Below, piece by piece: positions 1 through 64,000 of a stretch of 64,000 nucleotides of DNA. The notes beneath the pieces are model-generated. The model worked only from the letters and a program-made list of their open reading frames with translations. It did no database searches and was not told where the DNA came from. The translations under genes were made by a program, and so were the position numbers. Origin of the DNA: an uncultured Ignavibacteriales bacterium (GTDB lineage Bacteria; Bacteroidota; Ignavibacteria; Ignavibacteriales; Ignavibacteriaceae); assembly GCA_963739985.1 (NCBI GenBank), contig CAVUCE010000015.1:6990-70989 (forward strand). The letters are read 5' to 3'. How positions within the stretch are numbered: the stretch's first letter is position 1; each line of letters begins with the position of its first letter.

Positions 1-383
1 CTTGACGCCTGGTTAATTTCAATCTTTCTGCTATCAGAATAAATCTTATTATTTAAAGCTATTCCGGTTTTTATATTTTCTGAAATTTTATAAGCACCTG
101 ATAAGTTTAATGAATGTTCATCGCGAATACTTTTATCAGATGATCGGACTAAAGTAGAGTTATAATCTTCTAACGCGTTAAATAAAAAATTGGATGAACT
201 TAGATAGTAATGAAATTTTGAATTGAGTAAGTATGTATTTAATTGTTTATCAAATTTTGTGGAAAGTATATTCAAAGGTTTTTCTACCGGAATAAATTCC
301 AAACTGTCGCTTGATGTTTGAGCGGCCAATTTAGAAAACCAAACCATCGATAAAATAAATATTATTATGATGTGTTTATTCAA
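1..383 (-). CDS. hypothetical secreted protein, N-terminal part only (gene runs off the left edge)
   Basis: Hand translation of the minus strand from TTG at 381-383 stays open to position 1. It reads (M)NKHIIIIFILSMVWFSKLAAQ-TSSDSLEFIPVEKPLNI..., a signal-peptide-like N-terminus. It is absent from the ORF track because no stop lies in the window. Confidence 0.4.
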   Translation of the reverse strand, partial: MNKHIIIIFILSMVWFSKLAAQTSSDSLEFIPVEKPLNILSTKFDKQLNTYLLNSKFHYYLSSSNFLFNALEDYNSTLVRSSDKSIRDEHSLNLSGAYKISENIKTGIALNNKIYSDSRKIEINQAS

Positions 384-462
384 AGACAATTTCTTCCGGT
401 AAATTATATTTGATGTGAAAGATAAAGATACAATTTAGAAAAGTCACGGTTTACAAATTAAT

Positions 463-1441
463 CTACTGTTTTATCATGAATTTATAAAGCGGACTAACGC
501 TGTTCGGTTCAGCTGTATTATGGGAATAAGTTACAATCCGCCAATAATACTTTACTCCGCTCGAAAGCGACGGTCCATGATAGTTTATGTATATTGTATC
601 ATTAATAGTATTAGAAGAAAATTCATATTCCCAAATTGAACCAATAAACTGATTATCTTGCAGTACTATTTTATAATCAGCAGGTTTCCGAACGGCTAAA
701 ATTTTGAAGTCATTAAAGTAACCGGTTTCTGAATTATTACCCGGGAAAAGAAGTTTAGGAATTCCAAATATTTGATCACTTACTTCGTCACTTTCTTTGC
801 TTTTTAAATTCCCTTGATCTACGGCTTTTACTTTATAATAATATTCATGATATAAACTTAAATTAATTGTATCTGTAATATTGATAGTCTTTTGTGAAGG
901 CTAAAAAATTCGATGAATCTGCAGTAAACCCGGATAATGTATCTTTATAAATATTGTATCCCATCACATCGCTTTCCGAATTTGGCGACCAATTTAAATA
1001 AACTGAAAATTCACCTTCCCAATTCCTTGCGTTGATTTGAATAAGCCTGGGAATAGAAGGCGGATATTTGTTTAAGGGTCTTGCTGAAACCGGAAGAGTG
1101 GGAAGGCTTTCTTCATCAAAATTGTCTAAAGCGGTAATTTTGTAGAAGTACGTTGAATCATATGAAAGCGAATCATCAAAATAATAATCGTGTTTCGTAA
1201 TATAGATTTTTTGATAGTTTAATGAATCTGAACTTCTGTAAATATTATATCCTTTAAGGCTTTTCTCGGGATTATTATTCCAGGCAATCGTCACTTCTCC
1301 GTCGGAAGCATAATAAACATATAAACCCGTCGGAACAGATGGTGGAATTCCCGTTTCAGTTTGAGTAGGTTCAACCGGACGCCGGCAACCGGTTATTATG
1401 AAGATGATAACGAGCAATATGTTAAATATATTTTGCTTCAA
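463..1441 (-). pseudogene. FN3-repeat lipoprotein, apparently split by a 1-nt frameshift near 895-905
   Basis: ORF 863-1441 begins with a lipoprotein-type signal (IIFIITGC) and contains FN3-like strands (YFYKITALD). Below its stop, another minus-strand frame stays open to TAG at 463-465 and has no possible start codon. That frame reads ...QKTINITDTINLSLYHEYYYKVKAVDQGNLKSKESDEVS..., which continues the same repeat type. Confidence 0.55.
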
Positions 1442-1642
1442 TTAGTGATTTAATTCAAAGTTCAATTTTAATTCGGAACACAAATTAAAAATAGTTAGTT
1501 TAATAATTACAAAAAAGTCCAATAAAAGCTAGTTTTACAACATTTTGATGAAATTAGAAATAAAGTTAGGTGTGTTCCTTTAAATTGACAATAAATCAAT
1601 TTTTGGATAACTTTGGCAGATAAAAAATAAAGAATCGTTACA

Positions 1643-2011
1643 ATGCTTGAACAATATATACCAGTCTTTTTAGTAATATTGGTGGCTATGGGTTTTGCCG
1701 GAGCCACGGTATTCTCCTCAAAGATATTCGGACCACAGAGACCGAACGAAGAAAAACTTTCAACTTATGAAAGCGGAATGAAACCGGTCGGAACAACAAG
1801 AGAGAGAGTTTCGGTTAAGTATTATTTGGTAGCAATGTTTTTTATTATCTTCGATTTAGAAGTGATTTTCGTTTATCCTTGGGCTGTGGAATTCAGGAAA
1901 ATGTTTGCCGAAAATGGAATTTCTGTCTTTTTTTCGATGTTAGTGTTTTTGGTAGTTCTTGAATTAGGATACTTATATGCGTACAAGAAAGGTGGATTTA
2001 AATGGGATTAG
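1643..2011 (+). CDS. nuoA: NADH-quinone oxidoreductase subunit A
   Basis: 122-aa three-TM protein with YESGMKP...[13 protein letters not shown], typical of NuoA/ND3. It is first in a nuoABCDEF-order cluster. Confidence 0.9.
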
Positions 2012-2523
2012 AAGCGAAGTTAAAACAAGACGGATTTTTAACAACAACTGTAGACGCGCTTGTTTCTTGGTCTAGAAAAAATGCTGTATGGCCTATGCCT
2101 ATGGGTATTTCTTGCTGTGCGATCGAAATGATGGCTGTCGGTGGCGCTAAATACGATATTGCTCGTTTCGGATCGGAAGTAATGAGATTTACACCTCGCC
2201 AATGCGATCTAATGATTGTTGCCGGTACGGTTACTTATAAAATGTCTCATGTAGTGAAAAAGATATACGATCAAATGCCCGATCCTAAATGGGTGATTGC
2301 AATGGGTGCCTGTACATCTTCGGGTGGAATGTATAGATCATATTCTGTTGTACAAGGTATTGACCAATTTTTACCGGTGGATGTTTATCTTGCCGGATGT
2401 CCGCCGCGTCCTGATAATTTATTAAATGCTCTTCTTCAGATTCAAGATAAAATCGGAAGATCTAAGGCGAGTGATTTTCAGGATAAACCTTTACCTGAGT
2501 TAACCGTTTTACAAAATAATTGA
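2002..2523 (+). CDS. nuoB: NADH-quinone oxidoreductase subunit B
   Basis: N2 cluster cysteine motifs are present: [18 protein letters not shown] and LAGCPPRPD. The start overlaps the end of nuoA. Confidence 0.93.
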
Positions 2524-3017
2524 TGTATATGGAATTTAAAGAAACTATTCTTACAAAATTAAAAGAAAAATTTCCGGATGTAGAATTTGAATCTGTTGAA
2601 TATCGCGGAGATCTTTCTATAAAATTAAAAAAAACTCAAATTCTGAATGTTTGTAAATTCTTAAAAGAAGATGCTGATATGGCTTTTTCTTTATGCGAGG
2701 ATGTAACAGCAGTAGATTGGGCTAAGAGAACTGATAGATTCTCAGTGATTTATATAATATTTTCAATGAAGAATAAATTTCGTCTTCGTTTAAAAACCGA
2801 TGTTGATGAATCTGATATAACCGTGGATTCTGTAACATCAGTTTGGAAAAGCTCTAATTGGGCTGAGCGCGAAGTTTATGATATGTACGGAATAAAATTT
2901 AATAATCATCCTGATCCGAGAAGAATGTATATGCCTGAGGATTTTGAATATCATCCTCTTCGTAAGGATTTTCCTTTAACCGGTATTCCGGGTTCATTGC
3001 CTCTTCCAAAGAAATAA
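2523..3017 (+). CDS. nuoC: NADH-quinone oxidoreductase subunit C (30-kDa subunit)
   Basis: NWAEREVYDMYGIKFNNHPDPRRMYMPEDF matches the NuoC signature region. The ATG at 2523 overlaps the nuoB TGA. The ORF track uses TTG at 2520, and ATG at 2529 is also possible. Confidence 0.88.
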   Translation: MYMEFKETILTKLKEKFPDVEFESVEYRGDLSIKLKKTQILNVCKFLKEDADMAFSLCEDVTAVDWAKRTDRFSVIYIIFSMKNKFRLRLKTDVDESDITVDSVTSVWKSSNWAEREVYDMYGIKFNNHPDPRRMYMPEDFEYHPLRKDFPLTGIPGSLPLPKK

Positions 3018-3026
3018 AGATAAATT

Positions 3027-4280
3027 ATGCAAAGATTAACTAAAGATGATGTTCATCCAAAAATAATTGAAGCATTGCTTGGCGCTGATACCGATATAAC
3101 AATTGATGACGCGCTTGAGAATGAAATGATTTTGAATATGGGACCGCAACATCCTGCTACTCACGGGGTTTTAAGAGTGTTGTTACGTCTTGACGGTGAA
3201 ACTGTTATGGCTGCGGTTCCGGAACTTGGCTATCTTCATAGAGGATATGAAAAGATGGCTGAGAATATGTCCTACTATGAATTTATACCTCATACTGATC
3301 GGCTCGACTATCTTTCCCCGATGGCAAATAACGTAGCATGGGTTTTGGCTGTTGAAAAACTTGCCGGAATTGAAGCTCCTCCAAGAGCTCAATACATCAG
3401 AATGATGGTCGCCGAATTAGCCAGGATAGCATCTCATCTTATTGCGATGGGAGCGCTTGCAATGGATGTTGGAGCGTTAACTGTTTTTCTCTGGACTTTG
3501 AGAGAAAGAGAAAAAATTCTTGATATTTGGGATATACTTTGTGGTGCAAGATTTACGAATAGTTATACTCGTATTGGCGGTGTCGCAAATGATATTCAGC
3601 CTGAAGCCTTAGCTAAGGTAAAATGGTTTATAGAGCAATATGAAGAAAATTTGGATGAGTGTGAGAGACTTCTAAATACTAATAGAATTTTCGTTGAACG
3701 TTTGGATGGAATCGGTCAGATTTCTGCCGAAGAAGCTATCAATTTAGGAATGACCGGTCCCAGTTTAAGAGGAAGCGGAGTCGAATTTGATTTAAGAAGA
3801 ATGACTCCTTATCTCTTTTATCAGGATATGGACTTTAAAGTTGTTACTTATAATGAAGGTGATGCGCTTTCAAGATATTTTGTAAGAGTTGATGAAACCA
3901 GAGAAAGCATAAAAATAATTCGTCAAATTATAGATAAGATGCCTCAAGGAGATATACTATTAAACTCACCAAAGAAAGTACTGCCAAAGAAAACAGAAAT
4001 TTATTCAAGAATGGAAGAACTCATTCATGATTTTATGATTGTGAATTTTGGTATCAATCCTCCGGAAGGCGAAATATATCATGCTATTGAAGGTTCCAAA
4101 GGAGAGTTAGGTTTTTACATGGTAAGTAAGGGTGAAGGTCATCCTTGGAGGTGTAAAATCCGTTCACCCTCGTTTGTAAATCTTGGTTCACTTGCCAACC
4201 TGGTTAAAGGTCATATGATTTCTGACGTTGTAGCGATTATCGGTAGTATTGATCCGATTATGGGTGAAGCAGATAAATAA
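3027..4280 (+). CDS. nuoD: NADH-quinone oxidoreductase subunit D (49-kDa subunit)
   Basis: NMGPQHPATHGVLRVLL and the C-terminal IIGSIDPIMGEADK are canonical NuoD motifs. Confidence 0.93.
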   Translation: MQRLTKDDVHPKIIEALLGADTDITIDDALENEMILNMGPQHPATHGVLRVLLRLDGETVMAAVPELGYLHRGYEKMAENMSYYEFIPHTDRLDYLSPMANNVAWVLAVEKLAGIEAPPRAQYIRMMVAELARIASHLIAMGALAMDVGALTVFLWTLREREKILDIWDILCGARFTNSYTRIGGVANDIQPEALAKVKWFIEQYEENLDECERLLNTNRIFVERLDGIGQISAEEAINLGMTGPSLRGSGVEFDLRRMTPYLFYQDMDFKVVTYNEGDALSRYFVRVDETRESIKIIRQIIDKMPQGDILLNSPKKVLPKKTEIYSRMEELIHDFMIVNFGINPPEGEIYHAIEGSKGELGFYMVSKGEGHPWRCKIRSPSFVNLGSLANLVKGHMISDVVAIIGSIDPIMGEADK

Positions 4281-4313
4281 TATTACATTAAGATATAAAT
4301 AGAATCTTGTAAA

Positions 4314-4796
4314 ATGGAATTTAAATTCACAGAAGAAAATCTCAAAAAAATTGATGATGTATTAAAAAAATATCCGGTTAAAAAACCGGCTGTTATGCCT
4401 GTGCTCTATATTGCTCAAGAGCAAAACGGATACATATCAAATGAAGTAATTAATGAAGTTGCAAAGATATTGGAAATTACTGCTGAGGAAGTACTTGGTG
4501 TAGTAACTTTCTATACAATGTATTTTCAAAAACCAATGGGTAAACATCATATCCAGGTTTGTACAAATGTATCTTGTATGCTTCGCGGCGCTTATCCTAT
4601 TTGGGATAAAGTAAGAGAAAAATTGGGAATTGAAAACGGCGGAGTTACTGCGGATTCGCAATTCTCTTTAGAAGAAGTTGAATGTATGGGATCTTGCGGA
4701 ACAGCGCCTATGATTGCTGTGAATGAAGATTATTACGAAAATTTGGATGTTCAAAAAGTAGAAGAAATTTTAGAATCTTTAAAGAATAAGAATTAA
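4314..4796 (+). CDS. nuoE: NADH-quinone oxidoreductase subunit E (24-kDa, 2Fe-2S)
   Basis: Cysteine pattern VCTNVSCMLRG ... ECMGSCGTAPM, and position between nuoD and nuoF. Confidence 0.9.
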   Translation: MEFKFTEENLKKIDDVLKKYPVKKPAVMPVLYIAQEQNGYISNEVINEVAKILEITAEEVLGVVTFYTMYFQKPMGKHHIQVCTNVSCMLRGAYPIWDKVREKLGIENGGVTADSQFSLEEVECMGSCGTAPMIAVNEDYYENLDVQKVEEILESLKNKN

Positions 4797-6119
4797 ATGG
4801 AAAAAATAGTCTTACCCGATATTAAGGATTTGCATCTTTTAGAAGTTTATAAAAAAAATGACGGTTATACCGCTATTAAAAAAGCTCTTTCGCAATCTCC
4901 TGATGATATTATAGATCATGTGAAAAAATCCGGTTTAAGAGGACGTGGTGGCGCTGCGTTTTCTACAGGATTAAAATGGAGTTTTATGCCTAAAACTTCG
5001 GATAAGCCAAAATATCTATGTATAAACGGAGATGAAAGTGAACCAGGTTCTTTTAAAGACAGACAGATTTTTGAATTCAATCCGCATCAATTAATTGAAG
5101 GTATTTTGATTGCAAGTTATGCAATTCAAACTAAAACAGCTTACGTATATATCAGAGGCGAGTATCATAAATGGATAAAACTATTGCAAAAGGCATTAGA
5201 TGATGCATACGCAAATGGTCTTGTCGGCGAAAAGATGAAAGAAACTTACGGAACTGATTTTAGCTGTGATATATATATTCATAAAGGCGCCGGCGCATAT
5301 ATTTGCGGAGAAGAATCTTCATTAATGAACTCTCTTGAAGGTAAGCGCGGATATCCAAGAGTTAAGCCTCCTTTCCCGGCACAAAACGGATTGTGGGGTT
5401 GTCCTACTACAATTAATAATATCGAAACACTAACAAATGTTCCACCTATTATAAATAAAGGCTGGGAATGGTTCTCAAAAATTGGCGAACCCAAACATCC
5501 CGGAACAATATTGTATGGCGTAAGCGGACATGTGAACAAGCCGGGAATTTATGAATTACCTTCAGGAACCTTGTTGACGGATATCATTTACAATTACGCG
5601 GGTGGAGTTCCGGGTGATAAAAAAATTCTTTGTGTTATTCCGGGCGGCTCTTCAATGCCGCCACTCCGGGGAGATCAGCTTGAAGGCGTAAAAATGGATG
5701 CGGAATCTTTGAAAGCTGCAGGTTCTTCAATCGGTACTGCTGGAATCATGGTTATGGATGAAGATACCGACTTAGTAAAAGTATTAGCACGAATTGCTAA
5801 ATTTTATCATCATGAAAGCTGCGGACAATGTACTCCTTGCCGTGAAGGAACAGGTTGGTTAGAAAAAATATTGAACAGAATATTAAGAGGCGAAGGTTCT
5901 ACTCACGATCTCGATCTTTTAATTACTGTTGCAAACAACATTGAAGGAAACACAATTTGCGCTTTGGGTGAAGCAGCTGCCTGGCCTGTAAAATTTATGG
6001 TGAATAGATTTAGAGATTATTTTGAAAAGAGAGTGAGTCAAAAAGCAGATATCCATGTTATGAATAAAGTTCACTCGATGAGGCATACAGCAAATCCGAT
6101 AGCTGATATCAAAATCTAG
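4797..6119 (+). CDS. nuoF: NADH-quinone oxidoreductase subunit F (51-kDa, FMN/NADH-binding)
   Basis: GLRGRGGAAFSTGLKW (FMN site) and ESCGQCTPCREG (4Fe-4S). No nuoG-N genes follow. Confidence 0.93.
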   Translation: MEKIVLPDIKDLHLLEVYKKNDGYTAIKKALSQSPDDIIDHVKKSGLRGRGGAAFSTGLKWSFMPKTSDKPKYLCINGDESEPGSFKDRQIFEFNPHQLIEGILIASYAIQTKTAYVYIRGEYHKWIKLLQKALDDAYANGLVGEKMKETYGTDFSCDIYIHKGAGAYICGEESSLMNSLEGKRGYPRVKPPFPAQNGLWGCPTTINNIETLTNVPPIINKGWEWFSKIGEPKHPGTILYGVSGHVNKPGIYELPSGTLLTDIIYNYAGGVPGDKKILCVIPGGSSMPPLRGDQLEGVKMDAESLKAAGSSIGTAGIMVMDEDTDLVKVLARIAKFYHHESCGQCTPCREGTGWLEKILNRILRGEGSTHDLDLLITVANNIEGNTICALGEAAAWPVKFMVNRFRDYFEKRVSQKADIHVMNKVHSMRHTANPIADIKI

Positions 6120-6139
6120 TGCTACAATAATTTTTAATA

Positions 6140-7534
6140 TTATTTCCTAGTATTTAAAAATGCTAATATGTCTTTTAGTTCTTCTTTAGTTAAAGAACTT
6201 CCGAATGCAGGCATATTTCCACCACCATTTATAATTCTTATAGTCATCTGATCTGTATTTAATCTTTCAGCAACTTTTGTAAGATTCGGTCCGCGATGTC
6301 CTCCGTCTCCTGATATTGAATGACAATATAAACATCCTTTTTTATACATTAAGCTTGCTCCTGAAATTGCTGCAGGACCAACATTGCCTATAGTTTTTTC
6401 GGGAAGTGGTTTTGCGTCAAAATTTGGAGACCATGGTGATTTTACACCTTCATACCAAAAAGTTCCTATCATGGTTAAAATGAAAATTACTATTAATATA
6501 GACCATGGACGGCGCACCGGACTTCTTTCACCTTTGTTAAATATTATTGGTAAAAGAACCAGTATTAAGCCTATGATTACTGGACCAAATGCTATTACGT
6601 ATGATTCTATTGCTCGCGGCATTAATGCAAATAAAGCAAATATCCAAAGTAGATACCAATCAGGGCGAGGATTTGAATGTATATTAGCCGGATTTGGTGG
6701 CGAACCTATTTGTGGAGGGCCTATAAATACTGCGAGAGCTATAACAGCAGCAACTACTAATAATCCAAAAGCCATATCTCTCCAAGCAGCATTCGGCCAG
6801 AATGGAACTCCTTTTTTGTCAAGCATTTCGTGATACCACTGTTTGTATGTTTTCGGTTCAACAGGTTGTCCAGCTTTGGGTGGTTCGGATATTCCATTTC
6901 GAATGACTAAATAAATATGTAATCCTATTAAACCAAACAAAATTGCAGGGATCAAAAAAACGTGAATTGCAAAAAATCTACTAAGCGTTGCTCCTCCTAA
7001 AGTTCCTCCTGCAAGTATAAAGTGAGCTAACCAAGTACCAATTACAGGAACTCTACCAGCTTGTTCTGCTCCAACTATTGCTGACCAAACACCGTTGCTA
7101 TCCCAACGCAATAATTGTCCTGTAAATCCCATACCAATAGTCAAACCTAGAAGTACAACACCGGAAATCCAACTCATTTCCCGGGGATATTTGTACGCCG
7201 CAGAAATATATACGCGTATCATATGTATTCCGATCAGAATTATCATGGCAGATGCGCCGTAGTAATGTATTCCGCGCAATATTGCACCTAATGGAACCTG
7301 GTTAGTAATATAATTGAGAGAATTATATGCAGTCTCCGATGTTGGCTGGTAGAGAAGAGATAAACCAACTCCTGTAATTACTTGTAGAATAAAAATAAAT
7401 AGAGTTGCACTTCCAAAAATGTATGTCCATCTGGAATCGGGCGGAACTAGATGTTTTGCTAATGGCTTAATAAAATCGCTTATACCTGATCGATCATCAA
7501 TCCAGTACCAAATATTTTTAATTCTGTTCATCAT
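6140..7534 (-). CDS. cytochrome b (b6 + subunit IV-like) fused to a C-terminal monoheme cytochrome c domain
   Basis: 464 aa with multiple TM segments and conserved His-bearing helices (RGIHYYGASAMIILIGIHMIRVY; FAIHVFLIP). The C-terminal soluble part carries CLYCHS (CxxCH). Confidence 0.85.
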   Translation of the reverse strand: MMNRIKNIWYWIDDRSGISDFIKPLAKHLVPPDSRWTYIFGSATLFIFILQVITGVGLSLLYQPTSETAYNSLNYITNQVPLGAILRGIHYYGASAMIILIGIHMIRVYISAAYKYPREMSWISGVVLLGLTIGMGFTGQLLRWDSNGVWSAIVGAEQAGRVPVIGTWLAHFILAGGTLGGATLSRFFAIHVFLIPAILFGLIGLHIYLVIRNGISEPPKAGQPVEPKTYKQWYHEMLDKKGVPFWPNAAWRDMAFGLLVVAAVIALAVFIGPPQIGSPPNPANIHSNPRPDWYLLWIFALFALMPRAIESYVIAFGPVIIGLILVLLPIIFNKGERSPVRRPWSILIVIFILTMIGTFWYEGVKSPWSPNFDAKPLPEKTIGNVGPAAISGASLMYKKGCLYCHSISGDGGHRGPNLTKVAERLNTDQMTIRIINGGGNMPAFGSSLTKEELKDILAFLNTRK

Positions 7535-7546
7535 ATAATTCAGTTC

Positions 7547-8056
7547 TTAAATAGTTGTAATAGGAATTGGGCTAGATAAAATTTCAACTTCATTATTTCT
7601 AATTCTAACAGGGTATTTACTTAATCCATGCGGCGGCGGACCTGAAGCATAAGATCCGTCTTTATTGTAAACACCTCCGTGACAAGGACACAAGAAAAGC
7701 TCAGCATCAGCGACCCATCTGACCGGGCATCCGAGGTGAGCGCAATTTACTGAGAATGCTGTGAACTGATTTGCTGAATCTCTTCTTAACCATGAAGCAG
7801 TCTGCGAAGTAACTCCGGACCAGGGTAACGGCGAAGTATTTTTAAATTTTACAAGTACTGTGGAGCCAATTTTATAGGTGTTAACTTTTCCTACCGATCT
7901 CCAATCTTTTGAAGTTTTTCTATAAATTGGTGCAACCATGGCACCTATTATTGGAATACTAACCAATGTTCCTAATAAAGCTCCGAAAATTGATAATACT
8001 TTTATGATGAAATTCCGTCGTGTATCCTCACTATTTAAAAATTCTAACTTACTCAT
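7547..8056 (-). CDS. Rieske 2Fe-2S subunit of the cytochrome bc-type complex
   Basis: CAHLGCPV ... CPCHGGVY Rieske boxes, and an N-terminal TRRNFI twin-arginine-like signal/anchor. Confidence 0.9.
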   Translation of the reverse strand: MSKLEFLNSEDTRRNFIIKVLSIFGALLGTLVSIPIIGAMVAPIYRKTSKDWRSVGKVNTYKIGSTVLVKFKNTSPLPWSGVTSQTASWLRRDSANQFTAFSVNCAHLGCPVRWVADAELFLCPCHGGVYNKDGSYASGPPPHGLSKYPVRIRNNEVEILSSPIPITTI

Positions 8057-8282
8057 TGTTAACAGCTCCTAGCCATCCTAAAATAGATATTACAATTGCA
8101 ACTAGTCCTACTGCGGAAATAATCAGTGATGTTATGAATCCCCAGAAAAAGAATATTACACTAAATGCCATTATTATTGGCCAATAGGTAGAGTTTGGTA
8201 TTTTTTGAGGTAGAGCCGGATGCAATTCATATTCATCAGATAAACTTTTTAATTTTGATTCATTCATAACATTATTCTCCAA
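8049..8282 (-). CDS. small 2-TM membrane protein inside the oxidase/bc operon
   Basis: 77 aa with two hydrophobic helices. The stop overlaps the Rieske start (8049-8056), suggesting translational coupling. No recognisable motif. Confidence 0.5.
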   Translation of the reverse strand: MENNVMNESKLKSLSDEYELHPALPQKIPNSTYWPIIMAFSVIFFFWGFITSLIISAVGLVAIVISILGWLGAVNNE

Positions 8283-8285
8283 ATA

Positions 8286-9113
8286 CTAGGATAAATTCAA
8301 TTTTTTATTTACTAAATTTTTTCTTTTATAGATGTCTTTATCTGCTTTGCTATACCATTTAATAAGTGATATCATTACGTTGGTTAAGTAAACAAAACAT
8401 GCCGGTATCCACATTATAAGTCCACCCATTTGTTGATCTATTTCTGAAGTTATTCCCCATTTAGAATGTATTAGATTTAATACTGCTGTATTACTTCCGT
8501 AAAGAAATTGAGCATACATGTTTGCTGGGGCGAAAGTAATAAAAATGCCGAGAATTGTACACCCGACACACGCAGTAAAAAGATATAAAGAAGCTTGAAG
8601 AGCTTGAAGTTTTTTATATTTAGTTGGTGTAAAAACAGGCCAAATAAAAATCAAACCTAGAATTAGAAGTGAGATCATCTGAAACGTTTGAAGTAATTGT
8701 GATTGCTGCATCAATTTGTATAGTTTAGGTATATGCCACAACCACATTGATCCAACACCTAATAACCAGGCTGTTATAGGGTAGAAAAGTTTGTCGCCAA
8801 TTTTTCGGATGGGAGAAATATTTATAACCTTATTAAGAAATTTATTATCGGTAGAACTTAGAAGCATCGGCGGAATTATTAGGAGTATAATAATATGCTT
8901 AATCATGTGTGCACTAAATAGATACTGAGCCAAAAAAGCGAGCGGAGAAAAAGTTGCAAGAATAAATAAAAATATTCCACCGAAGTACAAATAACTTTTT
9001 TTATTTAATTTATATCCGTTAGTTGCAAAATGAAAAACGGAAAGTAATAGTGCAATTATAAATGCAGTAGTGTTAAAGTTCCAATAAGAAAAAAATAAAT
9101 TCATCGTTGTCAT
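8286..9113 (-). CDS. ctaG: cytochrome c oxidase assembly factor CtaG (caa3-type, membrane)
   Basis: Polytopic 275-aa protein with SAHMIKHIIILLIIPPMLL, the motif typical of Caa3_CtaG-family proteins. It sits directly after oxidase subunit III. Confidence 0.7.
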   Translation of the reverse strand: MTTMNLFFSYWNFNTTAFIIALLLSVFHFATNGYKLNKKSYLYFGGIFLFILATFSPLAFLAQYLFSAHMIKHIIILLIIPPMLLSSTDNKFLNKVINISPIRKIGDKLFYPITAWLLGVGSMWLWHIPKLYKLMQQSQLLQTFQMISLLILGLIFIWPVFTPTKYKKLQALQASLYLFTACVGCTILGIFITFAPANMYAQFLYGSNTAVLNLIHSKWGITSEIDQQMGGLIMWIPACFVYLTNVMISLIKWYSKADKDIYKRKNLVNKKLNLS

Positions 9114-9661
9114 AAAATTGCTCCAAGATAAACTACGCTAAAAACAACAATCCAGACTATATCAACAAAATGCCAATAAATTGTTGCTGATTCGAAAAAC
9201 GTTTTTTCAATAGTTTTAAATTTTTTGGTGTAAAAAATTATTGCTATTAGCAAAAGAATTAATAATCCAATTAAAACATGTAAGCCGTGAAAACCAGTGA
9301 GAGTATAAAAAGCTGAACCAAAAACGTTTTTACTTATTGTGATATTTAAATTAATTAGTCTTGAATATTCACTTAATTGTCCGAAAAGAAATATACCGCC
9401 TAGTAAAATTGTCGCTGTCAACCAACCTAACATAGCATTTCTATTTCCAGATTTTAACTTTTTAGATGCTATTTCAATAGTAATACTGCTAGCAATTAGC
9501 ATAATTGTAAAAATTGAAGTTTTCTGATAATCCAGATATTTCGCGGAAGCCGATAGATTACCTCCGGAGCGGCTATAAAAAACATAGGAAATTATCAAAG
9601 CTATAAAAAAGAAAGCTTCAGAACCTATGAAAAGCAGCATTAAAATTCTGTTTTTATTCAT
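9110..9661 (-). CDS. ctaE: cytochrome c oxidase subunit III
   Basis: 183 aa, 5 TM, TGFHGLHVLIGLL motif. It overlaps the neighbouring genes at both ends. Confidence 0.85.
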   Translation of the reverse strand: MNKNRILMLLFIGSEAFFFIALIISYVFYSRSGGNLSASAKYLDYQKTSIFTIMLIASSITIEIASKKLKSGNRNAMLGWLTATILLGGIFLFGQLSEYSRLINLNITISKNVFGSAFYTLTGFHGLHVLIGLLILLLIAIIFYTKKFKTIEKTFFESATIYWHFVDIVWIVVFSVVYLGAIL

Positions 9662-11333
9662 TTTTAATTTCCGTTTTTAATTCATTCTTCCAATCCGGAT
9701 TTTTTGGATGACTTAAATCCCATAATGGTCTTCTACTTCTCACAAGAGGAACATTTTCAAAATTTTTTTGTTGCGGGGGAGAAGATGTCAGCCATTCAAG
9801 AGTCCATGCCTCCCATGGATTATCTCCGGCTTCTTCGCCGTGTTTTATTGTCCTAACGATATTCCAAATCAAAACTACAAATGAAAGCCCTAAGACCATT
9901 GCACTAATGGTAGAAAATAAATTTAGTGCTCCTAAGTAGGGAAGATTTGGATAGGTAAAAACTCTGCGCGGCATACCTAGTAAACCTAAAATATGAAATA
10001 CAAAGAAGGTGCAATTGAAACCTATAAAAAATAGCCAAAATTGAATTTTACCTAATTTCTCGGATAACTTTTTACCGGATAGTTTAGGAAACCAATAATA
10101 TAACCCCGCAAGAGCTCCCGATAATGCACCGCCTACAAAAACATAATGAATATGTGCGACAACGAAATAAGTGTCCGTCAGTCTCCAATCGATTGGAACC
10201 ATCGCAAACCCAACACCGCTTAATCCTCCGATTGTAAAATCTATTAAGAATGCCAAAGCAAAAAGCATTGAGGTGGTAAACGCAATTGAGCCGCCCCACA
10301 TGGTTGCGAGCCAATTAAAGATTTTAACTCCTGTAGGAACTGCTATCAACATACTTGTTGCAGCAAAGAAAGCATTAAACGTTGTTCCTAATCCAACTGC
10401 AAACATGTGATGAGCCCATACTCCAAAAGCTAAAAGAGCAATTGCGACTGTAGAAGCAGCTACAAATTCATAACCAAAGATCGGTTTCCGTGAAAAAACC
10501 GGAATTACTTCTGATATTATTCCGAATGCCGGTAAGGCTAGAATGTAAACTTCGGGATGACCGAAGGTCCAGAAAACATGCTGCCACATAAGTGCTGAGC
10601 CGCCAGTAGCAGTTGTAAAAAAGTGTGCGTCTAATAATCGATCGATTAAGATCATTGCTAATCCTGCGTTAAGAACCGGAAAGGCTGCAAGAATTAAAAA
10701 TCCATTAACGAAAACCATCCAAACAAAAAGCGGAAGTTTGGATAGTGATAAACCTTCCGCCCGCAATGTTAACGTTGTAACTATAAAATTTAATGCAGCT
10801 CCAATTGTGCCTATTCCCATCAACAGAATACTGAGCGCCCAGTAATTAACTCCCGGAGAAGAGCTATAAAATTTTTCACTTAAAGGAGCATAATTGAACC
10901 AACCGACATTTGGTGCTCCACCGGCAAAGAAACTAAAGTAAAGCAGCAATCCGCCAAAAAGAAAAATCCAGAAACTAAATGCATTTAAGCGCGGATATGC
11001 CATTTCATTTGCACCAATCATCAAAGGAAGTAAGTATGTTGCAAACCCGATTAACAGTGGTGTTAACACTAAAAATATCATGGTTGTGCCATGCATTGTA
11101 AATATTTGGTTGTATGCTTGAGGAGAGAGCACTGTATTCTCGGGACTCATTAGTTGTATTCGCATTAACATTGCTTCTATGAATCCGACAACAAAAAATA
11201 TTAATGAAGTCCAAAGATACATTATGCCGATTAGCTTATGATCTACGGTTGAAATCCATTGCAATAATCCATCTCCGGAAAAAAGTTTTGGGATTGGTTT
11301 ATCACTTTCCGGTATGTGAAATGTAAAACTCAT
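9654..11333 (-). CDS. ctaD: cytochrome c oxidase subunit I (heme-copper oxidase)
   Basis: FWTFGHPEVYILALP, WAHHMF and HIHYVFVGG are hallmark heme/CuB ligand regions. Confidence 0.95.
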   Translation of the reverse strand: MSFTFHIPESDKPIPKLFSGDGLLQWISTVDHKLIGIMYLWTSLIFFVVGFIEAMLMRIQLMSPENTVLSPQAYNQIFTMHGTTMIFLVLTPLLIGFATYLLPLMIGANEMAYPRLNAFSFWIFLFGGLLLYFSFFAGGAPNVGWFNYAPLSEKFYSSSPGVNYWALSILLMGIGTIGAALNFIVTTLTLRAEGLSLSKLPLFVWMVFVNGFLILAAFPVLNAGLAMILIDRLLDAHFFTTATGGSALMWQHVFWTFGHPEVYILALPAFGIISEVIPVFSRKPIFGYEFVAASTVAIALLAFGVWAHHMFAVGLGTTFNAFFAATSMLIAVPTGVKIFNWLATMWGGSIAFTTSMLFALAFLIDFTIGGLSGVGFAMVPIDWRLTDTYFVVAHIHYVFVGGALSGALAGLYYWFPKLSGKKLSEKLGKIQFWLFFIGFNCTFFVFHILGLLGMPRRVFTYPNLPYLGALNLFSTISAMVLGLSFVVLIWNIVRTIKHGEEAGDNPWEAWTLEWLTSSPPQQKNFENVPLVRSRRPLWDLSHPKNPDWKNELKTEIKNE

Positions 11334-12301
11334 TTTAGCTCTTCTAAATATGTAGTTAACTCGTTAATTTGTTGAGTATTAAATCTAAAGTTTGGCATAT
11401 GTGCGCCTGGTTTTATTTTTTGAGGATCTTCTAACCATCTTTTTATATTCTCTTCATTGTTAGCTAGTCTTCCGCTTAAAATAGTTTCGCGGGATGCAAT
11501 GTGTGTTAAATCAGGTCCTACATGCGCTTCAGCAGGTGTTCCTGATATTGCATGACAATTACCGCAAGTTTCTTTCTGAAAAAAGTTATAACCAAGTAAA
11601 GCAGTAGTGCCATCTTTCGGTTTTGACGGAATCTTTTTTTGATCCTTTATCCATTGGTTAAAATCTTTTTGTGATTGTACAATTACTTTTATTCGCATCC
11701 ATGCGTGTTCGGCACCGCAATATTCGGTACATGCACCTTCATAAGTTCCGATAGAATCACATTCTATCCATGTAAGATTTTTCCTTCCCGGCACAGCGTC
11801 TATTTTCCTTCCTAAATCCGGTACCCACCAATCGTGGATAACATCTGCAGACTCAACATCCATTAATAATTTTTTACCGACCGGGATATGCAACTCGTTT
11901 GCAGTAATTACACTATCCTTTGGGTATCTCATATCCCACCACCATTGATGTGCAATTATTTTAATATCGGGTTTATTGCTTAGCCCTTTCCTAGAATTTA
12001 TTTTTTCCATCGCGTTTAATGTTAAAACGAAAAAGACTATTAAAATTATTAATGGAATAACTGTCCAGATAATTTCGAGTTTCTTGTTGCCGAATATTTG
12101 TTTTGGTTCTAAATTTTCTTTTTTTGATTTGAAACGAATTGCAGCTATTATTATTGTTCCGGTTACAAGTATAAGTATGATACCGGCTAATACTAAAAAT
12201 TTCACGAATAAGCTATTGATGTCACTTGCTTGCTGTGAATCTGAAGTAAACAACTTTGAAAAAAACTGAAGAATCGTTACTAATAATAAATTTAACATCA
12301 C
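11330..12301 (-). CDS. ctaC: cytochrome c oxidase subunit II with fused C-terminal cytochrome c (caa3-type)
   Basis: CuA site CTEYCGAEHAWM plus a C-terminal CGNCHAISG heme c motif. Confidence 0.92.
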   Translation of the reverse strand: MMLNLLLVTILQFFSKLFTSDSQQASDINSLFVKFLVLAGIILILVTGTIIIAAIRFKSKKENLEPKQIFGNKKLEIIWTVIPLIILIVFFVLTLNAMEKINSRKGLSNKPDIKIIAHQWWWDMRYPKDSVITANELHIPVGKKLLMDVESADVIHDWWVPDLGRKIDAVPGRKNLTWIECDSIGTYEGACTEYCGAEHAWMRIKVIVQSQKDFNQWIKDQKKIPSKPKDGTTALLGYNFFQKETCGNCHAISGTPAEAHVGPDLTHIASRETILSGRLANNEENIKRWLEDPQKIKPGAHMPNFRFNTQQINELTTYLEELK

Positions 12302-12591
12302 TCTGACAATTGCTTAATAATTTTTTAATGTAACAACTTTTTTAGATGACCTTTGTGATAATTTGTACTTAAAAATAAAAGTGTGATTACGCTAAAGTTA
12401 TGAGGGGGATTTATATGAAAGATTAAAATTTTCTTATAATTTTAGTGAGAAATGTCATCTAGCTTGAATCGTATTACGGATTTATAAAAAAACATAGGTT
12501 GTTAAATTTATAAAAGGAAAGACCAATCAAATAAATTGAACTGAATACTTTTTTAATTTTCTCAATTATCATTGAAAAAATTATTACATAT

Positions 12592-12838
12592 TTATAGCTT
12601 CTGCATGATATAATTTATCATGAAGTTTTTTTCCTCTTCATCATTAATATATTCATCAAAAGTCATTTTTTTATCAATTATCCTTGACGGAGTAATTTCT
12701 ATTATTCTATTTACTATTGTATGATTGAACTGATGATCGTGAGAGCTAAATAACACTACTCCCGAAAAATCAATTAAGCTATTGTTAAGTGCGGAGATTG
12801 ATACTTGATCAAGATGATTTGTCGGCTTGACTAAAAGC
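12592..12838 (-). pseudogene. C-terminal relic of an ABC-F-type ATPase gene
   Basis: Hand translation reads LLLVKPTNHLDQVSISALNNSLIDFSGVVLFSSHDHQFNHTIVNRIIEITPSRIIDKKMTFDEYI...*. This matches the Walker-B/D-loop/H-loop end of the second ABC domain (canonical LLLDEPTNHLD ... SHDR), with DE replaced by VK. No upstream coding continuation exists: a stop and a hairpin lie immediately upstream. Confidence 0.55.
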
Positions 12839-12863
12839 AGATATTAAATGATTTTTTTATTTT

Positions 12864-12891
12864 GGGACAAGATGATTCTTGTCCCTTTTTT
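12864..12891. terminator. GC-stem hairpin between the ferritin stop and the ABC-F relic
   Basis: GGGACAAG (12864-12871), loop atgatt, CTTGTCCC (12878-12885). The T-run follows only on the plus strand, whereas the adjacent ferritin gene is on the minus strand, so terminator function for ferritin is uncertain. Confidence 0.3.
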
Positions 12892-12911
12892 ATTTAAAAT
12901 ATAAAAACAAA

Positions 12912-13409
12912 TTAAGTTGTTAATGTTCTCTGACCGAAATCATTATCAAGCATCAATAAAGCACCTTTATTATCACCAATCAATTTTAATTTTTCTACAA
13001 TTTTCTGAGCATTAGCTTCTTCTTCAACTTGTTCGCTTATAAACCATTGTAAGAAATTATTTGTTGCATGATCTTTTTCCGCAAGCGTTAAATCAACTAA
13101 TTCATAAATCATTTTTGTCACATTTTTTTCATGTTTATAAGTAGCTTTGAATACATCAAGTGAATCTTTCCAATCACCGGAAGGAGCATCAATTTTTGTT
13201 AAATTGATTTTTCCGCCAACAGTTAATATATAATCGTAAATTTTCATAGCATGTGTGTATTCTTCTTGCGATTGCAATTTCATCCATGTGGCAAAGCCTG
13301 TTAAATTGATGGAATCGAAAAATGCCGACATCGCAAGATATTCATAAGACGAGAATAATTCTGCGTTAAGTTGTTTGTTCAAAGCTTGTTCTACTTTAGT
13401 GTTGATCAT
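12912..13409 (-). CDS. ferritin (non-heme, Ftn-type)
   Basis: 165 aa with ferroxidase-centre pattern ELFSSYEYLAMS ... QEEYTHAMKIYDYI ... EQVEEE. Confidence 0.85.
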   Translation of the reverse strand: MINTKVEQALNKQLNAELFSSYEYLAMSAFFDSINLTGFATWMKLQSQEEYTHAMKIYDYILTVGGKINLTKIDAPSGDWKDSLDVFKATYKHEKNVTKMIYELVDLTLAEKDHATNNFLQWFISEQVEEEANAQKIVEKLKLIGDNKGALLMLDNDFGQRTLTT

Positions 13410-13580
13410 ATTTTCTCCTTATTTTTTGAGGTCTTGTTAATATCGAAACTAAATGTAATTAAACAGTATTTATACTGCAAATAATAAATGATAATTTCGA
13501 ATTAGGTTTATATCAGGAATATTTTTACTAAATATTCTTATTTTTATGAATAATTTAATCTTAAATATAGCGGCAATAGT

Positions 13581-14471
13581 ATGCAATTTTCTGAAAAATT
13601 TTTATTAATGGAAAAATATATTCTTGAGTTACAATCAAACATATGTAATGCAATTGAGGAAATTGACGGGAAAAATTTTATTACCGATGAATGGGAACGA
13701 GAAGAGGGTGGCGGTGGAAAGTCTAGGGTTATAGAAAATGGAAATATTTTTGAAAAAGGGGGAGTGAATATTTCTTCTGTTCATGGTAAAATGTCAGAAG
13801 CGGTTTCAAAACAATTAAATACAGAGGTTCAACAATTTGGGGCATGCGGAATTTCGTTAATCTTACATCCATTTTCACCAAAAATTCCTACAATTCATTT
13901 AAATGTTAGATATTTTGAAACAGAAAACGGTAAAAACTGGTTTGGCGGCGGAATTGATCTCACGCCATATTATCCATACATAGAAGACTTTAAATATTTT
14001 CATAATACGCTAAAAAACGCTTGTGAAATAGTAATTCCGGGCTCATACAAAGATTATAAGAAGCAGTGCGATGAATATTTTACAGTACAACACAGAAATG
14101 AAATGCGTGGAATTGGCGGAATTTTCTTTGACTATCTTACTGATGAGGGTGATATTTATTTTAACTTAGTGAAATCGGTTGGTAATTCCTTCTTGAATAG
14201 CTACTTACCGATAGTTGAAAAAAGGAAAAATGAAAAATTTAGTGCCGAAGAGAAAGAATTCCAATTGATAAGACGAGGCAGATATGTAGAATTTAATCTA
14301 ATTTATGATAGAGGCACATTATTTGGGTTAAAAACCGGTGGGCGAATTGAATCTATTTTGATTTCTATGCCGCCGGAAGTAAAATTTAAGTACAATTGGA
14401 CACCTGTAAATGACACAAAATTCAGTGAAATGTGGAGCTTTTATCAACCAAGACATTGGGCTGATGAATAA
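13581..14471 (+). CDS. hemF: oxygen-dependent coproporphyrinogen III oxidase
   Basis: WEREEGGGGKSRV, NVRYFE and RRGRYVEFNLIYDRGTLFGL are classic HemF blocks. Confidence 0.9.
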   Translation: MQFSEKFLLMEKYILELQSNICNAIEEIDGKNFITDEWEREEGGGGKSRVIENGNIFEKGGVNISSVHGKMSEAVSKQLNTEVQQFGACGISLILHPFSPKIPTIHLNVRYFETENGKNWFGGGIDLTPYYPYIEDFKYFHNTLKNACEIVIPGSYKDYKKQCDEYFTVQHRNEMRGIGGIFFDYLTDEGDIYFNLVKSVGNSFLNSYLPIVEKRKNEKFSAEEKEFQLIRRGRYVEFNLIYDRGTLFGLKTGGRIESILISMPPEVKFKYNWTPVNDTKFSEMWSFYQPRHWADE

Positions 14472-14631
14472 ATCTTTAAAAGTGCTTAAATTATATACAA
14501 TTTCTCGATTTTAGGGGCATATATCAACAAAATTTGCTAATTATCACTAATTTCCTTCCTTTTTATTCGCATCATAATTCCGTATATTTGCACTTTAAAA
14601 ATGAAACTATTTAACACTAACTACCAGGTAT

Positions 14632-16815
14632 ATGATCAATCTAAAGTCATTAAACAGCGAACAAAAGAAGGCCGTTGAATATGATAATGGCCCTCATATG
14701 ATAGTTGCCGGCGCAGGTTCCGGTAAAACAAGAGTGCTTACTTACAAGATTGCATATCTTATTGAGCAGGGATACGAACCTGACAGTTTATTGGCACTTA
14801 CTTTTACCAACAAAGCCGCCAGCGAAATGAAGGAACGAATCAGAGAGTTAATCGGGACAAAAGCTGATTCTTTATGGATGGGCACTTTCCATTCAATTTT
14901 TGCAAGAATTCTTAGAATTGAAGCGAAAAACTTAGGCTATGAAAGCAATTTTTCAATTTATGATGCTGAGGATTCACTTTCACTTGTTTCTAATATCATT
15001 TCAAACTTTAACATCAATTTAGAAAACATAACTGCTAATTCAGTTAAACATAAAATCAGTTATTTGAAGAATAATATGATTTTTCCTGCAGAGTATAAAA
15101 AGAAACATGTTGATTCTTTAGTTGATGAAAAGGTCGCAGAAATATTTGAAGAATATGAAAAGCGATTAAAAGAAAATAATGCGATGGATTTTGAAGATAT
15201 TCTTTTAAAACCAATCGAACTATTTAATGAAAATCAGAAAATTCATCAAAAATATAAAAAGAAATTTGCCTATTTACTTGTAGATGAATTTCAAGATACT
15301 AACATTGCTCAGTATGAACTTTTAAAATTGTTAGTTTCAAAAGACGGTAAAATTTGTGTAGTTGGCGATGATGCACAAAGTATCTACAGTTGGCGCGGTG
15401 CTAATGTTGCTAACATGTTGGATTTTGAAAAGGATTTCCCAAAACATAAAATATTTAAACTTGAGCAGAATTATCGTTCAACTAAAAATATTTTAGGCGC
15501 GGCGGATTCAGTAATTAAAAATAACAAAAGTCAATTACTCAAAACTTTATGGACGGAGAACAATGACGGTGAGTTATTAACACTTGTTAAATGTGCTGAT
15601 GAAAAAGACGAAGCGTTTCAAATTGCTAAATTCATAAAGCAAGAAATAACTAAAAAGAAGTTATCGCATAAAGATTTTGCCATACTTTATAGGACTAATG
15701 CTCAATCACGCGCACTCGAAGATATTTTTAGAAGAGAAAAAATTCCTTATCGTATTATAGGCGGTATCGAGTTTTATAAGAGAAAAGAAGTTAAAGATAT
15801 TGTTGCCTATTTAAGAGTGTTATCAAATGAGAATGATGAAGAAAGTTTGTTAAGAATAATGAATTTTCCTCAACGCGGAATTGGCAGCACTACAATTAAA
15901 AGAATGATTTCTTTTGCTAGGAAGCATGAAATTTCTTTGTTCGAAACCATGACAAGGGTTTTTGAGGTAATTGACATAAAAGAGAGAATACAGAAAAACG
16001 TTAAAGGATTTAAGGTTTTTCTTGATAAGTATATTGATCTCAAAGATAAATTATCTGTCGGTGAACTTTCCAGGGCTATGGTTGATGAATTAGGCATTTT
16101 AAGAATGTTTAAGGAAGAAAATACGCCGGAATCTAAAGGGCGCTGGGAAAATATTAACGAATTGCTTTCAGCATTAAGCGAATTTTCAAATTCTAATAAA
16201 GATGCTAAGCTGGAACAATATCTTGAGGACGTTTCGCTTATTGCCGATATAGATAACTATGAAGAAGAGCAAAATGTTGTAACATTTCTGACTGTGCATA
16301 GTTCTAAGGGACTAGAATTTCCGGTTATTTTCATTTCCGGTTGTGAAGAAGATATTTTCCCTCTTTCAACTAAATTTAGTTCTGATGCGTCTCTTGAAGA
16401 GGAGAGAAGACTTTTTTATGTTGCTGTTACAAGGGCACAAAAGAAAGTTTATATTTCACATGCTCGTTCTAGGTATCGTTTTGGCGAAGTTGCTTATCAG
16501 AGCCGATCAAGATTTATTGATGAAATGGATTCTTCTTTATATTCCGAGTTAAACGGCGGAATCGGTAGAAAATCTTCTTCACGAAAATCCAAAAAAGAAA
16601 TGTACTATGAGTACTTTGAAAATGTAGATTATGAGGATTTTGATCAGACAAATAAAGCAATAAGACCCGGCAGCAGAGTTATGCACGAAAAATTCGGACT
16701 TGGAAAAGTTACTCAGGTTACCGGTGCCGGGGATATGCAAAAAGCAACTGTTGCCTTTGAAGGAAATAATGTAAAACAACTGATGCTGAAATTTGCAAAA
16801 CTAAAAGTTCTCTGA
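14632..16815 (+). CDS. ATP-dependent DNA helicase, UvrD/PcrA/Rep family
   Basis: Helicase motifs AGAGSGKT (I), LLVDEFQDTN (II), QNYRS and VHSSKGLEFPVIF, plus a C-terminal GSRVMHEKFGLGKV tail. Confidence 0.92.
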   Translation: MINLKSLNSEQKKAVEYDNGPHMIVAGAGSGKTRVLTYKIAYLIEQGYEPDSLLALTFTNKAASEMKERIRELIGTKADSLWMGTFHSIFARILRIEAKNLGYESNFSIYDAEDSLSLVSNIISNFNINLENITANSVKHKISYLKNNMIFPAEYKKKHVDSLVDEKVAEIFEEYEKRLKENNAMDFEDILLKPIELFNENQKIHQKYKKKFAYLLVDEFQDTNIAQYELLKLLVSKDGKICVVGDDAQSIYSWRGANVANMLDFEKDFPKHKIFKLEQNYRSTKNILGAADSVIKNNKSQLLKTLWTENNDGELLTLVKCADEKDEAFQIAKFIKQEITKKKLSHKDFAILYRTNAQSRALEDIFRREKIPYRIIGGIEFYKRKEVKDIVAYLRVLSNENDEESLLRIMNFPQRGIGSTTIKRMISFARKHEISLFETMTRVFEVIDIKERIQKNVKGFKVFLDKYIDLKDKLSVGELSRAMVDELGILRMFKEENTPESKGRWENINELLSALSEFSNSNKDAKLEQYLEDVSLIADIDNYEEEQNVVTFLTVHSSKGLEFPVIFISGCEEDIFPLSTKFSSDASLEEERRLFYVAVTRAQKKVYISHARSRYRFGEVAYQSRSRFIDEMDSSLYSELNGGIGRKSSSRKSKKEMYYEYFENVDYEDFDQTNKAIRPGSRVMHEKFGLGKVTQVTGAGDMQKATVAFEGNNVKQLMLKFAKLKVL

Positions 16816-16875
16816 TAGCTGATGTAAAATTACAGATTCTAATTTCTTAAGTCTTAAAAACGGAAATAGTTAAAG

Positions 16876-18756
16876 ATGAAATTCTTGTTACCGTTACTAA
16901 TATTAGTTTTCCTTTCATCTTTAACGTATTCACAAGAATTAAGAGGAACCTGGCTTTCAAGAAATCAATTAGTTTCTAAAGAATTAATAGCCGTTGAGAT
17001 GGATAGTCTGGCGGCTAATAATTTTAATGTAGTTTATGTTGATGCCTGGAGTAGGGGATATCCACTCTGGCAAAGTAAAACCTTCCTTAAAGAAACCGGT
17101 TACTCCACTGATCCCATTTACAAAAATCGTGATATTTTAGCTGAGACAATCGCGGAAGCACATCGTGTAGGAATTGAAGTTGAAGCATGGTTTGAATATG
17201 GTTTTGTAGGTGGTTGGTCAGGCAATCAACCTGCGGGCTCAATGGGGCCGATCTTCAAAAATCATTCTAATTGGGTAGAACAAAATGTTTGGGGAAATAC
17301 GCAGGATAGTATATCCTCAGGTGTATTTTATTGGATGAGCCACACTCGACCGGATGTTCAAAATTTCCTTATTTCTTTAATGACTGAACTGGCAAGGAAC
17401 TATGATTTAGACGGAATCGAATTGGATAGAATTCGACTTGCCGGGCTTGAATGGGGATATGACAGTTATACGGATAGTCTTTATAAAAGTGAACATAACG
17501 GAATTGCTCCTCCGAAAAATTATTCTGATGCTAGTTGGTTAAGATGGAGGGCAGATAAAATAAATCAATTTATTGCTAGATCATACGATAGCGTAAAAAG
17601 CATAAATCCTAACCTGAATATTTCCAATGCTCCCAGTCTGTATAGTTCTAACAGTTATACTGCTTACAATGATTTGGCTCAGGATTGGGTAACTTGGGTT
17701 AATTCCGGAACAGTTGACAATGTTCAAATTCAGTCCTATGTAAGTTCATCATCAACTTTCGGTTCAATTATGAACTATGCCGCTAAATTAATTAGCGATA
17801 AAAATAAAGCATTTCCTTGTTTTGCCGTAAGCCCGAATGGAGTTAAAATATCTAATTCAGAGTTAGTTAATTTTATAAAAACTACTAGGGCAAATGGTTT
17901 TAAGGGCAATTCTATTTGGTATTATCCGGATTTAATTCCGATTTTTCCATTTCTAAAATCTACTGTTTATTCAACGAAAACTTATCCGCCTTATTCCAAA
18001 CAAGATTGGCGAGACTATCATTCAATTTCACTCTTGTCAGATTCAGCTAATATTATTAAAAAAGGGAATTGGCTTCAAAGTTCAATATACGGATTTAACG
18101 GACCTTCATATTATTGTACATCAAGTGATTCTGCATCTTTAGAATATTATCCAAGTATTCATAAAAGCGGATTTTACGAAGTTTATGTTTATAATATAAT
18201 CTCATCAAACAGAACTGATTCTGCAAAATATACTTTGATCGATTCATTAGGAAATGAGAAAAATTACTTTGTAAGCCAATCTAATATTAATAACAAAGGT
18301 TGGTTCAAATTGGATGATATCTATTTGGGGAAGGGAAAAAACCTTGCTGTTAAATTAGATAATAATAACTTACAAGCAGGCAAGTTATTGAGTGCAGATG
18401 CTGTGATGATAATTCTTAACAGAAGATTATCACCGGATACTAAAATTACTGATATAAATTCTAGAATTGAATCTCATAATAAAATGAGTTATGATTTTAA
18501 TCTTAAAAGTTATCCTAATCCATTTAATAATCAATTTCAGATAACTTTTACTGTCGATGATATGAGTCGGTATAGCCTAAATATTTTCAACATACTCGGA
18601 CAGAGAGTTTATCATCTAAATGGTGAACCAAAACATTTAGGTGAAAATCAGATGCATCTTAATTTTGATACTACTAATTTACCGACAGGCGTATATTTTG
18701 TAAATTTATCTCAAGGAAACAAACAAGAATCAATAAAAATAGTGTTAACAAAATGA
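16876..18756 (+). CDS. secreted glycoside-hydrolase-like (GHL10/YngK-like) protein with a T9SS C-terminal sorting domain
   Basis: Signal peptide, then RGTWLS ... DAWSRGYPLW ... EAWFEYGF blocks resembling the GHL10 TIM-barrel family. The C-terminus YPNPFNNQFQITF...IKIVLTK resembles a Por/T9SS tail. Confidence 0.55.
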   Translation: MKFLLPLLILVFLSSLTYSQELRGTWLSRNQLVSKELIAVEMDSLAANNFNVVYVDAWSRGYPLWQSKTFLKETGYSTDPIYKNRDILAETIAEAHRVGIEVEAWFEYGFVGGWSGNQPAGSMGPIFKNHSNWVEQNVWGNTQDSISSGVFYWMSHTRPDVQNFLISLMTELARNYDLDGIELDRIRLAGLEWGYDSYTDSLYKSEHNGIAPPKNYSDASWLRWRADKINQFIARSYDSVKSINPNLNISNAPSLYSSNSYTAYNDLAQDWVTWVNSGTVDNVQIQSYVSSSSTFGSIMNYAAKLISDKNKAFPCFAVSPNGVKISNSELVNFIKTTRANGFKGNSIWYYPDLIPIFPFLKSTVYSTKTYPPYSKQDWRDYHSISLLSDSANIIKKGNWLQSSIYGFNGPSYYCTSSDSASLEYYPSIHKSGFYEVYVYNIISSNRTDSAKYTLIDSLGNEKNYFVSQSNINNKGWFKLDDIYLGKGKNLAVKLDNNNLQAGKLLSADAVMIILNRRLSPDTKITDINSRIESHNKMSYDFNLKSYPNPFNNQFQITFTVDDMSRYSLNIFNILGQRVYHLNGEPKHLGENQMHLNFDTTNLPTGVYFVNLSQGNKQESIKIVLTK

Positions 18757-18804
18757 TACTATAAACCTCTAAATAAACTTAATTCAAAGTAAGGAGTTGA
18801 TCAG

Positions 18805-20193
18805 ATGTCCATTGCTCCAAAGAGACTCGCAGTATTAGTCGGCGGCGGACCGGCACCCGGCATAAATAGCGTTATTGGTGCTACAACTATTAGAGCTGCC
18901 CTGGAAGGCGTAGAAGTTATCGGAATTAAAGACGGCTTTAAATGGATAATGGAAGGGGATATATCTCATATCAAAGAACTTACTATAGATGGTGTGAGCC
19001 GTATTCACTTCAGAGGCGGTTCCTATATAGGAATTGCACGTAATAATCCTACCAAAGATAAAAAGCATCTTGAAAATACTGTTACTTCTCTGCTGAGATT
19101 AAATGTAGATAAGCTAATAACTATCGGTGGTGATGACACAGCCTTCAGTGCTCTAAAGGTTGAAGAAATGGCAGCCGGCAGAATTAAAGTTGTTCATGTT
19201 CCTAAAACGATTGATAACGATCTCGATCTTCCTCATGGAATCCCAACATTTGGATTTCAAACAGCAAGACATATCGGTGTTGAAGTAGTAAAAAACTTAA
19301 TGGTTGACGCTCAAACAACTTCGCGCTGGTATTTTGTTGTTTCTATGGGAAGAAAAGCAGGACATCTAGCTCTGGGAATTGGGAAAGCTACCGGTGCAAC
19401 TTTAACTCTTATCCCGGAAGAATTTCCTGAAGGGGAAATTAAATTTTCGCACGTGGTTGATATCTTAGTTGGTGCAATTATAAAAAGATTGAGTTACGGA
19501 AGAAAAGATGGAGTCGCAATTTTAGCCGAAGGCCTTGTAGAAAGATTGGGCAAAAATGAGCTAGAGTCGCTGGTAAATATAGAAAGAGATGCACACGATA
19601 ATATTAGAATAGCTGAAATAAATTTTGGCGAGATCTTGAAATATAAAGTTCAAGAAAGACTAAGAGAGTATGGTATAAAAACCACAATAGTTGCAAAAAA
19701 TATTGGTTACGAATTGCGTTGTGCCGATCCAATTCCATTTGATATGGAGTATACTCGTGATCTGGGATTTGCTGCTGCACAATTCATTTTAACCGGCGGT
19801 AATTCTGCAATGGTTTCTATACAAAACGGTCATTTTGTACCTATGTATTTTAAAGATATTATTGATCCGGCTACAAAGAAAACAAGAGTACGTTTGGTTA
19901 ATCCTTCTTCCGAATCATTTTATATTGCCCGAAGATACATGTTAAGATTAAATCAAGCTGACTTTGAAGATCCTCATGAACTTGCTAAATATGCTGCTAC
20001 ATGTGGGATATCATTAGATGAATTTAGAAGCCAGTTTTACTATTTGATTGAGAATGATTTGCTCTATAAGAATATTCAGGAAGGTGTTTTTCAATTAGCT
20101 GCTAATGAAACAAATGAAGCACACAATCCTTCTAAGAAAGATAATCGTAAGGATAAGAAAAAAGTAAATAACGGAGATATACTTCAAAGTTAA
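18805..20193 (+). CDS. pfp: 6-phosphofructokinase, probably pyrophosphate-dependent
   Basis: GGGPAPGINSVI, IGGDDT (Asp where ATP-dependent enzymes have Gly), PKTIDNDL and MGRKAGHLA. Confidence 0.8.
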   Translation: MSIAPKRLAVLVGGGPAPGINSVIGATTIRAALEGVEVIGIKDGFKWIMEGDISHIKELTIDGVSRIHFRGGSYIGIARNNPTKDKKHLENTVTSLLRLNVDKLITIGGDDTAFSALKVEEMAAGRIKVVHVPKTIDNDLDLPHGIPTFGFQTARHIGVEVVKNLMVDAQTTSRWYFVVSMGRKAGHLALGIGKATGATLTLIPEEFPEGEIKFSHVVDILVGAIIKRLSYGRKDGVAILAEGLVERLGKNELESLVNIERDAHDNIRIAEINFGEILKYKVQERLREYGIKTTIVAKNIGYELRCADPIPFDMEYTRDLGFAAAQFILTGGNSAMVSIQNGHFVPMYFKDIIDPATKKTRVRLVNPSSESFYIARRYMLRLNQADFEDPHELAKYAATCGISLDEFRSQFYYLIENDLLYKNIQEGVFQLAANETNEAHNPSKKDNRKDKKKVNNGDILQS

Positions 20194-20200
20194 AAAATAA

Positions 20201-20246
20201 GAACGCTGATTTTTATGAAAATAGATATCCATAAGAATCAGCGTTC
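20201..20246. terminator. bidirectional terminator-like hairpin between convergent pfp and the NSS operon
   Basis: gaacgctgatttttatg (20201-20217) pairs with cataagaatcagcgttc (20230-20246). This gives 17 bp with one mismatch and a 12-nt loop. Confidence 0.5.
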
Positions 20247-20259
20247 ACCTAAATTTATT

Positions 20260-20367
20260 TTATGTACCTTTCTTTTCCGATTTGAATACTTTATAAAAAC
20301 AGAAAACAGTTAGCACAATTATTATTCCCCAAGCCAACGATAAGAAAATTATTCCGGATGTATCCAT
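20260..20367 (-). CDS. 35-aa single-TM peptide, candidate MetS-like small subunit of the NSS transporter
   Basis: Not in the ORF track because it is too short. ATG at 20365-20367 is preceded by GAGG. It translates to MDTSGIIFLSLAWGIIIVLTVFCFYKVFKSEKKGT*, starts 33 nt after the transporter stop on the same strand, and is followed by the hairpin at 20201-20246. Confidence 0.5.
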   Translation of the reverse strand: MDTSGIIFLSLAWGIIIVLTVFCFYKVFKSEKKGT

Positions 20368-20400
20368 ATTTTACCTCAGTATTTTAAATCTTAAAAATTA

Positions 20401-21969
20401 TTATTCATTGTTAAATCTTTCATCAGCGGGATGATTGCCCCAGGCTTTTTTAACTAAGAATATCAAAGAGACAAATAAAAGTACCATCAAAGCTCTCGCG
20501 CCCCAAATGTAGGGAATGGATTCCGCCGAAGCATTTTTCAAAACTAAAATTGGTATTGCATCGTTGAAAAACCACCATAGCATTACAATGAATAGTACAA
20601 ACGGTGTAATGTATTTCATTATGTAGTAGAAAATTTTTGGAATCTGAAAATCTCCGCCTTCATTCATTTCTTTCCATGCTTTATCCGCACCGAATACCCA
20701 CATAAATAAAACAGTTTCAACAAGAGCAAAAACTACAAGGCCAAACGTACCTGCCCAGTAATCCATTTCATCTAAGAAACCAAATTTTAAGAAGAAGATT
20801 ACAAACTGAACAGCTATTAAAACAACAAGGGCCAAACTAAGTACAGCTTTCTTTCTACTCATACCAAATTCGTCTTCAAGAAAGGCAACTACAGGCTGTC
20901 CCATTGCAACAGATGAAGTTATACCGGCGAAGAATAAAAGTAAAAACCAGAGAAAACCGAATATTTGTCCTAATGGAATTTTTTGAAAAATTAACGGCAT
21001 TGAGACAAAACCTAAATCAAAAGCGCCGCCTTTTGCAAATTCTTGTGTTTGATGTAACCCAAAAAATGCAACAGCCACTGGTATAGCGATTGAGGCACCG
21101 AGGACAACTTCGGCAAACTCATTTGTTGCGGCAGTTGTTAATCCCGATAATGCAATATCGTCTTTAGGTTTTAAATAACTTGCGTAGGCATGAATTGTTC
21201 CCATTCCAACAGACAAAGTAAAGAATATCTGCCCTGCCGCAGCAAGCCAAATTTTAGGATCACCGAGTTTAGTGAAATCGGGATTCCAAATAAACGCAAA
21301 TCCATTCCATACTGAATTATCAGGCATTGCTGGATTTGGAGTTCCTAAAGTCATAATTCTTACTGCCAAAATAGCTGCGAATACCAATAAAAGAGGCATT
21401 GCTATTTTAGCTAGTTTTTCAATTCCGGCAGAGATGCCTTTGAATAAAATCCAAAAGTTAAGTGCAAAAGTAACAATCATTAATAAATATGCGGGAAGTA
21501 CGGAAGAAAAATGTGCACTAGGCATTCTTCCCTGGTAGCTATATAGAAAAGTTTTCATAGCTTGAAAACTAGTCTCATCAAAGTATAGTTTAGTTAATGA
21601 AAAGAAACTGAATCCTAATGTCCAAGATTCTATATAAGTGTAGTAAATTAGAATAACCAGAGAAATAAAAAGTCCCAAAGCTCCAAAATATTTAGCTAAT
21701 TTATTTTTCCAAATAACATCAAACATCCCGGGGGTACTTCCATGTCGGAATCTACCGCCGTGTCTTCCAATACCCCATTCAATCCACATAAGTGGAATTC
21801 CTAAAATTATAAAGAAAATGAAATATGGAATCATGAACGCGCCGCCGCCGTTTTGAGCAGCCTGTACAGGAAATCTTAAAAAATTTCCAAGACCAACAGC
21901 GTTACCGGCAACAGCAAGTATTAAGCCGATTTTACTTCCCCATTGTTCTCGTTCTCCATTTTGTGGCAT
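20401..21969 (-). CDS. sodium-dependent transporter, neurotransmitter:sodium symporter (NSS/SNF) family
   Basis: 522 aa, about 12 TM, with the N-terminal signature AGNAVGLGNFLRFP. Confidence 0.9.
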   Translation of the reverse strand: MPQNGEREQWGSKIGLILAVAGNAVGLGNFLRFPVQAAQNGGGAFMIPYFIFFIILGIPLMWIEWGIGRHGGRFRHGSTPGMFDVIWKNKLAKYFGALGLFISLVILIYYTYIESWTLGFSFFSLTKLYFDETSFQAMKTFLYSYQGRMPSAHFSSVLPAYLLMIVTFALNFWILFKGISAGIEKLAKIAMPLLLVFAAILAVRIMTLGTPNPAMPDNSVWNGFAFIWNPDFTKLGDPKIWLAAAGQIFFTLSVGMGTIHAYASYLKPKDDIALSGLTTAATNEFAEVVLGASIAIPVAVAFFGLHQTQEFAKGGAFDLGFVSMPLIFQKIPLGQIFGFLWFLLLFFAGITSSVAMGQPVVAFLEDEFGMSRKKAVLSLALVVLIAVQFVIFFLKFGFLDEMDYWAGTFGLVVFALVETVLFMWVFGADKAWKEMNEGGDFQIPKIFYYIMKYITPFVLFIVMLWWFFNDAIPILVLKNASAESIPYIWGARALMVLLFVSLIFLVKKAWGNHPADERFNNE

Positions 21970-22806
21970 TACATCTCCGGTTATTGATTAAGAATTTGAA
22001 TAAACTTTGCTTGATCAATTCTAAAATTTAAAATTTTAATATTATAACTTTATGTTTTAATATCAACAATCAATTTTGAAAATATGAATAAAATATGGAG
22101 TTTTTTCTATTTTAGATAAGAAATTTAGCAAAAATGCCAAAACACTGATTAACATATCAAAAAATATTTGCAAAATGTGTGATTTAACTTTGAATTATAC
22201 AAAATTCTTTTTTCGCTAAAAATTAAATTGTTTTATCTAAAATTTCGACTGTTCCGAAGTATTTCATAAGACTATTCGATTATAGAATATTGGGAATCTA
22301 TATAATTATTTAACGGATTAACAAACTTATTATTTCTGAAAAGCTGTGGTAGACAGCTCACAAAATTTGTAATAATTTAAATTGCATTTTGTGTGTATAA
22401 TATTTAGATTAATCGCCCATAGTAATAATTGCGAGATGTGTATTATATTAAATTGATCAATAACCGCTTATCGATGATTTTCGCCACTAATCGATTGGTT
22501 GTGCATAATGTAGAATTATTGTTATTTTATCAAAATTAATTAATAAATTTATTTTACCTAAAGGCTTAAAATTATTTCCATTGCAGGTTTTTCAATAAAC
22601 TTATTTTAGTCCTTACAAGAATTATATTCAATTACAAAAACTATTTTTTATTCAAAAAACAATAATTAACTGTTGTTTTGCTATTCATTTCTACTTTTGC
22701 GGTTATTAATAATTATATAAATCAATAATTGATAATTTCCTTATTGTCTAATTATTTTACGCCATAATGCTTTTACTATTTCAAAAATCAAAGTGAGGGA
22801 AACACT

Positions 22807-24210
22807 ATGAAATTAAGAATACAATTCTTGAATACGGCACTTTTTATGCTTTTGGTAATTCTTCTACTCTCCTCAAGTACTTTTGCTCAAACACATATCT
22901 CAGTGCCAGCTGACTATTCTTCAATTCAAGATGCTATTAACAATGCTAGTTCCGGAGATACAATTTTTGTCTCTAACGGAATCTATTCTTCCGGGGGGAT
23001 TACAATTAAAGTTGACAAACCATTATTTATAGTAGGGGAGAGTGAAGATAGTACAAAAATTGATGTTAGTACAAACGGCGCATCTTGGGGAATTCAAATT
23101 GCATCATCAAATGTTATTTTTAGCAATTTTACAATTATTCCTACATCAGCATCAGGGGGCGGATATCCGATTCATGTTGCTGATGAGCCAGTTAGTGAAA
23201 TTACAAATATAAATCTAAACCATATTTCAATATCAGGCTCTTACAGAACCGGGGTCGATTTTCACGGGGTATCGGGTGGTAATGTCTCATACATTACTTC
23301 AAAAAACGCAACACATGGAAATGGCGTACAATTTTCGGGTTGTAAAAACATTAATGTTAGTAATATTGTAACAAGTGGAAATGCTTGGGGTGGAATTGCA
23401 ATTTATGTGTCCGGTCCGTCATTACTGAACAGAGGTTCTGATAATATAAATATAGACGGTAGTTCATGTAATATTTCAGAATCAATTAAAATTTATTCAC
23501 AAGAAGAACACGGTTTGCCGATAACAAATGTTAATATTACTGGTTTTGATTATGCAGTCAGGAACTCATCTACTTCTGAATTAGCCGGATATATCTGGTA
23601 TCAGGTAAATAAAATTGATGCCTTAACTTTTGCAGCGGCTTTGTCCGCACCGGAATCTTCTACAGTTATAATGGTTGGAAATGCTCATAATTACTATGTC
23701 GGCAACGGTATGAGTATTCAAACTGCAATTGATTCATCTTCAAATGGCGATACGGTGTATGTTGATGCAGGAAATTATGTCGAAAATTTAACTGCTGATA
23801 AAAACATAACCATTATTTCTTCTGATACTGAACACTCTATTCTCACAGGTTCCATTTCGATTGCATCTGACGGAGTAATGATTGACGGTTTAACAATAGA
23901 AAATCCTTCTGGTAAAAATGGAATTACATCACAAGATTATAGTGATCTAACAATTAAAAATAATATTATACAAAATATCGGCACATCGGATGCATCAAGC
24001 TCAGGTACAAATTACGGCATAGCTGTTATCAGTTCATCTGATTCTGTTGATAACATTACAATTAATAATAATATTATTAAAAATATTGCTGGCGGAAATC
24101 ATAATTCAGCGGATGCAATCGCGATTGGCTGGAGTAACGGAACAAAAAATATTTCACATCTTTTAATTACGGATAACAATATCTTCAACATAACAAGCAG
24201 TATTAATTGA
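22807..24210 (+). CDS. surface protein fragment 1: signal peptide plus right-handed parallel beta-helix repeats
   Basis: Signal peptide LLSSSTFAQ, then repeated N/G/I-rich roughly 22-aa turns (GNGVQFSGCKNINVSNIVTSGNAWGGIAIYV; ITIKNNIIQNIG). It ends at a TGA created by one extra T at about 24207-24208. Confidence 0.7.
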   Translation: MKLRIQFLNTALFMLLVILLLSSSTFAQTHISVPADYSSIQDAINNASSGDTIFVSNGIYSSGGITIKVDKPLFIVGESEDSTKIDVSTNGASWGIQIASSNVIFSNFTIIPTSASGGGYPIHVADEPVSEITNINLNHISISGSYRTGVDFHGVSGGNVSYITSKNATHGNGVQFSGCKNINVSNIVTSGNAWGGIAIYVSGPSLLNRGSDNINIDGSSCNISESIKIYSQEEHGLPITNVNITGFDYAVRNSSTSELAGYIWYQVNKIDALTFAAALSAPESSTVIMVGNAHNYYVGNGMSIQTAIDSSSNGDTVYVDAGNYVENLTADKNITIISSDTEHSILTGSISIASDGVMIDGLTIENPSGKNGITSQDYSDLTIKNNIIQNIGTSDASSSGTNYGIAVISSSDSVDNITINNNIIKNIAGGNHNSADAIAIGWSNGTKNISHLLITDNNIFNITSSIN

Positions 24211-24754
24211 TTTTTCAAGCGGTGGAAGAGGCGCTTACGGAATATTATTAAATCATACAACTAATCCGTCAGGTGGTAAAATTATTTCTCCTGTAATTAC
24301 TGGAAATTCTATTACTGATTTGGAAGGCCTTTGGGCACATGGAATTGGTTTAGAGGGAAACACTCCGAATGCTGATATAGAAAATAATACCATCAACAAT
24401 TTAACTGATCACAAAACTCCATCAGATGCAGTTGCAATCAATATTGAAGATAATGTGGATGCAGCTAGTTTATTCATCCAAACTAACTCATTTACAAGTG
24501 TAAATGTTGGGATTAGAAATGTTACCGAAAGTCACGTGGTCGCCCAACTGAATTGGTGGGGAAGTGTTGAACCGGGATTTGATACATTGGTTATAGGAGA
24601 TGTTGATTATGATCCTTGGATTGGAAAAGGAGAGCCAACTCCGGTAATTAGCATTCCGAGTAATAATTCAACAGTTTTTTCCAGTGTACCAACAATTTTT
24701 TGGTATTACCCTTTTCCGGATACAGGCGGTGTAAGCTATGACGTTTTAAATTAG
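24209..24754 (+). CDS. surface protein fragment 2 (continuation in the +1 frame)
   Basis: The frame from 24209 reads DFSSGGRGAYGILLNHTTNPSGGKIISPVITGNSITDLEGLWAHGIGLEGNTP..., which continues the beta-helix. It ends inside an Ig-like module (VPTIFWYYPF..VSYDVLN*). Confidence 0.6.
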   Translation, partial: DFSSGGRGAYGILLNHTTNPSGGKIISPVITGNSITDLEGLWAHGIGLEGNTPNADIENNTINNLTDHKTPSDAVAINIEDNVDAASLFIQTNSFTSVNVGIRNVTESHVVAQLNWWGSVEPGFDTLVIGDVDYDPWIGKGEPTPVISIPSNNSTVFSSVPTIFWYYPFPDTGGVSYDVLN

Positions 24755-24945
24755 AAAATCATCTATTTCTACTTAAGCTTGTTCCTATCATGTTTTTATT
24801 AAGATTTCTGATATAAAAGTAATCTCAGCTCAATTCTTTTGAAACATGAAAAAACAGCAGGGTAACTATTATTTTATGTAAGCATTTGATTGATATGCTT
24901 CATATTTCAAATGAAAAACGATTTAATTGATATAGTCATAGAATT

Positions 24946-25754
<809 letters not shown>

Positions 25755-25758
<4 letters not shown>

Positions 25759-26705
25759 TGCCGGACTTTCTGGAGTTTTCTTTTCCCTTAGCATCATGGT
25801 CTAATGGTGGTACTACTATGTATTCATTAACTCCGTCTTTCAGTTGGTATTTATCCGGACTTGCTTCGGGAAGTATCACTTACAATCTTGAGATTAAACC
25901 TATAGGGACTCCTTTTGACGGAACAACAGGAATACTCACAGGAATAACTTCTACATTTTATACTTTAACAAGTTCGCTTACCGCAGGTACAGCATATCAT
26001 TGGAGAGTTCAGTTAGTGAGTTCAACTTCCGGAACCTCAGCTTGGTCTGATGAAGATGTTAACGGCGGAGCCACATTTAGTACTTATGCAACTCCAAGTA
26101 TTTTAACCGTTCCACTAGCCGGAAGTCCAATAAATGGTGTAAGTATTTCATCCAAATCCGCAACTCTTAGCTGGTATTTGCCAACGGCTCCAAAAAAAGT
26201 GCAAAGTTATAGAATTGAAGTATCAAAAAATCCGAATATGACCAATCCGATACTTCAATTAGAGGATGTAACTGATTTGCATAAAGCAATTAGTTCACTT
26301 GACGCAGGGACATATTTCTGGAGAGTTCAAGCCAAAACGAGTGATGGTAAATACTCAAAATATTCTGCGGTTGCATCTTTTAAAATCAGTTCCGTTACCG
26401 CAGTTAATGAAGAGAGTTTGATACCTAAAGAATTTAAAGTATCTCAAAATTATCCTAATCCATTTAATCCAAGTACGGTTATTAAATATGGTTTACCAAA
26501 TTCAGCATTTGTTTCTATAAAGATTTACAATATGCTTGGACAAGAGGTTAAAACATTAATTAGTTCTGAAAAGAATGCCGGGACTTATAGAGTGCAATGG
26601 AATGGAGATGATAATTTTGGAAGAAAAGTATCCAGCGGTGCATATATTTATCGTGTGGTTGCGGGAAATAATATTAGTACGAAAAAAATGATCTTATTAA
26701 AATAA
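25755..26705 (+). CDS. surface protein fragment 4: Ig/FN3-like modules plus a T9SS C-terminal sorting domain
   Basis: Modules with TPSFSWYLSG / SATLSWYLP ... YHWRVQ / YFWRVQA. The C-terminus SQNYPNPFNPSTVIKYGLP...AGTYRVQWNG...GAYIYRVVAGNNISTKKMILLK is a typical Por secretion tail. Confidence 0.75.
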
Positions 26706-26733
26706 TCTACAAAATTTGTGAATAGTTAATATA

Positions 26734-26772
26734 AACCTCTGAGCTGATTTTAAAGCTTGGAGGTTTTTTTAT
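26734..26772 (+). terminator. rho-independent terminator after the surface-protein gene
   Basis: aaacctctgagct...agcttggaggtt forms an imperfect stem followed by tttttttattttt. Confidence 0.6.
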
Positions 26773-27193
26773 TTTTAATTCATACTAATTCATTGCATAT
26801 TAATTACCTGCCTTATATATTCGTGATCAAAATGGCGATTACATAGCGGATATTTATAACTCAAAAAAAATCATTTAGTGAAAATATATTATCGATTAAT
26901 CGATCTAGCTTTGTGAAGATATTATAATTAGTCGTGTATATTTTAAAGTTTTAAACGTACTTTTAAGTATATATTAGCTGTCTTAGAATGAAAATGAATT
27001 GCTTTACATAATCTCAATATGATACTTTCTCGTCGATTTTTCATGTATTTCCTTTGTAAAGCCATAGATTTTATTGATTTTTTGAGTGGTATAATTATTG
27101 ACACTTTGAATCGCGGAATTACAAAATGCTCAATTAACTTAATAAACAGCTTTATTATTTGATACTTGAAATAAATACTCAACGGAAATATTA

Positions 27194-28657
27194 ATGCAAA
27201 ACGAAAAAAAACAATTAAATCAACCTATCATCTTATTAGCGCTTACAATAATATTTTTAATCGCCCTTTCATTTTTACCTTCGAACATGAAAATATTTGG
27301 TTATACAATAAAACCTGTTGATTTATTTATGGATATAAAACCGGATTCATTATTGAGCAGCAATTATAATATTCAACCAAATAATCATTCCATTCAAAAA
27401 TATTATGATGCAAGTTCACTTGATAAATCAAACGATTTAGGTGTAAACAAAGATGCATTATTAGCCAGCGTTAATTTTAATCTTCTGAGTAAAATTTTTA
27501 ATAACTCTTCCGCAGCAAAAAATAACAAATCAATTGATGCATCGACTTTAGAAAATTATATCGAGGAAAGAATTTCCGGTAATACCGATCAAATGAAGTA
27601 TTTTTATGATGCTGTTAGAAATGCGGGAAATAAAAAAATTAGAATTGCGCATTTTGGTGATTCTGAAATTGAAGGTGATCTTATAACCGCTGAGTTAAGA
27701 AAAAAATTGCAAAGCAAATATGGTGGCGAGGGAGTCGGATATTTGTCTATTACATCTCAAGATATAACATTTAGAACCACAACAAAACAAAGTTTTTCTG
27801 ATAACTGGAAAACTTATTCAGTATTAGATGGCGGCGGTGATAAGGTTTCTCCTGGAATAAGCGGTTATGTTGCTGTTCCACAAGGAGTGAGCTGGGTGAA
27901 ATATCAAGCAACCGGTTTTAACAATACTTCCAGATATTTTACAACCGTTAGAGTTTTTTACAGTAATTCTGATGGGTCATCAATCAAATATTCCTTTGAT
28001 GGTTCAAAAGAACAAACTGCATCTCTTTTACCCGGAAAATCTGTTCAAGAACTGATTTTGAAAGCTCCTGGTAAAGCAAATTCAATTAAAATTACCACAA
28101 CCAAAGCAAATCAAGCAAATTTTTATGGCGTTAGCCTTGAAGGCGGCGATGGAGTTTATGCTGACAATTTTCCATGGAGGGGAAATACAGGAGTTGGTTT
28201 TAGAGATATTGATAAGTCTGTTATGAAGGATTTTAATAAATATCTTAATTATAAATTATTGGTTTTAAGTTTTGGCGGAAATATGGTAGGTAATAATTCT
28301 ACCGATTTTTCCTGGTATGAAAATCAAATGGTTAAAATTATAAATAATCTAAAACAAGAATTTCCGCAGACAAGCATTTTGTTGGTTTCAGTTGGTGATA
28401 AAAGTATCAAACGGGGAAGTCGCTTTATTACTGATCCAACTATTTCCGCATTGTTAGATGTTCAGAAGAGTATTGTACAAAAAACCGGTATAGCTTTTTG
28501 GAATTTATTTAATTCGATGGGTGGCAAGAATTCGATGGGAACATGGGTGGATGCAAACCCACCATTAGCATTTAAAGATTACACACATTACACACTTCCT
28601 GGTGCTGATAAAATCGGTGACATGTTAAGTGAAGCTTTAATTAATGAAATTAGATAA
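27194..28657 (+). CDS. membrane-anchored SGNH/GDSL-fold protein (DltD / AlgX-AlgJ-like acyl-transfer component)
   Basis: N-terminal TM segment. SGNH block I IRIAHFGDSEIEGD. It is a paralog of 43862-45124 and lies first in an operon with the carrier protein and the MBOAT. Confidence 0.65.
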   Translation: MQNEKKQLNQPIILLALTIIFLIALSFLPSNMKIFGYTIKPVDLFMDIKPDSLLSSNYNIQPNNHSIQKYYDASSLDKSNDLGVNKDALLASVNFNLLSKIFNNSSAAKNNKSIDASTLENYIEERISGNTDQMKYFYDAVRNAGNKKIRIAHFGDSEIEGDLITAELRKKLQSKYGGEGVGYLSITSQDITFRTTTKQSFSDNWKTYSVLDGGGDKVSPGISGYVAVPQGVSWVKYQATGFNNTSRYFTTVRVFYSNSDGSSIKYSFDGSKEQTASLLPGKSVQELILKAPGKANSIKITTTKANQANFYGVSLEGGDGVYADNFPWRGNTGVGFRDIDKSVMKDFNKYLNYKLLVLSFGGNMVGNNSTDFSWYENQMVKIINNLKQEFPQTSILLVSVGDKSIKRGSRFITDPTISALLDVQKSIVQKTGIAFWNLFNSMGGKNSMGTWVDANPPLAFKDYTHYTLPGADKIGDMLSEALINEIR

Positions 28658-28684
28658 TTACTATAATTTAAGGAGACTTTCAGT

Positions 28685-28921
28685 ATGATTTCGGATAAAT
28701 TAAAATCGGTTATTCTAAAGGAATTGGAAATCGAAAATTTTGACTTCCAGGATGCTACTACTGCCGATCAAGTTCCAAACTGGGACTCATTAACCCACCT
28801 AAATGTAATTCTGGCGATTGAAAAAGAATATCAATTAAAATTTAAAGGTCTCGAAATTTTAAAGATTAAAAATATTGGGGAATTACAACAGTTAATTGAT
28901 AAAAAACTCTCTACTAACTAA
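28685..28921 (+). CDS. acyl/aminoacyl carrier protein (DltC-like)
   Basis: 78 aa with phosphopantetheine-attachment context VPNWDSLTHLNVILAIEKEY (DSL serine). Confidence 0.8.
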   Translation: MISDKLKSVILKELEIENFDFQDATTADQVPNWDSLTHLNVILAIEKEYQLKFKGLEILKIKNIGELQQLIDKKLSTN

Positions 28922-28941
28922 ACTGAAACAGGAATTCCCGA

Positions 28942-30441
28942 ATGTTTTACTGGATTGATACCCAAAGATTGCTGGATTTGTTTGTTTACCAAAAGCATGA
29001 TCCGGTGGTTTTTACTACTAGCTACTTCCTATTCTTTTTTTTCATTGTATTAGTAGTTTATAGATTATTTGCTTCTAAGAAAAATTTAAGAATTTATTCA
29101 CTTATAATATTTTCGTTATTCTTTTACTATAAAGCTACCGGTTATTATTTCTTTATTTTGTTTTTTACAACCTTATTAAACTTTTATATCGGAAATTGGA
29201 TTGGTGGTACAGAGTCCCAATCAAAACGAAAATGGTTGCTCATAATTTCCATTGTCGTAAACATAGCAGTATTATTTTACTTTAAGTATACCAATTTCTT
29301 TATAGGTATATTAAATGATATTAGTGTCGGACAGTTAAATCCGTTAGATATTTTTGTCCCGGTAGGCATATCTTTTTATACATTCAAAGCTATGTCCTAT
29401 GTATTGGATATCTATTTTGAAACTATGGAGCCTGTAAAAAGTTTAAGAGATTTCACATTATTCGTATCTTTTTTCCCAAACATACTTGCCGGACCAATTG
29501 ATAGAGCTTCAGAATTTCTTCCACAGATAGAACAAGAGTACAAGGTTACCAAACGTGATGTAAGTATGGCTGTCTTTTTAATTATTGTTGGTTTATTCAA
29601 AAAAACTGTGATCGCTGATTATATTGGATTAAACTTTGTTGACAGAATTTTTGACAGCCCTTTGCGATACACCGGAGTTGAAAATTTGATGGCGGCTTAT
29701 GGTTACGCTCTACAACTTTGGTGTGATTTTTCCGGTTATACAGATATGGCTTTAGGCGTTGGACTTTTGCTTGGATTTAAATTAAGAGAGAACTTTAATT
29801 ATCCCTATAAAGCAACCAGTATTGCCGATTTTTGGCGGCGCTGGCATATGTCTCTTTCTACATGGTTATTAGACTATTTGTTCAAACCTCTGCAAATGAA
29901 ATTTAGAAATCTAAGAAATTTTGGAAACGCTTTAGCTCTTTTTATAACATTCACTGTTATTGGTATTTGGCATGGTGCTAATTGGACTTTCATTCTTTTC
30001 GGTGTTATTCATGGTACATATTTAGCCACGTCAATTTTCACCAAAAAATTAAGGAAGAAATTTTGTGATAAAACAGGTTTAACAAATACCAAATTTTTAA
30101 AAGTATTTCAAATATTTTTCACTTTCCAACTTGTAGTATTAGCAGATATTTTCTTTAGAGCAGCAAGTGTTGGAACTGCTCTAGATATGTTTAAGCAGAT
30201 TTTTACATTCTTCCATTCTGAAGTTTTCATACAGTTTGTTAAGGGATATACCGAGATTTTTGGGTTAGTAATTTTAGGATATGTATTACACTATTTGCCG
30301 GAGTCGGTGGCTAAAAAAACACAAGAGTTGCTATTCAAAACACCGGTTGTAGTTTTAGCGGTTCTTTTAACCCTAATGATTTGGTTAACGATACAATTCA
30401 AATTTGCTGACTTACAACCATTTCTATATTTTCAGTTTTAA
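28942..30441 (+). CDS. MBOAT-family membrane O-acyltransferase (DltB/AlgI-like)
   Basis: 499 aa, polytopic, with FWRRWHMSLSTWLLDYLF and the conserved His region IGIWHGANW. Confidence 0.88.
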   Translation: MFYWIDTQRLLDLFVYQKHDPVVFTTSYFLFFFFIVLVVYRLFASKKNLRIYSLIIFSLFFYYKATGYYFFILFFTTLLNFYIGNWIGGTESQSKRKWLLIISIVVNIAVLFYFKYTNFFIGILNDISVGQLNPLDIFVPVGISFYTFKAMSYVLDIYFETMEPVKSLRDFTLFVSFFPNILAGPIDRASEFLPQIEQEYKVTKRDVSMAVFLIIVGLFKKTVIADYIGLNFVDRIFDSPLRYTGVENLMAAYGYALQLWCDFSGYTDMALGVGLLLGFKLRENFNYPYKATSIADFWRRWHMSLSTWLLDYLFKPLQMKFRNLRNFGNALALFITFTVIGIWHGANWTFILFGVIHGTYLATSIFTKKLRKKFCDKTGLTNTKFLKVFQIFFTFQLVVLADIFFRAASVGTALDMFKQIFTFFHSEVFIQFVKGYTEIFGLVILGYVLHYLPESVAKKTQELLFKTPVVVLAVLLTLMIWLTIQFKFADLQPFLYFQF

Positions 30442-30445
30442 TAAA

Positions 30446-30469
30446 AAATGCCGGTATAAGCCGGCATTT
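30446..30469. terminator. bidirectional terminator hairpin between convergent operons
   Basis: aaatgccgg / tataag / ccggcattt is a perfect 9-bp stem. An A-run lies upstream and aatttttaa downstream. Confidence 0.65.
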
Positions 30470-30496
30470 AATTTTTAATTTAAATCTTCACTTTAG

Positions 30497-31444
30497 TTAA
30501 TCTAAAATATCGCCTTCGCGCACTCCTAACGTTTTTGCGATTTCATTTATTTCAATACCTTCCATTTCTTCAGTCATAACATCTTCAATATTTAAGATTG
30601 CATCCGCACAAGCAATTTGAAATGTTTCATCATCAATTTTCATGATCTTACCGACTGTAGAATGATCATCATTTGGACCAACATAAGAGACCATGTTAAC
30701 AACTACTTCACCATTCCCGGTTTTCAGTTTAGGGTAAACAAAAGTATTTTCAAATGGAATAAAATTTAATCCTCTTACCATTTGATCAATTTTTTCATAA
30801 TTCCATGAAAAAGAGAGAATACCATTATTTTCCGGATAATCTTTTAATGAGTAGTAAGAAGACATTCCGGATTGAGGTTGTCTTTTATAATTATCATGTA
30901 ATATATTTTCGAATGTTTCTTTAAATAAAGCTAAGCCCTCCATTATTGAAAGACTCATTAACCTTCCGGCCGTTGTATCTTCATCAATAGGAAATTTTCT
31001 TTGAGCTATTACATCGCCTGTATCAATTCCTAAGTCAATAAAGTGCCATGTAACACCATGCTCTTTTTCACCATTAATAATTACCCACGACGGGATATTG
31101 ACGCCGCCGTACAGAGGCAGCGGAGCATTATGAAAATTTATAGTGCCGGTTTTAGGAATTGCAATAAGATCATCTTTAATAATTCTATAATTATTTATGC
31201 TGAACATTATATCGGGTTTATGCCTTTTTACAAACTCAACTGCTTCCGGTGAATTTATCTTTGTTATACCTTTTACGTTAATTCCCGCGTCTTCAAATGT
31301 CTTCATTATCGAATCAGAAGGATTATCTTTCTTCGGATCATATATAAAAAAAGCGATTTTTGCGTCTTCATATTTCTGCATATACTTGATGCAATCGACG
31401 GCCATTTTACCGTTGCCTATTACACCAAAAATTTTTTCTGCCAT
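30497..31444 (-). CDS. formyltransferase-like protein (Fmt/ArnA-N-like fold)
   Basis: 315 aa. INFHNAPLPLYGG matches the NxH...(S)LLPxxRG catalytic loop and IDTGDVI matches the catalytic Asp region. There is a C-terminal extra domain, as in Fmt. It starts 10 nt after the adenylating-enzyme gene. Confidence 0.7.
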   Translation of the reverse strand: MAEKIFGVIGNGKMAVDCIKYMQKYEDAKIAFFIYDPKKDNPSDSIMKTFEDAGINVKGITKINSPEAVEFVKRHKPDIMFSINNYRIIKDDLIAIPKTGTINFHNAPLPLYGGVNIPSWVIINGEKEHGVTWHFIDLGIDTGDVIAQRKFPIDEDTTAGRLMSLSIMEGLALFKETFENILHDNYKRQPQSGMSSYYSLKDYPENNGILSFSWNYEKIDQMVRGLNFIPFENTFVYPKLKTGNGEVVVNMVSYVGPNDDHSTVGKIMKIDDETFQIACADAILNIEDVMTEEMEGIEINEIAKTLGVREGDILD

Positions 31445-31453
31445 TTTTTGCCT

Positions 31454-32956
31454 TTAGTTATTTATTTGATTTGCCAAAGCTTTTCGATCAACTTTTCCGT
31501 TAACATTAAGTGGAAAAGTTGAAACAGAAAGAATCTTAGACGGAATCATATAATTAGGAAGTTTTGTCTTCAAGTAGCTCTCAATGTCATTCGATTTTCC
31601 ATCGAAATTTTCAACAAAAAGATAAATCTGATTATTACCGATTTTATTTTTATGAGCAACTGCAGCTACATTACTCAGTTGAGTGAACTCTCGAGTGTGA
31701 TGTTCGATTTCACTTAATTCCACTCTAAATCCTTGAATTTTAACTTGGTGATCAACTCTTCCACAATACATAAAATCATTATCCTCATCCAGGTAAGCAA
31801 GGTCTCCGGTTCTATATAATGTTGTCTCTTTCCCGTTCACTTCTTTTACAAAGAATGCTTGTTTATTCTTTTCAGGATTTTTCCAATAACCGGGAGTAAG
31901 CTGTGCACCGTAAAGACAAAGTTCGCCTCTATCACCTTTCGGTAAAATATCGCCGTTTTCGTTTACTACAACGGCTCCCATATTTTCCATCGGTTTCCCT
32001 ATTGCAACTATGCTGTTGAAATTTTTATTCTTCGCTTTGTCTCTGCTCAAATCATATGTTAAGCAAAATATGGTTGCTTCCGTAGGACCGTAAACATTTT
32101 GAACAAGAGCATTCGGTACGCATTCCATCCATTCATGAACTATATCTTCGTATAACGCTTCACCGCAGAACATAGAATAGCGCATTCTAGGCAACTTAAT
32201 CTCTTCAAAATAGGGGCGTAAATAAGCCATAATAGAAGGAACCATAAGCGCTATAGTCAATTCTTGTTCTTCTAATAAACTATAAACATAAGTATATTTT
32301 ATCCCTCCGGGAGGAACTGTATAAACGCAAGCGCCTTTGCATAAAGGAGCAATGTAGGACATTAATGATAAATCAAATGTCATGTCAAACATTTGCAAGC
32401 ATCTATCATTTTCATTTATTTCATAACCAAGTTTATAGAAAGCATCAATAAAAGAAATTAAATTTTTTCTAGTAAGTGGAACTCCTTTAGGAACACCGGT
32501 ACTGCCTGATGTAAAAAGTATATAAGCAATTTCATTTTCATCTATTTTCGGATCGTTCAGATTTATTTCAGCTTTTTGTAATGATGTTGTATCAATAAAT
32601 CTTACTTGATTTTTATCAACAGCTTCTTTAATCTCTTTTGAATCTTTGCTGTCTAAAATCATATTGATTCCGGATTGCTCAATAACAGCTAAATTTCTAT
32701 CAATCGGATTTTCAGGATTAATTGGTACGAATCCAAGTCCAGCGTATAGTATTCCAAATACAGTAGAATATGTTTCAATATCATCATTTGTAATAAAGCC
32801 TATTAATTTTTGTTCTTCTTCATTATTCTTTTCTAAATAATCTCTAATATTGGAAACTATTTGAGCTAATTCTGTATAACTATAATATTTTCCATCAATA
32901 AAAAAAGCATTTTTCTCTGGGAATTTCTGGACTGAATCCTGAATTTGATCGAGCAT
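31454..32956 (-). CDS. stand-alone amino-acid-adenylating enzyme (DltA / NRPS A-domain-like)
   Basis: Adenylation core motifs are present: ILFTSGSTGVPKGV, FDLSL (with Asp), YGPTE, YRTGDLA, GRVDHQVKIQGFRVELSEIE and NGKVDRKAL. Confidence 0.85.
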   Translation of the reverse strand: MLDQIQDSVQKFPEKNAFFIDGKYYSYTELAQIVSNIRDYLEKNNEEEQKLIGFITNDDIETYSTVFGILYAGLGFVPINPENPIDRNLAVIEQSGINMILDSKDSKEIKEAVDKNQVRFIDTTSLQKAEINLNDPKIDENEIAYILFTSGSTGVPKGVPLTRKNLISFIDAFYKLGYEINENDRCLQMFDMTFDLSLMSYIAPLCKGACVYTVPPGGIKYTYVYSLLEEQELTIALMVPSIMAYLRPYFEEIKLPRMRYSMFCGEALYEDIVHEWMECVPNALVQNVYGPTEATIFCLTYDLSRDKAKNKNFNSIVAIGKPMENMGAVVVNENGDILPKGDRGELCLYGAQLTPGYWKNPEKNKQAFFVKEVNGKETTLYRTGDLAYLDEDNDFMYCGRVDHQVKIQGFRVELSEIEHHTREFTQLSNVAAVAHKNKIGNNQIYLFVENFDGKSNDIESYLKTKLPNYMIPSKILSVSTFPLNVNGKVDRKALANQINN

Positions 32957-33186
32957 TCCTATCTCCTAATTTTTTGTTTTTAGGTATGAAATAAATTTAT
33001 GATATTCTCTGCCATATCCGCAAAGCATAGAAAATTAAGCCAAATATAACAAATAATATTCAAAAAATAATAAATGAAACTGCTTAATTATTGAGTAAAT
33101 GTGAGATTACATAATTAAAAAAATTAAGTGTTTATTATTAACTCGAAAAATTTATATTTTAAATTCATTAAATTTCGGAGTATGTA

Positions 33187-34365
33187 ATGAAGAAAGTTTT
33201 TTTCTTAGTTCCTTTATTCTTTTTCGGTACAATTTTCCCACAAAGAGAAATAAGTATGAATCAAATACAAGATATAGTGAATAATTATAAAATTGAGTAT
33301 GCGCCGGATAAACGAACTGCGCTTTTTAATATTGAGGTTGAAGGCAACGAAGGTAACTGGATATTAAATGGAGAAACTAATCTAAAAAATGCAGAAGAGA
33401 AATTAATTGAAGAGTTAAAAGCTAAAAATATTAAGTTTCAGAATAATATTGATGTTTTACCTTCTAAAAGTCTAGGTGATAAAGTTTATGCAATCATTGA
33501 TGTTTCTTCCTCGAGTATGAGGACACATCCCAAACATGCTGCTGAAATGGCTACACAGGCTTTATTGGGTTGTTATGTTGAGGTTTTTAAAAAATCAGAA
33601 AGCTGGTATTTAGTTCAAACTCCGGACAAATATATTTCCTGGGTAGAGGGTTCCAATATTACCAGGATGAATGAATCCGAGGCTGCTGCATGGCAGAACG
33701 CTGATAAGGTAATTTATACTAATGATTACGGATTTTCATTTGATGCACCGGAAGAAGATGCAAATCACGTATCAGATTTGGTAGTCGGTAACTTGCTTAA
33801 AAAATTAGGTACCGAAAATAATTTTGTCAAAGTTGGCTATCCTGATGGAAGAATAGCTTATATTCCAGAAACCTCATGCCAGGATTATGGTAAATGGTTG
33901 AAAGATCGTAAATTAAATTCAGATAATATTATAAAAGCGGCAAAACAATTTATGGGTATTCCATATCTATGGGGTGGTACTTCAGCAAAAGCTTTAGATT
34001 GCAGCGGATTTACTAGAACGGTTTTTTTCTTAAATGGTGTTTATTTACCTCGTGATGCTTCACAACAAGTTCATGTAGGGAATCCTGTTGATACAAAAAA
34101 TGGTTTTGATAAATTGGAGCCCGGAGATTTGCTATTCTTTGGTACAAAGGCAACCGATTCTACTAAAGAAAAAGTTACTCATGTGGGAATATACATTGGA
34201 AACGACGAATTCATACATGAATCAGGCAAAGTTCAAATTAATAGCTTTAATAAAAATGCAGAGAATTTTAGTTCTTACAGATTGCATCAATTTCTTAGAG
34301 CGAAGAGAGTTTTGAACTCAGTAGGAAAAAATGGTGTTGTATCATTAGAAAATGTCAAATACTAA
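33187..34365 (+). CDS. NlpC/P60 cysteine peptidase with N-terminal SH3-like domains (YkfC-like)
   Basis: Signal peptide, catalytic LDCSGFTRTVF and THVGIYIGNDEFIHES. Confidence 0.8.
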   Translation: MKKVFFLVPLFFFGTIFPQREISMNQIQDIVNNYKIEYAPDKRTALFNIEVEGNEGNWILNGETNLKNAEEKLIEELKAKNIKFQNNIDVLPSKSLGDKVYAIIDVSSSSMRTHPKHAAEMATQALLGCYVEVFKKSESWYLVQTPDKYISWVEGSNITRMNESEAAAWQNADKVIYTNDYGFSFDAPEEDANHVSDLVVGNLLKKLGTENNFVKVGYPDGRIAYIPETSCQDYGKWLKDRKLNSDNIIKAAKQFMGIPYLWGGTSAKALDCSGFTRTVFFLNGVYLPRDASQQVHVGNPVDTKNGFDKLEPGDLLFFGTKATDSTKEKVTHVGIYIGNDEFIHESGKVQINSFNKNAENFSSYRLHQFLRAKRVLNSVGKNGVVSLENVKY

Positions 34366-34493
34366 AAATATATATTAGGGGTTTATAAAAGGTACGTTGT
34401 TAAAATGATATAATTTTTGGGATGCGGCTTTATAAAAATGTAGCATCCCGATTCAAATCTTTTTTAGAATAAATTAACTGGATCAATCTTAAA

Positions 34494-35519
34494 ATGAGCG
34501 GAAAACTAAAATTATCTTATAAACCATACACGTTAGAGTTGAAACACGTTTTTACTGTAGCAACTAATTCAAGATCAACAACACCAATTGTTTTAACTGA
34601 AATAGAATATGACGGAGTTGTTGGATATGGAGAGGCGTCGATGCCTCCTTATCTGGGAGAATCACACGAGACAGTGTTAAAGTTTTTATCCAAAGTTGAT
34701 CTATCCAAATACGATAATGTTTTCGAACTGGATAATATATTATCGGATATTGATAAAATTGAACCCGGAAATAATGCTGCAAAAGCATCATTGGACATTG
34801 CTTTACATGATCTCATCGGTAAGTTGATGGGGCAGTCGTGGTATAACATCTGGGGAATTGATAAAGCAAAAACACCTTATACTTCATTTACAATTGGAAT
34901 TGACACAGCTGAAGTTGTAAAGAAAAAAGTTAAAGAAGCGGATGAATTCAAAGTTTTAAAAGTTAAACTCGGTCGAGAAAACGATAAAGAAATGATAGAA
35001 ACCATCCGTGCAGCAACTGACCGTCCTTTGTCAGTAGATGCTAACCAAGGCTGGAAGGATAAGCATTTAGCTTTGGATATGATACATTGGTTGAATGAGA
35101 AGAATGTTTTATTTATAGAACAACCGATGCCCAAAGAACAAGTAGATGATATGGCGTGGTTAACTGAAAATAGTCCACTGCCTACAATTGCAGATGAGGC
35201 AGTTAGAAGATTAGCCGATGTGCCTTCTGCAAAAGGAGTTTACACCGGAATTAACATAAAATTGATGAAATGTACCGGAATGCGGGAAGCTCATAAAATG
35301 ATAATTTTAGCTCGCGGATTAGGAATGAAGGTTATGTTAGGATGTATGACGGAAACCTCGTGTGCAATTTCAGCAGCTGCACAATTATCACCCTGGGTTG
35401 ATTGGGCTGATCTTGACGGCGCTTTATTGATAAGTAACGATGTTTATGAAGGAACAAAAATTGTAAATGGAAAAGTGGAGTTGAGCGATTTACCTGGTAT
35501 TGGAATTAAGAAATTGTGA
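34494..35519 (+). CDS. dipeptide epimerase (L-Ala-D/L-Glu epimerase-like, enolase superfamily)
   Basis: KVLKVKLG, SVDANQGW, LFIEQP and IADEA metal/acid-base positions. It is paired with the NlpC/P60 gene, as in the B. subtilis ykfB/ykfC pair. Confidence 0.8.
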   Translation: MSGKLKLSYKPYTLELKHVFTVATNSRSTTPIVLTEIEYDGVVGYGEASMPPYLGESHETVLKFLSKVDLSKYDNVFELDNILSDIDKIEPGNNAAKASLDIALHDLIGKLMGQSWYNIWGIDKAKTPYTSFTIGIDTAEVVKKKVKEADEFKVLKVKLGRENDKEMIETIRAATDRPLSVDANQGWKDKHLALDMIHWLNEKNVLFIEQPMPKEQVDDMAWLTENSPLPTIADEAVRRLADVPSAKGVYTGINIKLMKCTGMREAHKMIILARGLGMKVMLGCMTETSCAISAAAQLSPWVDWADLDGALLISNDVYEGTKIVNGKVELSDLPGIGIKKL

Positions 35520-35696
35520 AACCAAATTTAATTAAAAGCAACTAACACAAGAAATTAAATTGTAATTTTTAAAAGAAATTATAAGTTTGTAATATAAATT
35601 TTTTAGGACCTGGCAAATTTTTCAAATTGATAGATACTATAACTGATTTTATTATTGAAAATTTAATTATTAAATTAAATTAGACAAACGAGAAAG

Positions 35697-36338
35697 TTGA
35701 AGGTTAAGGATATGGCGAAAAATTTTGTATCTAATGATGATGTTACAGTAAGAATGTTTAAAAGTCCTTATATGGAAGCCCTATCAAAAGTACATCCTTC
35801 GGTTCCGGTAATTATATATGTACCGGTAATTAGTTATTTTATTTACAGAGCTATTGCGATTTTTGATCTTACTTTTTCTAATATTTTATTATTTATTCTG
35901 ATTGGTATAGTTGTTTGGACTTTTACCGAATATACTCTTCATCGTTTTATATTTCATTACAAGCCAAAATCGAATTTTGGCCGGAAGATACATTTTATCT
36001 TTCACGGAGTTCACCACGATTATCCAAATGACTCAAGAAGATTGGTGATGCCGCCGTCGGTTAGTATTCCACTAGCGACGCTGTTTTATTTCTTATTTTT
36101 AGAAATTATTGGCGTTAGATTCGTAGCACCTTTTTTTGTCGGATTTTTAACCGGATATCTGTTTTATGATCTGACACATTACGCTGTACATCATTTCCAA
36201 ATTCATAGTAAATTTTGGCTCACTTTGAAGAAACATCATATGAGACATCACTATCAAGATGAAAGTAAGGGGTTTGGAGTTAGCTCGCCGATCTGGGATG
36301 ATATAATTGGTACTAATTTTTCTAAAACCAATAAGTGA
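35697..36338 (+). CDS. fatty acid hydroxylase / sterol desaturase-family membrane di-iron enzyme
   Basis: Histidine boxes HRFIFH, HGVHHDYP and HHMRHHY. The TTG start comes from the track; ATG at 35712 is an alternative. Confidence 0.75.
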   Translation: MKVKDMAKNFVSNDDVTVRMFKSPYMEALSKVHPSVPVIIYVPVISYFIYRAIAIFDLTFSNILLFILIGIVVWTFTEYTLHRFIFHYKPKSNFGRKIHFIFHGVHHDYPNDSRRLVMPPSVSIPLATLFYFLFLEIIGVRFVAPFFVGFLTGYLFYDLTHYAVHHFQIHSKFWLTLKKHHMRHHYQDESKGFGVSSPIWDDIIGTNFSKTNK

Positions 36339-36757
36339 AAATCCAAATGGAAAATTCAGGGGACGGTAAAATAATATCAAATTCAAAGAAGAAGATATTA
36401 GTTATAGAAGATAATATTGAATCACAATTGATCTTTAAAATTTATTTGCGTGAAGATTATGATGTCGAAATAGTAGATACCGGAGAAAAAGGACTTGATA
36501 AGCTACAAAATTGTGACTATGATCTGTTAGTTTTAGATGTTCACTTACCAGGCAAATATGATGGTATGAAAGTTTTAATGGAACTTAAAAAATTAGAAAA
36601 TAAAAACAGTAAAATACCGACGGTTGTAGTTACAGCTTATGCAATTCAAGGATATAAAGAAAATTTTCTGTCTCACGGCGTACATTCATTTTTAACAAAA
36701 CCCATTGATAAGAACACGCTTTTAGCGGAAATACAAAAATCATTAATACTAAACTAG
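36335..36757 (+). CDS. single-domain response regulator (CheY-like receiver)
   Basis: ILVIEDN ... DLLVLDVHLPG ... VVVTA ... FLTKP give the receiver Asp and Lys positions. The GTG start overlaps the upstream stop; ATG at 36347 is an alternative. Confidence 0.85.
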   Translation: MKIQMENSGDGKIISNSKKKILVIEDNIESQLIFKIYLREDYDVEIVDTGEKGLDKLQNCDYDLLVLDVHLPGKYDGMKVLMELKKLENKNSKIPTVVVTAYAIQGYKENFLSHGVHSFLTKPIDKNTLLAEIQKSLILN

Positions 36758-36825
36758 ATAAATGCAAAACGATTCGCGTTTAATTTTATCTCGCCATCTA
36801 AACAATTACAATTCAAATTTGATTA

Positions 36826-38475
36826 ATGCATAAATTGAAATTCTTATTAATAATCTCTCTCGCACTTCTATCATTCAGTTGCTCAGCGCAGATAACACAT
36901 CCTGTATATATTCGTGCTAACCAGGTTGGATATCTACCAAACGATTTTAAAACCGCGGTTGCATTCTCAAAATATCCTGTAGAGGAAAATCAGTTTAATA
37001 TCCTTAATAAAAAAGACGGGGAAGAAGTATATTCCGGAAAATTAGAAATTAGTAATGAAAATTATGGGGACTTCAAATATTGCTATACTCTGAACTTTTC
37101 TAGGCTTAATAAAAATGGTAATTATGAAATAGAAATTGGAAAACAAAAATCTTTTGCCTTTTCAATTGGGAATAAAATATTTGACAATATCGCCGATTCA
37201 TTATTATTGTTCTTCAAAGTTCAGAGATGCGGACCTACTAATCCATTAATGCATAAACCATGTCACTTATCTGATGTTTCAAGATTAGTTGGTGATCCAA
37301 ATTATCATGGTGCCGTTGATGTAACCGGAGGATGGCACGATGCAGGTGACTATATCAAGTTTCTTTCAACTACCGCTTATGCAACATACATGATGATATT
37401 TTCTTACGAATTTGATCCTGTTAAATATGGTTTTGATGATAATCATGATGGTGTCCCTGATCTTTTAGCTGAAGCAAAAATAGGACTTGATTGGTTGTTG
37501 CGATGTAACTATTCCAAATACAAATTGATTACTCAAGTTCAAAATTTGAGAGATCATGATGTGGGTTGGAGAATGCCATCTGCAGATACTTTACGTTATG
37601 ATAGGCCAGGCTACGTTAGTATGGGTAAAAATCAAATCGGAATTTTTACCGCCGTTATGGCTATTGCTTCTAGAGTTTGGGCCGATAAATTTCAAAAGTA
37701 TGATTTCTCGCAGAAATGTCTTCAAGCTGCTGAAAATATTTATTCTATTAGAAATGATGTTCCTAATATCGATAGCACTAAATCCGGATTTTATCAGGAT
37801 AATGCTTTCTGGGGAAAAATGGCATTAGGCGCAGTTGAACTTTATACAACTACTAAAAAACATGAATATTTTATCGATGCTAAAACTTACGCAGATAGCG
37901 CCGGTTCTGATTATTGGTGGAGTTGGGGAAATATAAATTCACTTGCAGATTATAAAATTGCAAAATATGAACCGAGATTCGCCGATTACATTTTAAATAA
38001 TCTTAAAGTTTTTAATGCTAAAAAGGATTCTTCTGTTTTTAGAGAAGGGATGCCTTATGTTTGGGGAACGACAAATTCTTTGCTTGGTATATCATTGCAA
38101 GCGATATTATACAAAACTTTAACCGGTAGTCATAGGTTTGATTCGCTTGAAGTTTATGAAAGAGATTATGTACTAGGAAGAAATCCCTGGGGCTTGTCTT
38201 TTATATATAATATTGGAACTATGTTTCCAAAACATTTGCATAACCAAATTGCTTATTTTCATAATGGATATTTACCCGGTGGTTTATCTGCCGGTGCAGC
38301 ACCTGAAAATATACTTAAGGAGTTTGATATTAAACGATCAAATAATAAGTACACTATGTTTAATACGGATTCCATAAAATATTATGATGATAGAAACGAT
38401 TATATAACAAATGAACCGACGATAACCGGAAATGCTACTGCAATTTTTGTATACGGTTATTTTAGTAATAGATAG
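36826..38475 (+). CDS. secreted glycoside hydrolase family 9 enzyme with an N-terminal Ig-like domain
   Basis: Signal peptide, then the GH9 signature DVTGGWHDAGDYIKF, and C-terminal YYDDRNDYITNEPTI. Confidence 0.85.
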   Translation: MHKLKFLLIISLALLSFSCSAQITHPVYIRANQVGYLPNDFKTAVAFSKYPVEENQFNILNKKDGEEVYSGKLEISNENYGDFKYCYTLNFSRLNKNGNYEIEIGKQKSFAFSIGNKIFDNIADSLLLFFKVQRCGPTNPLMHKPCHLSDVSRLVGDPNYHGAVDVTGGWHDAGDYIKFLSTTAYATYMMIFSYEFDPVKYGFDDNHDGVPDLLAEAKIGLDWLLRCNYSKYKLITQVQNLRDHDVGWRMPSADTLRYDRPGYVSMGKNQIGIFTAVMAIASRVWADKFQKYDFSQKCLQAAENIYSIRNDVPNIDSTKSGFYQDNAFWGKMALGAVELYTTTKKHEYFIDAKTYADSAGSDYWWSWGNINSLADYKIAKYEPRFADYILNNLKVFNAKKDSSVFREGMPYVWGTTNSLLGISLQAILYKTLTGSHRFDSLEVYERDYVLGRNPWGLSFIYNIGTMFPKHLHNQIAYFHNGYLPGGLSAGAAPENILKEFDIKRSNNKYTMFNTDSIKYYDDRNDYITNEPTITGNATAIFVYGYFSNR

Positions 38476-38768
38476 TTATTTCATATTTCTGTGCTACTTT
38501 CCTGAACTTTATTCTGTTAATGTCATTTTTCTGATGAACTCCAGATAATCAAAAAATATTTTTTACAAAAACTCATTATATATCTCGTTTATTATAGTTT
38601 TATTATAGTCTCATCTCAGAACTAAGTTTTATTTGTACACCAGTTTTTAAATGTTGCATTTTAATACAGCAAATTTCTAATGTCTCTATTTAAATCACAA
38701 TATTTAACTAAATATATAAAAATGGTTTAATTATAAGCACTTAAGGTGTCGGCATAATATTTGGAATT

Positions 38769-39536
38769 TTGTATGGAAAAATGAATGGAGCAACGTTGAA
38801 GAAGATAAAATTATTGAATTCAGGTTTGCCAATGATAGATAAAGCTTGGGGAGGATTTTATCGGGCAGCAACATATTTAATGATCGGACAAAGAAAATCC
38901 GGTCGAACATCTTTAGCATTACAGTTTGCAAAAGAATGTGTTAAACAAAAAGAAGTTTGTCTTTACATAACAAATATTCGTCCTAAAGAATTATTAATTC
39001 ACGCCTCTTCGATAGATTTTGATCTTCAAGAAGCAATGAATAAAAACGAAGTTATCGTTGTAAAAGTTGTTCCACCTACAGGAACTGAAATTTCAACAAA
39101 CCCAGATCAATTTTTAGCAGAATATTTAAAAGATATTATTACAGTTGTAGATGAATATCAGCCAACCAAAATTGTATTTGATGAATTAACTCCTTTTATC
39201 GAGTTTGAAAATCCCGACTACTTACATGATGTTTTTGCCCAGACAATTGAAGAAATTGAAGATATGGGAATCACTAACTTTTTCGTCTTAAGCGATCCGG
39301 CTACCGAACCAGCAGTTGAATTAATTGAATCATTAGTCAGTGCATCAACAGGTGTAATTTATTTGAAGAAAGATGATGAAGGAACCAGTGGAGAGATAAC
39401 TATTACTCCCAATGTTGGTCATCCCGAGGGTAAGTTTAAAGCAAAATACAAAATTGAACCTTATATAGGAATGACATTTGATGAGAACAAAGTTCCGGAA
39501 TCACCGAGCAAAAATACTTCTATTAAAGAGTTATAA
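38769..39536 (+). CDS. KaiC/RecA-like P-loop-fold protein with degenerate Walker A (GQRKSGRT)
   Basis: LPMIDKAWGGFYRAATYLMIGQRKSGRTSLALQF... aligns by eye to the KaiC/RadA pattern G.D...GG...G...L..G..G.GKT...LQF, but has Arg in place of the P-loop Lys. A Walker-B-like KIVFDELTPF is present. It is a paralog of the N-terminal half of 39586-40842. Confidence 0.65.
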   Translation: MYGKMNGATLKKIKLLNSGLPMIDKAWGGFYRAATYLMIGQRKSGRTSLALQFAKECVKQKEVCLYITNIRPKELLIHASSIDFDLQEAMNKNEVIVVKVVPPTGTEISTNPDQFLAEYLKDIITVVDEYQPTKIVFDELTPFIEFENPDYLHDVFAQTIEEIEDMGITNFFVLSDPATEPAVELIESLVSASTGVIYLKKDDEGTSGEITITPNVGHPEGKFKAKYKIEPYIGMTFDENKVPESPSKNTSIKEL

Positions 39537-39585
39537 AATTTTAAGTATATGATCAAATATTATTTAATAATAGATAAGTTATAAG

Positions 39586-40842
39586 ATGCGACAAAAGATA
39601 CAAATCAGCCGTTCTGGAATAATGCTAGTAGATAAAGCATGGGGAGGATTTTACCGTGGAGGCACCTATTTACTAATCGGTCCTCGAAAATCCGGTAGAA
39701 CTTTACTTAGCCTTCAGTACGCGATGGAAAGCGCACGCCAAAAGGAAGTCTGCTTATACTTTACGAGTATGCGTCCAAAGGACTTGATGATCCAAGCAGC
39801 CTCAATAGACTTTGATCTTCAGCATTATATGAACCAAAACTTGATCATAGTAGTAAGAGTGGCGCCACCATCAGACTTATACGAGGTAGGCAACCCGGAT
39901 GAGTTTTTGGTAGAGTATCTTAACGACATAGTCACAGTAGTAGACCAGTACCAGCCAAATAAAATAGTATTTGACGAGTTAACGCCATTTATCGGTTTCA
40001 GTAACGTAGATCTTTTAGAGGAAGTCTACTCCAGAACAGCCGAAACGATAGAGGATATAGGTATAACAAGTTTATTTACGGTAGGAGATCCGGCCACACC
40101 GGCAGCCAGTCATATAGTAGACGCATTGGCCAATCACTCCACCGGCATCATATACCTAAAGAAGTCGGAAGAAGACGAGTTGACTGAAATGGGCAGAACG
40201 CAAGGCGGGAAGATGATCATAACGCCAAACATCGGCCATACAGAAGGAAAGTTCAGCTCAAATTATTATATAGAGCCGTACCGCGGCATCACTGTAGATT
40301 ACGGAAATGAAGAAAGTAATAGTTACGGAGAATCTTCCGGTAGCGTCACACAGTCCCGCAAGTATAAATCGCTAGCAGAGATAGATTTGCCGAACGAGCA
40401 AGTATCTTTCTCTAACATATATACCATGAACGATTTCAATTTAATCTTAAATAACCAGATAGCCTTGTATAAGAGTACCGGTCAGATATTTACAATAATC
40501 TCATTCCGATTGGATTTTACGGCAGAGAAGTTGGGATTATTGACTATCAGCCAGTTACAGAACGCAGTTCGTTTATCCACGGATAAGAAGGATAAGATCT
40601 GCATAATCAACGATAAGGTTATAGTTTTAGTAACGAAGGATGACCCCAAGGGTATCAACTTCTTTATAGGTAAGATAAAGAGCAATCTTCCGAACAGCGA
40701 ACCGGGTTACTTGAGCCGTGTTCTTCAGTATATTTCTGTTTACGCAGTAAAGGTAGATGATCGAGTTCAGAGTGCAGAAGACATATTGGGTCAGTTATTA
40801 TCGGAAGATATCCCGGAAAAAAACAAATTAGGATTTCACTAG
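39586..40842 (+). CDS. KaiC/RecA-like (degenerate P-loop GPRKSGRT) fused to a degenerate GGDEF-like C-terminal domain, copy 1
   Basis: The N-terminal half resembles 38769-39536. The C-terminal roughly 130 aa (MNDFNLILNNQIALYKSTGQIFTIISFRLDF...RLSTDKKDKICIINDKVIVLV...FIGKIK) follows the GGDEF-domain secondary-structure and hydrophobic pattern, with INDK where GGDEF would sit. Confidence 0.6.
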   Translation: MRQKIQISRSGIMLVDKAWGGFYRGGTYLLIGPRKSGRTLLSLQYAMESARQKEVCLYFTSMRPKDLMIQAASIDFDLQHYMNQNLIIVVRVAPPSDLYEVGNPDEFLVEYLNDIVTVVDQYQPNKIVFDELTPFIGFSNVDLLEEVYSRTAETIEDIGITSLFTVGDPATPAASHIVDALANHSTGIIYLKKSEEDELTEMGRTQGGKMIITPNIGHTEGKFSSNYYIEPYRGITVDYGNEESNSYGESSGSVTQSRKYKSLAEIDLPNEQVSFSNIYTMNDFNLILNNQIALYKSTGQIFTIISFRLDFTAEKLGLLTISQLQNAVRLSTDKKDKICIINDKVIVLVTKDDPKGINFFIGKIKSNLPNSEPGYLSRVLQYISVYAVKVDDRVQSAEDILGQLLSEDIPEKNKLGFH

Positions 40843-41651
40843 AAGAAAGCTGCAATGAAACAAGTAATACTATCATCACTGCTACTTATACTAATTCTAG
40901 GGGGAATAGGACAGCGTGTTTACGGCCAGATAAATCCGGAAGCGATGAGAAATGAAGCCGAGCAAGAGATGAAGTTCGGCAGATACGGGGAGTCAATAGA
41001 TTTGTTGAACCGCTATATTTCAGCCCGTCCACAGAAGGCAGATGGTTATAATTTACGGGGAATCTGTTATGAGAAGCGAGAGCAGTTTGAGTTGTCTGTA
41101 TATGATTATCGATCGGCTCGAAAACTTGATCCAAGTAACAAAGAAATCCGGAAGAATTTAGAGAGAGCGACAAGTACTTGGTATAAGTTGCTATATAATA
41201 ATATAGAGGGATATAAGAGGGAAATAGCGATAAACCCAAATAAGGCAGAGAATTATTTAGAGATAGGTAAAGCATATAAGAATTTAGGCAAGTGGGAAGT
41301 AGCCGAGCAATGGTATGATCAGTATTTGGCGAGGGAACATGCATCACCGGATGAGATAATAAGGTATACGGAGATACTGGCGAAGAATAATCATATAGCC
41401 AAGGGTTGGCCGATACTGAAGAAGTATACAGATGAATATCCGGAAGACCAGCGGTTGTGGTCACGTTACGGATATTTTTCAATGTGGTTGGGAAAGAATA
41501 AGATAGCGATAAAGGCATTTGAGAATGCCTTGGCATTGAAGCCATATTTTAAGGAAGCACAAGACGGATTAGATCAAGCCAAGGGTAAGGGATATATTTA
41601 TACTGTTAACGATACTGCTTCAAGATATAATTATGGGATGCCTGTTCCGGC
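39586..41651 (+). repeat. direct repeat copy 1 (2,066 bp)
   Basis: Offset 5,735 nt to copy 2. The encoded 418-aa proteins are identical except R9/H9 (g39611 vs a45346). The intergenic 12 nt and the first 265 codons of the next gene are identical. Antisense ORF translations are also identical, which implies near-100% nucleotide identity. Confidence 0.9.
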
Positions 41652-43758
41652 AAAATACAAACAGTATGCTATTGATAAATATTATTCAATATTAAAAAAG
41701 CGCCCTGATGATAATGAAATTAGATTCAAATTAGTAAAGGAATTAGTAAAAGCGGAAAGATATTCAGAAGCCAATGATGAATTACAAACTTTAATTCAAG
41801 ATACAAGTAAAACTGAATATCAAGACTATTACACTAATTTTAAATCTCTCAGGGATAGTGTCTTTGAGAAGAGAATAACCGACTATGCAGCCAAGTTTAA
41901 AGCAGATCCACATAATAAAGAAGTAGCAATAAAACTTGCTGATGCTTATGGCCATACATATGATTTTGACAGTTCAATGGAAGTATTGTCAGAATATCTT
42001 AAAGGAATTCCTGAAAATAAAGAATTAGATGTAAGATTTTTATATGCTAAATACGCATCATGGAATTACGAATGGAACGAAGCTAGGGTGACTCTTGATA
42101 ACTTATTAAAATATGATCCTAATAATTTAGATTATCAATTACTCAGTGCCCAAATAACTGCCTGGAATGTAACTGAATCTAAACAAGAAGAAATTGATAA
42201 TGCCAGTAGATATATAAAAAATGTTCTTGCAAAAGATCCTAATAATATGCTTGCTTTGATTGCTGAAGTATATCTAAAATCCGGACAGGGTGACATGGTC
42301 TCAGCCAAAAAAGTTGTGGATCAGTTAAAAACTTTATATCCTGAAAAGAAAGAAATAACAGCTATTCAAAATTATTATAATACGCGACTTCTTGTTGCTA
42401 AAGAAAAAGAAATACTTAATATGCGAGGAAAAGCCGGTAAACTATATCTGGCCGGCAATTGTAATGATGCTTTGAAAATTTATGACGATATTTTCGAAAG
42501 GGAAAAAAATCCAAGCAGAGACCTGATTCTTGAATACGCTTCGGTTAGTTCATGTGCAAAAGCGTATACTCAAGCAATAGATTTATACAATCAGGCATTA
42601 AATTTAAGCTATGATAGTGAAACTGCTAGTTTACTTGCTCTAAATTATTTATGGTCCGGTGATACAACTAAATGCTTAATTATGTTACAAGATTTGCAAG
42701 AAAAAAATCCATCAGATTTTCGTACTAATTATTATTTAGGTGATATTTACGAACGAACTAAACAACCTGAAAAAGCTATAGCAATATATGATAGACTCTT
42801 GTCTGATTCTTTAAGAAGCAATTTAGATTCAACACAAATTGCAACATTAGAAACTAGATTAGGTTATCTTAACACCGGATTCGGAGGAGGCTTTGGAAGG
42901 TTTCCTGCATACGTTGCACTTTCACCGATGGCATCTTATTATGCAGATAACCAAGATTTTAGATTATCAGATATTGGTGGGCGGTTAGAGGTAGGAATTA
43001 CCAGTTTCTTAACAATAGGTGCTTCATATTCCCGAACCGGATTAACTAATAAATATTATACAAGATATTTAAGCTCTAACAAGTGGCTTGCATATTTAAG
43101 ATTGGTTAAAGGATTAACAGCTTCAGTCGGCTTCGGAACAATTCATACCGTTGGCTATTCTCCAAAAAACATCGCTGATGCTTCATTGAAGTACCAGGGT
43201 GTTGAAGATAGATTGACTACTTCATTATCTTATGAAACAACAGACGGAAGACTAGCTTTATATTCACCTTATATATTAGATAAAGATTACAGAGTAAACA
43301 TTGTTAGATTTAATATTGATTATTTATTCAGATCAGGTTTTAAGGTATTAGCTAATTATCAACACCTTTCAATAAGCGATAATAATAGCGGAGATAATCT
43401 CCAATTCAGATTAGGTAAATCGCTATACAAAGATTTGTTTATCGGATATGAATATTTGTATTCCAATTTTTCGTTCATGTCTTCATACTATTACTCCCCG
43501 GCAAGTTTTAGTGCACATAGCATTTGGTTTGATTGGAGGCCGTTAAACGAAGACAATATAAAATTAGATTTTGGCGGAAAGTTCGGTTATGTTCCGCAGA
43601 GCGATTACTTGCTTAGAGAAGGATTTGGGCAAATAACCTATAAACCACTTCCTATATTAAATATTGTAGCGAGAATTTCAGCAGCAAGTTCTTATCGATA
43701 TGATGGAAGTTATAACTATTTATCTGGTTTAATTTCGGCATATATCAGCTTGTTTTAA
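40855..43758 (+). CDS. outer-membrane polysaccharide export protein A: TPR region plus C-terminal beta-barrel (PgaA/BcsC/PelB-like)
   Basis: Signal peptide, about 600 aa of TPR-like repeats (ADGYNLRGICYEKREQFELSVYDYRSARKLDPSN...). The C-terminal roughly 300 aa shows an alternating hydrophobic beta-strand pattern ending ...SAYISLF, an OMP-type terminal Phe. Confidence 0.65.
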   Translation: MKQVILSSLLLILILGGIGQRVYGQINPEAMRNEAEQEMKFGRYGESIDLLNRYISARPQKADGYNLRGICYEKREQFELSVYDYRSARKLDPSNKEIRKNLERATSTWYKLLYNNIEGYKREIAINPNKAENYLEIGKAYKNLGKWEVAEQWYDQYLAREHASPDEIIRYTEILAKNNHIAKGWPILKKYTDEYPEDQRLWSRYGYFSMWLGKNKIAIKAFENALALKPYFKEAQDGLDQAKGKGYIYTVNDTASRYNYGMPVPAKYKQYAIDKYYSILKKRPDDNEIRFKLVKELVKAERYSEANDELQTLIQDTSKTEYQDYYTNFKSLRDSVFEKRITDYAAKFKADPHNKEVAIKLADAYGHTYDFDSSMEVLSEYLKGIPENKELDVRFLYAKYASWNYEWNEARVTLDNLLKYDPNNLDYQLLSAQITAWNVTESKQEEIDNASRYIKNVLAKDPNNMLALIAEVYLKSGQGDMVSAKKVVDQLKTLYPEKKEITAIQNYYNTRLLVAKEKEILNMRGKAGKLYLAGNCNDALKIYDDIFEREKNPSRDLILEYASVSSCAKAYTQAIDLYNQALNLSYDSETASLLALNYLWSGDTTKCLIMLQDLQEKNPSDFRTNYYLGDIYERTKQPEKAIAIYDRLLSDSLRSNLDSTQIATLETRLGYLNTGFGGGFGRFPAYVALSPMASYYADNQDFRLSDIGGRLEVGITSFLTIGASYSRTGLTNKYYTRYLSSNKWLAYLRLVKGLTASVGFGTIHTVGYSPKNIADASLKYQGVEDRLTTSLSYETTDGRLALYSPYILDKDYRVNIVRFNIDYLFRSGFKVLANYQHLSISDNNSGDNLQFRLGKSLYKDLFIGYEYLYSNFSFMSSYYYSPASFSAHSIWFDWRPLNEDNIKLDFGGKFGYVPQSDYLLREGFGQITYKPLPILNIVARISAASSYRYDGSYNYLSGLISAYISLF

Positions 43759-43861
43759 TAAAATATCTTCTGATAACTAATGCTCATAGTTTGTCGGAAA
43801 TTAAATCAAGCATTAAATTTTAACATATTAAATAAATGATTCTATATTCAGGAGGCAAATA

Positions 43862-45124
43862 ATGGTTCGTATTTCGAATATTCGGATGTTATTAACGATT
43901 TTAATATTTTTTTGTTTAGCACTTCCTTCTAGCCTAATTAAAGCAAAAGATAATAACAATTCATCTGAAAAATTGAATAATAATTCCGCAGCATATTACA
44001 GTGGGTACGGAAAGAAAGTCCCAATAACCGGTAACGTATCAGAATTAAAAAACTTTTTTGACGCATTAAGTACCACAAAACAAGATAAAATTAGAATAGC
44101 ACATTACGGAGATTCAGTAATATGGGGAGATATTATTACTGATGATTTGAGACAAGATTTTCAAGATAAATTCGGCGGCCACGGTGCAGGTATCCAATCT
44201 GTTTGTTCCGACGATATAAAAGTTAAAGAAACTACAAAACACACTTTCTCTGATAATTGGAAATGGAATTCTCTCTTTACCTCAAACATTGAAAATTTTC
44301 CAATCGGAATTGCGGCTACCTCGGCAACTCCAAAAGGGAATAGCGCATGGATTAAGTACGAAGCTACAAATTTTAGAGAATCTTCAAACTCATTTAAAAT
44401 TGCAAAATTATTTTACAATAACGTAAATGCTGGTGCAAGTATTAAATATTCATTTAACAATGGTCCCGAACAAACAGCTAAACTGAAAGCCGGCAAGAAT
44501 CTTCAAGAATTTGAGATGAACTCATCCGGCAGCGCAAGATCATTAAAAATTACGTTTGAAAATTGCCAGGGTGGTTACTTTTATGCCGTAAGCTTAGAAG
44601 ATGGCAATGGAGTTTATGTTGACAACTTTCCGTTGAGAGGTAACTCGGGAGCTTCATTATTAGATTTTAATGAAGATTTAATGAAAGACTTTAACAAAAA
44701 ATTGAACTATAAACTAATTATTCTAAACTATGGTTTAAATATTGCTTCGGCTGAACAAACTAACTATGAATGGTACAAGCACAAAATGATCCGAGTAGTT
44801 AAATCTTTTCAAAAGAATTTTCCTGATGCTAGTATTTTATTCATGGGAGTTGGAGATAGAAGCATAAAAAAGGGGTCAAGATTTGTTTCTGATCCGGCAG
44901 TTGAAAGATTAATATCGGTACAAAAAGAAATTGCTGAAAAAACGAACGTTGCATTTTGGAATTTATTTGAGGCAATGGGCGGTAAAAATTCGATGACTGA
45001 CTGGGTACAAGCTCGTCCGGCTTTAGGTTATGTTGATTATTCACATTATACTCCTGAAGGCGGAAAATTAGTTGCCGATCTTTTAACTGAAGCATTGATG
45101 GATGCTTATAAAAATTCGCATTAA
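43862..45124 (+). CDS. secreted SGNH/GDSL-fold protein, paralog of 27194-28657
   Basis: IRIAHYGDSVIWGDIITDDLRQDFQDKFGGHGAGI compares with IRIAHFGDSEIEGDLITAELRKKLQSKYGGEGVGY. Similarity continues to the C-terminus (VAFWNLFEAMGGKNSMTDWV vs IAFWNLFNSMGGKNSMGTWV). Confidence 0.65.
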   Translation: MVRISNIRMLLTILIFFCLALPSSLIKAKDNNNSSEKLNNNSAAYYSGYGKKVPITGNVSELKNFFDALSTTKQDKIRIAHYGDSVIWGDIITDDLRQDFQDKFGGHGAGIQSVCSDDIKVKETTKHTFSDNWKWNSLFTSNIENFPIGIAATSATPKGNSAWIKYEATNFRESSNSFKIAKLFYNNVNAGASIKYSFNNGPEQTAKLKAGKNLQEFEMNSSGSARSLKITFENCQGGYFYAVSLEDGNGVYVDNFPLRGNSGASLLDFNEDLMKDFNKKLNYKLIILNYGLNIASAEQTNYEWYKHKMIRVVKSFQKNFPDASILFMGVGDRSIKKGSRFVSDPAVERLISVQKEIAEKTNVAFWNLFEAMGGKNSMTDWVQARPALGYVDYSHYTPEGGKLVADLLTEALMDAYKNSH

Positions 45125-45151
45125 TTTAACCCAAAGTATTATTTTAGCTTA

Positions 45152-45181
45152 AGTGTCTCTGAATAGAGGCACTTTTTTTTG
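45152..45181 (+). terminator. rho-independent terminator after the SGNH paralog
   Basis: agtgtctct / gaat / agaggcact gives a 9-bp stem with one G-U pair, followed by eight T. Confidence 0.75.
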
Positions 45182-45320
45182 AGATTATTGTGAATTATTT
45201 TGATACATATTATGTTCAAAATCTCATTATAAGTATAATTTTTGGACTTATCTTGTTAGAAAGTCATCATTTTTAACGGCACAAAAATTGAAAATTATAC
45301 AAAAAAACAGTTAGGTAATT

Positions 45321-46577
45321 ATGCGACAAAAGATACAAATCAGCCATTCTGGAATAATGCTAGTAGATAAAGCATGGGGAGGATTTTACCGTGGAGGCAC
45401 CTATTTACTAATCGGTCCTCGAAAATCCGGTAGAACTTTACTTAGCCTTCAGTACGCGATGGAAAGCGCACGCCAAAAGGAAGTCTGCTTATACTTTACG
45501 AGTATGCGTCCAAAGGACTTGATGATCCAAGCAGCCTCAATAGACTTTGATCTTCAGCATTATATGAACCAAAACTTGATCATAGTAGTAAGAGTGGCGC
45601 CACCATCAGACTTATACGAGGTAGGCAACCCGGATGAGTTTTTGGTAGAGTATCTTAACGACATAGTCACAGTAGTAGACCAGTACCAGCCAAATAAAAT
45701 AGTATTTGACGAGTTAACGCCATTTATCGGTTTCAGTAACGTAGATCTTTTAGAGGAAGTCTACTCCAGAACAGCCGAAACGATAGAGGATATAGGTATA
45801 ACAAGTTTATTTACGGTAGGAGATCCGGCCACACCGGCAGCCAGTCATATAGTAGACGCATTGGCCAATCACTCCACCGGCATCATATACCTAAAGAAGT
45901 CGGAAGAAGACGAGTTGACTGAAATGGGCAGAACGCAAGGCGGGAAGATGATCATAACGCCAAACATCGGCCATACAGAAGGAAAGTTCAGCTCAAATTA
46001 TTATATAGAGCCGTACCGCGGCATCACTGTAGATTACGGAAATGAAGAAAGTAATAGTTACGGAGAATCTTCCGGTAGCGTCACACAGTCCCGCAAGTAT
46101 AAATCGCTAGCAGAGATAGATTTGCCGAACGAGCAAGTATCTTTCTCTAACATATATACCATGAACGATTTCAATTTAATCTTAAATAACCAGATAGCCT
46201 TGTATAAGAGTACCGGTCAGATATTTACAATAATCTCATTCCGATTGGATTTTACGGCAGAGAAGTTGGGATTATTGACTATCAGCCAGTTACAGAACGC
46301 AGTTCGTTTATCCACGGATAAGAAGGATAAGATCTGCATAATCAACGATAAGGTTATAGTTTTAGTAACGAAGGATGACCCCAAGGGTATCAACTTCTTT
46401 ATAGGTAAGATAAAGAGCAATCTTCCGAACAGCGAACCGGGTTACTTGAGCCGTGTTCTTCAGTATATTTCTGTTTACGCAGTAAAGGTAGATGATCGAG
46501 TTCAGAGTGCAGAAGACATATTGGGTCAGTTATTATCGGAAGATATCCCGGAAAAAAACAAATTAGGATTTCACTAG
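45321..46577 (+). CDS. KaiC/RecA-like plus degenerate GGDEF-like protein, copy 2
   Basis: 418 aa, identical to 39586-40842 except H9 for R9. Confidence 0.6.
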   Translation: MRQKIQISHSGIMLVDKAWGGFYRGGTYLLIGPRKSGRTLLSLQYAMESARQKEVCLYFTSMRPKDLMIQAASIDFDLQHYMNQNLIIVVRVAPPSDLYEVGNPDEFLVEYLNDIVTVVDQYQPNKIVFDELTPFIGFSNVDLLEEVYSRTAETIEDIGITSLFTVGDPATPAASHIVDALANHSTGIIYLKKSEEDELTEMGRTQGGKMIITPNIGHTEGKFSSNYYIEPYRGITVDYGNEESNSYGESSGSVTQSRKYKSLAEIDLPNEQVSFSNIYTMNDFNLILNNQIALYKSTGQIFTIISFRLDFTAEKLGLLTISQLQNAVRLSTDKKDKICIINDKVIVLVTKDDPKGINFFIGKIKSNLPNSEPGYLSRVLQYISVYAVKVDDRVQSAEDILGQLLSEDIPEKNKLGFH

Positions 46578-47386
46578 AAGAAAGCTGCAATGAAACAAGT
46601 AATACTATCATCACTGCTACTTATACTAATTCTAGGGGGAATAGGACAGCGTGTTTACGGCCAGATAAATCCGGAAGCGATGAGAAATGAAGCCGAGCAA
46701 GAGATGAAGTTCGGCAGATACGGGGAGTCAATAGATTTGTTGAACCGCTATATTTCAGCCCGTCCACAGAAGGCAGATGGTTATAATTTACGGGGAATCT
46801 GTTATGAGAAGCGAGAGCAGTTTGAGTTGTCTGTATATGATTATCGATCGGCTCGAAAACTTGATCCAAGTAACAAAGAAATCCGGAAGAATTTAGAGAG
46901 AGCGACAAGTACTTGGTATAAGTTGCTATATAATAATATAGAGGGATATAAGAGGGAAATAGCGATAAACCCAAATAAGGCAGAGAATTATTTAGAGATA
47001 GGTAAAGCATATAAGAATTTAGGCAAGTGGGAAGTAGCCGAGCAATGGTATGATCAGTATTTGGCGAGGGAACATGCATCACCGGATGAGATAATAAGGT
47101 ATACGGAGATACTGGCGAAGAATAATCATATAGCCAAGGGTTGGCCGATACTGAAGAAGTATACAGATGAATATCCGGAAGACCAGCGGTTGTGGTCACG
47201 TTACGGATATTTTTCAATGTGGTTGGGAAAGAATAAGATAGCGATAAAGGCATTTGAGAATGCCTTGGCATTGAAGCCATATTTTAAGGAAGCACAAGAC
47301 GGATTAGATCAAGCCAAGGGTAAGGGATATATTTATACTGTTAACGATACTGCTTCAAGATATAATTATGGGATGCCTGTTCCGGC
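45321..47386 (+). repeat. direct repeat copy 2 (2,066 bp)
   Basis: See copy 1. Identity begins at the ATG and ends after ...cctgttccggc. The two sequences then diverge (caaaataca vs tcctgctta) but both stay in frame. Confidence 0.9.
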
Positions 47387-49463
47387 TCCTGCTTATTCAT
47401 ATCCTATTGATAAGTTTTATCATAAGTTAAAATCTAATCCGGATGATACCGATACACGATTAAAGCTAGTTAAAGCTTTATATAAAGCGAATAGATTAGA
47501 AGAGGCATATCAACAAGTACAAATTTTATCTAAAACTCCGGTCGATTCAACACTGGCATTTCAGGAATTAAAAGATCAGATATTATCATACCGCGAGAAA
47601 TATTATGCGCAAAAAATTGAAGAATATAAAACCAAGCTAAAAGATAATCCGCATGATAAGAAAGCTGTTCTCATGTTAGGTACATATTATGCCAATCTTA
47701 GGGATTACGATAAAGCGACTGAATTGTATAACGACTATCTAAGTTTTGATCCCGGTGATAAAGAAATTATTTATAGAAGTGCACAAGTTGCTGCCTGGAA
47801 TCATGATTTTTCTACGGCTATTGATAAGATGGATGAACTTTTAAAAATGCAGCCTAATAATTTAAAGTATCAAATGTTTAGAGGACAATTGGCAGTTTGG
47901 ACAAGTCGAGATTTAGATTTAGGTGAAAAATATTTAACAAATGTGGAAAAAAGTGATTCGAGTAATTTAAACCTTTTAGTTTCACTTGGATCATTATACT
48001 TGCAGAAACAAAATTTTGATCTTTCGCAAAGTTACATTAAAAGAGCAAAAGCAATCGATCCTAATGAACCTAATCTTAACAAATTAGAATCTGATTATGT
48101 ATTCCAGCAATTAAGGGCACAGCAAGAAAAATTATTTAAGATTCTTGAAGAAGGCCGCAAATTAGCTATGGACGGTGATTGTGAAGCTGCATTGCCTAAG
48201 TACGAAGAATACATGTCGAAAGCTGAACCTAATCGTTTAATAAGAAAAGAATATGCAGACGCAAATGCTTGCGCACATAATTATGCTAAGGCAATAAGTA
48301 TTTATGATGATCTTTTAGGAAATCAGTATGATTATGACATTGACTTACAAAGAGCTAAAGTTTACTACTATATGGGAGATTCAACAAAGGCTCTTTCAGC
48401 CTTTCAGAAACTTGCGGAAGATAACCCTGGTGAGTATGATGTTAATTTGTATTTAGGTGATTCATATACCAAAATGCATGAGTATTCAAAAGCTCGAAGT
48501 GTATATGATAACATTTTAGAAAACAATGATGATAGCTTACGAACTGCTGTCGTGGAGCAAAGGTTATCGTGGTTGCCTGTTACAGGCTTTGCCGGAATAA
48601 TAGATTCTTTCCCCAGTTATGTGTTACTTACTCCAAGTGCAACTTTTTATGGAGATAATTTAGGATTCAGATATAACACACAAGGATTACGAGCCGATTT
48701 AGGAATAGCTCAATTTTTATCAATTGGAGCTGAAGGTAGCAGAGGAACGTTAGCCTCGGATAATTTGAGAGAAAATTTCACTCAATTTAAGTGGAATATT
48801 GGTTTTAGATTTACTCCGGAAATTACTGCCGGTATCGGATTTGGAACTGAGAATTTTGGATTAGCAAATGATCAAAAGAATATAGCTGATGGATATTTCA
48901 AATACGATGTTCCAAAGCATTATGGGGTAAAAGTTAATTTCTCTATGATGGATGCTTCTCAAATCCTTTATTCTCCATTCCTCGTTGGAGTTAGAATGGA
49001 TGCTAAGGCTGTGAATTTTGGAGGTTATTACAGATTCAAAGCCGGGTTTAATTTCTCCGCAAAGTATACATATATCGATGTTTCCGACGGTAATAAAGGT
49101 GGAAATCTTGAGTTGCGTGTTGGAAAATATTTTATGCCGAATTTTTTGTTTGGGTATGAATTTTATAACTCAAATTTTGATTTCAATTCTTATCTCTACT
49201 TTTCACCGCAAAATTATTCATCGCATAGTTTGTTTGCGGATTGGAATATAATTGGAAACGAAAAATTGCAACTAGATGCCGGAGGTAAGATCGGTTTGAT
49301 CACAAATAGTAGCTATATTTTACGTCAAGGTTTTATCTCAGCAACTTATAAAGTTATTAAAAGCTTATCAGTTCAAGCATATTTAGCAGCTGGAAGTAGC
49401 GTACAAGATCAGTCGGGATATAATTCTTTGGCATTTACACTTGCGGCTTACTGGACTCTTTGA
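46590..49463 (+). CDS. outer-membrane polysaccharide export protein B: TPR region plus C-terminal beta-barrel, paralog of 40855-43758
   Basis: The first 265 aa are identical to protein A. The remaining roughly 690 aa are colinear but only about one-third identical by eye, with the same TPR-then-barrel layout. Confidence 0.65.
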   Translation: MKQVILSSLLLILILGGIGQRVYGQINPEAMRNEAEQEMKFGRYGESIDLLNRYISARPQKADGYNLRGICYEKREQFELSVYDYRSARKLDPSNKEIRKNLERATSTWYKLLYNNIEGYKREIAINPNKAENYLEIGKAYKNLGKWEVAEQWYDQYLAREHASPDEIIRYTEILAKNNHIAKGWPILKKYTDEYPEDQRLWSRYGYFSMWLGKNKIAIKAFENALALKPYFKEAQDGLDQAKGKGYIYTVNDTASRYNYGMPVPAPAYSYPIDKFYHKLKSNPDDTDTRLKLVKALYKANRLEEAYQQVQILSKTPVDSTLAFQELKDQILSYREKYYAQKIEEYKTKLKDNPHDKKAVLMLGTYYANLRDYDKATELYNDYLSFDPGDKEIIYRSAQVAAWNHDFSTAIDKMDELLKMQPNNLKYQMFRGQLAVWTSRDLDLGEKYLTNVEKSDSSNLNLLVSLGSLYLQKQNFDLSQSYIKRAKAIDPNEPNLNKLESDYVFQQLRAQQEKLFKILEEGRKLAMDGDCEAALPKYEEYMSKAEPNRLIRKEYADANACAHNYAKAISIYDDLLGNQYDYDIDLQRAKVYYYMGDSTKALSAFQKLAEDNPGEYDVNLYLGDSYTKMHEYSKARSVYDNILENNDDSLRTAVVEQRLSWLPVTGFAGIIDSFPSYVLLTPSATFYGDNLGFRYNTQGLRADLGIAQFLSIGAEGSRGTLASDNLRENFTQFKWNIGFRFTPEITAGIGFGTENFGLANDQKNIADGYFKYDVPKHYGVKVNFSMMDASQILYSPFLVGVRMDAKAVNFGGYYRFKAGFNFSAKYTYIDVSDGNKGGNLELRVGKYFMPNFLFGYEFYNSNFDFNSYLYFSPQNYSSHSLFADWNIIGNEKLQLDAGGKIGLITNSSYILRQGFISATYKVIKSLSVQAYLAAGSSVQDQSGYNSLAFTLAAYWTL

Positions 49464-49480
49464 TAATTACAAAAATTTAA

Positions 49481-49501
49481 GTACCGGATATTTGCCGGTA
49501 C
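49481..49501 (+). terminator. terminator-like hairpin after porin B
   Basis: gtaccgg / atatttg / ccggtac is a perfect 7-bp stem. The downstream region is only moderately T-rich. Confidence 0.4.
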
Positions 49502-49783
49502 AATTATTTCATCTCTCAAAATACAAAACAAATTGGAAAATTTTTAATGTATGAATTTTCCAAATTTATGTTCGGATTCTAATATTCGGTTAAATTTTAT
49601 TATCAACACATAAGTCTGCATATATAAAATAATTTATTGTAACGATTTGATACAAAAGTCAAAGTGCAATCTTACTCTGTGACAAATATTTATATAAAAA
49701 GTGCGAAATTGAGCTTGAATAGCAATATTTTGATGGCACCATAATTGAGAAATTCATTAAAAAACAACTAAATAAAGATTACG

Positions 49784-51187
49784 ATGGAATTAAATCAAAA
49801 AGTTAAAAAAGCAACAATCATTCTTGATAATATTCAGGATGACCCAAAAGAAGAATTGAGTGAAAAGAAATACCTAAGAAGAATTTTAATAACAGGTGCT
49901 ATTTCATTACTTTTACTTTTAGTCATCATATACACATTGCCTTTAACAGTCCTTTCTATAAAGTCTCTATTAGAGTATGCAACCATTGTTGCACTTGTGA
50001 TCTTTCTCTTTGTATTATTGTTTAGATACTTCGCAATTTTGGTGCTCGCTTATCTTTACATTAACCAATACACGTATAAAAAAGTAGAAGGTTTTTTCCC
50101 GTTTGTATCCATTATTGTACCGGTTTATAATGAAGAAAAGGTTATTCATGATTCTATTGATTCATTGTTACAACTTAACTACTCCAATTACGAAATTATA
50201 ATTGTTAATGATGGCTCAACCGATGGTACAAAGGAAGCTGCTTCAACATTAGTCGGTTATCATAAGGGCAAAAACGACGATAACATAAAAGTTTCACTAA
50301 TCAATAAACCAAACGGCGGTAAATCAAAAGCTCTGAATGCAGGAATCAGATATTCGAAAGCAGAGATAGTTCTTTGCATGGATGGTGACTCCCAGTTATC
50401 TCCGGATTCTTTAAGATTAGCTGTAAGACATTTTACTAATCCGGAAATTGGCGCTGTTGCTGGTAACGTGAAAGTTTTGAATCGTGGTAATTTATTTACA
50501 GATCTTCAGGCACTTGAATATATTGAAGGTTTGAATATGGCAAGAAGTGCTCAAAGTTATATTAGACTAGTAAACATTATTCCGGGACCTATCGGATTAT
50601 TTAGAAAAAAAGCTATTGAAGAGGCAGGATTTTATTCTAGCGACACATTTGCTGAAGACGCTGATTTAACTCTTAAAGTTTTAGCAAACGGCTGGAAAAT
50701 ATATTACGAACCAAATTCAATTTCGTTTACAGAAGCCCCGGCAAAATTACAACAGTTGTTAAAACAAAGATACAGATGGACACGCGGTATTTTGCAGTCA
50801 ATTAGAAAACATAAAAAATTAATGTTGAACCCAACTGTAAACTTTGGCGATACCTTTATTTTATGGACTATGGTTTATGAAGCTTTAATTTGGCCTACAA
50901 TGAATATTGCAGCTAACTTGTTCTTTATAATTGCTGCTTTGGCATTCGGATTTTCATCTTTGATTTTCTTCTGGTGGGCTGGCTTAGCGCTTTTGGATTT
51001 TGTAACAGCATTGTATTGCGTTGCTGTTGAAAAGGAAGAATTTAGATTAGTCGGATATTCAATCATTTATAGAATGTTTTTCATTCTCATCATAGATATT
51101 TGTAAAGCCATGTCAACCATTGAAGAATTTCTTGGTATTAGAATGACATGGGGAAAACTTGAAAGAGTTGGATCGGCAAAAGCATAA
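49784..51187 (+). CDS. processive family-2 glycosyltransferase (PgaC/IcaA/NodC-type polysaccharide synthase)
   Basis: N- and C-terminal TM helices flank a GT-A domain with SIIVPVYNEE, NDGSTDGT, NGGKSKALN, MDGDSQL, EDADLT and the processivity motif QRYRWTRG. Confidence 0.85.
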   Translation: MELNQKVKKATIILDNIQDDPKEELSEKKYLRRILITGAISLLLLLVIIYTLPLTVLSIKSLLEYATIVALVIFLFVLLFRYFAILVLAYLYINQYTYKKVEGFFPFVSIIVPVYNEEKVIHDSIDSLLQLNYSNYEIIIVNDGSTDGTKEAASTLVGYHKGKNDDNIKVSLINKPNGGKSKALNAGIRYSKAEIVLCMDGDSQLSPDSLRLAVRHFTNPEIGAVAGNVKVLNRGNLFTDLQALEYIEGLNMARSAQSYIRLVNIIPGPIGLFRKKAIEEAGFYSSDTFAEDADLTLKVLANGWKIYYEPNSISFTEAPAKLQQLLKQRYRWTRGILQSIRKHKKLMLNPTVNFGDTFILWTMVYEALIWPTMNIAANLFFIIAALAFGFSSLIFFWWAGLALLDFVTALYCVAVEKEEFRLVGYSIIYRMFFILIIDICKAMSTIEEFLGIRMTWGKLERVGSAKA

Positions 51188-51222
51188 CTTTTAATTATAA
51201 TAAATAAATTCGAGAGGCTCGC

Positions 51223-51732
51223 ATGGAACTTATTCCTATTCTATCAACAATCATTCTCGTTGCTACAATAAGCACCTTCTTGTTGGCGATCGGAGCATAC
51301 ATCCTCTATAAAGTTAGAGAAAGAAGAGGACAAGTAGTCACAGCTCCGGAACCAAGTTCAGTGAAGGCAGAGCTTATAACTCCGGCAACAGCACCAGAAC
51401 AAGGTCGCCCTGCTCCAACAGAGCAGCCAATTGTGGTACAACAACCAATGCGTCAGCCTGCATATGCGCAAGCTGGTCAGTCGGTTGATCAAAATGTTAG
51501 ACCAAGTTACACTGTCAAAGAAAAAACTTACTACGAACCTGCTTATGCTCAAACTGGAAGAAAATCTAGAACTACTCAACCGCAAAGAGGTTATCAAGGA
51601 CCCAGCTATGCATCGCAAGGACAGGAAAATAGTAAGGAGACCGGTAGAGAAGCTCGTTTTCTACAATATACAACTGAAGGCTATGTATCAGCAAAAGAAG
51701 ATAAAAACGCAGGAGCATTAAAGTGGCGGTAA
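51223..51732 (+). CDS. single-TM protein with a Pro/Gln/Ala-rich low-complexity tail (occupies the PgaD-like position)
   Basis: N-terminal helix ILSTIILVATISTFLLAIGAYILY followed by RERR, then a disordered-looking tail. A GAGAGG lies upstream of the ATG. The stop overlaps the next gene by 10 nt. Confidence 0.5.
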   Translation: MELIPILSTIILVATISTFLLAIGAYILYKVRERRGQVVTAPEPSSVKAELITPATAPEQGRPAPTEQPIVVQQPMRQPAYAQAGQSVDQNVRPSYTVKEKTYYEPAYAQTGRKSRTTQPQRGYQGPSYASQGQENSKETGREARFLQYTTEGYVSAKEDKNAGALKWR

Positions 51733-53621
51733 AATCGAACAAAGGAAGGGGAATAAATCAACCATTAATTATTATTAGTGGATTACTCTTCCTTTTGGGA
51801 GCGGCCCTTATATACGTTTACATTTTGAGAGGTGTTTACGGAAGATTTAGTGCTAGTGAACTTCTTCCAAAATCAAGTGTAATTGAAAATGTTGTTAATG
51901 GCAGTAAACCTACAATAGCTATTCTTTATTCTAAATATACTGAGAATATGTTACCTGAAGGAAGTACTTGGCTAAGTGATAACATCAATACATGGAAAAA
52001 ATTCTTAAATGCAGGCGGATATAAATATGATGTAATTTCTGATCAAACTATAGAACGCGGTAAACATTTCAAATATAAGTTGATTGTTTTACCGGGCGAT
52101 AAATCTTTAAGTGATAAAGAAATAGTTCAGCTAAAAGAATACATTAATAAAGGCGGAAGTGTTTTCTCTACCAGTGGTATTGCTTCCTATTCAGATAATG
52201 GTAAATGGAGAGGCTGGGATTTCTTGTCTGAGGTCTTTGGTTTGAAATTCAGCAAAGAAATAGATAGAAACGAAGTTACAAAGATTCATACTTTAAGAGG
52301 TGATTTACCGATTACCGCAAATATTCCGACCGGTTTCCCTTTAAAAGTTGCTACCTGGGATCGCCCCATGTCTGTTGAAGTTCTAGATCCTAGAACAACA
52401 CAGGCAAGTTTCTGGTACAATTATCGTTTACAAGACGGACTTTCCAGAGATCAAATTAAAAAGAGTGCCGGAATTGTTTACGGTACTTATGGATATGGAA
52501 GATTCGTTTGGATGGGGTTCGAAATAAATTCAGTTATAGGTGTTCAAGAAGATTATGTTTATTTCGATCGACTTTTCAACAACTGTATTCATTGGTTAAA
52601 TTACGAACCAACAGCTTATGTTAAAGATTGGCCTTCCGGTTATGATGCGGCTGCTATTATTACTCCGGTAATTGGCGACGATCCTAATGAAATAAATAAT
52701 TTGTTAGATGTCCTTCGTAAAGAAAAGGTTAAGGCAAGTTTCTATGTAAAACCGAGTGAAGCCGAAGCCAATAAAAGTTTGATTAAATCTGTTAGTAAAT
52801 ATGGAAATGTAGGTGCCTTGGTTGATATTGGATATTTAAATTCTATTAACGATACAGTTAATACTTTAAATGATTATGACACACAGTTGCAAAAACTCAA
52901 AGATGCTCAATCATCTATTCAATCAATTACCAATAAGCCGGTTAAAGGATTTATGCCTTACTACGGATTGTATGATCAAAATACAATTAAAGCTTTAATC
53001 AATTCCGGTTATAAATATGTCCTTACCGATTCTTTAACCGATAGATCTGTTCCAAGAACTATTGTGCGAGGTGATAGTGTATTAACATCGATTACCAAAA
53101 CTGCTAGAGATGATTATGAGGTTATCAGAGATTTTGGACTAACTAATCCTAATTTTCAGTATTATACTTATCAAGAGGATGTTGATCGTGTACTTTTTGA
53201 AGGCGGATTGTATGTAATGAAAATGCATACTGCTTACCAGTGTAAACCGGATAATATCGGAGTTGTTAAAAATACAATTGATGATCTTAAAAAGAAAAAT
53301 TTCTGGATTACTACGCCTGAAGAAGTTACCAAATGGTGGACTCACAGAAATTATGTTGAAGTTCGTGTGAGAAAAAGAGGAGAAACAAGAATTGCGTTAA
53401 CAGTATCAAACCCTGGTACTGAAGTAGCCAGTAACTTAGTGATAATGGTTAATCTTAATGAACCGGCTAAAAATATTTCTTTGAGTACTGAAATTATCGG
53501 TACTAAAATTGCAAAAATTCAATACGATAAAAGCAGTCATATTATTTATGTTTATATAAATGATTTACAGCCGGGACAATCAAGAGCTTATTATCTTGAT
53601 TATGATAAACCGAACGCTTAG
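51723..53621 (+). CDS. membrane-anchored two-domain protein with a C-terminal polysaccharide-deacetylase (CE4/NodB)-like region
   Basis: GTG start, TM anchor and an N-terminal alpha/beta-looking domain. The later region has VIGDDP, KASFYV, FMPYYG and YVMKMH, resembling CE4 motifs 1, 3 and 5. No HxxxH pair was seen where CE4 motif 2 is expected. Confidence 0.5.
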   Translation: MAVKSNKGRGINQPLIIISGLLFLLGAALIYVYILRGVYGRFSASELLPKSSVIENVVNGSKPTIAILYSKYTENMLPEGSTWLSDNINTWKKFLNAGGYKYDVISDQTIERGKHFKYKLIVLPGDKSLSDKEIVQLKEYINKGGSVFSTSGIASYSDNGKWRGWDFLSEVFGLKFSKEIDRNEVTKIHTLRGDLPITANIPTGFPLKVATWDRPMSVEVLDPRTTQASFWYNYRLQDGLSRDQIKKSAGIVYGTYGYGRFVWMGFEINSVIGVQEDYVYFDRLFNNCIHWLNYEPTAYVKDWPSGYDAAAIITPVIGDDPNEINNLLDVLRKEKVKASFYVKPSEAEANKSLIKSVSKYGNVGALVDIGYLNSINDTVNTLNDYDTQLQKLKDAQSSIQSITNKPVKGFMPYYGLYDQNTIKALINSGYKYVLTDSLTDRSVPRTIVRGDSVLTSITKTARDDYEVIRDFGLTNPNFQYYTYQEDVDRVLFEGGLYVMKMHTAYQCKPDNIGVVKNTIDDLKKKNFWITTPEEVTKWWTHRNYVEVRVRKRGETRIALTVSNPGTEVASNLVIMVNLNEPAKNISLSTEIIGTKIAKIQYDKSSHIIYVYINDLQPGQSRAYYLDYDKPNA

Positions 53622-53639
53622 TTAAAAGATATTATAGAA

Positions 53640-53672
53640 TGAGTAGGTCTCTTTGAGGGAAGGACCTACTCA
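53640..53672 (+). terminator. terminator-like hairpin after the CE4-like gene
   Basis: tgagtaggtc (53640-53649) pairs with gacctactca (53663-53672), giving a 10-bp stem and 13-nt loop. The T-run (gctttttg) lies 8 nt downstream. Confidence 0.5.
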
Positions 53673-53731
53673 GTTAAGCTTTTTGCAGCTATAGGGTGAC
53701 AAATTAAATAGAGGAATTATTAGAGTGCAAT

Positions 53732-54991
53732 ATGAATTCTAAGTTATTAAAATATTTTTCAATCGTGGCTTTTGTTGGTTTTCTAATTTCCGGATGTTCA
53801 GATTTTTTAACCAATACAAGCAATACAGGGGCAACCGGCAACGGTAAAATTAAAATAACTATTCAAAGTCCGTTATCTAATGATTCAGTTGGGTATGGGA
53901 GTACAAAAGTAAACTATACTATAGTCCAGGATTTGGGAGTTAATTTTTTAGAGCTTTATGTTGATGGTAAAATAAATAAGTATATCGCTTTTGATGCATC
54001 CGGAGCAGTTCCAACCATAAATCTTAATATAGATTCATCAAAAATAGGTTCCAAATTTAGTTATTTTGTTATTTATTATGATAAAGACGGTTACTCCGTT
54101 AGAAGTGATACTATGACTAACCTGGTTGTGGTTGAACCCAAATTGCCTCCTTATGCTCCATATAATTTAATTTTAAGCAGACTTACAAAAACCTCTGTAA
54201 ATATAGCTTGGAAAGATTCTTCAAAAGGTGTAACTGGATTTGAAATTTGGAGGAAGATCGGATCAAGTGGTAATTTTGCAAGATATTTAAGCTCAGGTCC
54301 AAAAACATTTAATATTAACGATACAAATTTGAATCCTGATTCAACTTATTATTATAAAATTAGATCTATAAATAAATACGGAGAATCAGATTTCAGTGAA
54401 GTTAAAAGTACAACCGGTTCATCAAACTCTAATGTAGATGCACCATACAATGTAAAAGCAATAGCTACAGGTACAAACGTAGTAAAGCTAACATGGAGCG
54501 CAAACAATACTAACGTGAATTTTTTTAGAGTTGAAAGAAAATATTCTTTTTCAGACTACTCCAGTGTCGGAATTGTAGATGCAAATACTTTTAATTATAC
54601 AGATAGTTTGAACGGTTTAACTGCAGGCGGAGAATATTATTACAGAATAAAAGCATACTCCGGTTCAGATTCAGCAGCGTCTAGTGAAGTTTATGTAAAA
54701 ACACTATCTTACGTTCTTTCCAAACCAAATATTACTTCAATTACTTCAACCGAAAAAGGAATGGTGAAAATAGATTGGGTAATTAATGATTATAGAACGG
54801 CTAATATTGTTATTGAAAGAAAACTTGGAGTTGGCGGAAGTTTCACTCAAGTTGTAAATTTAGATAGTAATATAAGAACCTATTCTGATTCTAGTTTAGT
54901 CTCAGGAGCTACTTATTATTATCGGATGAAAAGAGACGACGGAAGTATTAGTTCGGAATATTCTTCTGAATCAGGTGTAGTTGTTAAGTAA
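53732..54991 (+). CDS. lipoprotein with three or more fibronectin type III domains
   Basis: Lipobox FLISGCS, then repeated FN3 patterns (APYNLILSRLTKTSVNIAWKD...YYYKIRSINKYGESDFS; APYNVKAIATGTNVVKLTWS...YYYRIKAYSG). Confidence 0.75.
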   Translation: MNSKLLKYFSIVAFVGFLISGCSDFLTNTSNTGATGNGKIKITIQSPLSNDSVGYGSTKVNYTIVQDLGVNFLELYVDGKINKYIAFDASGAVPTINLNIDSSKIGSKFSYFVIYYDKDGYSVRSDTMTNLVVVEPKLPPYAPYNLILSRLTKTSVNIAWKDSSKGVTGFEIWRKIGSSGNFARYLSSGPKTFNINDTNLNPDSTYYYKIRSINKYGESDFSEVKSTTGSSNSNVDAPYNVKAIATGTNVVKLTWSANNTNVNFFRVERKYSFSDYSSVGIVDANTFNYTDSLNGLTAGGEYYYRIKAYSGSDSAASSEVYVKTLSYVLSKPNITSITSTEKGMVKIDWVINDYRTANIVIERKLGVGGSFTQVVNLDSNIRTYSDSSLVSGATYYYRMKRDDGSISSEYSSESGVVVK

Positions 54992-55098
54992 AATTTCTAC
55001 TAAAGTAAGATTTTAAAAACTTTTGTTTATAAATTTATGATTCGAAATAATAAATAATTTTTAGGAAAACAATCGGTATTAGTTTTTAAATAACAAAA

Positions 55099-58000
55099 GT
55101 GAATAGCTTGCAAGCAGAAAATAATATAAATATAAATCTCTTTTCGGCACTTAACCGGAATATAAAAGACCCATTCATTGTACTAGACCATAGCGGGAAT
55201 ATTTTATCCCTGAATGAACAAGCTGAATCTCTTTTTAATCTTTCCGGAAATAGATCCAATTTTTATAAACTTTTTGACTCTCAAACTTCGGATAAGATAA
55301 AGAAACTTATTGAACAGATAATTTCAGAAACTAATTTTATATCCGAAAATATTATTCTAAGTCTAAAGTCGGGAACAGAAATTAATTCTGAGATAACCTT
55401 AAGCTGTTATCAAGAAGAAAATGAATTATTTGTTTTTTGCTCGATAAAAAAAATCCAGTCTAAACTTGAACCAGCCGGAACTACCGAAGTAAAAGTTGTT
55501 ACTCAAGAATTAGCAAAAATTATACGCAATAAAAGCGTACTTAGTATAATTGAAGATATAAAATCCCTTTATCCTTTTACTTTTATCGGAAAAGAAAAAG
55601 TACTTAAAGGAGCTAATAAACTGGAAGAACTTTTTTGGATTAAGGATTCTAAAGGAATATACGTTTTAATTAACAAAGCGTTATCAAAAGGATTAGGTTT
55701 ACGCACTACTCTTGTTGAGGGAAAATCAGCAAGTTCATTTATTCCTGCATATTTAGTAGGATTTTATGAAGCAATTGAGACTTATATTCGTGATTCCGTA
55801 AATGTAATTATGATTGAAGGAATTCCTATTAAAGGAATTTCTGCGTATGAAAATTACCAAACAATTGAAATACCTTTAGTTGATTCTGATAATAACCTAA
55901 TTGCAACAATTGGTATAGCTCAGAAAAAAATAAGTAAAAATGATACAGAATGGAATGAAATACTTTTCGGTTCAAAATTGGATATGCTTGTAAATTGGCC
56001 GGAAAAGGTAGCTATTCTTGATAAGGACGGGAATTTTAAGCATGGAAGTAAAGATTTTTGTAAATTATTTTCACTTGAAATTAAGAACTTAAGAGAAAAT
56101 AATTTTCGGAATTCATTACCGGAAAATCTAATACAAAAGGTTAATGAATTTCTTGAATCATCTGTTCTTGAAGAAAAATTTGAAATAAATTCTTCCGCGG
56201 AATTAGAGATAAATTCTAAAGAATTCCTGGAAGTTTTTTTAAACAAAATATACGATAAAGAAAACGACTTAGTTGGTTTTTCTGTTGTAATAAAAGAAAA
56301 ACAAAATTTTGATGATGTTGAAAACTTTATAAACAGCCGAGGAAGAATGTTTGAAATTTTAATCCAAAATAATCCGGAACCTATTTTTATATACGATACA
56401 GAAAATTTAAGGTTCCTAGAAGTTAATGATTCAGCTTTGTCTCTTTACGGTTATAGAAAAGATGAATTTTTACAAATGGATTTAACCGACTTATACACAC
56501 CGGAAGATATTCAAACTTTACTTGATTCTTCTTCCTCAACAAAAGAAGGTACTTTTTCGGGACCATTCAGACATAAAAAGAAAGACGGTTCATCTGTTTT
56601 TGTAGAAATCAGTAAAATTACTTTTACTTTTCAAGATCGTGAAGCACATTTTAATATTATAAAAGATGTTTCCGCTAATCTTGATCTCGAGAAGAAACTA
56701 CAGCTATTCAAATCGGCTTTTAACAATACTGATGATGTTATTTTTATTACTGATAATACCGGAATCATTAAATTTGTAAATCAAGCAGCACTAAAGAAAC
56801 TTGATAAATCAAAAAATGATTTGGAAAATATTTCTTTTACATCTTTGGTTAAAGATGAGGAACGCGGCTCTATTAATTCATCAATTTTTAAATCTCACTT
56901 AAAGGATGAGGTTACAATTTTTACCGAACTTAAATCAGGTAAGGATGAATTTATAAATGTAGAATTGAATGCTACTCCTATTCTAGATTATAATGAAGAA
57001 ATAGATTCTTATACAATATTGTGTAAGATTCAAGTTGAGCCCGTTGAGCCGAAAGAGATTATAAAGGAAGTAATAAAAGAAGTAGTTGTTGAAAAGGAAG
57101 TCCCTTCTAAAACACCGGTTACCAATGCAGACAATTCAGCCTTTTTATCCAGTATGTTCCATGAAATTTTAACTCCTATAAATGTGATTCTAGGATTTGT
57201 TGAAGAGCTAACAGATGGAATTTCGGATAAAAACAAAGATCAAAAAGAAGCTGCTGATATTATAAATCAGAATAGAGAGCGTTTGCTTTCTACCATGAAT
57301 TCGGTTTTAGAGTATTCAAATATTCAACAAAATAAAATTGATCTTAACGTAGAAACAGTAGCAATTACACAGGTAATAGATCAGCTTCAGCAAGATATTA
57401 GTGATATTGTTGGCTCTAGAAATATTGAATTTGGTTATGGTAAAATTTCGTCTTCTCTCAGCTTTGAAACTGATAGGAATAAATTTCAAAGTTTAATATC
57501 ACAACTTTTTAGAATTGTAACTCATATTTCCAGGGAAAAAAAGATTTACTTCTCAGCTTATCAACTTAATGATGACTCATTTATTATTGCGATAAAAGAT
57601 AATTATAACTCTATCTCACGTTGGCTGATGGAAAACCTTATCGGATTATTTACCAAAGGGGAAGCAGGATTATCAAAAGATTTTGGAATACCTAAACTAA
57701 CGGTACAACTCGCCACTGCTTTGTTAAAAATTCTAAAAGGAAATGTAGATACTATTCAAAATGATAATGAAAAAGTTGAATGCGGATTTATTTTCCCAAT
57801 TAATATAAATGAGTATGCAGATTTTAATTCGCTTCGTTCATCAGAATTTGAATCAGACACACAAGAAGATATAGAGGAAAACATATCGGAGGAAGTGTTT
57901 GAGGAATCGGTTCAAAATGTAACAGAAGATGAACTTGATTCGGAAGAGCAAATTGATCATGAGGAAGAACCGGATTATTCATTCCCGGACTTTTCTGATG

Positions 58001-58575
58001 AAGATGAAGAAGTCAGCAGTTCTAACTCTGATGATTTTGAATATATAGAATCAAAATTAAATCACGAAATTCAGATTCCTGAAGAAAATGACGATAATTC
58101 CATTGAAGAAGATCAGGAAATAAACGAAGAACCCGTTGCTGATGATAAAGAGACAGAGATTCCTTACTATTCTCCGAAAAATATCAATCGCCTAGATTTG
58201 TCAAATCTTAATTGTCTTTATATAGAAGATCAAGTTGATTCTCAGATTCTCTTTAAAGTTCAAATGAAGGAACTAAAAGAGATTAAATTTGCAGTAAGTT
58301 TTGAAGAAGCTTTACCGCTTCTAGATACCGAACATTTTGATTTTATTGTTATGGACATAAATTTACAAGGTGAGTATAATGGTTTGGATGCGCTAAAGAT
58401 TGTTCATAAAATGCCTGAGTATCAAAATATTCCTATCATTGCGGTTACGGCTTATGTTTTACCGGGTGACAAGGAAAAATTCATTGCAGTCGGGTTTAAT
58501 GATTTTATTTCAAAGCCAATTTTTAAAGAAAAAATGGTTGATTCACTAGAAAAAATTTTCCTACCTCAAATCTAA
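55099..58575 (+). CDS. multi-PAS hybrid sensor kinase-like protein with an acidic linker and C-terminal receiver
   Basis: GTG start and several PAS-like segments. H-box SMFHEILTPINVILGF is present, followed by a region lacking clear N/G1/G2 ATP-lid boxes. Next comes about 110 aa of Asp/Glu-rich linker, then a receiver (LYIEDQ ... FIVMDINLQG ... IIAVTAY ... FISKP). Confidence 0.7.
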   Translation: MNSLQAENNININLFSALNRNIKDPFIVLDHSGNILSLNEQAESLFNLSGNRSNFYKLFDSQTSDKIKKLIEQIISETNFISENIILSLKSGTEINSEITLSCYQEENELFVFCSIKKIQSKLEPAGTTEVKVVTQELAKIIRNKSVLSIIEDIKSLYPFTFIGKEKVLKGANKLEELFWIKDSKGIYVLINKALSKGLGLRTTLVEGKSASSFIPAYLVGFYEAIETYIRDSVNVIMIEGIPIKGISAYENYQTIEIPLVDSDNNLIATIGIAQKKISKNDTEWNEILFGSKLDMLVNWPEKVAILDKDGNFKHGSKDFCKLFSLEIKNLRENNFRNSLPENLIQKVNEFLESSVLEEKFEINSSAELEINSKEFLEVFLNKIYDKENDLVGFSVVIKEKQNFDDVENFINSRGRMFEILIQNNPEPIFIYDTENLRFLEVNDSALSLYGYRKDEFLQMDLTDLYTPEDIQTLLDSSSSTKEGTFSGPFRHKKKDGSSVFVEISKITFTFQDREAHFNIIKDVSANLDLEKKLQLFKSAFNNTDDVIFITDNTGIIKFVNQAALKKLDKSKNDLENISFTSLVKDEERGSINSSIFKSHLKDEVTIFTELKSGKDEFINVELNATPILDYNEEIDSYTILCKIQVEPVEPKEIIKEVIKEVVVEKEVPSKTPVTNADNSAFLSSMFHEILTPINVILGFVEELTDGISDKNKDQKEAADIINQNRERLLSTMNSVLEYSNIQQNKIDLNVETVAITQVIDQLQQDISDIVGSRNIEFGYGKISSSLSFETDRNKFQSLISQLFRIVTHISREKKIYFSAYQLNDDSFIIAIKDNYNSISRWLMENLIGLFTKGEAGLSKDFGIPKLTVQLATALLKILKGNVDTIQNDNEKVECGFIFPININEYADFNSLRSSEFESDTQEDIEENISEEVFEESVQNVTEDELDSEEQIDHEEEPDYSFPDFSDEDEEVSSSNSDDFEYIESKLNHEIQIPEENDDNSIEEDQEINEEPVADDKETEIPYYSPKNINRLDLSNLNCLYIEDQVDSQILFKVQMKELKEIKFAVSFEEALPLLDTEHFDFIVMDINLQGEYNGLDALKIVHKMPEYQNIPIIAVTAYVLPGDKEKFIAVGFNDFISKPIFKEKMVDSLEKIFLPQI

Positions 58576-58596
58576 TCTATTAAAGAATTTCGTTTT

Positions 58597-58636
58597 AAGG
58601 CTTTATGACATTGATTATAAAGCCTTTTCTTTTTCC
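58597..58636 (+). terminator. rho-independent terminator after the hybrid kinase gene
   Basis: aaggctttat / gacattgatt / ataaagcctt is a perfect 10-bp stem followed by ttctttttcc. Confidence 0.75.
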
Positions 58637-58648
58637 TAAATTTCGATA

Positions 58649-58694
58649 TTGACAAACTATCTAATGAATATTAAATTACCATACAAATGTATGG
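58649..58694 (+). promoter_or_regulatory. sigma70-like promoter with an overlapping 16-bp palindrome (candidate LexA operator)
   Basis: TTGACA (58649-58654), 17 nt, TAAATT (58672-58677), immediately followed by CCATACA-AA-TGTATGG (58679-58694). This lies about 115 nt upstream of the lexA ATG. Confidence 0.4.
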
Positions 58695-58809
58695 CCATTT
58701 ATATAGCCGTCAAATTGTAAAAGATATTTTTAAACGGATTTAGTTTTCATTTTTAGGATAATTGAATATCAAATAAGTAAAAATGTAACTGACAAACCGA
58801 AGGTGTGCC

Positions 58810-59433
58810 ATGTCTAAAGAATTGACCGAAACACAAAAAGCAATACTGGAATTTCTAATTGAGCAAAAAACCATTAAGGGAATGCCTCCAACATTAGCTG
58901 AGATTGCAAGATATTTTGGCTATAAAAATAGAGCTACAGTACAACAGCACTTAGCAGCTATTGAAAAGAAAGGTTATATCAAACGTAATCCTAAACTTTC
59001 ACGCGGAATTGAACTTACACTTGAAGAGAAATTTTTTATTCCCCGACCGATTTTAGGAGAAGTTGCTGCTGGAAATCCTTTAATAATTTATCCGGATGCA
59101 ATTGATACGATTGAATTACCCACAATTGCCAGAATGCCGAAAGATTCTTTTTTGCTCAGAGTAAAAGGCAACAGTTTAAAGGATGCTTATATTTTTAGCG
59201 GGGATATAGTAATTGTTAACCCTAACATTGATCCTAAAAATGGACAAATTGTGGTTGCTGTTTTAGAAGATGCTGCCGTTGTTAAAAGGTTTTATAAGAA
59301 GAAAAACGAAGTTGAACTGCATTCTGAAAACCCTGAGTTTAAGCCAATTATTATCAAACGTGATTATCAAAAATTCAAGGTTATCGGTGTGGTTGTTGGA
59401 ATGTATAGAAGTATGGAAAAGCGAGCAGTTTAG
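58810..59433 (+). CDS. lexA: LexA repressor (S24 self-cleaving)
   Basis: N-terminal wHTH (PPTLAEIARYFGYKNRATVQQHLAAIEKKGYI), cleavage site VAAG, and Ser/Lys dyad contexts KGNSL and AVVKRF. Confidence 0.92.
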   Translation: MSKELTETQKAILEFLIEQKTIKGMPPTLAEIARYFGYKNRATVQQHLAAIEKKGYIKRNPKLSRGIELTLEEKFFIPRPILGEVAAGNPLIIYPDAIDTIELPTIARMPKDSFLLRVKGNSLKDAYIFSGDIVIVNPNIDPKNGQIVVAVLEDAAVVKRFYKKKNEVELHSENPEFKPIIIKRDYQKFKVIGVVVGMYRSMEKRAV

Positions 59434-59454
59434 TCCAAATGATTCTAAAACTTA

Positions 59455-59721
59455 TTATTCGTAATGTGTCCACATCCTTATTACTTTTACAGTTCTTATT
59501 TCGTCTATAATTTGATAAACAATTCTGTGCTGAATATTTATTCTCCGGGAATATGCCCCTGATAAATCTCCCACTAATTTTTCATATGGCGGAGGTTTTC
59601 TATAAGGATCATTTTCAAGAGTTTTCAATATGCGTTGCGCTTTTTCCTTTAAACCTGCGGATTTCAGCTTTTTAGCATCTCGCTGTGCTTGTTTAGTATA
59701 GACTACTTTCCATTTTACCAT
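59455..59721 (-). CDS. yoeB: YoeB/Txe-family toxin (mRNA interferase)
   Basis: 88 aa. ...LSGAYSRRINIQHRIVYQIIDE..VKVIRMWTHYE matches the YoeB pattern. It overlaps the antitoxin gene by 7 nt. Confidence 0.88.
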   Translation of the reverse strand: MVKWKVVYTKQAQRDAKKLKSAGLKEKAQRILKTLENDPYRKPPPYEKLVGDLSGAYSRRINIQHRIVYQIIDEIRTVKVIRMWTHYE

Positions 59722-59957
59722 ACAAGTTTATCTGAACATTTGTCAACCGGTGTTTTCAATCCTTTTAATATAGATTCCCTCATATTAGGGATTGAAGCTA
59801 AATAAAGAGTTTCCTGGATGGCTTTCCAATCTTCTTCGGATAGTAAAACTGCATTGTTTCTCTTTCCGGATATATAAATAGGTTCACTGGATTCGGAAGC
59901 CTCATCAATTAATTTATATAAATTGCTTCTTGCTTTTGTGGCAGTTATACTTTTCAT
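59715..59957 (-). CDS. yefM: YefM/Phd/Axe-family antitoxin
   Basis: 80 aa. MKSITATKARSNLYKLIDEASESSEPIYISGKRNNAVLLSEEDWKAIQETLYL is the typical YefM N-terminal fold sequence. Confidence 0.88.
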   Translation of the reverse strand: MKSITATKARSNLYKLIDEASESSEPIYISGKRNNAVLLSEEDWKAIQETLYLASIPNMRESILKGLKTPVDKCSDKLVW

Positions 59958-59980
59958 TTTGTTTCTCTTTTTATGTAAAC

Positions 59981-60001
59981 GTACGTAATTATGTACGTAA
60001 T
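59981..60001 (-). promoter_or_regulatory. candidate yefM-yoeB operator: two GTACGTAAT repeats
   Basis: gtacgtaat (59981-59989) and gtacgtaat (59993-60001) lie 24-44 nt upstream of the antitoxin start. Each contains the palindromic GTAC/TACGTA core. Confidence 0.45.
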
Positions 60002-60028
60002 ATCAAGATGAAAAAATATATTAATAAC

Positions 60029-60160
60029 TCATGTTACGCAAATATATGTTTTGGTCATATTGAATCCCGCTTGAGCCGGATGAAATATCTCTTAAATTTG
60101 CAAAAATCACTACTTTGAGATTCTTCATTTAATTCAGAATGACCTTTTTGCGTAACATGA
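60029..60160. repeat. long imperfect inverted repeat / extended stem-loop (about 130 nt)
   Basis: tcatgttacgcaaa (60029-60042) is the perfect complement of tttgcgtaacatga (60147-60160). Inner pairings are ggtcat/atgacc (60053-58 / 60139-44), ttgaat/attcag, and atgaaatatctc/gagattcttcat (60080-91 / 60117-28). Confidence 0.6.
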
Positions 60161-60262
60161 ATTAATAAATAAAGAGTAAAAAATGTAATGTTTCCGAATC
60201 AATTACAATTTTCACTAAAATTCTTATCTTTACGCTCAATTTCAAATTAAAATAGGTTATAA

Positions 60263-62113
60263 ATGCTAAAAGCAAGATACAATGATTTTTTATTAAGGGG
60301 ATTCGTATGTTTTATTTTGGTTAGCACATTATTTCTTTCATCTTCTTCGGCACAAGTTCTGCCTAAATATAATTTGGATGATGTTGTTGTTACAGCCGGA
60401 AGAACTCCGATTAGCTTTTCAAATTTGACCAGGAGCGTAACTGTAATTACTGAAAAAGAAATTAAAGAAGCGCCTGTAAATAGCGTACAAGGATTGCTCC
60501 AGTTTGCGCTTGGTGTTGATCTAAAACAGCGCGGAGTTGACGGCGTTCAGGGCGATGTTAGTATAAGAGGGGGAACTGCCCAGGAAACGTTAATTTTAAT
60601 CGACGGGATTAAAGTTAATGATCCTCAAACGGCTCATCATAATTTAAATATCCCGGTTGCATTAAATGATGTTAAAAGAATTGAAATTCTTAAAGGGCAG
60701 GGATCAAGTATATACGGACCGAATGCTTTCAGCGGTGTAATAAATATTATTACAAAAAAAGGATTTGAAAAATCTTTATCGCTTCAAACGGTTGGCGGAC
60801 AAAATGGTTATTACGAAGGAAGTTTATACGGCGCTATTCCAATCGGAGTTGTGAGCAATCATATTTCTTTTTCTAAGAAAAAATCCGATGGATATAGGCA
60901 CAATACAAATTTTGATATTTTAGACTTTTCCTATAATTCTTCAATAAAAGCGGGAAGCGGAAATGTAAATTTATTCTTTGGATATAACGATAAAAAATAC
61001 GGAGCAAACGGATTTTATACAACTGCTTTCCCAAATCAATGGGAACACACAACAACTAAGTTTGCAAACGTAACTGCAGAATTTGGAAACAGTAAATTTT
61101 CAATCTCGCCTAAAATTTACTGGCGCAGAAATGATGATAATTATCTCCTTGATTACGAGAATCCTTCATTTTACCAAAATATTCATCAAACAAATATTTA
61201 CGGAGCAGAAATACAATCATCTGTTGTAACCGATTGGGGAACAACTTCATTTGGCGGTGAATATATTACCGACAAAATTCAAAGTACAAATTTGGGAGAT
61301 CATTCTAGAGAGAGAAAAGGAATATTTGTTGAACAAAATTTTTTTCCCGCTAAAGATTTTATAGTTGTAGCCGGCGCTTTTGCTTATAACTATTCAACAA
61401 TTGGTTGGCGTTATTGGCCAAGCCTAGATTTAGGATATCATCTAACTAATAACTTAAGAGTTTTCGGATCAGTTGGCAAAGCGTTTAGGATTCCAACTTA
61501 TACAGAATTATATTATTCATCTCCGGCAAGTGTTGGAAATCCAAATTTGCAGCACGAAGAAACCACTAATTTTGAAATTGGATTAAACTTTAATAAATCT
61601 GCTTATGATGTTAAGCTAAGTTTATTCAGAAAAGAAGGAAAAAATTTAATCGATTGGGTAAGTTCAACGGGAACAGCTCCCTGGTATGCTAAGAATATTT
61701 CGTCCCTAAATACAAACGGTATTGAATTTAGTTTGAGTACGAATCCTACTAGATTAATAAAAAATTTCCCGATCACAAAACTTAATATTGATTATACTTA
61801 TCTGAATTCCGATAAACAAGCCGACAATTTTGTTTCTCAGTATTTATTGGAATATTGCAGAAACCAGCTAATTATAAGCTTGATGAATAATTGGTGGGTT
61901 GGAATTACACAAAACTGGTCGTTGAGATATGAAAACAGAGTTAATTTTGAAGATCAGATTTTAATGGATACTCAAATTCAAAAACGCTTTAGCGGATTTA
62001 CAGTTTTTGTTAAGGCTACAAATCTTTTCAACGAAACATATCATGAAATTAGCGGAGTCCCTTTGCCAGGAAGATGGATATTTGCCGGAGCCAAATACGA
62101 TTTAAACATGTAA
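60263..62113 (+). CDS. TonB-dependent outer-membrane receptor
   Basis: Signal peptide, TonB-box/plug (DDVVVTAGR ... SIRGGTAQETLILIDGIKVNDP ... IEILKGQGSSIYGPNAFSGVINIITK), then about 450 aa of beta-barrel. Confidence 0.9.
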   Translation: MLKARYNDFLLRGFVCFILVSTLFLSSSSAQVLPKYNLDDVVVTAGRTPISFSNLTRSVTVITEKEIKEAPVNSVQGLLQFALGVDLKQRGVDGVQGDVSIRGGTAQETLILIDGIKVNDPQTAHHNLNIPVALNDVKRIEILKGQGSSIYGPNAFSGVINIITKKGFEKSLSLQTVGGQNGYYEGSLYGAIPIGVVSNHISFSKKKSDGYRHNTNFDILDFSYNSSIKAGSGNVNLFFGYNDKKYGANGFYTTAFPNQWEHTTTKFANVTAEFGNSKFSISPKIYWRRNDDNYLLDYENPSFYQNIHQTNIYGAEIQSSVVTDWGTTSFGGEYITDKIQSTNLGDHSRERKGIFVEQNFFPAKDFIVVAGAFAYNYSTIGWRYWPSLDLGYHLTNNLRVFGSVGKAFRIPTYTELYYSSPASVGNPNLQHEETTNFEIGLNFNKSAYDVKLSLFRKEGKNLIDWVSSTGTAPWYAKNISSLNTNGIEFSLSTNPTRLIKNFPITKLNIDYTYLNSDKQADNFVSQYLLEYCRNQLIISLMNNWWVGITQNWSLRYENRVNFEDQILMDTQIQKRFSGFTVFVKATNLFNETYHEISGVPLPGRWIFAGAKYDLNM

Positions 62114-62261
62114 TCAAAACTTATCTTTTCTGTGAAATGAAATTGGGAAAGAGATAGAATTTGTGTCTATCTCTTTCTTAATTCTCTCAATATTAAAATC
62201 CTAAAATAATGTCAATTCATTGTAACTTTCAGCATTCTCATTTGTCTTTTTAGATGAATAA

Positions 62262-62765
62262 ATGAAAATAATTAATCTGCATAAAAAAGAAGAAAATATT
62301 TCGCTTCCCGATTTATATGAAAAATATTCTGAGGATATTTTTAAATATTCACTGAGTATTTTAAAAGATTACGAAGAAGCAAAAGATGCAGTTCAGGAAG
62401 TTTTTGTAAAATATGCAGAGAGTATAAATTCTTTTAAGGGCGATTGCAGTATAAAATCATGGCTCTTAATAATTACAAGGAACTATTGTTTCAATAAATT
62501 ACGAAGTAAATCATTTAATAATGAAAGAATTGAAGAAGATATTTTTTACGGAGTTTCTATCCCAAATTTTGATGAACAAATATCTCTTGAAGAAGCCCTT
62601 AAAAAATTGTCGCCTGAACATAATGAACTAATTTATTTGAAAGAATACGAAGGCTATTCATATAAAGAAATTGCTGAAATTACAGAATTAACTATCGAAA
62701 ATGTTAAAATAAAATTGTTTCGAGCCAGACAAGAATTGAGAAAAATATTAAAAGATGAGAACTAA
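62262..62765 (+). CDS. ECF-type RNA polymerase sigma factor
   Basis: 167 aa. Region 2 (AKDAVQEVFVKY ... WLLIITRNYCFNKLR) and region 4 (YSYKEIAEITELTIENVKIKLFRARQELR). Confidence 0.88.
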   Translation: MKIINLHKKEENISLPDLYEKYSEDIFKYSLSILKDYEEAKDAVQEVFVKYAESINSFKGDCSIKSWLLIITRNYCFNKLRSKSFNNERIEEDIFYGVSIPNFDEQISLEEALKKLSPEHNELIYLKEYEGYSYKEIAEITELTIENVKIKLFRARQELRKILKDEN

Positions 62766-62767
62766 TT

Positions 62768-63397
62768 ATGAAGCATTATGAATTTGAAATAAGCCAATTT
62801 GTAGATAATGAGCTTAACGTTGCTGAGCAAAAAAAATTATTCCTACATTTATCAGAATGTGAAACTTGCAGGGAGACTTTATCAGATTATATGGGAATGA
62901 AAAAAGATGCAAAATTATTTTATAACGAGATCAAATTTACCGCAGCTAATCCTACTAAATTTTTAATAGAATCTGATAAGAAAAGAAACAACTATAAAGC
63001 ACTATTTTATATTGCAGCCGCAGCATCTATAATTTTATGTTTTGCATTAATTTCACAGCTAAATAGTAAAAACAATTTTAAGGAAAGCTTGAATGCAGTA
63101 CAGGCTAAATATGCGCTTCTTCATCAAAACTATGACGATCTAAATAACTCTTTAATAGCTAAAGAGAAAGAGTTCAAAATAGCGGAAGATAAAAATACAC
63201 ATGACATGAATTACGCAGTCTCATCTAATAAAAATTTACAAATAAAATCTTTTGCTGTTAAAAATAAAACTGAAGGTAAAAAACAAAATATAAGATCAGA
63301 TAATAGAGTTGTTCACTCGGCTACAGCGTTTAATAATATTTCAATTGTAAAAGTAACTAAAAATGATTTTCTAACTCCACAAATAGCGGGTAATTAA
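62768..63397 (+). CDS. anti-sigma factor (zf-HC2 type, single TM)
   Basis: It starts 2 nt after the sigma gene. N-terminal HLSECETCRETL zinc-finger motif and a central TM segment ALFYIAAAASIILCFALI. Confidence 0.75.
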   Translation: MKHYEFEISQFVDNELNVAEQKKLFLHLSECETCRETLSDYMGMKKDAKLFYNEIKFTAANPTKFLIESDKKRNNYKALFYIAAAASIILCFALISQLNSKNNFKESLNAVQAKYALLHQNYDDLNNSLIAKEKEFKIAEDKNTHDMNYAVSSNKNLQIKSFAVKNKTEGKKQNIRSDNRVVHSATAFNNISIVKVTKNDFLTPQIAGN

Positions 63398-63398
63398 A

Positions 63399-64000
63399 TT
63401 GAAATTTAAGCTTTCTATAATTTTTGTCCTTGCTCTTTTGATTAAATGCAGTTACGGGCAAACAGATAATTACAACCTGGATTTTAAAGCAAAAATAAAA
63501 TCCAACGACGGAGTTAATAAGCTTATTTTGTTTAACCGCGGCGAATTAAATTCTGTTATTCAAGGTTATGTCTTATTAACACGCGGTTATCATAACATTG
63601 AAGGAAGAATTAAAAAAGGCGGATTTAATTTTCTTGATCATAAAATATTTGAAGTTGGTATAGAAAGTTTACGCAAAAATTGGGTAAAAAATAATTTCCC
63701 GATAAATGATGTTATAGCTATTTCAAACGGAGTTAATGTCGATAAAGTTTATTCATTTGAAATAACGCCTATGATTTTAAATTATAAAAGCGATTCTTTG
63801 AGCTTCTATATAAAAGGTGTCTTCTATAATCTTACTAAAGGAAGCGGAAAACAAGATGAGTATAAATTGAATTATGATGTGGATTTCAGTTATAAGTTAT
63901 ATAAGATTCCTTTTGATAAAGACTTTACATTAGACTTTTTCAGCGATCATTTTAAAAACTATAAATGTACAATTAGATTTTCTAAAATAAATGAAGCTGA
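63399..64000 (+). CDS. hypothetical secreted protein, N-terminal part (runs off the right edge)
   Basis: TTG at 63399, 1 nt after the anti-sigma stop. It reads (M)KFKLSIIFVLALLIKCSYGQTDNYNLDF... (signal peptide) and stays open to the window end. It is not in the ORF track because there is no stop. Confidence 0.45.
   Translation, partial: MKFKLSIIFVLALLIKCSYGQTDNYNLDFKAKIKSNDGVNKLILFNRGELNSVIQGYVLLTRGYHNIEGRIKKGGFNFLDHKIFEVGIESLRKNWVKNNFPINDVIAISNGVNVDKVYSFEITPMILNYKSDSLSFYIKGVFYNLTKGSGKQDEYKLNYDVDFSYKLYKIPFDKDFTLDFFSDHFKNYKCTIRFSKINEA

Follow-up and report, generated by a model that had tools for sequence, protein, structure and literature searches.

The machineries most closely resembling the locus described here fall into several groups. 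In the Dlt pathway of Gram-positive bacteria (DltA, DltC, DltB, DltX and DltD), a stand-alone amino-acid ligase and a small carrier protein work with an MBOAT protein and a membrane-anchored SGNH-fold protein. PatA/PatB, AlgI/J/F/X and WssFGHI, which act on peptidoglycan, alginate and cellulose, respectively, are systems of diderm bacteria in which an MBOAT of ~480-500 residues, with a C-terminal extension ending in FxYxxF, has an extracytoplasmic SGNH protein as its partner. FxYxxF is an acyl-shuttle motif; its fusion to the MBOAT is typical of acetyl-CoA-dependent PatA/AlgI, whereas Dlt has a separate DltX, and the acetyl-CoA-dependent MBOAT/SGNH O-acetylation systems have been described as drawing on acyl-CoA without a carrier protein (PMC12148441). 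DltA/DltC-like aminoacyl loading is also put to use in the Gram-negative envelope by AlmEFG, which attaches glycine to lipid A in Vibrio cholerae and whose AlmG is an LpxL-type acyltransferase of the cytoplasmic face rather than an MBOAT/SGNH relay, and, going by their descriptions, by the Bordetella (dra) and Dickeya dlt-like loci. Finally, in the formylation-adenylation-carrier initiation module of linear gramicidin synthetase (LgrA), the formylation domain acts on an amino acid thioester-bound to its carrier.

Results

The locus occupies positions 27194-32956 of a 64,000-nucleotide stretch of DNA from an uncultured Ignavibacteriales bacterium, hereafter referred to as the window. In agreement with an earlier note on this DNA, it consists of two convergent transcription units, with a bidirectional terminator-like hairpin between them (30446-30469; seen on either strand, with T-runs and a stem of 9-10 bp that includes 5 GC pairs), and the four genes listed in that note were all found where it had placed them. 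The plus-strand unit encodes, in this order and with intergenic gaps of 27 and 20 nt, a membrane-anchored SGNH protein (SGNH1, 487 aa, 27194-28657), a 78-aa carrier protein (28685-28921) and an MBOAT (499 aa, 28942-30441). Terminators stand at both boundaries, the left one being a terminator-like hairpin at 26733-26766 (+; 13-bp stem followed by a T-run) that ends an upstream T9SS-cargo gene; the presence of T9SS sorting domains on nearby proteins was confirmed. The minus-strand unit encodes a stand-alone adenylation enzyme (500 aa, 31454-32956) and, 9 nt downstream, a co-transcribed 315-aa formyltransferase-family protein (30497-31444), which the original inventory had overlooked. The proposal of a Dlt-like machinery holds insofar as the logic is that of a carrier-dependent acylation, here in a diderm host of the Ignavibacteria without teichoic acids, but all four proteins fall below the Dlt equivalog cutoffs, and the formyltransferase is an addition to the Dlt set. 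Pfam searches returned AMP-binding and MBOAT matches, a GDSL_2 match under its cutoff and none for the carrier protein.

The adenylation enzyme scored 214 bits against Pfam AMP-binding, 317.2 bits against TIGR01733 (cutoff 317.4) and 306 against the DltA subfamily model (cutoff 476). It carries the core motifs, FDLS, and the residues Asp235 and Lys517. Its pocket code, DLMSMCVIFK, shares 7 of 10 positions with that of Bacillus subtilis DltA (DLMSMCTVAK; B. cereus DltA, DLMSLCTVAK; both taken from PDB sequences) and is unchanged in orthologues down to 41% identity. The best solved match, at 233 bits, was the adenylation domain of the second (Gly) LgrA module (code DIASLCIIY), and AlmE (4oxi) scored 193 bits. 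Because Asp235, Lys517 and the DltA-like pocket mark an alpha-amino-acid ligase, as anticipated in the note, an aminoacyl group is a likelier cargo than acetate. The code points to D-Ala, Ala or Gly as the probable substrate and does not separate D-Ala, L-Ala and Gly.

The carrier protein yielded weak NCBIfam ACP matches and its best PDB match was the putative ACP 2lml (E=1.4e-12). The phosphopantetheine site, Ser35 (codon 28787-28789), lies within WDSLTH, of which W33, S35 and H38 are invariant among 88 homologues; this WDSLxH type distinguishes it from the Dlt carrier. Unlike the PatA/PatB, AlgI/J/F/X and WssFGHI systems, the window has a carrier gene just upstream of the MBOAT gene and a dedicated ligase nearby, and in most of 80 related loci the carrier gene likewise lies between those of the SGNH protein and the MBOAT, directly upstream of the latter.

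The MBOAT scored 97 bits against Pfam MBOAT and 200 bits against the DltB model TIGR04091 (cutoff 375), and matched PDB DltB at E=8e-31 with 24% identity. DltB was also the top Foldseek match of its AF2 model (pLDDT 80.6; target TM 0.72-0.73). H302, H344 and Y496 are invariant. The core is DltB-like, but the DltB/AlgI-like assignment made earlier had missed that a C-terminal helical extension ends in FLYFQF (codons 30421-30438, Tyr496), a fused shuttle motif of the PatA/AlgI type. There is no separate DltX in the window. With FxYxxF fused, the MBOAT would need no DltX. A C-terminal [FVY]xYxx[FY] was found in 78 of 80 complete MBOAT ORFs from the related loci.

The formyltransferase matched Formyl_trans_N (73.6 bits) and Formyl_trans_C (35 bits) of Pfam, and 36 homologues share its N103, H105 and D141 without exception. 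Nucleotide-sugar N-formyltransferases and ArnA were its best PDB matches (84 and 70 bits); at E<1e-5, the formylation domain of LgrA was not among the matches. In several phyla, formyltransferase homologues adjoin adenylation, carrier and often MBOAT genes. Among 56 assessable metagenome loci, 37 have an adenylation gene within 3 kb, 22 of them with this gene directly upstream and in the same orientation. Three loci (L088, L092 and L097) unite genes for adenylation, formyltransferase, carrier, MBOAT (ending in FIYFQF) and an anchored weak-GDSL protein in one operon. Stieleria maiorica has a split Dlt-like set that includes the formyltransferase and a DltX-like microprotein of 43 aa with FDYQGF at its end. 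This recurrent linkage to adenylation and carrier genes suggests that the transferred group may be N-formylated. An N-formyl-L-alanyl group has been reported on the O2 O-antigen of Vibrio anguillarum (PMC10059132).

The solved relatives just mentioned, namely GDP-perosamine and TDP-aminoquinovose N-formyltransferases and ArnA, would also fit a different account, in which the locus performs a plain Dlt-like aminoacylation leaving the amine free, as in teichoic acid D-alanylation, and the formyltransferase serves as a nucleotide-sugar N-formyltransferase of some other glycan pathway and adjoins the ligase for no other reason than the membership of both in polysaccharide loci. Many loci of formyltransferase homologues are indeed polysaccharide gene clusters, and most Ignavibacteria modules are without this gene, which was found only in the window and in its closest relative, L006, where it contains two frameshifts. 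Yet no genes for nucleotide-amino-sugar biosynthesis lie near the window module, the formyltransferase and ligase genes form a tight two-gene unit, the same gene order, often with a carrier gene next, is found in the 22 metagenome loci, which are unrelated, and the family, with 64 proteins at E<1e-10 among 5.8 billion, is both small and distinct. We therefore regard a plain Dlt-like aminoacylation as unlikely.

SGNH1 starts with a hydrophobic helix, and its GDS, GxN and DxxH blocks, including S157, N363, D462 and H465, do not vary among 24 homologues. It scored 25.3 bits against Pfam GDSL_2 (cutoff 32.9). In its AF2 model (pLDDT 76), a helix (residues 10-26) and a disordered linker (39-121) precede the folded domain (122-487). 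Foldseek retrieved Ape1, as 4k3u (target TM 0.79-0.80; profile E=1.8e-24) and 8gkd/8gld (0.74), with the next matches at TM ~0.3. The description of this protein as DltD/AlgX-like was accordingly not upheld, neither Pfam family being matched and the sole strong structural match being this O-acetylpeptidoglycan esterase of Neisseria and Campylobacter. SGNH1 and Ape1 have in common the SGNH fold, in which a beta-sandwich of carbohydrate-binding type is inserted after block I, as well as the catalytic Ser/His/Asp. What sets SGNH1 apart from Ape1 is that it is anchored in the membrane by its N-terminus, carries a conserved juxtamembrane motif and contains a disordered linker of 80 residues. As it is the only SGNH protein of its operon, we propose that SGNH1 is the extracytoplasmic acyltransferase partner of the MBOAT.

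A paralogue, SGNH2 (47% identity over 388 aa), does lie inside the polysaccharide locus, as the note had claimed (43862-45124, +; KaiC/TPR/GT2/deacetylase genes). It has a signal-peptide-like N-terminus and lacks both the anchor and the juxtamembrane motif; it is possibly an esterase or a second transferase, and its place in the acylation system is uncertain.

The Ape1 likeness raises the question of whether the locus is instead a peptidoglycan O-acylation cluster derived from patA-patB-ape1, with SGNH1 removing acyl groups and either the MBOAT itself or a partner from another locus carrying out the transfer. SGNH1 matches Ape1 far above any other solved structure, its nearest relatives are esterases rather than transferases, and ape1 genes adjoin MBOAT genes in known clusters (PMC12148441, PMC9487903). 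Three loci (L005, L034 and L060) encode an additional small GDSL protein upstream, which could be the transferase, and NlpC/P60 and L-Ala-D/L-Glu epimerase-like genes, of the kind used in peptidoglycan-peptide recycling, are syntenic with the module. On the other hand, SGNH1 is the only extracytoplasmic enzyme of the operon in the window and in most loci, known MBOAT relays require an SGNH acceptor for the acyl-Tyr, the anchor and conserved juxtamembrane motif recall PatB and DltD, and secreted SGNH2 is better suited to an esterase role. An esterase function for SGNH1 in such a cluster is, in our view, decidedly improbable.

Across the Ignavibacteria, the genes for SGNH protein and MBOAT accompany each other in almost every one of the 80 species-level loci on contigs that reach far enough, so that this arrangement is not due to chance. 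Around this constant core, the donor module consists of an amino-acid ligase, a fatty-acyl-AMP ligase, or none. Fatty-acyl-AMP-ligase-like and carrier genes are jointly inserted between SGNH and MBOAT genes in 31 loci and both missing in 9, a convergent ligase occupies the matching position in at least 13 Ignavibacteriaceae loci, and at least 10 loci with full flanks have no ligase within 10 kb of the carrier gene. It is very improbable that the adenylation-formyltransferase unit has nothing to do with the MBOAT operon and makes a cytoplasmic product (e.g. an N-formyl amino acid destined for a lipid or small metabolite), while the carrier receives a different acyl group from a different enzyme. 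In favour of this view, the two transcripts are separate, several loci have carrier and MBOAT genes but no visible ligase, and some formyltransferase loci lack an MBOAT gene (7 of 26 assessable ones have one). Against it, the ligase has no carrier gene near it other than that of the MBOAT operon, the convergent position is conserved, and other lineages have all five genes in one operon.

Discussion

The reading we put forward, at about an even chance, is a carrier-protein-dependent O-acylation in which an N-formyl-aminoacyl-S-carrier would feed an MBOAT/SGNH relay to an envelope glycan. Judging from sequence, the adenylation enzyme would activate a small alpha-amino acid (D-Ala, Ala or Gly) in the cytoplasm and load it as a thioester onto the phosphopantetheine arm of the 78-aa carrier. 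Going by gene linkage, and by the compartment in which each step must occur, the formyltransferase would then formylate the free alpha-amine of the carrier-bound amino acid with N10-formyl-tetrahydrofolate. This would follow the logic of LgrA, but here the three functions reside in separate proteins, the formyltransferase resembles sugar N-formyltransferases and ArnA more closely than it does the formylation domain of LgrA, and the product would pass to an MBOAT and not to a condensation domain. By analogy with PatA and DltB/DltX, the MBOAT may receive the acyl group from the carrier at the cytoplasmic face and carry it across the inner membrane to Tyr496 of FLYFQF at the outer face, from where Ser157 of membrane-tethered SGNH1 would accept it and form an ester on a hydroxyl of the putative glycan. 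Candidate acceptors are peptidoglycan, a PNAG-like exopolysaccharide or another polymer; that the module lies close to the exopolysaccharide locus seems to reflect synteny within the lineage, and peptidoglycan is no weaker a candidate than the exopolysaccharide. On the adjacent PNAG-like exopolysaccharide, the modification may be trimmed or extended by SGNH2.

The window system, with its Ape1-like SGNH partner outside the DltD family, thus appears to combine features of both known kinds of bacterial envelope-acylation machinery, and in the Ignavibacteria the donor module would have been exchanged around a fixed SGNH-MBOAT core.

Gene organization of the module

The module (27194-32956) comprises five ORFs, against four in the earlier note, which had rightly recognized two convergent units with a Dlt-like logic and had overlooked a formyltransferase gene. 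The plus-strand unit opens with a 487-aa SGNH protein (SGNH1, 27194-28657), followed after 27 nt by a 78-aa carrier protein (28685-28921) and, after a further 20 nt, by a 499-aa MBOAT protein (28942-30441). On the minus strand, a 500-aa adenylation enzyme (the ligase, 31454-32956) comes first, and the ORF of a 315-aa formyltransferase-family protein (30497-31444) begins 9 nt after it. The convergent stop codons are separated by a hairpin (30446-30469) that has T-runs on both strands, and a terminator-like site (26733-26766) is found ahead of the plus-strand unit. Glycine and THF riboswitches were searched for upstream of both units and none was found, the only matches being terminator-like and sub-threshold; a promoter scan was uninformative (31 sites observed versus 34.7 expected). 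The host was assigned to the class Ignavibacteria from the names on homologues. T9SS sorting domains are present on proteins near the module, and otherwise the window carries genes usual for a chromosome, such as those of respiratory complexes. A string of T9SS-cargo ORFs (22807-26705) is broken by ~226 consecutive T residues (24948-25173), a stretch that probably arose in assembly or scaffolding, or else is an unstable homopolymer.

A fused shuttle motif and a carrier protein at one locus

The MBOAT protein scored 97 bits against the Pfam MBOAT model (cutoff 27) and 200 bits against the DltB model TIGR04091 (cutoff 375), its residues 25-406 aligning to DltB with E=8e-31. The top structural match of its AF2 model (pLDDT 80.6, pTM 0.80) was DltB (target TM 0.72-0.73), followed by HHAT and PORCN. 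Extra helices in the model (residues 410-498) lie outside the DltB-aligned core, and the protein ends in FLYFQF. H302, H344 and Y496 were invariant in 34 homologues, and a terminal [FVY]xYxx[FY] motif closed 78 of the 80 complete MBOAT ORFs across all fetched loci, including those located right after a carrier gene. FxYxxF is an acyl-shuttle motif that resides on a separate microprotein, DltX, in the Dlt pathway and is fused to the MBOAT in PatA/AlgI-type systems, which do without a carrier protein because acyl-CoA is used (Anderson et al., PMC12148441). The MBOAT of the window thus has the fused C-terminal shuttle of the PatAB, AlgIJFX and Wss type, and differs from DltB, an MBOAT of ~400 aa devoid of the shuttle motif and served by a separate DltX; no DltX-type microprotein gene was found in the module. 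Nor, by its gene content, does the locus conform to the carrier-less, acyl-CoA-fed type, the carrier gene lying 20 nt before that of the MBOAT, with a dedicated ligase convergent to them, in a pattern that is conserved. Fused shuttle motif and carrier gene therefore co-occur at this locus. Public annotation of the MBOAT is generic (MBOAT family, DltB superfamily or AlgI).

The carrier displays a phosphopantetheine-type Ser35 within the motif WDSLTH, the W, S and H of which were invariant in 88 homologues. It had no match in Pfam, PP-binding included, and its ACP matches were weak. It matched none of the DltC family models, and DltC structures were absent from its PDB matches, the best of which was the putative ACP 2lml, with the same WDSLxH motif (E=1.4e-12); the protein is thus not a DltC-type D-alanyl carrier. 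The WDSLxH carrier type has reportedly been described for a specialised Geobacter ACP.

SGNH1 resembles Ape1 rather than DltD or AlgX

SGNH1 scored 25 bits against GDSL_2, under the cutoff of 32.9, with S157, N363, D462 and H465 invariant. The only matches of its family profile were peptidoglycan O-acetylesterases, namely the Ape1 proteins of Neisseria meningitidis (4k3u, E=1.8e-24, over two segments on either side of an insert) and Campylobacter jejuni; esterases of this type hydrolyse O-acetyl groups off MurNAc. The AF2 model (pLDDT 76) consists of an N-terminal helix (residues 10-26), a disordered linker (39-121) and a folded domain that carries a beta-sandwich insertion behind block I. Foldseek placed Ape1 first (target TM 0.74-0.80, E about 1e-23) and CE2 esterases next (TM about 0.3); the top 50 held Ape1 and carbohydrate esterases, and none of DltD, AlgX, AlgJ or PatB. 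SGNH1 thus shows the make-up of an Ape1-type protein, namely an SGNH fold with a beta-sandwich between blocks I and II and a Ser/His/Asp triad. The DltD/AlgX-like label it had been given in the earlier note is accordingly withdrawn, since matches to PF04914 (the DltD family) and to AlgX were missing and the structural neighbours were Ape1 proteins; Pfam matches to the PatB (DUF459), AlgX/AlgJ and DHHW partner families were absent as well. According to the SGNH review (PMC9487903), Ape1 belongs to GDSL_2 and contains an inserted CBM, and the known MBOAT partners fall in SGNH families other than that of Ape1. SGNH1 is a candidate for the DltD/PatB role, yet of Ape1 descent, and its membrane anchor and operon position would favour transfer over hydrolysis. 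The paralogue announced earlier in the polysaccharide locus was found at 43862-45124 on the plus strand (SGNH2; 47% identity over 388 aa). Its N-terminus is signal-peptide-like, and anchor, linker and conserved juxtamembrane motif are all missing from it.

The ligase is predicted to activate a small alpha-amino acid

The ligase scored 214 bits against the AMP-binding model (cutoff 29.9) and 317.2 bits against the amino-acid adenylation model TIGR01733 (cutoff 317.4). With 306 bits against NF003417 (cutoff 476) and 295 bits against TIGR01734 (cutoff 560), it is not a DltA equivalog by NCBIfam cutoffs. All core motifs are present, as noted earlier, including FDLS with the Asp for the alpha-amino group, and so is the C-terminal Lys. 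The ten pocket positions were taken by alignment, using PDB sequences as DltA references. The resulting code, DLMSMCVIFK, shares seven of ten positions with that of Bacillus subtilis DltA (DLMSMCTVAK; DLMSLCTVAK in B. cereus), among them Cys at position 301, which we take to govern D/L-alanine selection in DltA. Positions 1-6 are those of DltA; the last three variable positions hold bulkier residues, similar to those of the second (Gly) module of LgrA (DIASLCIIY), which was also the best match among solved structures (233 bits, followed by DltA with 200 and AlmE with 193). Because of this code and of the matches to the LgrA Gly module, DltA and AlmE, the substrate is predicted to be a small alpha-amino acid, D-Ala, L-Ala or Gly, the code not separating the three. 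Asp235, Lys517 and the DltA-like pocket lead us to reject a fatty or aryl acid as substrate, a specificity that would have spoken against the earlier proposal. The code DLMS[LM]CVIFK was kept in orthologues down to 41% identity, and a second, paralogous class of ligase with the code DF..LCAVFK occurs in other Ignavibacteria loci. Separately, a single 1005-aa ORF in one locus (L019, 13977-16994), with a counterpart in L040, holds two adenylation domains with different pocket codes and lacks a condensation domain; its neighbours are GNAT genes, a 559-aa unknown, a small carrier-like ORF, and SDR and KASIII fragments.

Donor modules are exchanged beside a constant core

A scan of one genome per species returned 136 relatives of SGNH1, and 80 loci were kept, almost all of them from Ignavibacteria, including the cultured Melioribacter, Stygiobacter and Rosettibacter. 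In about 40 loci the order is SGNH-carrier-MBOAT, often (at least 13 loci) with one or two convergent amino-acid adenylation genes, and also with GNAT genes and sometimes KASIII, KR or a second carrier. In 31 others, SGNH, a fatty-acyl-AMP-ligase-like gene (575 aa), carrier and MBOAT form one operon (for example L049 9857-14856; also L053, L066 and L074). This arrangement is found in Melioribacteraceae and relatives, the three cultured genera included, and implies that fatty-acyl groups are donated to the same core. The remaining nine loci consist of SGNH-MBOAT with neither ligase nor carrier. Thus ligase and carrier come and go together beside a constant SGNH-MBOAT pair, which is our main argument that the carrier feeds the MBOAT. 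At L028 (4742-11574) and L031 (6001-13225), two complete SGNH-carrier-MBOAT triads stand in tandem within one genome.

A formyltransferase recurs with the ligase and carrier in several phyla

The formyltransferase scored 73.6 bits against Formyl_trans_N (PF00551; cutoff 26.1) and 35 bits against Formyl_trans_C (PF02911; cutoff 21.1). Its Asn-His-Asp triad (N103, H105, D141) did not vary among 36 family members and can be aligned to the WbkC catalytic motifs. No named equivalog (Fmt, ArnA, PurN or sugar formyltransferase) was reached, all NCBIfam scores falling far under cutoff (ArnA 114 versus 777; Fmt 95 versus 201). By sequence it is nearest to nucleotide-sugar N-formyltransferases (84 bits), then to ArnA (70 bits), and no match to the LgrA formylation domain was obtained. 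The family is small (64 proteins at E<1e-10), and within the Ignavibacteria core loci the gene is confined to the window and to L006, its nearest relative, where it has two frameshifts that are possibly sequencing errors.

Elsewhere, two loci (L086 and L087) combine a ligase 72% identical to that of the window with a formyltransferase, an MBOAT and its partner, and a carrier. In three more (L088, L092 and L097) a single operon, adjoined by a phosphoglycosyl transferase gene, encodes ligase, formyltransferase, carrier (GWDSLSH), an MBOAT ending in FIYFQF and an anchored weak-GDSL protein. No MBOAT accompanies the carrier, formyltransferase and ligase genes of a Gammaproteobacteria MAG, which lie in a Wzz/Poly_export locus. 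In a metagenome scan, an adenylation gene lay within 3 kb of the formyltransferase in 37 of 56 assessable loci, and directly upstream on the same strand in 22. In Stieleria maiorica (L169; CP036264, locus coordinates 9001-15466), a split form of the set, of the DltX type, is found in a glycosyltransferase locus. Its members are the formyltransferase, an SGNH protein resembling DUF1574, a DltX-like microprotein of 43 aa that ends in VFDYQGF, an MBOAT of 392 aa, a ligase of PEP-CTERM type, a carrier and a PLP decarboxylase.

Proposed mechanism and candidate acceptors

Provided that the formyltransferase belongs to the pathway, it would act only on the carrier-bound (or adenylated) amino acid, since the ligase keeps the Asp that binds a free amine and so takes an unformylated substrate. 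Formylation would precede the MBOAT step because later steps are extracytoplasmic and N10-formyl-tetrahydrofolate is cytoplasmic. In that case an N-formyl-aminoacyl group would be transferred, which, in contrast to teichoic acid D-alanyl esters, would carry no charge. Such groups do occur on Gram-negative glycans, as the Vibrio anguillarum O2 antigen is reported to bear an N-formyl-L-alanyl substituent (PMC10059132). In many loci a conserved GNAT of ~220-240 aa with the motif EAEKSGT accompanies the amino-acid ligase (for example L034 5608-6288, L001 18562-19947, L086 3536-4258); one possible role for it is N-acetylation of the amino acid on the carrier, a counterpart of the formylation proposed here.

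A T9SS-bearing Ignavibacteria host such as this one is not expected to have teichoic acids. Peptidoglycan is one candidate acceptor, from the Ape1 ancestry of SGNH1 and the neighbouring genes. Next to the module (33187-35519) are genes for an NlpC/P60 peptidase with SH3 domains and for a member of the mandelate racemase family (L-Ala-D/L-Glu epimerase-like). The pair is found at the same position in many Ignavibacteriaceae loci and might be connected with the turnover of peptidoglycan peptides. Exopolysaccharide is the other candidate, from the position of SGNH2 in a locus that also encodes KaiC-like ATPases and TPR proteins together with a PgaC-like GT2 and a polysaccharide deacetylase. In that locus, a tandem duplication of a KaiC-like ATPase gene and a ~960-aa TPR protein gene (39586-43758 and 45321-49463) stands on either side of SGNH2; the PgaC-like GT2, a 169-aa unknown and the deacetylase follow downstream, which makes the locus PNAG-like, its KaiC/TPR component being unusual. 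Lineage synteny may account for both associations. Neither is seen in Melioribacteraceae loci, and in some Ignavibacteriaceae loci KaiC-like/GH9 markers lie near the core (10-kb flanks) with or without a ligase, which suggests synteny rather than functional coupling with the 38.7-58.6 kb locus.

Relation to known systems

Strict Dlt orthology is ruled out, every curated cutoff having been missed. As to the Pfam assignments expected in the earlier note, AMP-binding (214 bits) and MBOAT (97 bits) were borne out, whereas PP-binding was not matched and GDSL_2 stayed below its cutoff (25 versus 32.9). A Dlt-like system in a diderm is not new in itself, since Dlt-like loci such as Bordetella dra and Dickeya dltB are already known in Gram-negative bacteria. 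In the current picture, bacterial envelope acylation is of two types: Dlt, in which a carrier protein and a short MBOAT work with a shuttle on a separate DltX, and all other MBOAT/SGNH systems, with acyl-CoA and a fused shuttle (PMC12148441). The window, in contrast to both, combines a carrier with a fused shuttle. Our literature search returned no description of such a carrier-MBOAT combination, of an Ape1-type partner for it, of a dedicated formyltransferase cassette common to several phyla or of interchangeable donor modules on one core; nor did it yield a paper on a formyltransferase + MBOAT + adenylation system or on an MBOAT with an ACP and a fatty-acyl-AMP ligase.

In the most far-reaching reading, to which we give a fairly low probability, the module would represent an undescribed class of envelope modification, in which a carrier-fed MBOAT with a fused Tyr shuttle and an Ape1-derived transferase would accept plug-in donors. 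Here, the products would be N-formyl-(D-)alanyl or N-formyl-glycyl esters on diderm peptidoglycan or a PNAG-like exopolysaccharide, and in Melioribacteraceae a fatty-acyl-AMP ligase would supply the core, for O-lipidation of the same acceptor. Our view of the whole system is built entirely by computational inference. The module is of real interest to envelope biochemists, and related versions exist in the cultured Melioribacter, Stygiobacter and Rosettibacter, while Stieleria maiorica offers a split Dlt-like set with the same formyltransferase family. The recurrent adenylation-formyltransferase-carrier cassette is a candidate genetic basis for N-formyl-amino-acid decorations, groups already known chemically on some Gram-negative glycans. 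Since the relatives of the locus show donors being swapped on an unchanging transfer core, the two acylation types would be the ends of a modular continuum.

Follow-up and report, generated by a model that had tools for sequence, protein, structure and literature searches.

Introduction

D-Alanylation by the Dlt pathway is the textbook case in which a carrier-bound amino acid tunes surface charge. In AlmEFG, another carrier-dependent aminoacylation system, AlmG is a lipid A acyltransferase and not an MBOAT, and we know of no formyltransferase component in the described AlmEFG or Bll0957-type systems. Enzymes of the formyltransferase fold serve several kinds of chemistry. PvdF and CchA are stand-alone Fmt-like enzymes that formylate N5-hydroxyornithine in siderophore pathways, the ArnA/ArnD pair has established the logic of a transient formyl group, and domains of this fold that act on a pantetheine thiol are known. 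Within NRPS proteins, formylation (F) domains have been described in review solely as N-terminal domains (PMC10510592). Our survey of the literature found no description of a formyltransferase that belongs to a Dlt-like system or to a carrier-dependent route of glycan acylation, and searches on dlt-like systems in Gram-negatives and on a stand-alone formyltransferase with adenylation and polysaccharide returned nothing relevant. Here we analyze a locus in which a formyltransferase gene accompanies Dlt-like genes within a 64-kb window, the whole stretch of DNA that was studied.

Organization of the locus

The formyltransferase gene occupies positions 30497..31444 of the minus strand (the initial annotation had left the strand unstated), and its open reading frame starts with ATG and encodes a stand-alone protein of 315 aa. 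The protein scores 73.6 bits against Formyl_trans_N and 35 bits against Formyl_trans_C, and both elements that define the superfamily (PF00551 and PF02911) are found in it, namely a Rossmann-like catalytic domain at the N terminus that bears Asn-x-His...Asp, here with the motifs INFHNAPLPLYGG and IDTGDVI, and the C-terminal beta-barrel domain. Residues Asn103, His105 and Asp141 do not vary among 35 aligned family members that share 34-61% identity with the window protein, a conservation that is, by sequence comparison, well above chance expectation. An AlphaFold2 model built on this 35-member alignment had a mean pLDDT of 95.2 and superposed over both subdomains on the ArnA N-terminal domain and on Fmt (TM ~0.8), the ArnA domain being the best structural match (TM 0.82). 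Judged by its modeled fold and its triad, the 315-aa protein is a catalytically intact formyltransferase. This agrees with the initial annotation, which had recognized an Fmt-like protein of the same length with an intact N-x-H...D arrangement and had placed its start 10 nt past the gene of an adenylating enzyme, where we measure a spacer of 9 nt.

That spacer (AGGCAAAAA on the coding strand; 31445..31453, minus strand) separates the formyltransferase ATG, which begins at 31444, from the TAA stop, ending at 31454, of a DltA-like stand-alone amino-acid adenylating enzyme of 500 aa (31454..32956, minus strand; hereafter the A enzyme). The two genes form one tightly packed operon and are probably coupled in translation. 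The A enzyme reaches 214 bits against the Pfam AMP-binding model, falls marginally below the cut-off of the NCBIfam amino-acid adenylation domain model (317.2 against 317.4 bits), and matches the DltA models with 295-306 bits, again below their cut-offs (295 against 559.85).

A bidirectional intrinsic terminator, with a 10-bp GC-rich stem and T tracts on both strands (30446..30469), separates this operon from a second, convergent one on the plus strand, in which the genes for an SGNH-like protein, a carrier and an MBOAT follow in succession. The SGNH/GDSL-like protein (27194..28657, plus strand; 487 aa) is membrane-anchored, carries GDS and DxxH motifs, matches Lipase_GDSL_2 weakly (25.3 bits) and occupies a DltD/AlgJ/PatB-like position; it is likely an extracytoplasmic transferase. 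The carrier protein (28685..28921, plus strand; 78 aa) has its phosphopantetheine serine in WDS35L, and the W-D-S motif is retained in more than 80% of 49 partner carriers. The DltB-like MBOAT (28942..30441, plus strand; 499 aa) scores 200 bits against LTA_dltB, for which the cut-off is 375, and contains the motif WRRWHMSL, the histidine of which we take to be the conserved MBOAT histidine. All four core components of a Dlt system (A enzyme, carrier with a phosphopantetheine serine, MBOAT and SGNH-like DltD) are present between 27194 and 32956, and no DegT or ArnB homolog was found in the 64-kb window.

Relationship to Fmt and other formyltransferases

A word-indexed search returned 63 relatives of the formyltransferase with 34-61% identity, and an exhaustive HMMER search of 1.84 billion representatives gave 165 matches below 1e-30, about 100 of which are stand-alone proteins of roughly 315 aa. 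According to the database records, the hosts of the loci examined below include Bacteroidota, Verrucomicrobiota, Planctomycetota, Alpha- and Gammaproteobacteria, Desulfobacterota-type Geobacter, Acidobacteriota, Nitrospinota and Bdellovibrionota-type bacteria, as well as two archaeal MAGs. No relatives were detected in the viral contigs searched, and a phage or viral origin was rejected on this ground.

The protein is distinct from the housekeeping Fmt. Its score against TIGR00460, the equivalog model for fmt, is 94.8 bits, short of the cut-off of 201.5, and its score against the ArnA model is 114 bits, while the true fmt of the same genome (279.8 bits) lies on another contig (G000:C6:423112-424005) with a def homolog directly upstream. 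Two outcomes that would have spoken against the initial annotation, namely grouping with true Fmt and being the sole fmt of the genome, are both contradicted by these scores and by the true fmt gene elsewhere in the genome. Among proteins of solved structure, the bit scores descend from WbkC (84), QdtF (71) and ArnA (70.6) to Fmt (45), FDH (44) and the LgrA F domain (27), with HoxX/HypX at 22 bits among the distant matches. Note that the nearest solved sequence, WbkC, is a sugar N-formyltransferase, an observation that counts against the main reading presented below.

Below the orthologs, from 139 bits down, the matches include many proteins of NRPS size (~1200-4500 aa) mixed with shorter ones. 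The large relatives tested with Pfam have the architecture F-A-PCP-TE or F-A(LLM)-PCP, in which LLM denotes a luciferase-like insert, and contain both formyltransferase subdomains. The initial annotation had regarded the F-A-PCP module of linear gramicidin synthetase as the only well-known precedent for such logic, but it is not the only one, given the many F-A-PCP(-TE) proteins recovered here.

Phylogenetic trees placed the stand-alone family and the NRPS-embedded F domains as mutual neighbors, with E. coli Fmt, the genome's own Fmt and ArnA outside; ArnA took this position in both trees, and the NRPS F set formed one clade in the first (SH-aLRT 97). The LgrA F domain was compared by bit score only. 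The WbkC fragment was unstable, falling inside the family in one tree and with the Fmt and ArnA references in the second, and a stand-alone clade without WbkC was not rejected in an AU test (p = 0.46).

Gene neighborhoods of orthologs

We took 80 loci from species-representative genomes and scored each of their open reading frames against the window proteins, a carrier HMM and an aaRS-like query. The ortholog set comprised 33 dereplicated loci with at least 160 bits and at least 3 kb on each flank. An amino-acid loader lies within 6 kb of the formyltransferase gene in 30 of these 33 loci (26 of the A type and four aaRS-like), often overlapping it or sitting at most 30 nt away, and a carrier of about 80 aa is present in 29. 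An MBOAT occurs in nine of the 33, and a DegT-type sugar aminotransferase in just seven, even when counted anywhere in the 20-kb locus. The linkage of the formyltransferase to a loader and a carrier is conserved across phyla.

The identity of the loader can change while this linkage persists. Chthoniobacter loci have, after the formyltransferase, a 79-aa PP-binding protein and a 397-aa tRNA-synt_2b protein instead of the AMP-binding enzyme, the best solved match of the latter being amino acid-[acyl-carrier-protein] ligase 1 (Bll0957; 80.7 bits). This is a non-orthologous displacement of the loader in which formyltransferase and carrier are kept. Two loci (L021 and L026) hold an aaRS-like loader together with a carrier and an MBOAT. 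Furthermore, an 841-aa protein (P0172) joins A and F in one chain, an A-F fusion that follows the order of the window operon, and its F part nests among the stand-alone proteins in the maximum-likelihood tree. Loader displacement, gene fusion and phylogenetic neighborhood are, at the level of sequence, three independent signs that an aminoacyl-carrier is the partner of the enzyme. The logic of stand-alone formyltransferase, adenylating enzyme and carrier that had been suggested for the window alone is in this way upheld by the frequency of loaders and carriers, by loader replacement, by the A-F fusion and by the NRPS F domains as neighbors in the trees.

Some members of the family depart from this pattern. 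A subgroup in Flavobacteriia (Chryseobacterium, Crocinitomicaceae) has the gene with no loader or carrier nearby. In the closest relative (locus L046; ~56-69% identity over three pieces), the formyltransferase is split over three reading frames and its neighbors are intact; the gene may be dispensable there, or the split may be an assembly error. Both the Flavobacteriia subgroup and this interrupted copy count against the main reading.

Among 301 genomes sampled evenly across the phylum, an ortholog of the formyltransferase was found in the window's genome only. Two of these genomes (G127 and G293) encode DltA-like orthologs (50% and 44% identity), each in a contiguous cluster that also holds genes for a carrier, an MBOAT and a protein of ~300 aa but no formyltransferase; the pocket of one of them, DLQLLCVIYK, resembles the DLMLMCVIFK of the window enzyme. 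Dlt-like clusters that combine a similar pocket with the absence of the formyltransferase fit an optional tailoring of the carrier-bound intermediate, and from this comparison of sequences formylation looks like an optional step.

Exit routes vary as well. The window, Chitinophaga-type loci, Stieleria and some Alphaproteobacteria have an MBOAT with an SGNH or unknown partner as their exit. The MBOAT is absent from most remaining loci, where a hexapeptide-repeat (LbH) acyltransferase is often adjacent, and the exit genes of the Geobacter sp. AOG1 locus include an LbH-PCP-thioesterase fusion. LbH enzymes such as LpxA and LpxD take acyl-carrier donors, and by analogy the LbH versions of the cassette may N-acylate amino sugars. 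Since an MBOAT occurs in so few of the ortholog loci, the export step proposed for the window is not the conserved part of the system.

Most loci are polysaccharide clusters. An N-formyl-L-alanyl group has been reported on the O2 antigen of Vibrio anguillarum (PMC10059132), so N-formyl-aminoacyl substituents of glycans do occur in nature. The family has a Vibrio member (locus L047) in which the linkage to loader and carrier lies inside a non-glycan cluster with KS, KR, ATP-grasp and MatE genes; as this is no O-antigen locus, we rejected it as the source of the O2 group.

Specificity of the adenylating enzyme

The ten specificity positions of the A enzyme were mapped through an alignment to E. 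coli EntF, which recovered DVWHFSLVDK for EntF itself, a code that we take to be the published one for serine. For the window enzyme the code is DLMLMCVIFK, with Asp235, which binds the amine, and Lys517 in place; both residues are kept in 26 of 26 partner A enzymes. Because all partners keep them, the A enzymes are expected to bind amino acids whose alpha-amine is free, so that the formyl group has to be added once the amino acid has been activated and loaded.

The remaining residues (L, M, L, M, C, V, I, F) give the window enzyme a small hydrophobic pocket, and among solved structures the whole A enzyme best matches the second A domain of LgrA, which activates glycine (233 bits), followed by DltA at 200 bits. 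A pocket of this kind, together with the match to a glycine domain, leads us to expect glycine or alanine, and the substrate is probably one of these small neutral alpha-amino acids. The code presumably has the Cys301 position in common with DltA and differs from it elsewhere. Partner enzymes of other lineages have codes such as DVQVITFIYK, DLFCTCQCAK and DYSATSMFRK, among others, a variation which suggests that the formyltransferase family serves several amino acids.

Proposed mechanism and alternative explanations

In the reading that we favor, to which we assign a probability of roughly 0.6, the gene encodes a free-standing N-formyltransferase resembling the F domains of NRPSs that would act in trans on an aminoacyl-S-carrier, after which the MBOAT and SGNH proteins would esterify a glycan. 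The DltA-like enzyme would adenylate a small neutral alpha-amino acid and load it onto the phosphopantetheine arm of the 78-aa carrier. With Asn103, His105 and Asp141 as its site and N10-formyl-tetrahydrofolate as donor, the formyltransferase would then place a formyl group on the free alpha-amine of the bound amino acid. The MBOAT would carry the uncharged N-formyl-aminoacyl group over the inner membrane, and the membrane-anchored SGNH protein would esterify it to a hydroxyl of an extracytoplasmic glycan. We infer the aminoacyl-S-carrier as substrate, the order of the steps, the amino acid, the acceptor polymer and the retention of the formyl group on the final product. The product is predicted to be uncharged, in contrast to D-alanyl esters, a difference to which the initial annotation had already pointed.

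Other roles for the enzyme would place the formyl group elsewhere. It could be a nucleotide-sugar N-formyltransferase of the WbkC, ArnA or FdtF kind that modifies an amino sugar of the same glycan, its gene standing beside Dlt-like genes as both decorate one polymer. The three top solved sequence matches are sugar enzymes, and by structure the ArnA N-terminal domain comes first; polysaccharide clusters make up most of the loci, and one tree placed WbkC inside the family. We nevertheless consider this role unlikely: a DegT-type aminotransferase was not found in the 64-kb window and is scarce in the ortholog loci, the linkage to loader and carrier holds even in the non-glycan cluster of a Vibrio, A-F and F-A-PCP fusions occur, the loader is replaceable while formyltransferase and carrier persist, and the second tree puts WbkC with Fmt and ArnA, a clade without it not being rejected. 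A quite improbable variant accepts the aminoacyl-carrier as substrate and makes the formyl a transient protecting group. Its role would be to keep the aminoacyl thioester or ester stable or to pull the pathway forward, and its removal outside the cell would yield a cationic aminoacyl ester as in D-alanylation. No ArnD-like deformylase was found in the window or in any searched locus, although one from an unrelated family could take its place, and a peptide-deformylase homolog was seen beside the housekeeping fmt and in one other locus only. The variant draws on the ArnA/ArnD precedent, arnA and arnD being adjacent in E. coli, and on the clusters that lack the formyltransferase but have a similar pocket code, so that both kinds of cluster could end in one and the same aminoacyl ester.

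The timing and the target of formylation raise two more alternatives. Stand-alone Fmt-like enzymes of the PvdF and CchA kind adjoin NRPS genes, and a free amino acid, or a side-chain amine as in N5-hydroxyornithine, could by the same token be formylated before adenylation. This order is very unlikely in our judgment, given that Asp235, which binds the free alpha-amino group, is kept by all partner A enzymes, that the small hydrophobic pocket of the window enzyme has neither room nor a partner for a side-chain amine, and that the fused relatives are ordered F-A-PCP, an order typical of on-carrier formylation. We give hardly any weight to the direct formylation of the carrier's phosphopantetheine thiol in the style of 10-formyl-THF dehydrogenase or HypX, followed by O-formylation of the glycan through the MBOAT, since it would leave the near-universal amino-acid loader without a role; the FDH hydrolase domains and HoxX/HypX that it invokes are among the distant matches of the protein, far below the NRPS F domains in similarity.

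Returning to formylation of the carrier-bound amino acid in trans, a wider proposal can be put forward tentatively, and we hold it with somewhat less than even confidence. The family as a whole might be the formylating component of a widespread and undescribed carrier-dependent system that puts N-formyl-amino acids on surface glycans. Its core would be loader, carrier and formyltransferase, and its exits would be interchangeable, with MBOAT and SGNH proteins forming O-esters outside the membrane or LbH enzymes N-acylating amino sugars in the cytoplasm. Such a system might supply the missing genetics for groups such as the N-formyl-L-alanyl of the V. anguillarum O2 antigen.

The cassette points to a use of Dlt logic plus formylation in trans by diderm and environmental bacteria from many phyla. 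If this is true, the pathway would provide a neutral N-acyl-aminoacyl substituent that is chemically stabler than a free aminoacyl ester, it would bring NRPS-type F chemistry into glycan tailoring as a free-standing enzyme, and it would offer candidate genes for the N-formyl-aminoacyl groups of O-antigen chemistry. Formyltransferase and carrier are constant in the cassette, the loader (A enzyme or aaRS-like ligase) and the exit (MBOAT or LbH) vary, and in this the cassette is also an example of modular pathway evolution.

Comparison with known systems

What is new in this locus, as read from its sequence, is the combination of the Dlt pathway with NRPS F chemistry acting in trans. The F domains of NRPSs (LgrA F-A-PCP, F-A-PCP-TE and F-A(LLM)-PCP) share with the window protein the formyltransferase fold, the Asn/His/Asp site and the tie to an A enzyme and a phosphopantetheinyl carrier, and, with up to 139 bits, they are its nearest non-orthologous relatives. 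Unlike them, the window protein is a separate 315-aa polypeptide that would work in trans, with no fusion upstream of an A-PCP unit, and it would feed glycan acylation by MBOAT and SGNH proteins instead of a condensation domain. The LgrA F domain in particular, reported as ~193 residues (PMC10510592), is distant at 27 bits, and the window protein additionally matches Formyl_trans_C.

Sugar N-formyltransferases (WbkC, the ArnA N-terminal domain, FdtF/QdtF and WlaRD) have the same triad and presumably the same N10-formyl-THF donor. However, the conserved partners of the window protein are a loader and a carrier, and a sugar aminotransferase is absent from the window. WbkC, a chain of 261 aa, aligns to residues 61-232 of the window protein only and leaves its C-terminal domain uncovered. 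Bll0957-type amino acid:[carrier protein] ligases and AlmEFG, which puts glycine onto Vibrio lipid A, resemble the present system as carrier-dependent aminoacylation outside NRPSs, and a Bll0957-type ligase stands in for the A enzyme in the Chthoniobacter cassettes.

The DltXABCD system, which acts on the teichoic acids of Firmicutes, offers the closest parallel in components, with a stand-alone A enzyme, a small carrier with a DSL serine, an MBOAT and an SGNH-type partner. The window differs from it in that its scores against the DltA and DltB models (295-306 and 200 bits) are all under the equivalog cut-offs, and in that its genes form two convergent operons with an extra formyltransferase missing from canonical dlt. 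Its product, moreover, is predicted to be uncharged, and its acceptor is probably an exopolysaccharide rather than a teichoic acid.

Variation among cassettes of the formyltransferase family

The closest relative is a Bacteroidetes MAG (locus L046) that has the convergent layout seen in the window. Two frameshifts are implied for its formyltransferase ORF (L046:10001-10938), whose pieces fall in frames 2, 3 and 1 and are about 56-69% identical to the window protein. The genes adjoining it (A enzyme, MBOAT, carrier and SGNH) are undamaged. The broken ORF is either a pseudogene or a long-read assembly error. Next to the A-enzyme operon in the window itself, and divergent from it, are genes for a peptidase of the NlpC/P60-SH3 type and a protein resembling L-Ala-D/L-Glu epimerase (MR_MLE) (33187-35519), a peptidoglycan-peptide recycling pair that could also provide a D- or L-amino acid.

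The Chthoniobacter cassette (L091:3047-7047; L092:9418-13385) consists, in order, of a hexapeptide (LbH) acyltransferase, the formyltransferase, a 79-aa carrier, an aaRS-like amino-acid:carrier-protein ligase and a conserved terminal 302-aa protein with no match in Pfam, and is embedded in a cluster that also contains sugar genes of the DegT and NeuB types. That of Geobacter sp. AOG1, a cultured isolate, encodes, in order, an A enzyme, a carrier, a radical SAM/SPASM protein, an LbH transferase, the formyltransferase and an LbH-PP-binding-thioesterase fusion (L025:6289-12767), the joining of an LbH domain to a carrier and a thioesterase in one protein being unusual. Single-module NRPS-like F-A-PCP proteins occur in Acidobacteria and Rhodothermales (L052:1449-6572; L087:3315-7928), with a luciferase-like monooxygenase insert within the A domain.

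Overlapping A-enzyme and formyltransferase genes were also found in two archaeal MAGs, one labelled Nanoarchaeia (L028:8392-10930; L030:2764-5161). Their A enzymes have the pocket code DLFMITMVEK in common, and the pairs could represent horizontal transfer or a binning artefact.

Family members of Chryseobacterium and Crocinitomicaceae (L045:8628-10921; L039-L041), which score 163-177 bits, have neither loading enzyme nor carrier nearby; the gene immediately upstream of them encodes a T9SS plug protein. Given this absence and position, the substrate of the subgroup may differ from that of the rest of the family.

In Chitinophaga-type loci (L005:4217-11566), a single A enzyme/formyltransferase/carrier set is flanked by a pair of MBOAT genes, and behind each MBOAT gene comes one for a partner of about 280-300 aa, an arrangement that suggests one carrier feeding two acceptor sites or polymers. 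In the Stieleria maiorica cassette (L008:8001-14466), the carrier gene is followed by one for a protein with the PLP-dependent Orn/DAP/Arg decarboxylase fold, and the A-enzyme pocket has a divergent code, DYSATSMFRK, which hints at a different amino acid. A 43-aa ORF immediately 5' of its MBOAT gene occupies a DltX-like position.

Follow-up and report, generated by a model that had tools for sequence, protein, structure and literature searches.

A probable polysaccharide secretion locus of an Ignavibacteriales bacterium with tandem export modules and a KaiC-like/degenerate-GGDEF fusion protein

The stretch of DNA analysed here (the window, 64,000 nucleotides from an uncultured Ignavibacteriales bacterium) carries a real gene cluster for making and exporting a surface polysaccharide, built like the PNAG, cellulose and Pel systems. 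In our view it probably represents an undescribed lineage of synthase-dependent exopolysaccharide secretion systems. This reading builds on what is seen directly: the genes present, the folds of their domains, the state of key motifs, conservation, promoter elements and a long repeat. The likely regulator of the cluster, a fusion of a KaiC-like ATPase that seems inactive with a degenerate GGDEF domain, is of a kind undescribed for such polysaccharide systems. All eleven genes listed in an earlier note on this DNA were found as plus-strand open reading frames with the coordinates and order claimed (Table 1); the QRYRW motif of the synthase, the single helix of the small membrane protein, the lipobox and FN3 domains of the lipoprotein, the PAS, HisKA and REC domains of the hybrid kinase and the terminator-like hairpin after the SGNH gene all fit the gene list given there. 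No characterised operon matches the locus at high identity, no component reaches the curated score cut-offs of the PgaC, PgaA and cellulose synthase models, and we found no biochemical or genetic data on any member in the searchable literature.

Table 1. Features of the locus and its surroundings, in window positions
Feature	Position	Strand	Basis or remark
Dlt-like module, outside the locus	27194-32956	both	
SGNH paralog of Dlt-like module	27194-28657	+	
Carrier-like protein of Dlt-like module	28685-28921	+	78 aa
MBOAT/DltB-like protein of Dlt-like module	28942-30441	+	
Formyltransferase-like protein of Dlt-like module	30497-31444	-	
DltA-like adenylating enzyme of Dlt-like module	31454-32956	-	
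Fatty-acid-hydroxylase-family membrane protein	35697-36338	+	Pfam; conserved neighbour in 45 surveyed loci
Single-domain response regulator	36335-36757	+	Pfam; conserved neighbour in 36 surveyed loci
Exported GH9 glycoside hydrolase	36826-38475	+	PF00759 at 6.5e-73
Sigma-54-type -24/-12 element P1	38751-38764	+	GGCATAATATTTGG
Short KaiC-like protein, no C-terminal domain	38769-39536	+	PF06745 at 2.8e-21
KaiC-like/degenerate-GGDEF fusion, copy A	39586-40842	+	KaiC-like match, structure prediction, motif alignment
Repeat copy 1	39586-41651	+	2,066 bp; one mismatch with copy 2, at 39611
TPR + predicted outer-membrane beta-barrel exporter, type A	40855-43758	+	Signal peptide, TPR, beta-signal
Exported SGNH/GDSL protein	43862-45124	+	Weak Pfam match, 3.3e-7; Ser-Asp-His motifs intact
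Intrinsic-terminator-like hairpin	45151-45174	+	10-bp stem, then T-run; directly 3' of SGNH gene
Sigma-54-type element P2	45278-45291	+	GGCACAAAAATTGA; 43 nt 5' of fusion copy B
KaiC-like/degenerate-GGDEF fusion, copy B	45321-46577	+	One residue differs from copy A (R9H)
Repeat copy 2	45321-47386	+	Equals a 2,066-bp Logan unitig
TPR + predicted outer-membrane beta-barrel exporter, type B	46590-49463	+	Commoner type; signal peptide, TPR, beta-signal
Conserved region upstream of P3	49635-49690	+	TGATACA and TGTAAC motifs
Sigma-54-type element P3	49734-49748	+	TGGCACCATAATTGA; ahead of GT2
Processive GT2 synthase	49784-51187	+	DGD, AED, PGPIGLFR, QRYRW; 2+3 predicted membrane helices
Single-pass membrane partner	51223-51732	+	One predicted helix
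Membrane-anchored periplasmic CE4-like protein	51723-53621	+	Weak CE4 match, 39 bits
FN3-repeat lipoprotein	53732-54991	+	Lipobox (ISGC), FN3 domains
Hybrid sensor PAS-PAS-HisKA-(degenerate catalytic domain)-acidic linker-REC	55099-58575	+	Pfam domains

The gene set is conserved as a unit. A neighbourhood survey finds it kept together in about 55 of 80 Ignavibacteria species genomes, and the order [GH9]-Kai-TPR-[SGNH]-GT2-small-CE4L recurs among the 80 loci. A core of five genes (fusion, TPR porin, GT2, small membrane protein and CE4-like protein) is also present in distant relatives, with homologs labelled Rhodothermales, at 22-58% identity to the window proteins; the fusion is 23% and the GT2 57-58% identical, and the partner's membrane helix 70%. 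In the window 10-13 nt separate the fusion gene from the porin gene downstream of it, an adjacency that is kept across the two classes, and in the distant relatives the fusion-porin pair lies directly 5' of the GT2 gene, with a gap of 25-47 nt and no GH9 gene.

The short KaiC-like protein that opens the cluster has GQRKSGRT as its Walker A sequence. Its gene probably starts at 38781 or 38796 rather than at 38769; the conserved promoter element upstream ends at 38764. In many surveyed loci short Kai paralogs (about 245 aa) precede the fusion gene. Both fusion copies have a KaiC-like N-terminal half (Pfam 1.2e-20) with a KaiC fold, which the earlier note had called ATPase-dead-looking, as indeed it is: the Walker A lysine is arginine in 64 of 78 orthologs, and the positions of the KaiC/RecA catalytic glutamates hold Ser/Asn-Met in nearly all of them and never Glu. 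In the distant relatives Walker A reads G-x-A-x-S-G-R-[G/D]. The C-terminal 150 aa of the fusion match no Pfam family even at E<=5. When the AlphaFold model of this part (pLDDT 84) is compared with the PDB, GGDEF domains fill all of the top 41 places (E from 9e-5, TMq 0.50-0.65) and PelD comes at rank 47, so that structure prediction bears out the degenerate GGDEF domain claimed earlier. A Pfam search agrees with the earlier note that the locus has no PilZ, EAL or recognisable GGDEF domain. The I-site register of the window fusion reads DKKD, not RxxD, which leaves c-di-GMP input at this site without support here. The locus may still have a c-di-GMP input. Several distant relatives of the fusion keep RxxD in this register; one relative, P0203, still has RDSD-x5-GDRIL-VLLPG, near the canonical RxxD-x5-GGDEF-xxLLP.

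Both porins have a C-terminal region of about 300 aa rich in G/Y/S/T/N and end in an outer-membrane beta-signal (...AYWTL and ...AYISLF) that is conserved in 30 orthologs; the predicted barrel domain has no detectable sequence relative in Pfam families or solved structures. Porins A and B are 52% identical as whole proteins and about 38% identical in the C-terminal 330 aa, a region that splits into two groups, in line with the two alternative porins of the earlier note. Wherever a locus contains an SGNH gene, the porin ahead of it falls into the group of porin A in this region (7/7). The window genome carries two tandem export modules, one of fusion, porin A and SGNH protein and the other of fusion and porin B. 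The reported second copy of the fusion does exist, but it is part of a larger repeat with exact boundaries, from the ATG of the fusion gene to codon 266 of the porin gene, beyond which the porins diverge. This repeat results from recent homogenisation of an older tandem arrangement, in which the fusion genes and the leading 266 codons of the porin genes became identical by gene conversion. The SGNH protein, in whose translation GDS, GxN and DxxH are readable, is a candidate polymer acyltransferase or esterase. It matches neither the DltD nor the AlgX/AlgJ family models and is 47% identical to the SGNH protein of the DltA/carrier/DltB-like module, which supports the earlier claim of an acyl-transfer paralog tied to a Dlt-like module.

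The synthase ranks highest with the PgaC family (1.3e-58), followed by NodC (1.2e-31) and CelA (9.1e-17), and among processive synthases in the PDB hyaluronan synthases outscore BcsA. Since its closest relatives are PgaC, NodC and the hyaluronan synthases, the polymer probably contains HexNAc. The PGPIGLFR sequence of the GT2 resembles the motif of HexNAc-polymerising synthases rather than FFCGS of BcsA. In the small membrane partner, for which profile searches found no family, conservation exceeds 90% in the helix (residues 1-33), after which come a cytoplasmic linker of variable sequence, rich in Pro and Gln, and the conserved motif F-x-x-Y-T-x-E-G-Y at the C-terminus. The CE4-like protein consists of a GH42M/GATase1-like domain, a CE4-fold domain and a beta-rich C-terminal part with no detected family; the CE4-fold domain lacks the metal-binding Asp-Asp and His-x3-His motifs, and deacetylation is therefore doubtful.

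The GH9 protein combines a CelD_N Ig-like domain with a GH9 catalytic domain (DAGD motif) behind a signal peptide or lipobox, and its best PDB relatives are GH9 beta-1,4-endoglucanases. Its gene lies directly 5' of the fusion gene in most surveyed Ignavibacteria loci, and the enzyme is a candidate for periplasmic trimming of the polymer. At the other end of the cluster, the position of the FN3 lipoprotein is variable, a CE4-like paralog taking its place in some loci, and the ATP-binding domain of the histidine kinase is degenerate. This degeneracy, the upstream GH9 gene, the sigma-54-type promoters, the loss of the CE4 metal site and the homogenisation of the repeat are all additions to the earlier note.

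The sigma-54-type pattern GGCA-N6-TTG, with TTGA/TTGG rather than TTGC as its -12 element, occurs four times in the window against 1.4 expected, and three of the four occurrences stand at the three unit starts. Across the other loci, a P1-type element precedes the first Kai-like gene by 40-48 nt in 72 cases, a P3-type element precedes 53 of 59 GT2 genes, and 125 of 154 plus-strand matches fall just 5' of a Kai-like or GT2 gene. When 56 intergenic regions are aligned, 49635-49690 and P3 stand out as conserved, and enriched k-mers agree. Units that start from such promoters would require an enhancer-binding activator, which would have to be encoded elsewhere, as the window holds no gene for one.

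Could the locus be an ordinary pgaABCD operon for PNAG that has merely diverged, its Kai-like genes being unrelated passengers? The best family match of the GT2 is PgaC/IcaA, PgaA appears among the TPR matches, and, as the earlier note pointed out, the architecture of porin, CE4-like protein, GT2 and small membrane protein parallels PgaA/B/C/D. We nevertheless find this quite unlikely: the scores lie far under the equivalog cut-offs (199 bits against 422 for the GT2 on PgaC, 41-48 against 367 for the TPR porins on PgaA), the small protein has one helix and no family, the CE4-like protein has lost its metal motifs and carries an unmatched C-terminal part, and passengers would not persist beside the porin across two classes at 23% identity. 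A cellulose system of the bcs type, with GH9 for BcsZ, the TPR porin as BcsC and beta-1,4-glucan as product, would accommodate the endoglucanase kinship of GH9 and a faint BCSC_C match in one of 30 barrel domains (E=0.096), and the cytosolic regulators of E. coli Bcs also pair a P-loop NTPase with a degenerate GGDEF domain (PMC7439463). Yet PilZ and BcsB are both missing, the CelA model gives the GT2 no more than 60 bits against a cut-off of 699, well short of what PgaC and NodC give, and the distant relatives keep the rest of the cluster without GH9. With the PGPIGLFR motif also speaking against it, a bcs-type system is unlikely.

The GH9-fusion-porin triad might instead be a separate system, for glycan uptake or degradation or some other envelope function, with the GT2 operon adjacent by chance. 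Four loci (L061, L075, L076, L082) do have the triad without an adjacent GT2 operon, and the GH9 gene stands upstream of the first promoter element, not after it. However, about 55 loci have the two units side by side on one strand, the same promoter element precedes both, the fusion-porin pair of the distant relatives leads straight into GT2, and a TPR-barrel protein together with a GT2 synthase is a hallmark of synthase-dependent export (PMC9384988); a chance neighbourhood is thus improbable. As for the duplicated module, a sharply bounded stretch of 2,066 bp with one difference is something that mis-assembly can create on a metagenome-assembled contig, when a repeat is collapsed or mis-joined or strains are mixed. 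An artefact is nonetheless very improbable, given that the order recurs in a second assembly, ENA contig_25455 (725 kb), whose remaining sequence is about 99% identical, and that a Logan unitig from an independent assembly (read set ERR11523667) is exactly the repeat, as expected of a node with two contexts. Moreover, the repeat flanks differ and encode complete, diverged porin C-termini, and one other species (L033) also has tandem modules, in the order fusion, porin A, SGNH, short Kai, porin B.

We favour a synthase-dependent exopolysaccharide secretion system of a new lineage. Weighing against it are the barrel domain without sequence relatives, the missing CE4 metal ligands, the four loci with the triad apart from GT2, the lack of GH9 in the distant relatives, DKKD at the I-site, the -12 element that departs from TTGC and the window's lack of an activator gene. 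From the anatomy of the locus we infer the following topology, interactions and regulation. The GT2 would polymerise the polymer and translocate it across the inner membrane, with the highly conserved single-pass protein working alongside. In the periplasm the membrane-anchored CE4-fold protein, without the usual metal site, would handle the polymer and the exported GH9 hydrolase may trim it, and the polymer would leave through the TPR protein and its outer-membrane beta-barrel. Transcription would start from the sigma-54-type promoters ahead of the Kai/porin unit or units and of the synthase unit. For the fusion protein the most likely role is that of a regulatory or scaffold subunit that forms rings in the cytoplasm without hydrolysing ATP. 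It would act like PelD, BcsE-BcsQ, PssE or YdaK of other systems and may dock on the small membrane partner through that protein's conserved cytoplasmic tail.

How does the locus compare with known systems? With the alginate proteins AlgI/AlgJ/AlgF/AlgX and with DltABCD it shares an exported SGNH-fold enzyme within an export locus, and the SGNH paralog in the window sits beside an MBOAT protein, a carrier-like protein and a DltA-like adenylating enzyme; unlike those systems, the exopolysaccharide locus itself contains no MBOAT gene. The acyl group may be acetyl or aminoacyl. E. coli PgaABCD, which makes poly-beta-1,6-GlcNAc, likewise has an inner-membrane GT2 with a small membrane partner, a periplasmic CE4-fold protein and a TPR/beta-barrel exporter. 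The window locus differs from it not only in the CE4-like protein and the sub-cut-off scores but also in the one helix and long cytoplasmic tail of the partner, and it adds GH9, the KaiC-like/GGDEF-like protein, sigma-54-type promoters and an optional SGNH gene. A TPR-barrel exporter and a periplasmic endoglucanase are common to the window locus and E. coli-type Bcs, where BcsZ belongs to GH8 rather than GH9. In Bcs, too, the cytosolic regulators combine a P-loop NTPase, BcsQ, with a degenerate GGDEF-containing protein, BcsE (PMC7439463, PMC8892547). The window locus differs in having no GIL domain and a GT2 that is not BcsA-like, and its NTPase is of RecA/KaiC type, not MinD/ParA type, and is fused to the GGDEF-like domain. 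PelD of Pel, PssE of Listeria Pss and YdaK of Bacillus Yda are also catalytically dead GGDEF proteins encoded inside exopolysaccharide loci; they are membrane-anchored and bind c-di-GMP through RxxD, PelD with a GAF domain (PMC4125290), while the window fusion has a KaiC-like partner domain, no membrane helix and DKKD at the I-site. Finally, single-domain KaiC-like proteins (archaeal ArlH/FlaH; CI and CII of KaiC) have the same fold and family, PF06745. The window family departs from them in its mostly arginine Walker A position and in the absence of the catalytic glutamates from all members, there is no kaiA or kaiB in the locus, and the C-terminal GGDEF-like domain is unique to the fusion. 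For a KaiC-like ring that regulates a membrane machine, ArlH is a precedent.

Our analysis finds the locus between 38769 and 58575 to be real and widespread in Ignavibacteria. All eleven plus-strand open reading frames that the earlier note had listed for a pga/bcs-like exopolysaccharide locus are there, in the order proposed. In domain calls of the locus ORFs with Pfam and NCBIfam, PilZ and EAL are missing and nothing is recognisable as GGDEF, again as proposed, and the terminator placed after the SGNH gene corresponds to a strong hairpin; since ORFs, domain calls and hairpin are all as described, the observation was correct. The window has a G+C content of about 33%, its genes have their nearest homologs in MAGs labelled Ignavibacteriaceae or Ignavibacteriales, and the same locus is present, about 99% identical, on a 725-kb ENA contig, where annotation splits the CE4-like gene in two (142 and 465 aa). 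The antisense ORFs inside the repeat are almost certainly not genes, because they are of low-complexity composition and lie opposite conserved TPR coding sequence, and the genes downstream of the locus appear unrelated to it. The organism appears to own a type IX secretion system, because two window proteins carry its sorting domains.

Coordinates of the features discussed (window positions unless a surveyed locus is named)
Feature	Position	Strand	Remarks
Two proteins with type IX C-terminal sorting domains	16876-18756, 25755-26705		one GHL10-family glycosidase-like, one FN3/Ig-repeat
SGNH paralog (Dlt-like module)	in 27194-32956		47% identical to SGNH protein of locus
Carrier-like protein (Dlt-like module)	in 27194-32956		78 aa; WDSL motif; weak PP-binding match, E=0.028
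MBOAT (Dlt-like module)	in 27194-32956		matches DltB model, 200 bits, below cut-off
Formyltransferase-like protein (Dlt-like module)	in 27194-32956	opposite	divergently transcribed
DltA-like adenylating enzyme (Dlt-like module)	in 27194-32956	opposite	divergently transcribed; 305 bits, below cut-off
Fatty-acid-hydroxylase-family membrane protein with overlapping single-domain response regulator	35697-36757		5' of GH9 gene in about half of loci
Promoter-like element, first Kai-like gene	38751-38764		
KaiC-like (PF06745)	38769-39536	+	255 aa
Fusion, copy A	39586-40842	+	418 aa; N-terminal half KaiC-like, C-terminal half unmatched
Fusion, copy B	45321-46577	+	as copy A
Repeat, first copy	39586-41651		2,066 bp
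Repeat, second copy	45321-47386		2,066 bp
Porin A, TPR with signal peptide	40855-43758	+	967 aa
Porin B, TPR with signal peptide	46590-49463	+	957 aa
Antisense ORFs, one per repeat copy	40886-41545, 46621-47280	-	219 aa, identical
GDSL/SGNH	43862-45124	+	420 aa; weak match; GDS, GxN, DxxH motifs intact
Terminator-like hairpin	45151-45174		directly 3' of SGNH gene
Promoter-like element, fusion copy B	45278-45291		
Promoter-like element, GT2 gene	49735-49748		
GT2	49784-51187	+	467 aa
Small membrane protein	51223-51732	+	169 aa; no family
Its counterpart in L085	16034-16459		
Its counterpart in L086	16012-16518		
CE4-like	51723-53621	+	632 aa; weak CE4 match
FN3 lipoprotein	53732-54991	+	419 aa
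PAS-HisKA-REC protein	55099-58575	+	1158 aa
LexA repressor	58810-59433		
TonB-dependent receptor	60263-62113		
ECF sigma/anti-sigma pair	62262-63397		

Conservation of the gene set was surveyed through the fusion, that is, the KaiC-like protein with a degenerate GGDEF domain. With one genome per GTDB species, 281 relatives were found; of the best 80 loci, nearly all carry the label of an Ignavibacteria or Bacteroidetes MAG. Mapping the window proteins onto these 80 loci gives a recurrent order: a fatty-acid hydroxylase and a response regulator (each optional), GH9, an optional short Kai (a KaiC-like protein without the C-terminal domain), fusion, TPR porin, an optional SGNH, GT2, small protein, CE4-like protein, optionally an FN3 protein or CE4-like paralog, and the PAS sensor. 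Four loci have the GH9-fusion-porin triad without an adjoining GT2 operon. When 1.84 billion representative proteins were searched with a profile, 1,057 relatives came up, very divergent full-length ones included; relatives of one among them are labelled Rhodothermales. Three distant loci of this type (L085, L086 and L087) have 50-64% G+C. In L085 and L086 the order is fusion, TPR protein, GT2, small protein and two CE4-like proteins, with identities to the window of 23% for the fusion, 22-23% for the porin (the alignment reaching the C-terminal end), 57-58% for the GT2 and 25-26% for the CE4-like protein; the small protein is 70% identical, over its membrane helix only, between lineages whose fusions share just 23%. 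L087 has a fusion-porin pair with no adjoining GT2, the fusion being about 30% identical over its N-terminal domain, and the GH9 gene is absent from all three distant loci. The recurrence of the core in L085 and L086 thus indicates that the five genes are old and have been kept together. The gene set is conserved as a unit, both in the recurrent order of the Ignavibacteria loci and in this distant core.

The export module occurs twice in the window, and the two copies are identical, except for one base, from the ATG of the fusion gene to porin codon 266. Such a repeat could in principle be an artefact of assembly. We reject this explanation: a Logan unitig, from an independent assembly of the read set, corresponds to exactly the 2,066-bp segment, the ENA contig has the same tandem structure as the window, and another species (L033) carries fusion, porin A, SGNH, short Kai and porin B in tandem. 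The arrangement in L033 further implies that the tandem is older than the repeat, and we infer that the identical stretch is the product of recent gene conversion. Past the repeat the porins diverge, with 52% identity overall and 38% in the C-terminal 330 aa. Clustering of these 330 residues places all seven porins that precede an SGNH gene together with porin A. Most surveyed genomes have the B-type module alone. Both the C-terminal divergence and this clustering bear out the description of two alternative porins. The locus is a natural case of one synthase serving two alternative export modules, which makes the matching of porin and modification specificity directly testable.

The N-terminal half of the fusion is clearly related to KaiC: PF06745 scores 74-76 bits on the KaiC-like domains of the locus proteins, against a cut-off of 26.6, and an AlphaFold model of the full-length fusion (pLDDT 76) matches KaiC structures at E ~1e-15. 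Aligned to KaiC and RecA, the window fusion has Arg38 at the position of the Walker A lysine and Ser61-Met62 in place of KaiC's catalytic glutamate pair, and so has neither a GxxxxGK[ST] Walker A nor catalytic glutamate(s) after strand 2. Of 78 full-length orthologs, 64 have Arg and 14 have Lys at the Walker A lysine position; where the glutamates would be, Ser or Asn is followed by Met (Met in 75) and Glu never occurs, and all keep the Walker B Asp-Glu pair. In the distant relatives Walker A reads G-x-A-x-S-G-R-[G/D], so that both Lys and Ser/Thr are missing. The Walker A arginine and the missing glutamates justify calling the protein ATPase-dead-looking, and it might still bind nucleotide. 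The number of Kai-like genes per locus ranges from one to three, each of them either a full-length fusion or a short form of 245-310 aa (L001/L023, L024, L034, L044), a variation that suggests mixed rings or frequent duplication.

The C-terminal half finds no match in sequence searches, with Pfam even at E<=5. The full-length model was unsuited to identifying its fold, the search being swamped by KaiC matches. Modelled separately, residues 270-418 (pLDDT 84) retrieve only GGDEF domains among the top 41 PDB matches (E from 9e-5, TMq 0.50-0.65, probability 0.99-1.00), with PelD at rank 47. The degenerate GGDEF that had been proposed behind the KaiC-like domain is thus present as a fold in the structure model, and its active-site motif is absent: the GG[D/E]EF position reads I-N-D-K-V in the window and [ILV][SNDKG][ND][KN][VI] in the 78 orthologs. 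Because it is never GGDEF-like, the domain cannot be a cyclase. One distant relative, P0203, reads RDSD-KASYE-GDRIL-VLLPG, which gives a sequence-level link between the fusion family and true GGDEF domains. In the I-site register, five residues upstream of the GG[D/E]EF position, an RxxD occurs in P0203, P0207, P0195 and P0168, and the window protein has DKKD, an approximate placement based on one MAFFT alignment of nine sequences. A role as PelD-type c-di-GMP receptor would be plausible for the fusion family and unsupported for the window fusion.

The synthase has the motifs DGD, PGPIGLFR, AED and QRYRW and 2+3 predicted helices. Family models rank PgaC/IcaA above NodC above CelA, each below its own cut-off, and among processive synthases in the PDB the hyaluronan synthases outscore BcsA. 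Its small partner has an N-terminal helix more than 90% conserved in 57 orthologs, followed by positive residues and then by a Pro/Gln-rich linker that varies; the C-terminal F-x-x-Y-T-x-E-G-Y is conserved, and this cytoplasmic motif is kept, as F-x-x-Y-T-x-E-G-[YF], in the distant loci too. The CE4-like protein combines an N-terminal anchor, a GH42M/GATase1-like domain, a weak CE4 match (E=7.6e-5) and a C-terminal part with no family match. Across 25 orthologs the Asp-Asp and His-x3-His metal motifs are without conservation, and later motifs and many acidic residues of the domain are invariant in orthologs, which suggests another function, in catalysis or in binding. The invariant acidic residues are D436, D463, D464, E466, E485, D486 and E493; H502 is invariant as well. 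In the porins, G, Y, S, T and N make up about 40% of C-terminal residues and the terminal motif [AS][FY]W[ST][FL] is conserved, which would fit an outer-membrane barrel; a profile of the C-terminal 330 aa gave chance-level matches only against solved structures, Pfam gave faint OMP_b-brl and BCSC_C hints only, and a simple beta-amphipathicity scan was mildly informative only. The GH9 protein carries a signal sequence as well as the motif DAGD, and its solved relatives are beta-1,4-glucanases. The hybrid sensor keeps its phospho-acceptor His (HisKA) and an intact receiver with its Asp; in its catalytic ATP-binding domain (residues ~790-900) the N, G1 and G2 boxes are degenerate, both in the window and in eight orthologs; HATPase_c gives no match at E<=0.01. 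A long acidic linker precedes its receiver.

When 56 regions preceding GT2 genes are aligned, a conserved block appears, TGGCA[CT]-N5-TTGA. The window contains four copies of GGCAY-N5-TTGR where 1.4 would be expected, and three of the four lie at unit starts. The other loci hold 154 plus-strand matches, 72 just 5' of a Kai-like gene and 53 just 5' of a GT2 gene; the element is typically 40-48 nt before the start codon and occurs in nearly all loci (window, L001-L084, L087). In L001 each of two fusion genes has its own element. A sigma-54 promoter is defined by GG at -24, GC at -12, fixed spacing, a position upstream of a gene and dependence on RpoN and an enhancer-binding protein. Judged by sequence, GGCA[CT]-N5-TTG[AG] follows the sigma-54 -24/-12 geometry, its -12 dinucleotide being atypical (GA or GG, not GC), and a relative of 63.5% G+C carries a sigma-54-type element. 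Further 5' lie conserved motifs, AGAGACA and TAATACA ahead of Kai-like genes and TGATACA and TGTAACA ahead of GT2 genes, to which an activator may bind; none of the window's other genes encodes a sigma-54 activator. An Rfam search of 35-60 kb at a permissive threshold gave no match, which leaves the GT2 gene without a known c-di-GMP riboswitch in front of it, and the 320-nt gap before that gene holds no coding ORF. A scan for sigma-70-type promoters was uninformative, because it found fewer sites than in shuffled sequence.

How might these parts work together? Upstream of the locus, the five genes at 27194-32956, an SGNH paralog included, make up the Dlt-like module to which the earlier note had rightly drawn attention, and which is unusual for a Gram-negative lineage. 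That the SGNH enzyme of the locus acylates the polymer through this module is offered purely as a hypothesis. A joint reading, which we consider rather unlikely, would make the fusion a new class of post-translational controller for synthase-dependent secretion of polysaccharide, a hexameric pseudo-ATPase ring gating the synthase, with the porin modules giving two polymers. Such a ring would sense nucleotide at its altered P-loop or at the I-site-like loop, and would dock on the partner's cytoplasmic F-x-x-Y-T-x-E-G-Y tail and so gate polymerisation; since one of the alternative modules has SGNH and the other lacks it, a single synthase could then serve the export of two polymers that differ in acylation, perhaps with aminoacyl groups supplied by way of the Dlt-like module. 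Soils, sediments, bioreactors and subsurface biofilms commonly contain Ignavibacteria, which are poorly cultured; given its spread among them, the locus is a candidate matrix system for this group.

Cellulose, PNAG, alginate and Pel are the well-studied synthase-dependent systems, and from them come the lessons on how polymerisation, modification, export and second-messenger switching are coupled. Full-text literature searches found no description of the cluster, or of any polysaccharide locus with a protein that is both KaiC-like and GGDEF-like. On every membership criterion for Pga and Bcs the locus falls outside, in agreement with the claim that it matches no described system of either kind. 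Compared with PgaABCD, the GT2 scores 198.9 bits on the PgaC/IcaA model TIGR03937 (cut-off 422.3) and the porins 40.6 and 48.2 bits on the PgaA model TIGR03939 (cut-off 366.65), over the TPR region only; the CE4-like protein has neither the PgaB-type metal site (Asp/His/His) nor a match to the GH153 that PgaB also carries, and the partner has one predicted helix and no family match where PgaD has two membrane helices. Compared with Bcs, the GT2 scores 60.3 bits on the CelA model TIGR03030 (cut-off 699.1) and lacks BcsA's C-terminal PilZ, the locus has no BcsB-like gene, and BCSC_C (PF05420) is matched by one of 30 barrel domains, at E=0.096. Pel uses a GT4 synthase, whereas that of the locus is a GT2. 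What the locus shares with the synthase-dependent class is the processive membrane GT2 (D, D, D, QxxRW; topology), an exporter with TPR and beta-signal, and periplasmic modifying enzyme and hydrolase in one locus (CE4-fold, SGNH, GH9) in conserved gene order. In architecture, then, with the barrel fold predicted, it is best read as a synthase-dependent secretion system. By joining a dead GGDEF domain to a P-loop protein, the putative control module is similar in principle to PelD, PssE, YdaK and BcsE-BcsQ; its combination of folds and its motifs differ from theirs. The overall logic is that of the well-studied systems and the control module, in which a RecA-fold pseudo-ATPase and a dead GGDEF are fused, is different; it still adjoins the porin gene where fusions are only 23% identical, and the locus also has putative sigma-54-type promoters.

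Follow-up and report, generated by a model that had tools for sequence, protein, structure and literature searches.

Synthase-dependent exopolysaccharide systems, such as those for cellulose, Pel, PNAG and alginate, are textbook targets of c-di-GMP. Walker-A Lys-to-Arg mutants of RecA-family proteins typically bind ATP and hydrolyse it poorly, with RecA K72R and the Lys-to-Arg form of Rad51 as the classical ATP-binding-proficient, hydrolysis-deficient cases. BcsE, a regulator of a synthase-dependent system, combines degenerate RecA-like, REC-like and GGDEF-like domains, and its N-terminal RecA-like domain is thought not to bind ATP and to mediate head-to-tail oligomerisation (PMC7439463). The KaiC-like protein FlaH/ArlH binds ATP with no detectable hydrolysis, and its nucleotide state serves oligomerisation and partner binding (PMC5019145). 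Here we describe a family of KaiC-like proteins which shares features with each of these, starting from three genes in a window of 64,000 nucleotides (the whole stretch of DNA that was analysed) from an uncultured Ignavibacteriales bacterium. All positions given below are those of the window.

The KaiC-like genes and their locus

The window had originally been read as encoding two KaiC/RecA-fold paralogs, A and B1, with an identity of about 55% by eye. Both indeed match PF06745 (KaiC) above the gathering score, with 76.4 bits for A and 74.4 bits for B1 against a cut-off of 26.6, and BLASTP gave 57% identity across 236 residues. The frame of A can be opened at an in-frame TTG at 38769 (255 aa) or at the ATG at 38781 (251 aa), and from the ATG its N-terminus aligns with that of B, as we call the long form represented by B1 and B2. 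Foldseek searches with the AF2 model of full-length B1 (pLDDT 77) returned KaiC chains as best matches (E 3e-15), and PH0186 was matched with a TM score of 0.78 normalised by target. A, B1 and B2 belong to the KaiC family and have its fold. The original prediction did not include B2, the C-terminal domain, the loss of the trans-acting finger or the operon context described below.

Table 1: Features of the KaiC-like locus, with positions in the window.
Feature	Position	Strand	Remark or basis
Stand-alone response-regulator receiver gene	36335..36757	+	PF00072
GH9 glycoside hydrolase, upstream syntenic neighbour	36826..38475	+	
Paralog A, stand-alone KaiC-like domain without GGDEF-fold domain	38781..39536	+	PF06745, 57% identity to B1
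P-loop of A, GQRKSGRT	38886..38909	+	Arg (codon CGA) at the Walker-A Lys position
Paralog B1, 418 aa, with a disordered linker between KaiC-like domain and degenerate GGDEF-fold domain	39586..40842	+	PF06745, AF2, Foldseek
2,066-bp repeat, copy 1	39586..41651	+	Copy 2 at 45321-47386; alignment, one mismatch
KaiC/RecA-fold domain of B1, residues 1-239	39586..40302	+	
P-loop of B1, GPRKSGRT, residues 32-39	39679..39702	+	Arg38 (codon AGA) at the Walker-A Lys position
T60-S61-M62-R63 of B1	39763..39774	+	S61 and M62 in place of the KaiC catalytic Glu pair
Walker B K-I-V-F-D130-E131 of B1	39961..39978	+	KIVFDELTPF in A and B1
P214-N-I-G-H218 of B1	40225..40239	+	Replaces the KaiC trans-acting L-K-x-R-G Lys/Arg finger (MAFFT with real KaiC)
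Disordered linker of B1, residues 240-275	40303..40410	+	pLDDT below 50
Degenerate GGDEF-fold domain of B1 (predicted), residues about 276-410	40411..40815	+	Domain model, Foldseek
TPR and outer-membrane barrel export protein 1, PgaA/BcsC-like	40855..43758	+	
Secreted SGNH/GDSL-like protein	43862..45124	+	
Paralog B2	45321..46577	+	Near-exact copy of B1, sole difference R9H
TPR and outer-membrane barrel export protein 2	46590..49463	+	
Processive GT2 synthase, without PilZ domain	49784..51187	+	Best NCBIfam match PgaC/IcaA, under equivalog cut-off
Small membrane protein in PgaD position	51223..51732	+	
CE4-like polysaccharide deacetylase protein	51723..53621	+	
PAS, histidine-kinase and receiver hybrid sensor, end of locus	55099..58575	+	

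The repeat that contains the two B copies begins at the ATG of B1 and ends 265 codons inside the TPR-porin gene. Three KaiC-like copies are present in this genome versus one each in 28 other genomes. B, with its GGDEF-fold domain, is the ancestral form and A a GGDEF-less copy; A retains 64 of the 70 N-domain columns that are invariant among 58 orthologues. An orthologous 'A family' was considered and rejected: no relative of A closer than 62% identity was found, and the short paralogs of other loci seem to have arisen by duplications of their own.

Database searches returned 1216 family matches in one case and 843 in another, and A, B1 and B2 are part of an undescribed clade of KaiC/RecA-fold proteins from Ignavibacteria and Rhodothermales. 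We found no description of the family in the literature; a paper on a DUF2652 cyclase-like protein (PMC4886424) proved irrelevant to it. More than 1000 database proteins are at present misleadingly annotated as 'circadian clock protein KaiC' or 'RAD55 family ATPase'.

The surrounding genes (Table 1) point to polysaccharide secretion. A PgaC-like GT2, a TPR-porin, a CE4 protein and a small TM protein are all present and syntenic, the GT2 reaching 199 bits against the PgaC equivalog (cut-off 422) and the PgaA profile 40.6 bits (cut-off 367), with no match to the PgaD profile. We call the system pga-like, not pga. The order KaiC-like gene, TPR-porin, GT2, small TM and CE4 was found in the five Ignavibacteriales loci read and, of three loci examined in other classes of this phylum, in two. 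Rhodothermales and Ignavibacteria provided 39 loci with a length of at least 15 kb, and in 30 of them the KaiC-like gene immediately precedes the GT2 gene set. At the head of this operon the family members are probably non-catalytic regulators or scaffolds. Short KaiC-like paralogs and a REC gene occur together in four further loci or assemblies, which are few and some of them related, and the REC gene is present in none of about 17 single-copy Ignavibacteria loci.

An altered nucleotide site

HMMER, hhalign and MAFFT place the P-loops of A and B1, noted before as G-x-R-K-S-G-R-T in both, on the GxxGxGK[TS] of real KaiC, and a motif scan of A, B1 and B2 found no second [AG]xxxxG[KR][ST] and hence no intact P-loop elsewhere in the three proteins. 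Over 234 family members the Walker-A Lys position holds Arg in 191, Lys in 35 and another residue in 8, and a canonical GK[TS] is present in 15%; the Lys-type members include three same-family genomes with the P-loop GERKTGKT. Among the representative sequences a high-GC subgroup carries GRAGAGRS. Lys and Arg were interchanged in 4 to 14 switches, with the Lys forms being basal, and the Arg codons turn over between AGA, AGG, CGA, CGC and CGT, i.e. between the AGR and CGN families, while Arg is retained.

The conservation throughout the family excludes chance for the Arg-type P-loop. The argument used before, namely that the same substitution is shared by two otherwise diverged paralogs, is not supported, as Arg predates the duplication and is found in nearly every member of the order, making A and B no independent witnesses. 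Nor is there support for a specific requirement of Arg itself, given the Lys-type members and the repeated switches. Since the basal Lys-type members also lack the trans-acting finger, selection seems to have acted on a basic residue in a site that was already without catalysis.

The remaining elements of the site had in part been recognised correctly. The Walker-B-like KIVFDELTPF is present in both A and B1, and the catalytic Glu pair of KaiC (T-F-E-E or A-Y-E-E) aligns, with a one-residue deletion, to T-S-M in B1 and T-N-I in A as had been stated. Acidic residues are rare at these positions, with Asp at position 61 in 4 of 234 members and Asp or Glu at position 62 in 21, and the following R63 is family-specific and conserved (Arg in 194 of 234). 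According to the alignment the trans-acting Lys/Arg finger of KaiC is lost as well and a family-wide PN[IV]GH stands in its place, which was found in 157 of the 201 sequences covering the site. The tandem CI-CII arrangement is also absent: one KaiC-like domain is present, and the NCBIfam KaiC equivalog NF006799 gave 53.7 and 50 bits (cut-off 408). With Walker-A Lys, Glu pair and trans finger missing together and the phosphate-binding backbone retained, a non-hydrolytic role as proposed originally would be the most economical reading. This proposal stands in part, since 219 of 234 members (94%) have an acidic residue at position 131, next to the Walker B Asp, and this extra Glu (hhhhDE) could act as an alternative catalytic base, which would make hydrolysis possible.

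The two clades differ in their pockets. G32, K35, S/T36, G37, R/K38, T39 and D130 are invariant or nearly so in the Ignavibacteria clade, with K35 being invariant there and not conserved outside. Members of the Rhodothermales clade have often lost the Thr that coordinates Mg (GRAASGR[GD]), their Walker B Asp can be exchanged for Asn or Glu, and Arg38 is more conserved among them than Thr39 or Asp130. As both Thr and Asp vary in this clade, Mg-ATP binding is not a property of the whole family. In Rhodothermales the Arg side chains of the protein itself may occupy the pocket, or the pocket may accept a different ligand.

Two alternatives to nucleotide or anion binding without turnover have to be weighed here. 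In the first the proteins are still ATPases or autokinases, but their site is rewired: Arg38 and Lys35 would replace the Walker-A Lys, Glu131 would be the base as in AAA+ and ABC proteins, R63 would be a cis finger, and ATP turnover would power or time polymer secretion. K35, R63 and the acidic residue after the Walker B Asp could indeed make up a non-canonical active site, and the conservation of these residues, the retained Thr39 and Asp130 of the Ignavibacteria clade and the canonical GK[TS] members all agree with it. However, no member has kept the Glu pair and the trans finger, not even those of the Lys type, K35 is restricted as described above, and the frequent loss of Thr39 and Asp130 in Rhodothermales, which keep Arg38, misfits a conserved site for Mg-ATP hydrolysis. 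Furthermore, a Lys-to-Arg exchange at this position cripples hydrolysis in RecA-family enzymes, and we regard active enzymes as unlikely.

Equally unlikely in our view is a purely structural module, a ligand-free oligomerisation platform in which Arg38, Arg63 and the Walker B acids plug the pocket. Such a plug would explain why Arg38 outlasts Thr39 and Asp130 in Rhodothermales, the prevalent acidic residue at position 131 is compatible with an internal salt bridge, and the RecA-like N-domain of BcsE offers a precedent for oligomerisation thought to proceed without ATP (PMC7439463). But the near-invariance of the full phosphate-binding set in Ignavibacteria goes beyond the needs of a structural plug, and the free interchange of Lys and Arg fits a phosphate contact better than a specific salt bridge.

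The C-terminal domain and c-di-GMP

The C-terminal part of B had to be modelled as a separate domain because neither sequence searches nor the fold search with the full-length protein revealed its fold; the latter returned KaiC chains only, and the second domain stayed hidden. No Pfam match was found for it up to E 1, neither to GGDEF (PF00990) nor to GIL, and remote family members gave only sub-threshold matches to PF17853 (GGDEF_2). A PDB profile search for sequence homology led to AP-2 beta only, and these were discarded as chance matches. With the domain model (pLDDT 84), the top 50 PDB matches in Foldseek were all GGDEF domains (best E 2.7e-5, TM 0.55-0.65), and the domain is predicted to be a GGDEF fold with a dead motif. 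NDKVI occupies the position of the GG[DE]EF motif. The I-site region reads R329-LST-D333-KK-D336, and no RxxD lies five residues ahead of the motif position (DKKD is found there, or RLSTD one residue out of register). The linker joining the two domains contains a conserved short motif, KYKSLAEID, in which Y260 and L263 are conserved.

The sole GGDEF-family gene in this genome and in each of five relatives is degenerate (NEKVF, DEKVF and similar), and two Rhodothermia-type genomes have none. Among ORFs of at least 100 aa in this genome and seven relatives no GG[DE]EF was found in the context of a GGDEF domain, the two motif matches being unrelated proteins, and neither EAL nor PilZ was found in this genome.

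B could be imagined as a c-di-GMP receptor of the BcsE, PelD, PssE or YdaK type in which binding to the I-site activates the synthase. Its fold and its place in a synthase-dependent exopolysaccharide operon would suit this function, its architecture recalls BcsE (PMC7439463), and the GT2 itself is without a PilZ domain. Against it stand the missing RxxD I-site, the lack of Pfam GGDEF or GIL matches and the genomes, where no active diguanylate cyclase, EAL or PilZ was found and c-di-GMP sensing as in BcsE or PelD is accordingly unlikely. Homology to BcsE was also rejected, as the family alignment matched E. coli K-12 BcsE with an hhalign probability of 0.3% (E 0.23) and BcsE was not among the PDB profile matches of the family. 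We therefore consider the receptor function very unlikely.

Practically negligible is the idea of gene decay, in which a KaiC clock or RadA-like repair gene would have left remnants without present function: catalytic residues are missing, but as argued from the beginning this is not random decay, given the intact ORFs in a large family, the 70 invariant columns and their retention in A, the synonymous codon turnover at Arg, the strict synteny in two classes and the retained duplicates.

Proposed role and comparison with known systems

Taken together, we slightly favour, at a little better than even confidence, a role in regulating or scaffolding the synthase for an oligomerisation module that binds a nucleotide or anion without hydrolysis. 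Most of this functional inference is carried by the operon context and the GGDEF-fold domain. The clade has lost the Glu pair and the trans Lys/Arg finger, and its need for the Walker-A Lys has been relaxed to Arg or Lys. G32, S/T36, G37, the basic residue 38 and the acidic pair of Walker B have been kept, in Ignavibacteria also Thr39, and basic pocket residues have been gained, R63 throughout the family and K35 in Ignavibacteria. Assuming that the Arg-type P-loop does bind, the KaiC-like domain would hold a nucleotide or another phosphate ligand with no or very slow turnover, and the ligand state would govern its oligomerisation. As suggested by the gene order, the GGDEF-fold domain and the linker might then dock on the cytoplasmic face of the GT2/small-TM synthase in order to switch or assemble it, a mode of action akin to that of BcsE in cellulose secretion or of ArlH in the archaellum motor. 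The signal would not be c-di-GMP, as the genomes are without diguanylate cyclases, EAL and PilZ. A probably co-assembles with B and might link B with the receiver protein encoded nearby and with the locus's hybrid kinase.

A more far-reaching version of this model is tentative and rather doubtful at present. The fusion of KaiC-like and GGDEF-fold domain might be an independently evolved switch, convergent with BcsE, of a PilZ-less and c-di-GMP-independent PgaC-like synthase, reading the nucleotide state via an Arg-type, non-hydrolysing P-loop, and in some lineages the short GGDEF-less paralogs and the receiver might form a phosphorelay-controlled hetero-oligomer with it. Candidate ligands are ATP/ADP or other phosphate compounds such as c-di-AMP, (p)ppGpp or a UDP-sugar. 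If true, bacteria without c-di-GMP would control their biofilm polysaccharide by a regulatory logic that is new. Ignavibacteria and Rhodothermales have a pga-like system and no c-di-GMP enzymes were found in them; instead, a conserved fusion of two 'dead' nucleotide-enzyme folds stands at the head of the operon. Knowing the ligand of the Arg-type P-loop would reveal how polysaccharide secretion is switched without c-di-GMP.

The family would also provide a natural, family-wide counterpart to the classic Walker-A Lys-to-Arg mutant. RecA K72R and the Rad51 mutant share this fold and have the identical exchange at the corresponding position, but these are laboratory mutants of active enzymes, whereas the exchange in A and B is natural, found throughout the family and accompanied by the loss of other catalytic residues.

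KaiC itself, a circadian clock protein with ATPase and autokinase activity (PF06745; PDB 2GBL, 7S65 and others), is the best match in sequence and fold and has the same P-loop, Walker B and topology. In contrast to KaiC, A and B have a single such domain with Arg for the Walker-A Lys and neither Glu pair nor trans finger, and their locus shows no kaiA or kaiB context. The single-domain KaiC fold is shared with FlaH/ArlH of the archaellum motor (PDB 4YDS), to which the sequence match is weak (PDB profile E 1e-3; NCBIfam NF052589 28.6 and 21.3 bits, cut-off 215). ArlH has kept the Walker-A Lys and lost the Walker B Glu, while A and B show the reverse with Lys changed to Arg and DE kept. Moreover, ArlH is archaeal, encoded in an archaellum operon and without a GGDEF-fold domain, whereas B belongs to a bacterial exopolysaccharide operon.

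Dead GGDEF domains within synthase-dependent exopolysaccharide operons are also known from PelD, PssE and YdaK of the Pel, Listeria Pss and Bacillus Yda systems (PMC7439463). These cytoplasmic regulators are membrane-anchored, have kept the RxxD I-site, read c-di-GMP and are not known to possess a KaiC-like domain.

BcsE (PF10995 / GIL) differs from B in having a REC-like domain where B has the 36-residue disordered linker, in its severely diverged Walker A, which is nearly intact in B with only Lys changed to Arg, in the RxxD I-site and the c-di-GMP enzymes that were not found in B and its host genomes, respectively, and in the partner synthase, which is PgaC-like for B and not BcsA. Like BcsE, B is a cytoplasmic accessory protein encoded beside a synthase-dependent exopolysaccharide system, with a degenerate RecA/KaiC-like N-domain that has lost the appearance of an ATPase and a C-terminal GGDEF domain predicted to be catalytically dead.

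P-loop and catalytic positions of A and B1

The region 38769–40842 contains two ORFs, both on one strand, encoding the KaiC-like proteins A and B1; the ATG start of A best matches the N-terminus of B in the alignment. Both match the KaiC family PF06745 (76 bits for A and 74 bits for B1, with a Pfam gathering score of 26.6), score far under the cut-offs of the NCBIfam KaiC and ArlH equivalogs, and share 57% identity over residues 1–238 of B1, whose numbering is used here. The original prediction had described a Walker-A Lys-to-Arg substitution next to a Walker-B-like motif and the replacement of the catalytic glutamates, and it is confirmed, as all of these features are present in A and B1. The P-loops read GQRKSGRT (A) and GPRKSGRT (B1), both proteins contain KIVFDELTPF, and in alignments with real KaiC domains using HMMER, hhalign and MAFFT Arg38 falls on the Walker-A Lys, Asp130 on the Walker B Asp, and the Glu pair is replaced by S61-M62 in B1 and N-I in A, along with a one-residue deletion. 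A motif scan found no second P-loop-like motif elsewhere in the proteins.

The AF2 model of B (pLDDT 77) shows three parts, namely a KaiC-fold domain (residues 1–239), a disordered linker (240–275) and a compact C-terminal domain. Modelled separately (pLDDT 84) the latter matches GGDEF domains only, which make up 50/50 of its top 50 PDB fold matches (best E 2.7e-5, TM about 0.6); it went unrecognised by Pfam and by profile searching of the PDB. It carries NDKVI at the GG[DE]EF position and DKKD or RLSTD, not RxxD, at the I-site position. The linker contains the conserved short motif KYKSLAEID(L)P with an invariant Y260 and a nearly invariant L263, and this motif could be a docking peptide.

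Features of the locus and related sequences (genes in window order; L040 and DAC from elsewhere in the same genome)
Feature	Coordinates	Remark
REC gene	36335-36757	stand-alone
GH9	36826-38475	secreted, CelD_N Ig-like domain
A	TTG start 38769; ATG start 38781	255 aa; 251 aa
B1	39586-40842	418 aa
B1 linker	40303-40410	residues 240-275
TPR-porin 1
SGNH
B2	45321-46577	one residue apart from B1 (R9H)
TPR-porin 2
GT2		best NCBIfam match PgaC/IcaA, 199 bits vs cut-off 422; without PilZ
Small TM protein
CE4-like protein
Fn3 lipoprotein
PAS-HK-REC hybrid sensor
Direct repeat, 2,066 bp	39586-41651; 45321-47386	single mismatch
L040	G000:C4:53627-54088	outside the window
DAC	C1:149098-149454	c-di-AMP cyclase gene

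History of the arginine across the family

A word-indexed search returned 1216 relatives and an exhaustive search 843 (50%-identity representatives). About 111 of the 120 closest (at least 60% identity) carry G-x-[RHK]-K-[ST]-G-R-T and 7 GKT. When 234 N-domains were aligned to the family HMM, the Walker-A Lys position 38 was occupied by R in 191, K in 35 and other residues in 8, followed by T or S at position 39 in 185; R is found at position 63 in 194, D, E or N at the Walker B position 130 in 189, 21 and 19, respectively, and E or D at position 131 in 219. The Arg is a family trait and not peculiar to A and B1. As both inherited it, the argument that two diverged paralogs are independent witnesses of selection fails. 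PN[IV]GH is present at the site aligned to the KaiC trans finger (LKxRG) in 157 of the 201 sequences covering it, and with two real double-domain KaiC as MAFFT reference (L031, whose genome belongs to the same phylum, and the representative P0268) every member lacks both Glu pair and Lys/Arg finger, including those with Lys-type P-loops.

A FastTree phylogeny of the 234 domains, rooted with real KaiC after taking out the P-loop columns, has many long branches. Lys-type members, some with one or two acidic residues left at the Glu-pair site, are located at its base, and two large clades are dominated by Arg; the K-to-R change is thus later than the loss of catalytic residues. The K/R label changes 14 times on the tree, at least 4 times forced by well-supported branches, compared to 29–35 times for shuffled labels, and several Lys forms (e.g. 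P0033) are nested tips inside Arg clades. Three genomes from the same taxonomic family as the window show GERK[TS]GKT. Among orthologues with DNA sequence Arg is encoded by AGA (12), AGG (4), CGC (4), CGT (3) and CGA (2) and Lys by AAA (4) and AAG (1), with AGA in B1 and CGA in A. Synonymous codons from both families have thus replaced each other in AT-rich genomes, although a single transition would turn AGA into AAA, and this shows that purifying selection maintains the Arg in most lineages; the site itself requires basicity at this residue and not Arg in particular.

The Rhodothermales form is longer (400–700 aa) with a Pro-rich linker and the P-loop GRAASGR[GD], and the Arg is missing in only 2 of 24 Rhodothermales-type loci. 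A high-GC subgroup (P0224, P0254, P0262, P0263 and similar) has the P-loop GRAGAGRS and the Walker B VVIEDFTP, and low-complexity sequence replaces the C-terminal part of its N-domain (PN[IV]GH region).

Gene context and copy number

Scanning 185,579 species genomes with a pattern gave 39 loci (each at least 15 kb) from Rhodothermales, Ignavibacteria and Melioribacteraceae MAGs, and in 30 of them the GT2 gene set follows immediately after the KaiC-like gene. One complete Ignavibacteriales genome, four further Ignavibacteriales loci and two of the three loci examined in other classes of the phylum again show the core order B, TPR-porin, GT2, small TM and CE4-like protein. Since this order recurs so widely, the family is a conserved gene at the head of a pga-like, synthase-dependent polysaccharide operon. 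In most Ignavibacteria loci the GH9 gene immediately precedes the KaiC-like gene, and it is missing from Rhodothermales loci; its product may trim the polymer, as BcsZ or the C-terminal domain of PgaB do.

A has no orthologue above 62% identity and is equally distant to all B-type proteins, and it retains 64 of the 70 columns invariant across 58 B orthologues. Other Ignavibacteria loci likewise have short copies without the GGDEF-fold domain upstream of B: one assembly carries three copies of 264 aa (GPPRTGKT), 248 aa (GSHKSGRT) and 416 aa (GARKSGRT), and others pair a Lys-type copy of 245–263 aa with a long Arg-type copy. Every locus with an extra short paralog (the window, L046, L048, L091 and L094) has a stand-alone REC gene, which is found in 0 of about 17 single-copy Ignavibacteria loci. 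In this small sample the co-occurrence suggests that short paralog and REC form an add-on input module.

A, B1 and B2 are the only family members in the whole genome, whereas among 200 sampled genomes of the phylum every other carrier has exactly one. B2 lies inside a direct repeat that starts exactly at the B ATG and covers the first 265 codons of the two TPR-porin genes, ending in frame; outside of it these genes have diverged (about 60% nt). This looks like a segmental duplication or gene conversion of recent date, but may also be an artefact of assembly.

Proposed role and comparison with known systems

Our literature search found no description of the family, whose members are named ‘circadian clock protein KaiC’ or ‘RAD55 family ATPase’ in databases. 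In kind they would be dead-enzyme regulators of synthase-dependent polysaccharide systems. New are the K/R history across the family, the loss of the finger, the addition of Rhodothermales to the family range, the absence of c-di-GMP machinery and the tie between REC gene and short paralogs; the K-to-R change by itself is modest, and it is the surrounding system that merits experiment.

The non-hydrolytic role named in the original prediction is also the one we lean towards, with the protein binding a ligand and either regulating or scaffolding the synthase. It would bind a phosphate-bearing ligand without turnover by the KaiC mechanism, as the P-loop backbone is intact, a basic residue is obligatory, base and finger are lost together, R63 and K35 add an Arg and a Lys to the pocket, and the Ignavibacteria clade keeps the Thr and the Walker B acid. 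Its place in the operon and its dead GGDEF domain point to the GT2/small-TM synthase as the target. E131, K35 and R63 could instead serve a rewired active ATPase or kinase, which we consider unlikely with base and finger both gone. A ligand-free structural module is likewise improbable; it stays alive through the main unexplained point, namely that Rhodothermales retain the Arg after losing the Thr and in many cases the Asp of Walker B.

That B is a c-di-GMP receptor is suggested by its layout, which like that of BcsE combines a degenerate RecA-like with a degenerate GGDEF domain; BcsE has a degenerate REC domain as well (PMC7439463). However, B has neither this REC domain nor the RxxD site, and homology was rejected as an hhalign comparison between the family and E. 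coli BcsE gave a probability of 0.3%. The genome encodes no EAL and no PilZ, and its ORFs of at least 100 aa contain no GG[DE]EF in a GGDEF-domain context, the two motif matches being unrelated proteins. Five Ignavibacteriales relatives have only a degenerate L040 orthologue (DEKVF, EERTF, SDRVF and similar) and two Rhodothermia-type carriers have no GGDEF-family gene. Judged by gene content the organism seems to have no c-di-GMP signalling at all, and such a receptor is very doubtful. Decay of the A and B genes can practically be dismissed. The sole GGDEF-family gene of the genome, L040, encodes a 623-aa TM-GAF-GAF-GGDEF protein resembling PelD in architecture, and its dead motif NEKVF resembles NDKVI of B.

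For the favoured ligand binding without turnover a precedent is known in FlaH/ArlH, which is KaiC-like, binds ATP tightly without detectable hydrolysis and depends on the nucleotide to bind its partner (PMC5019145).
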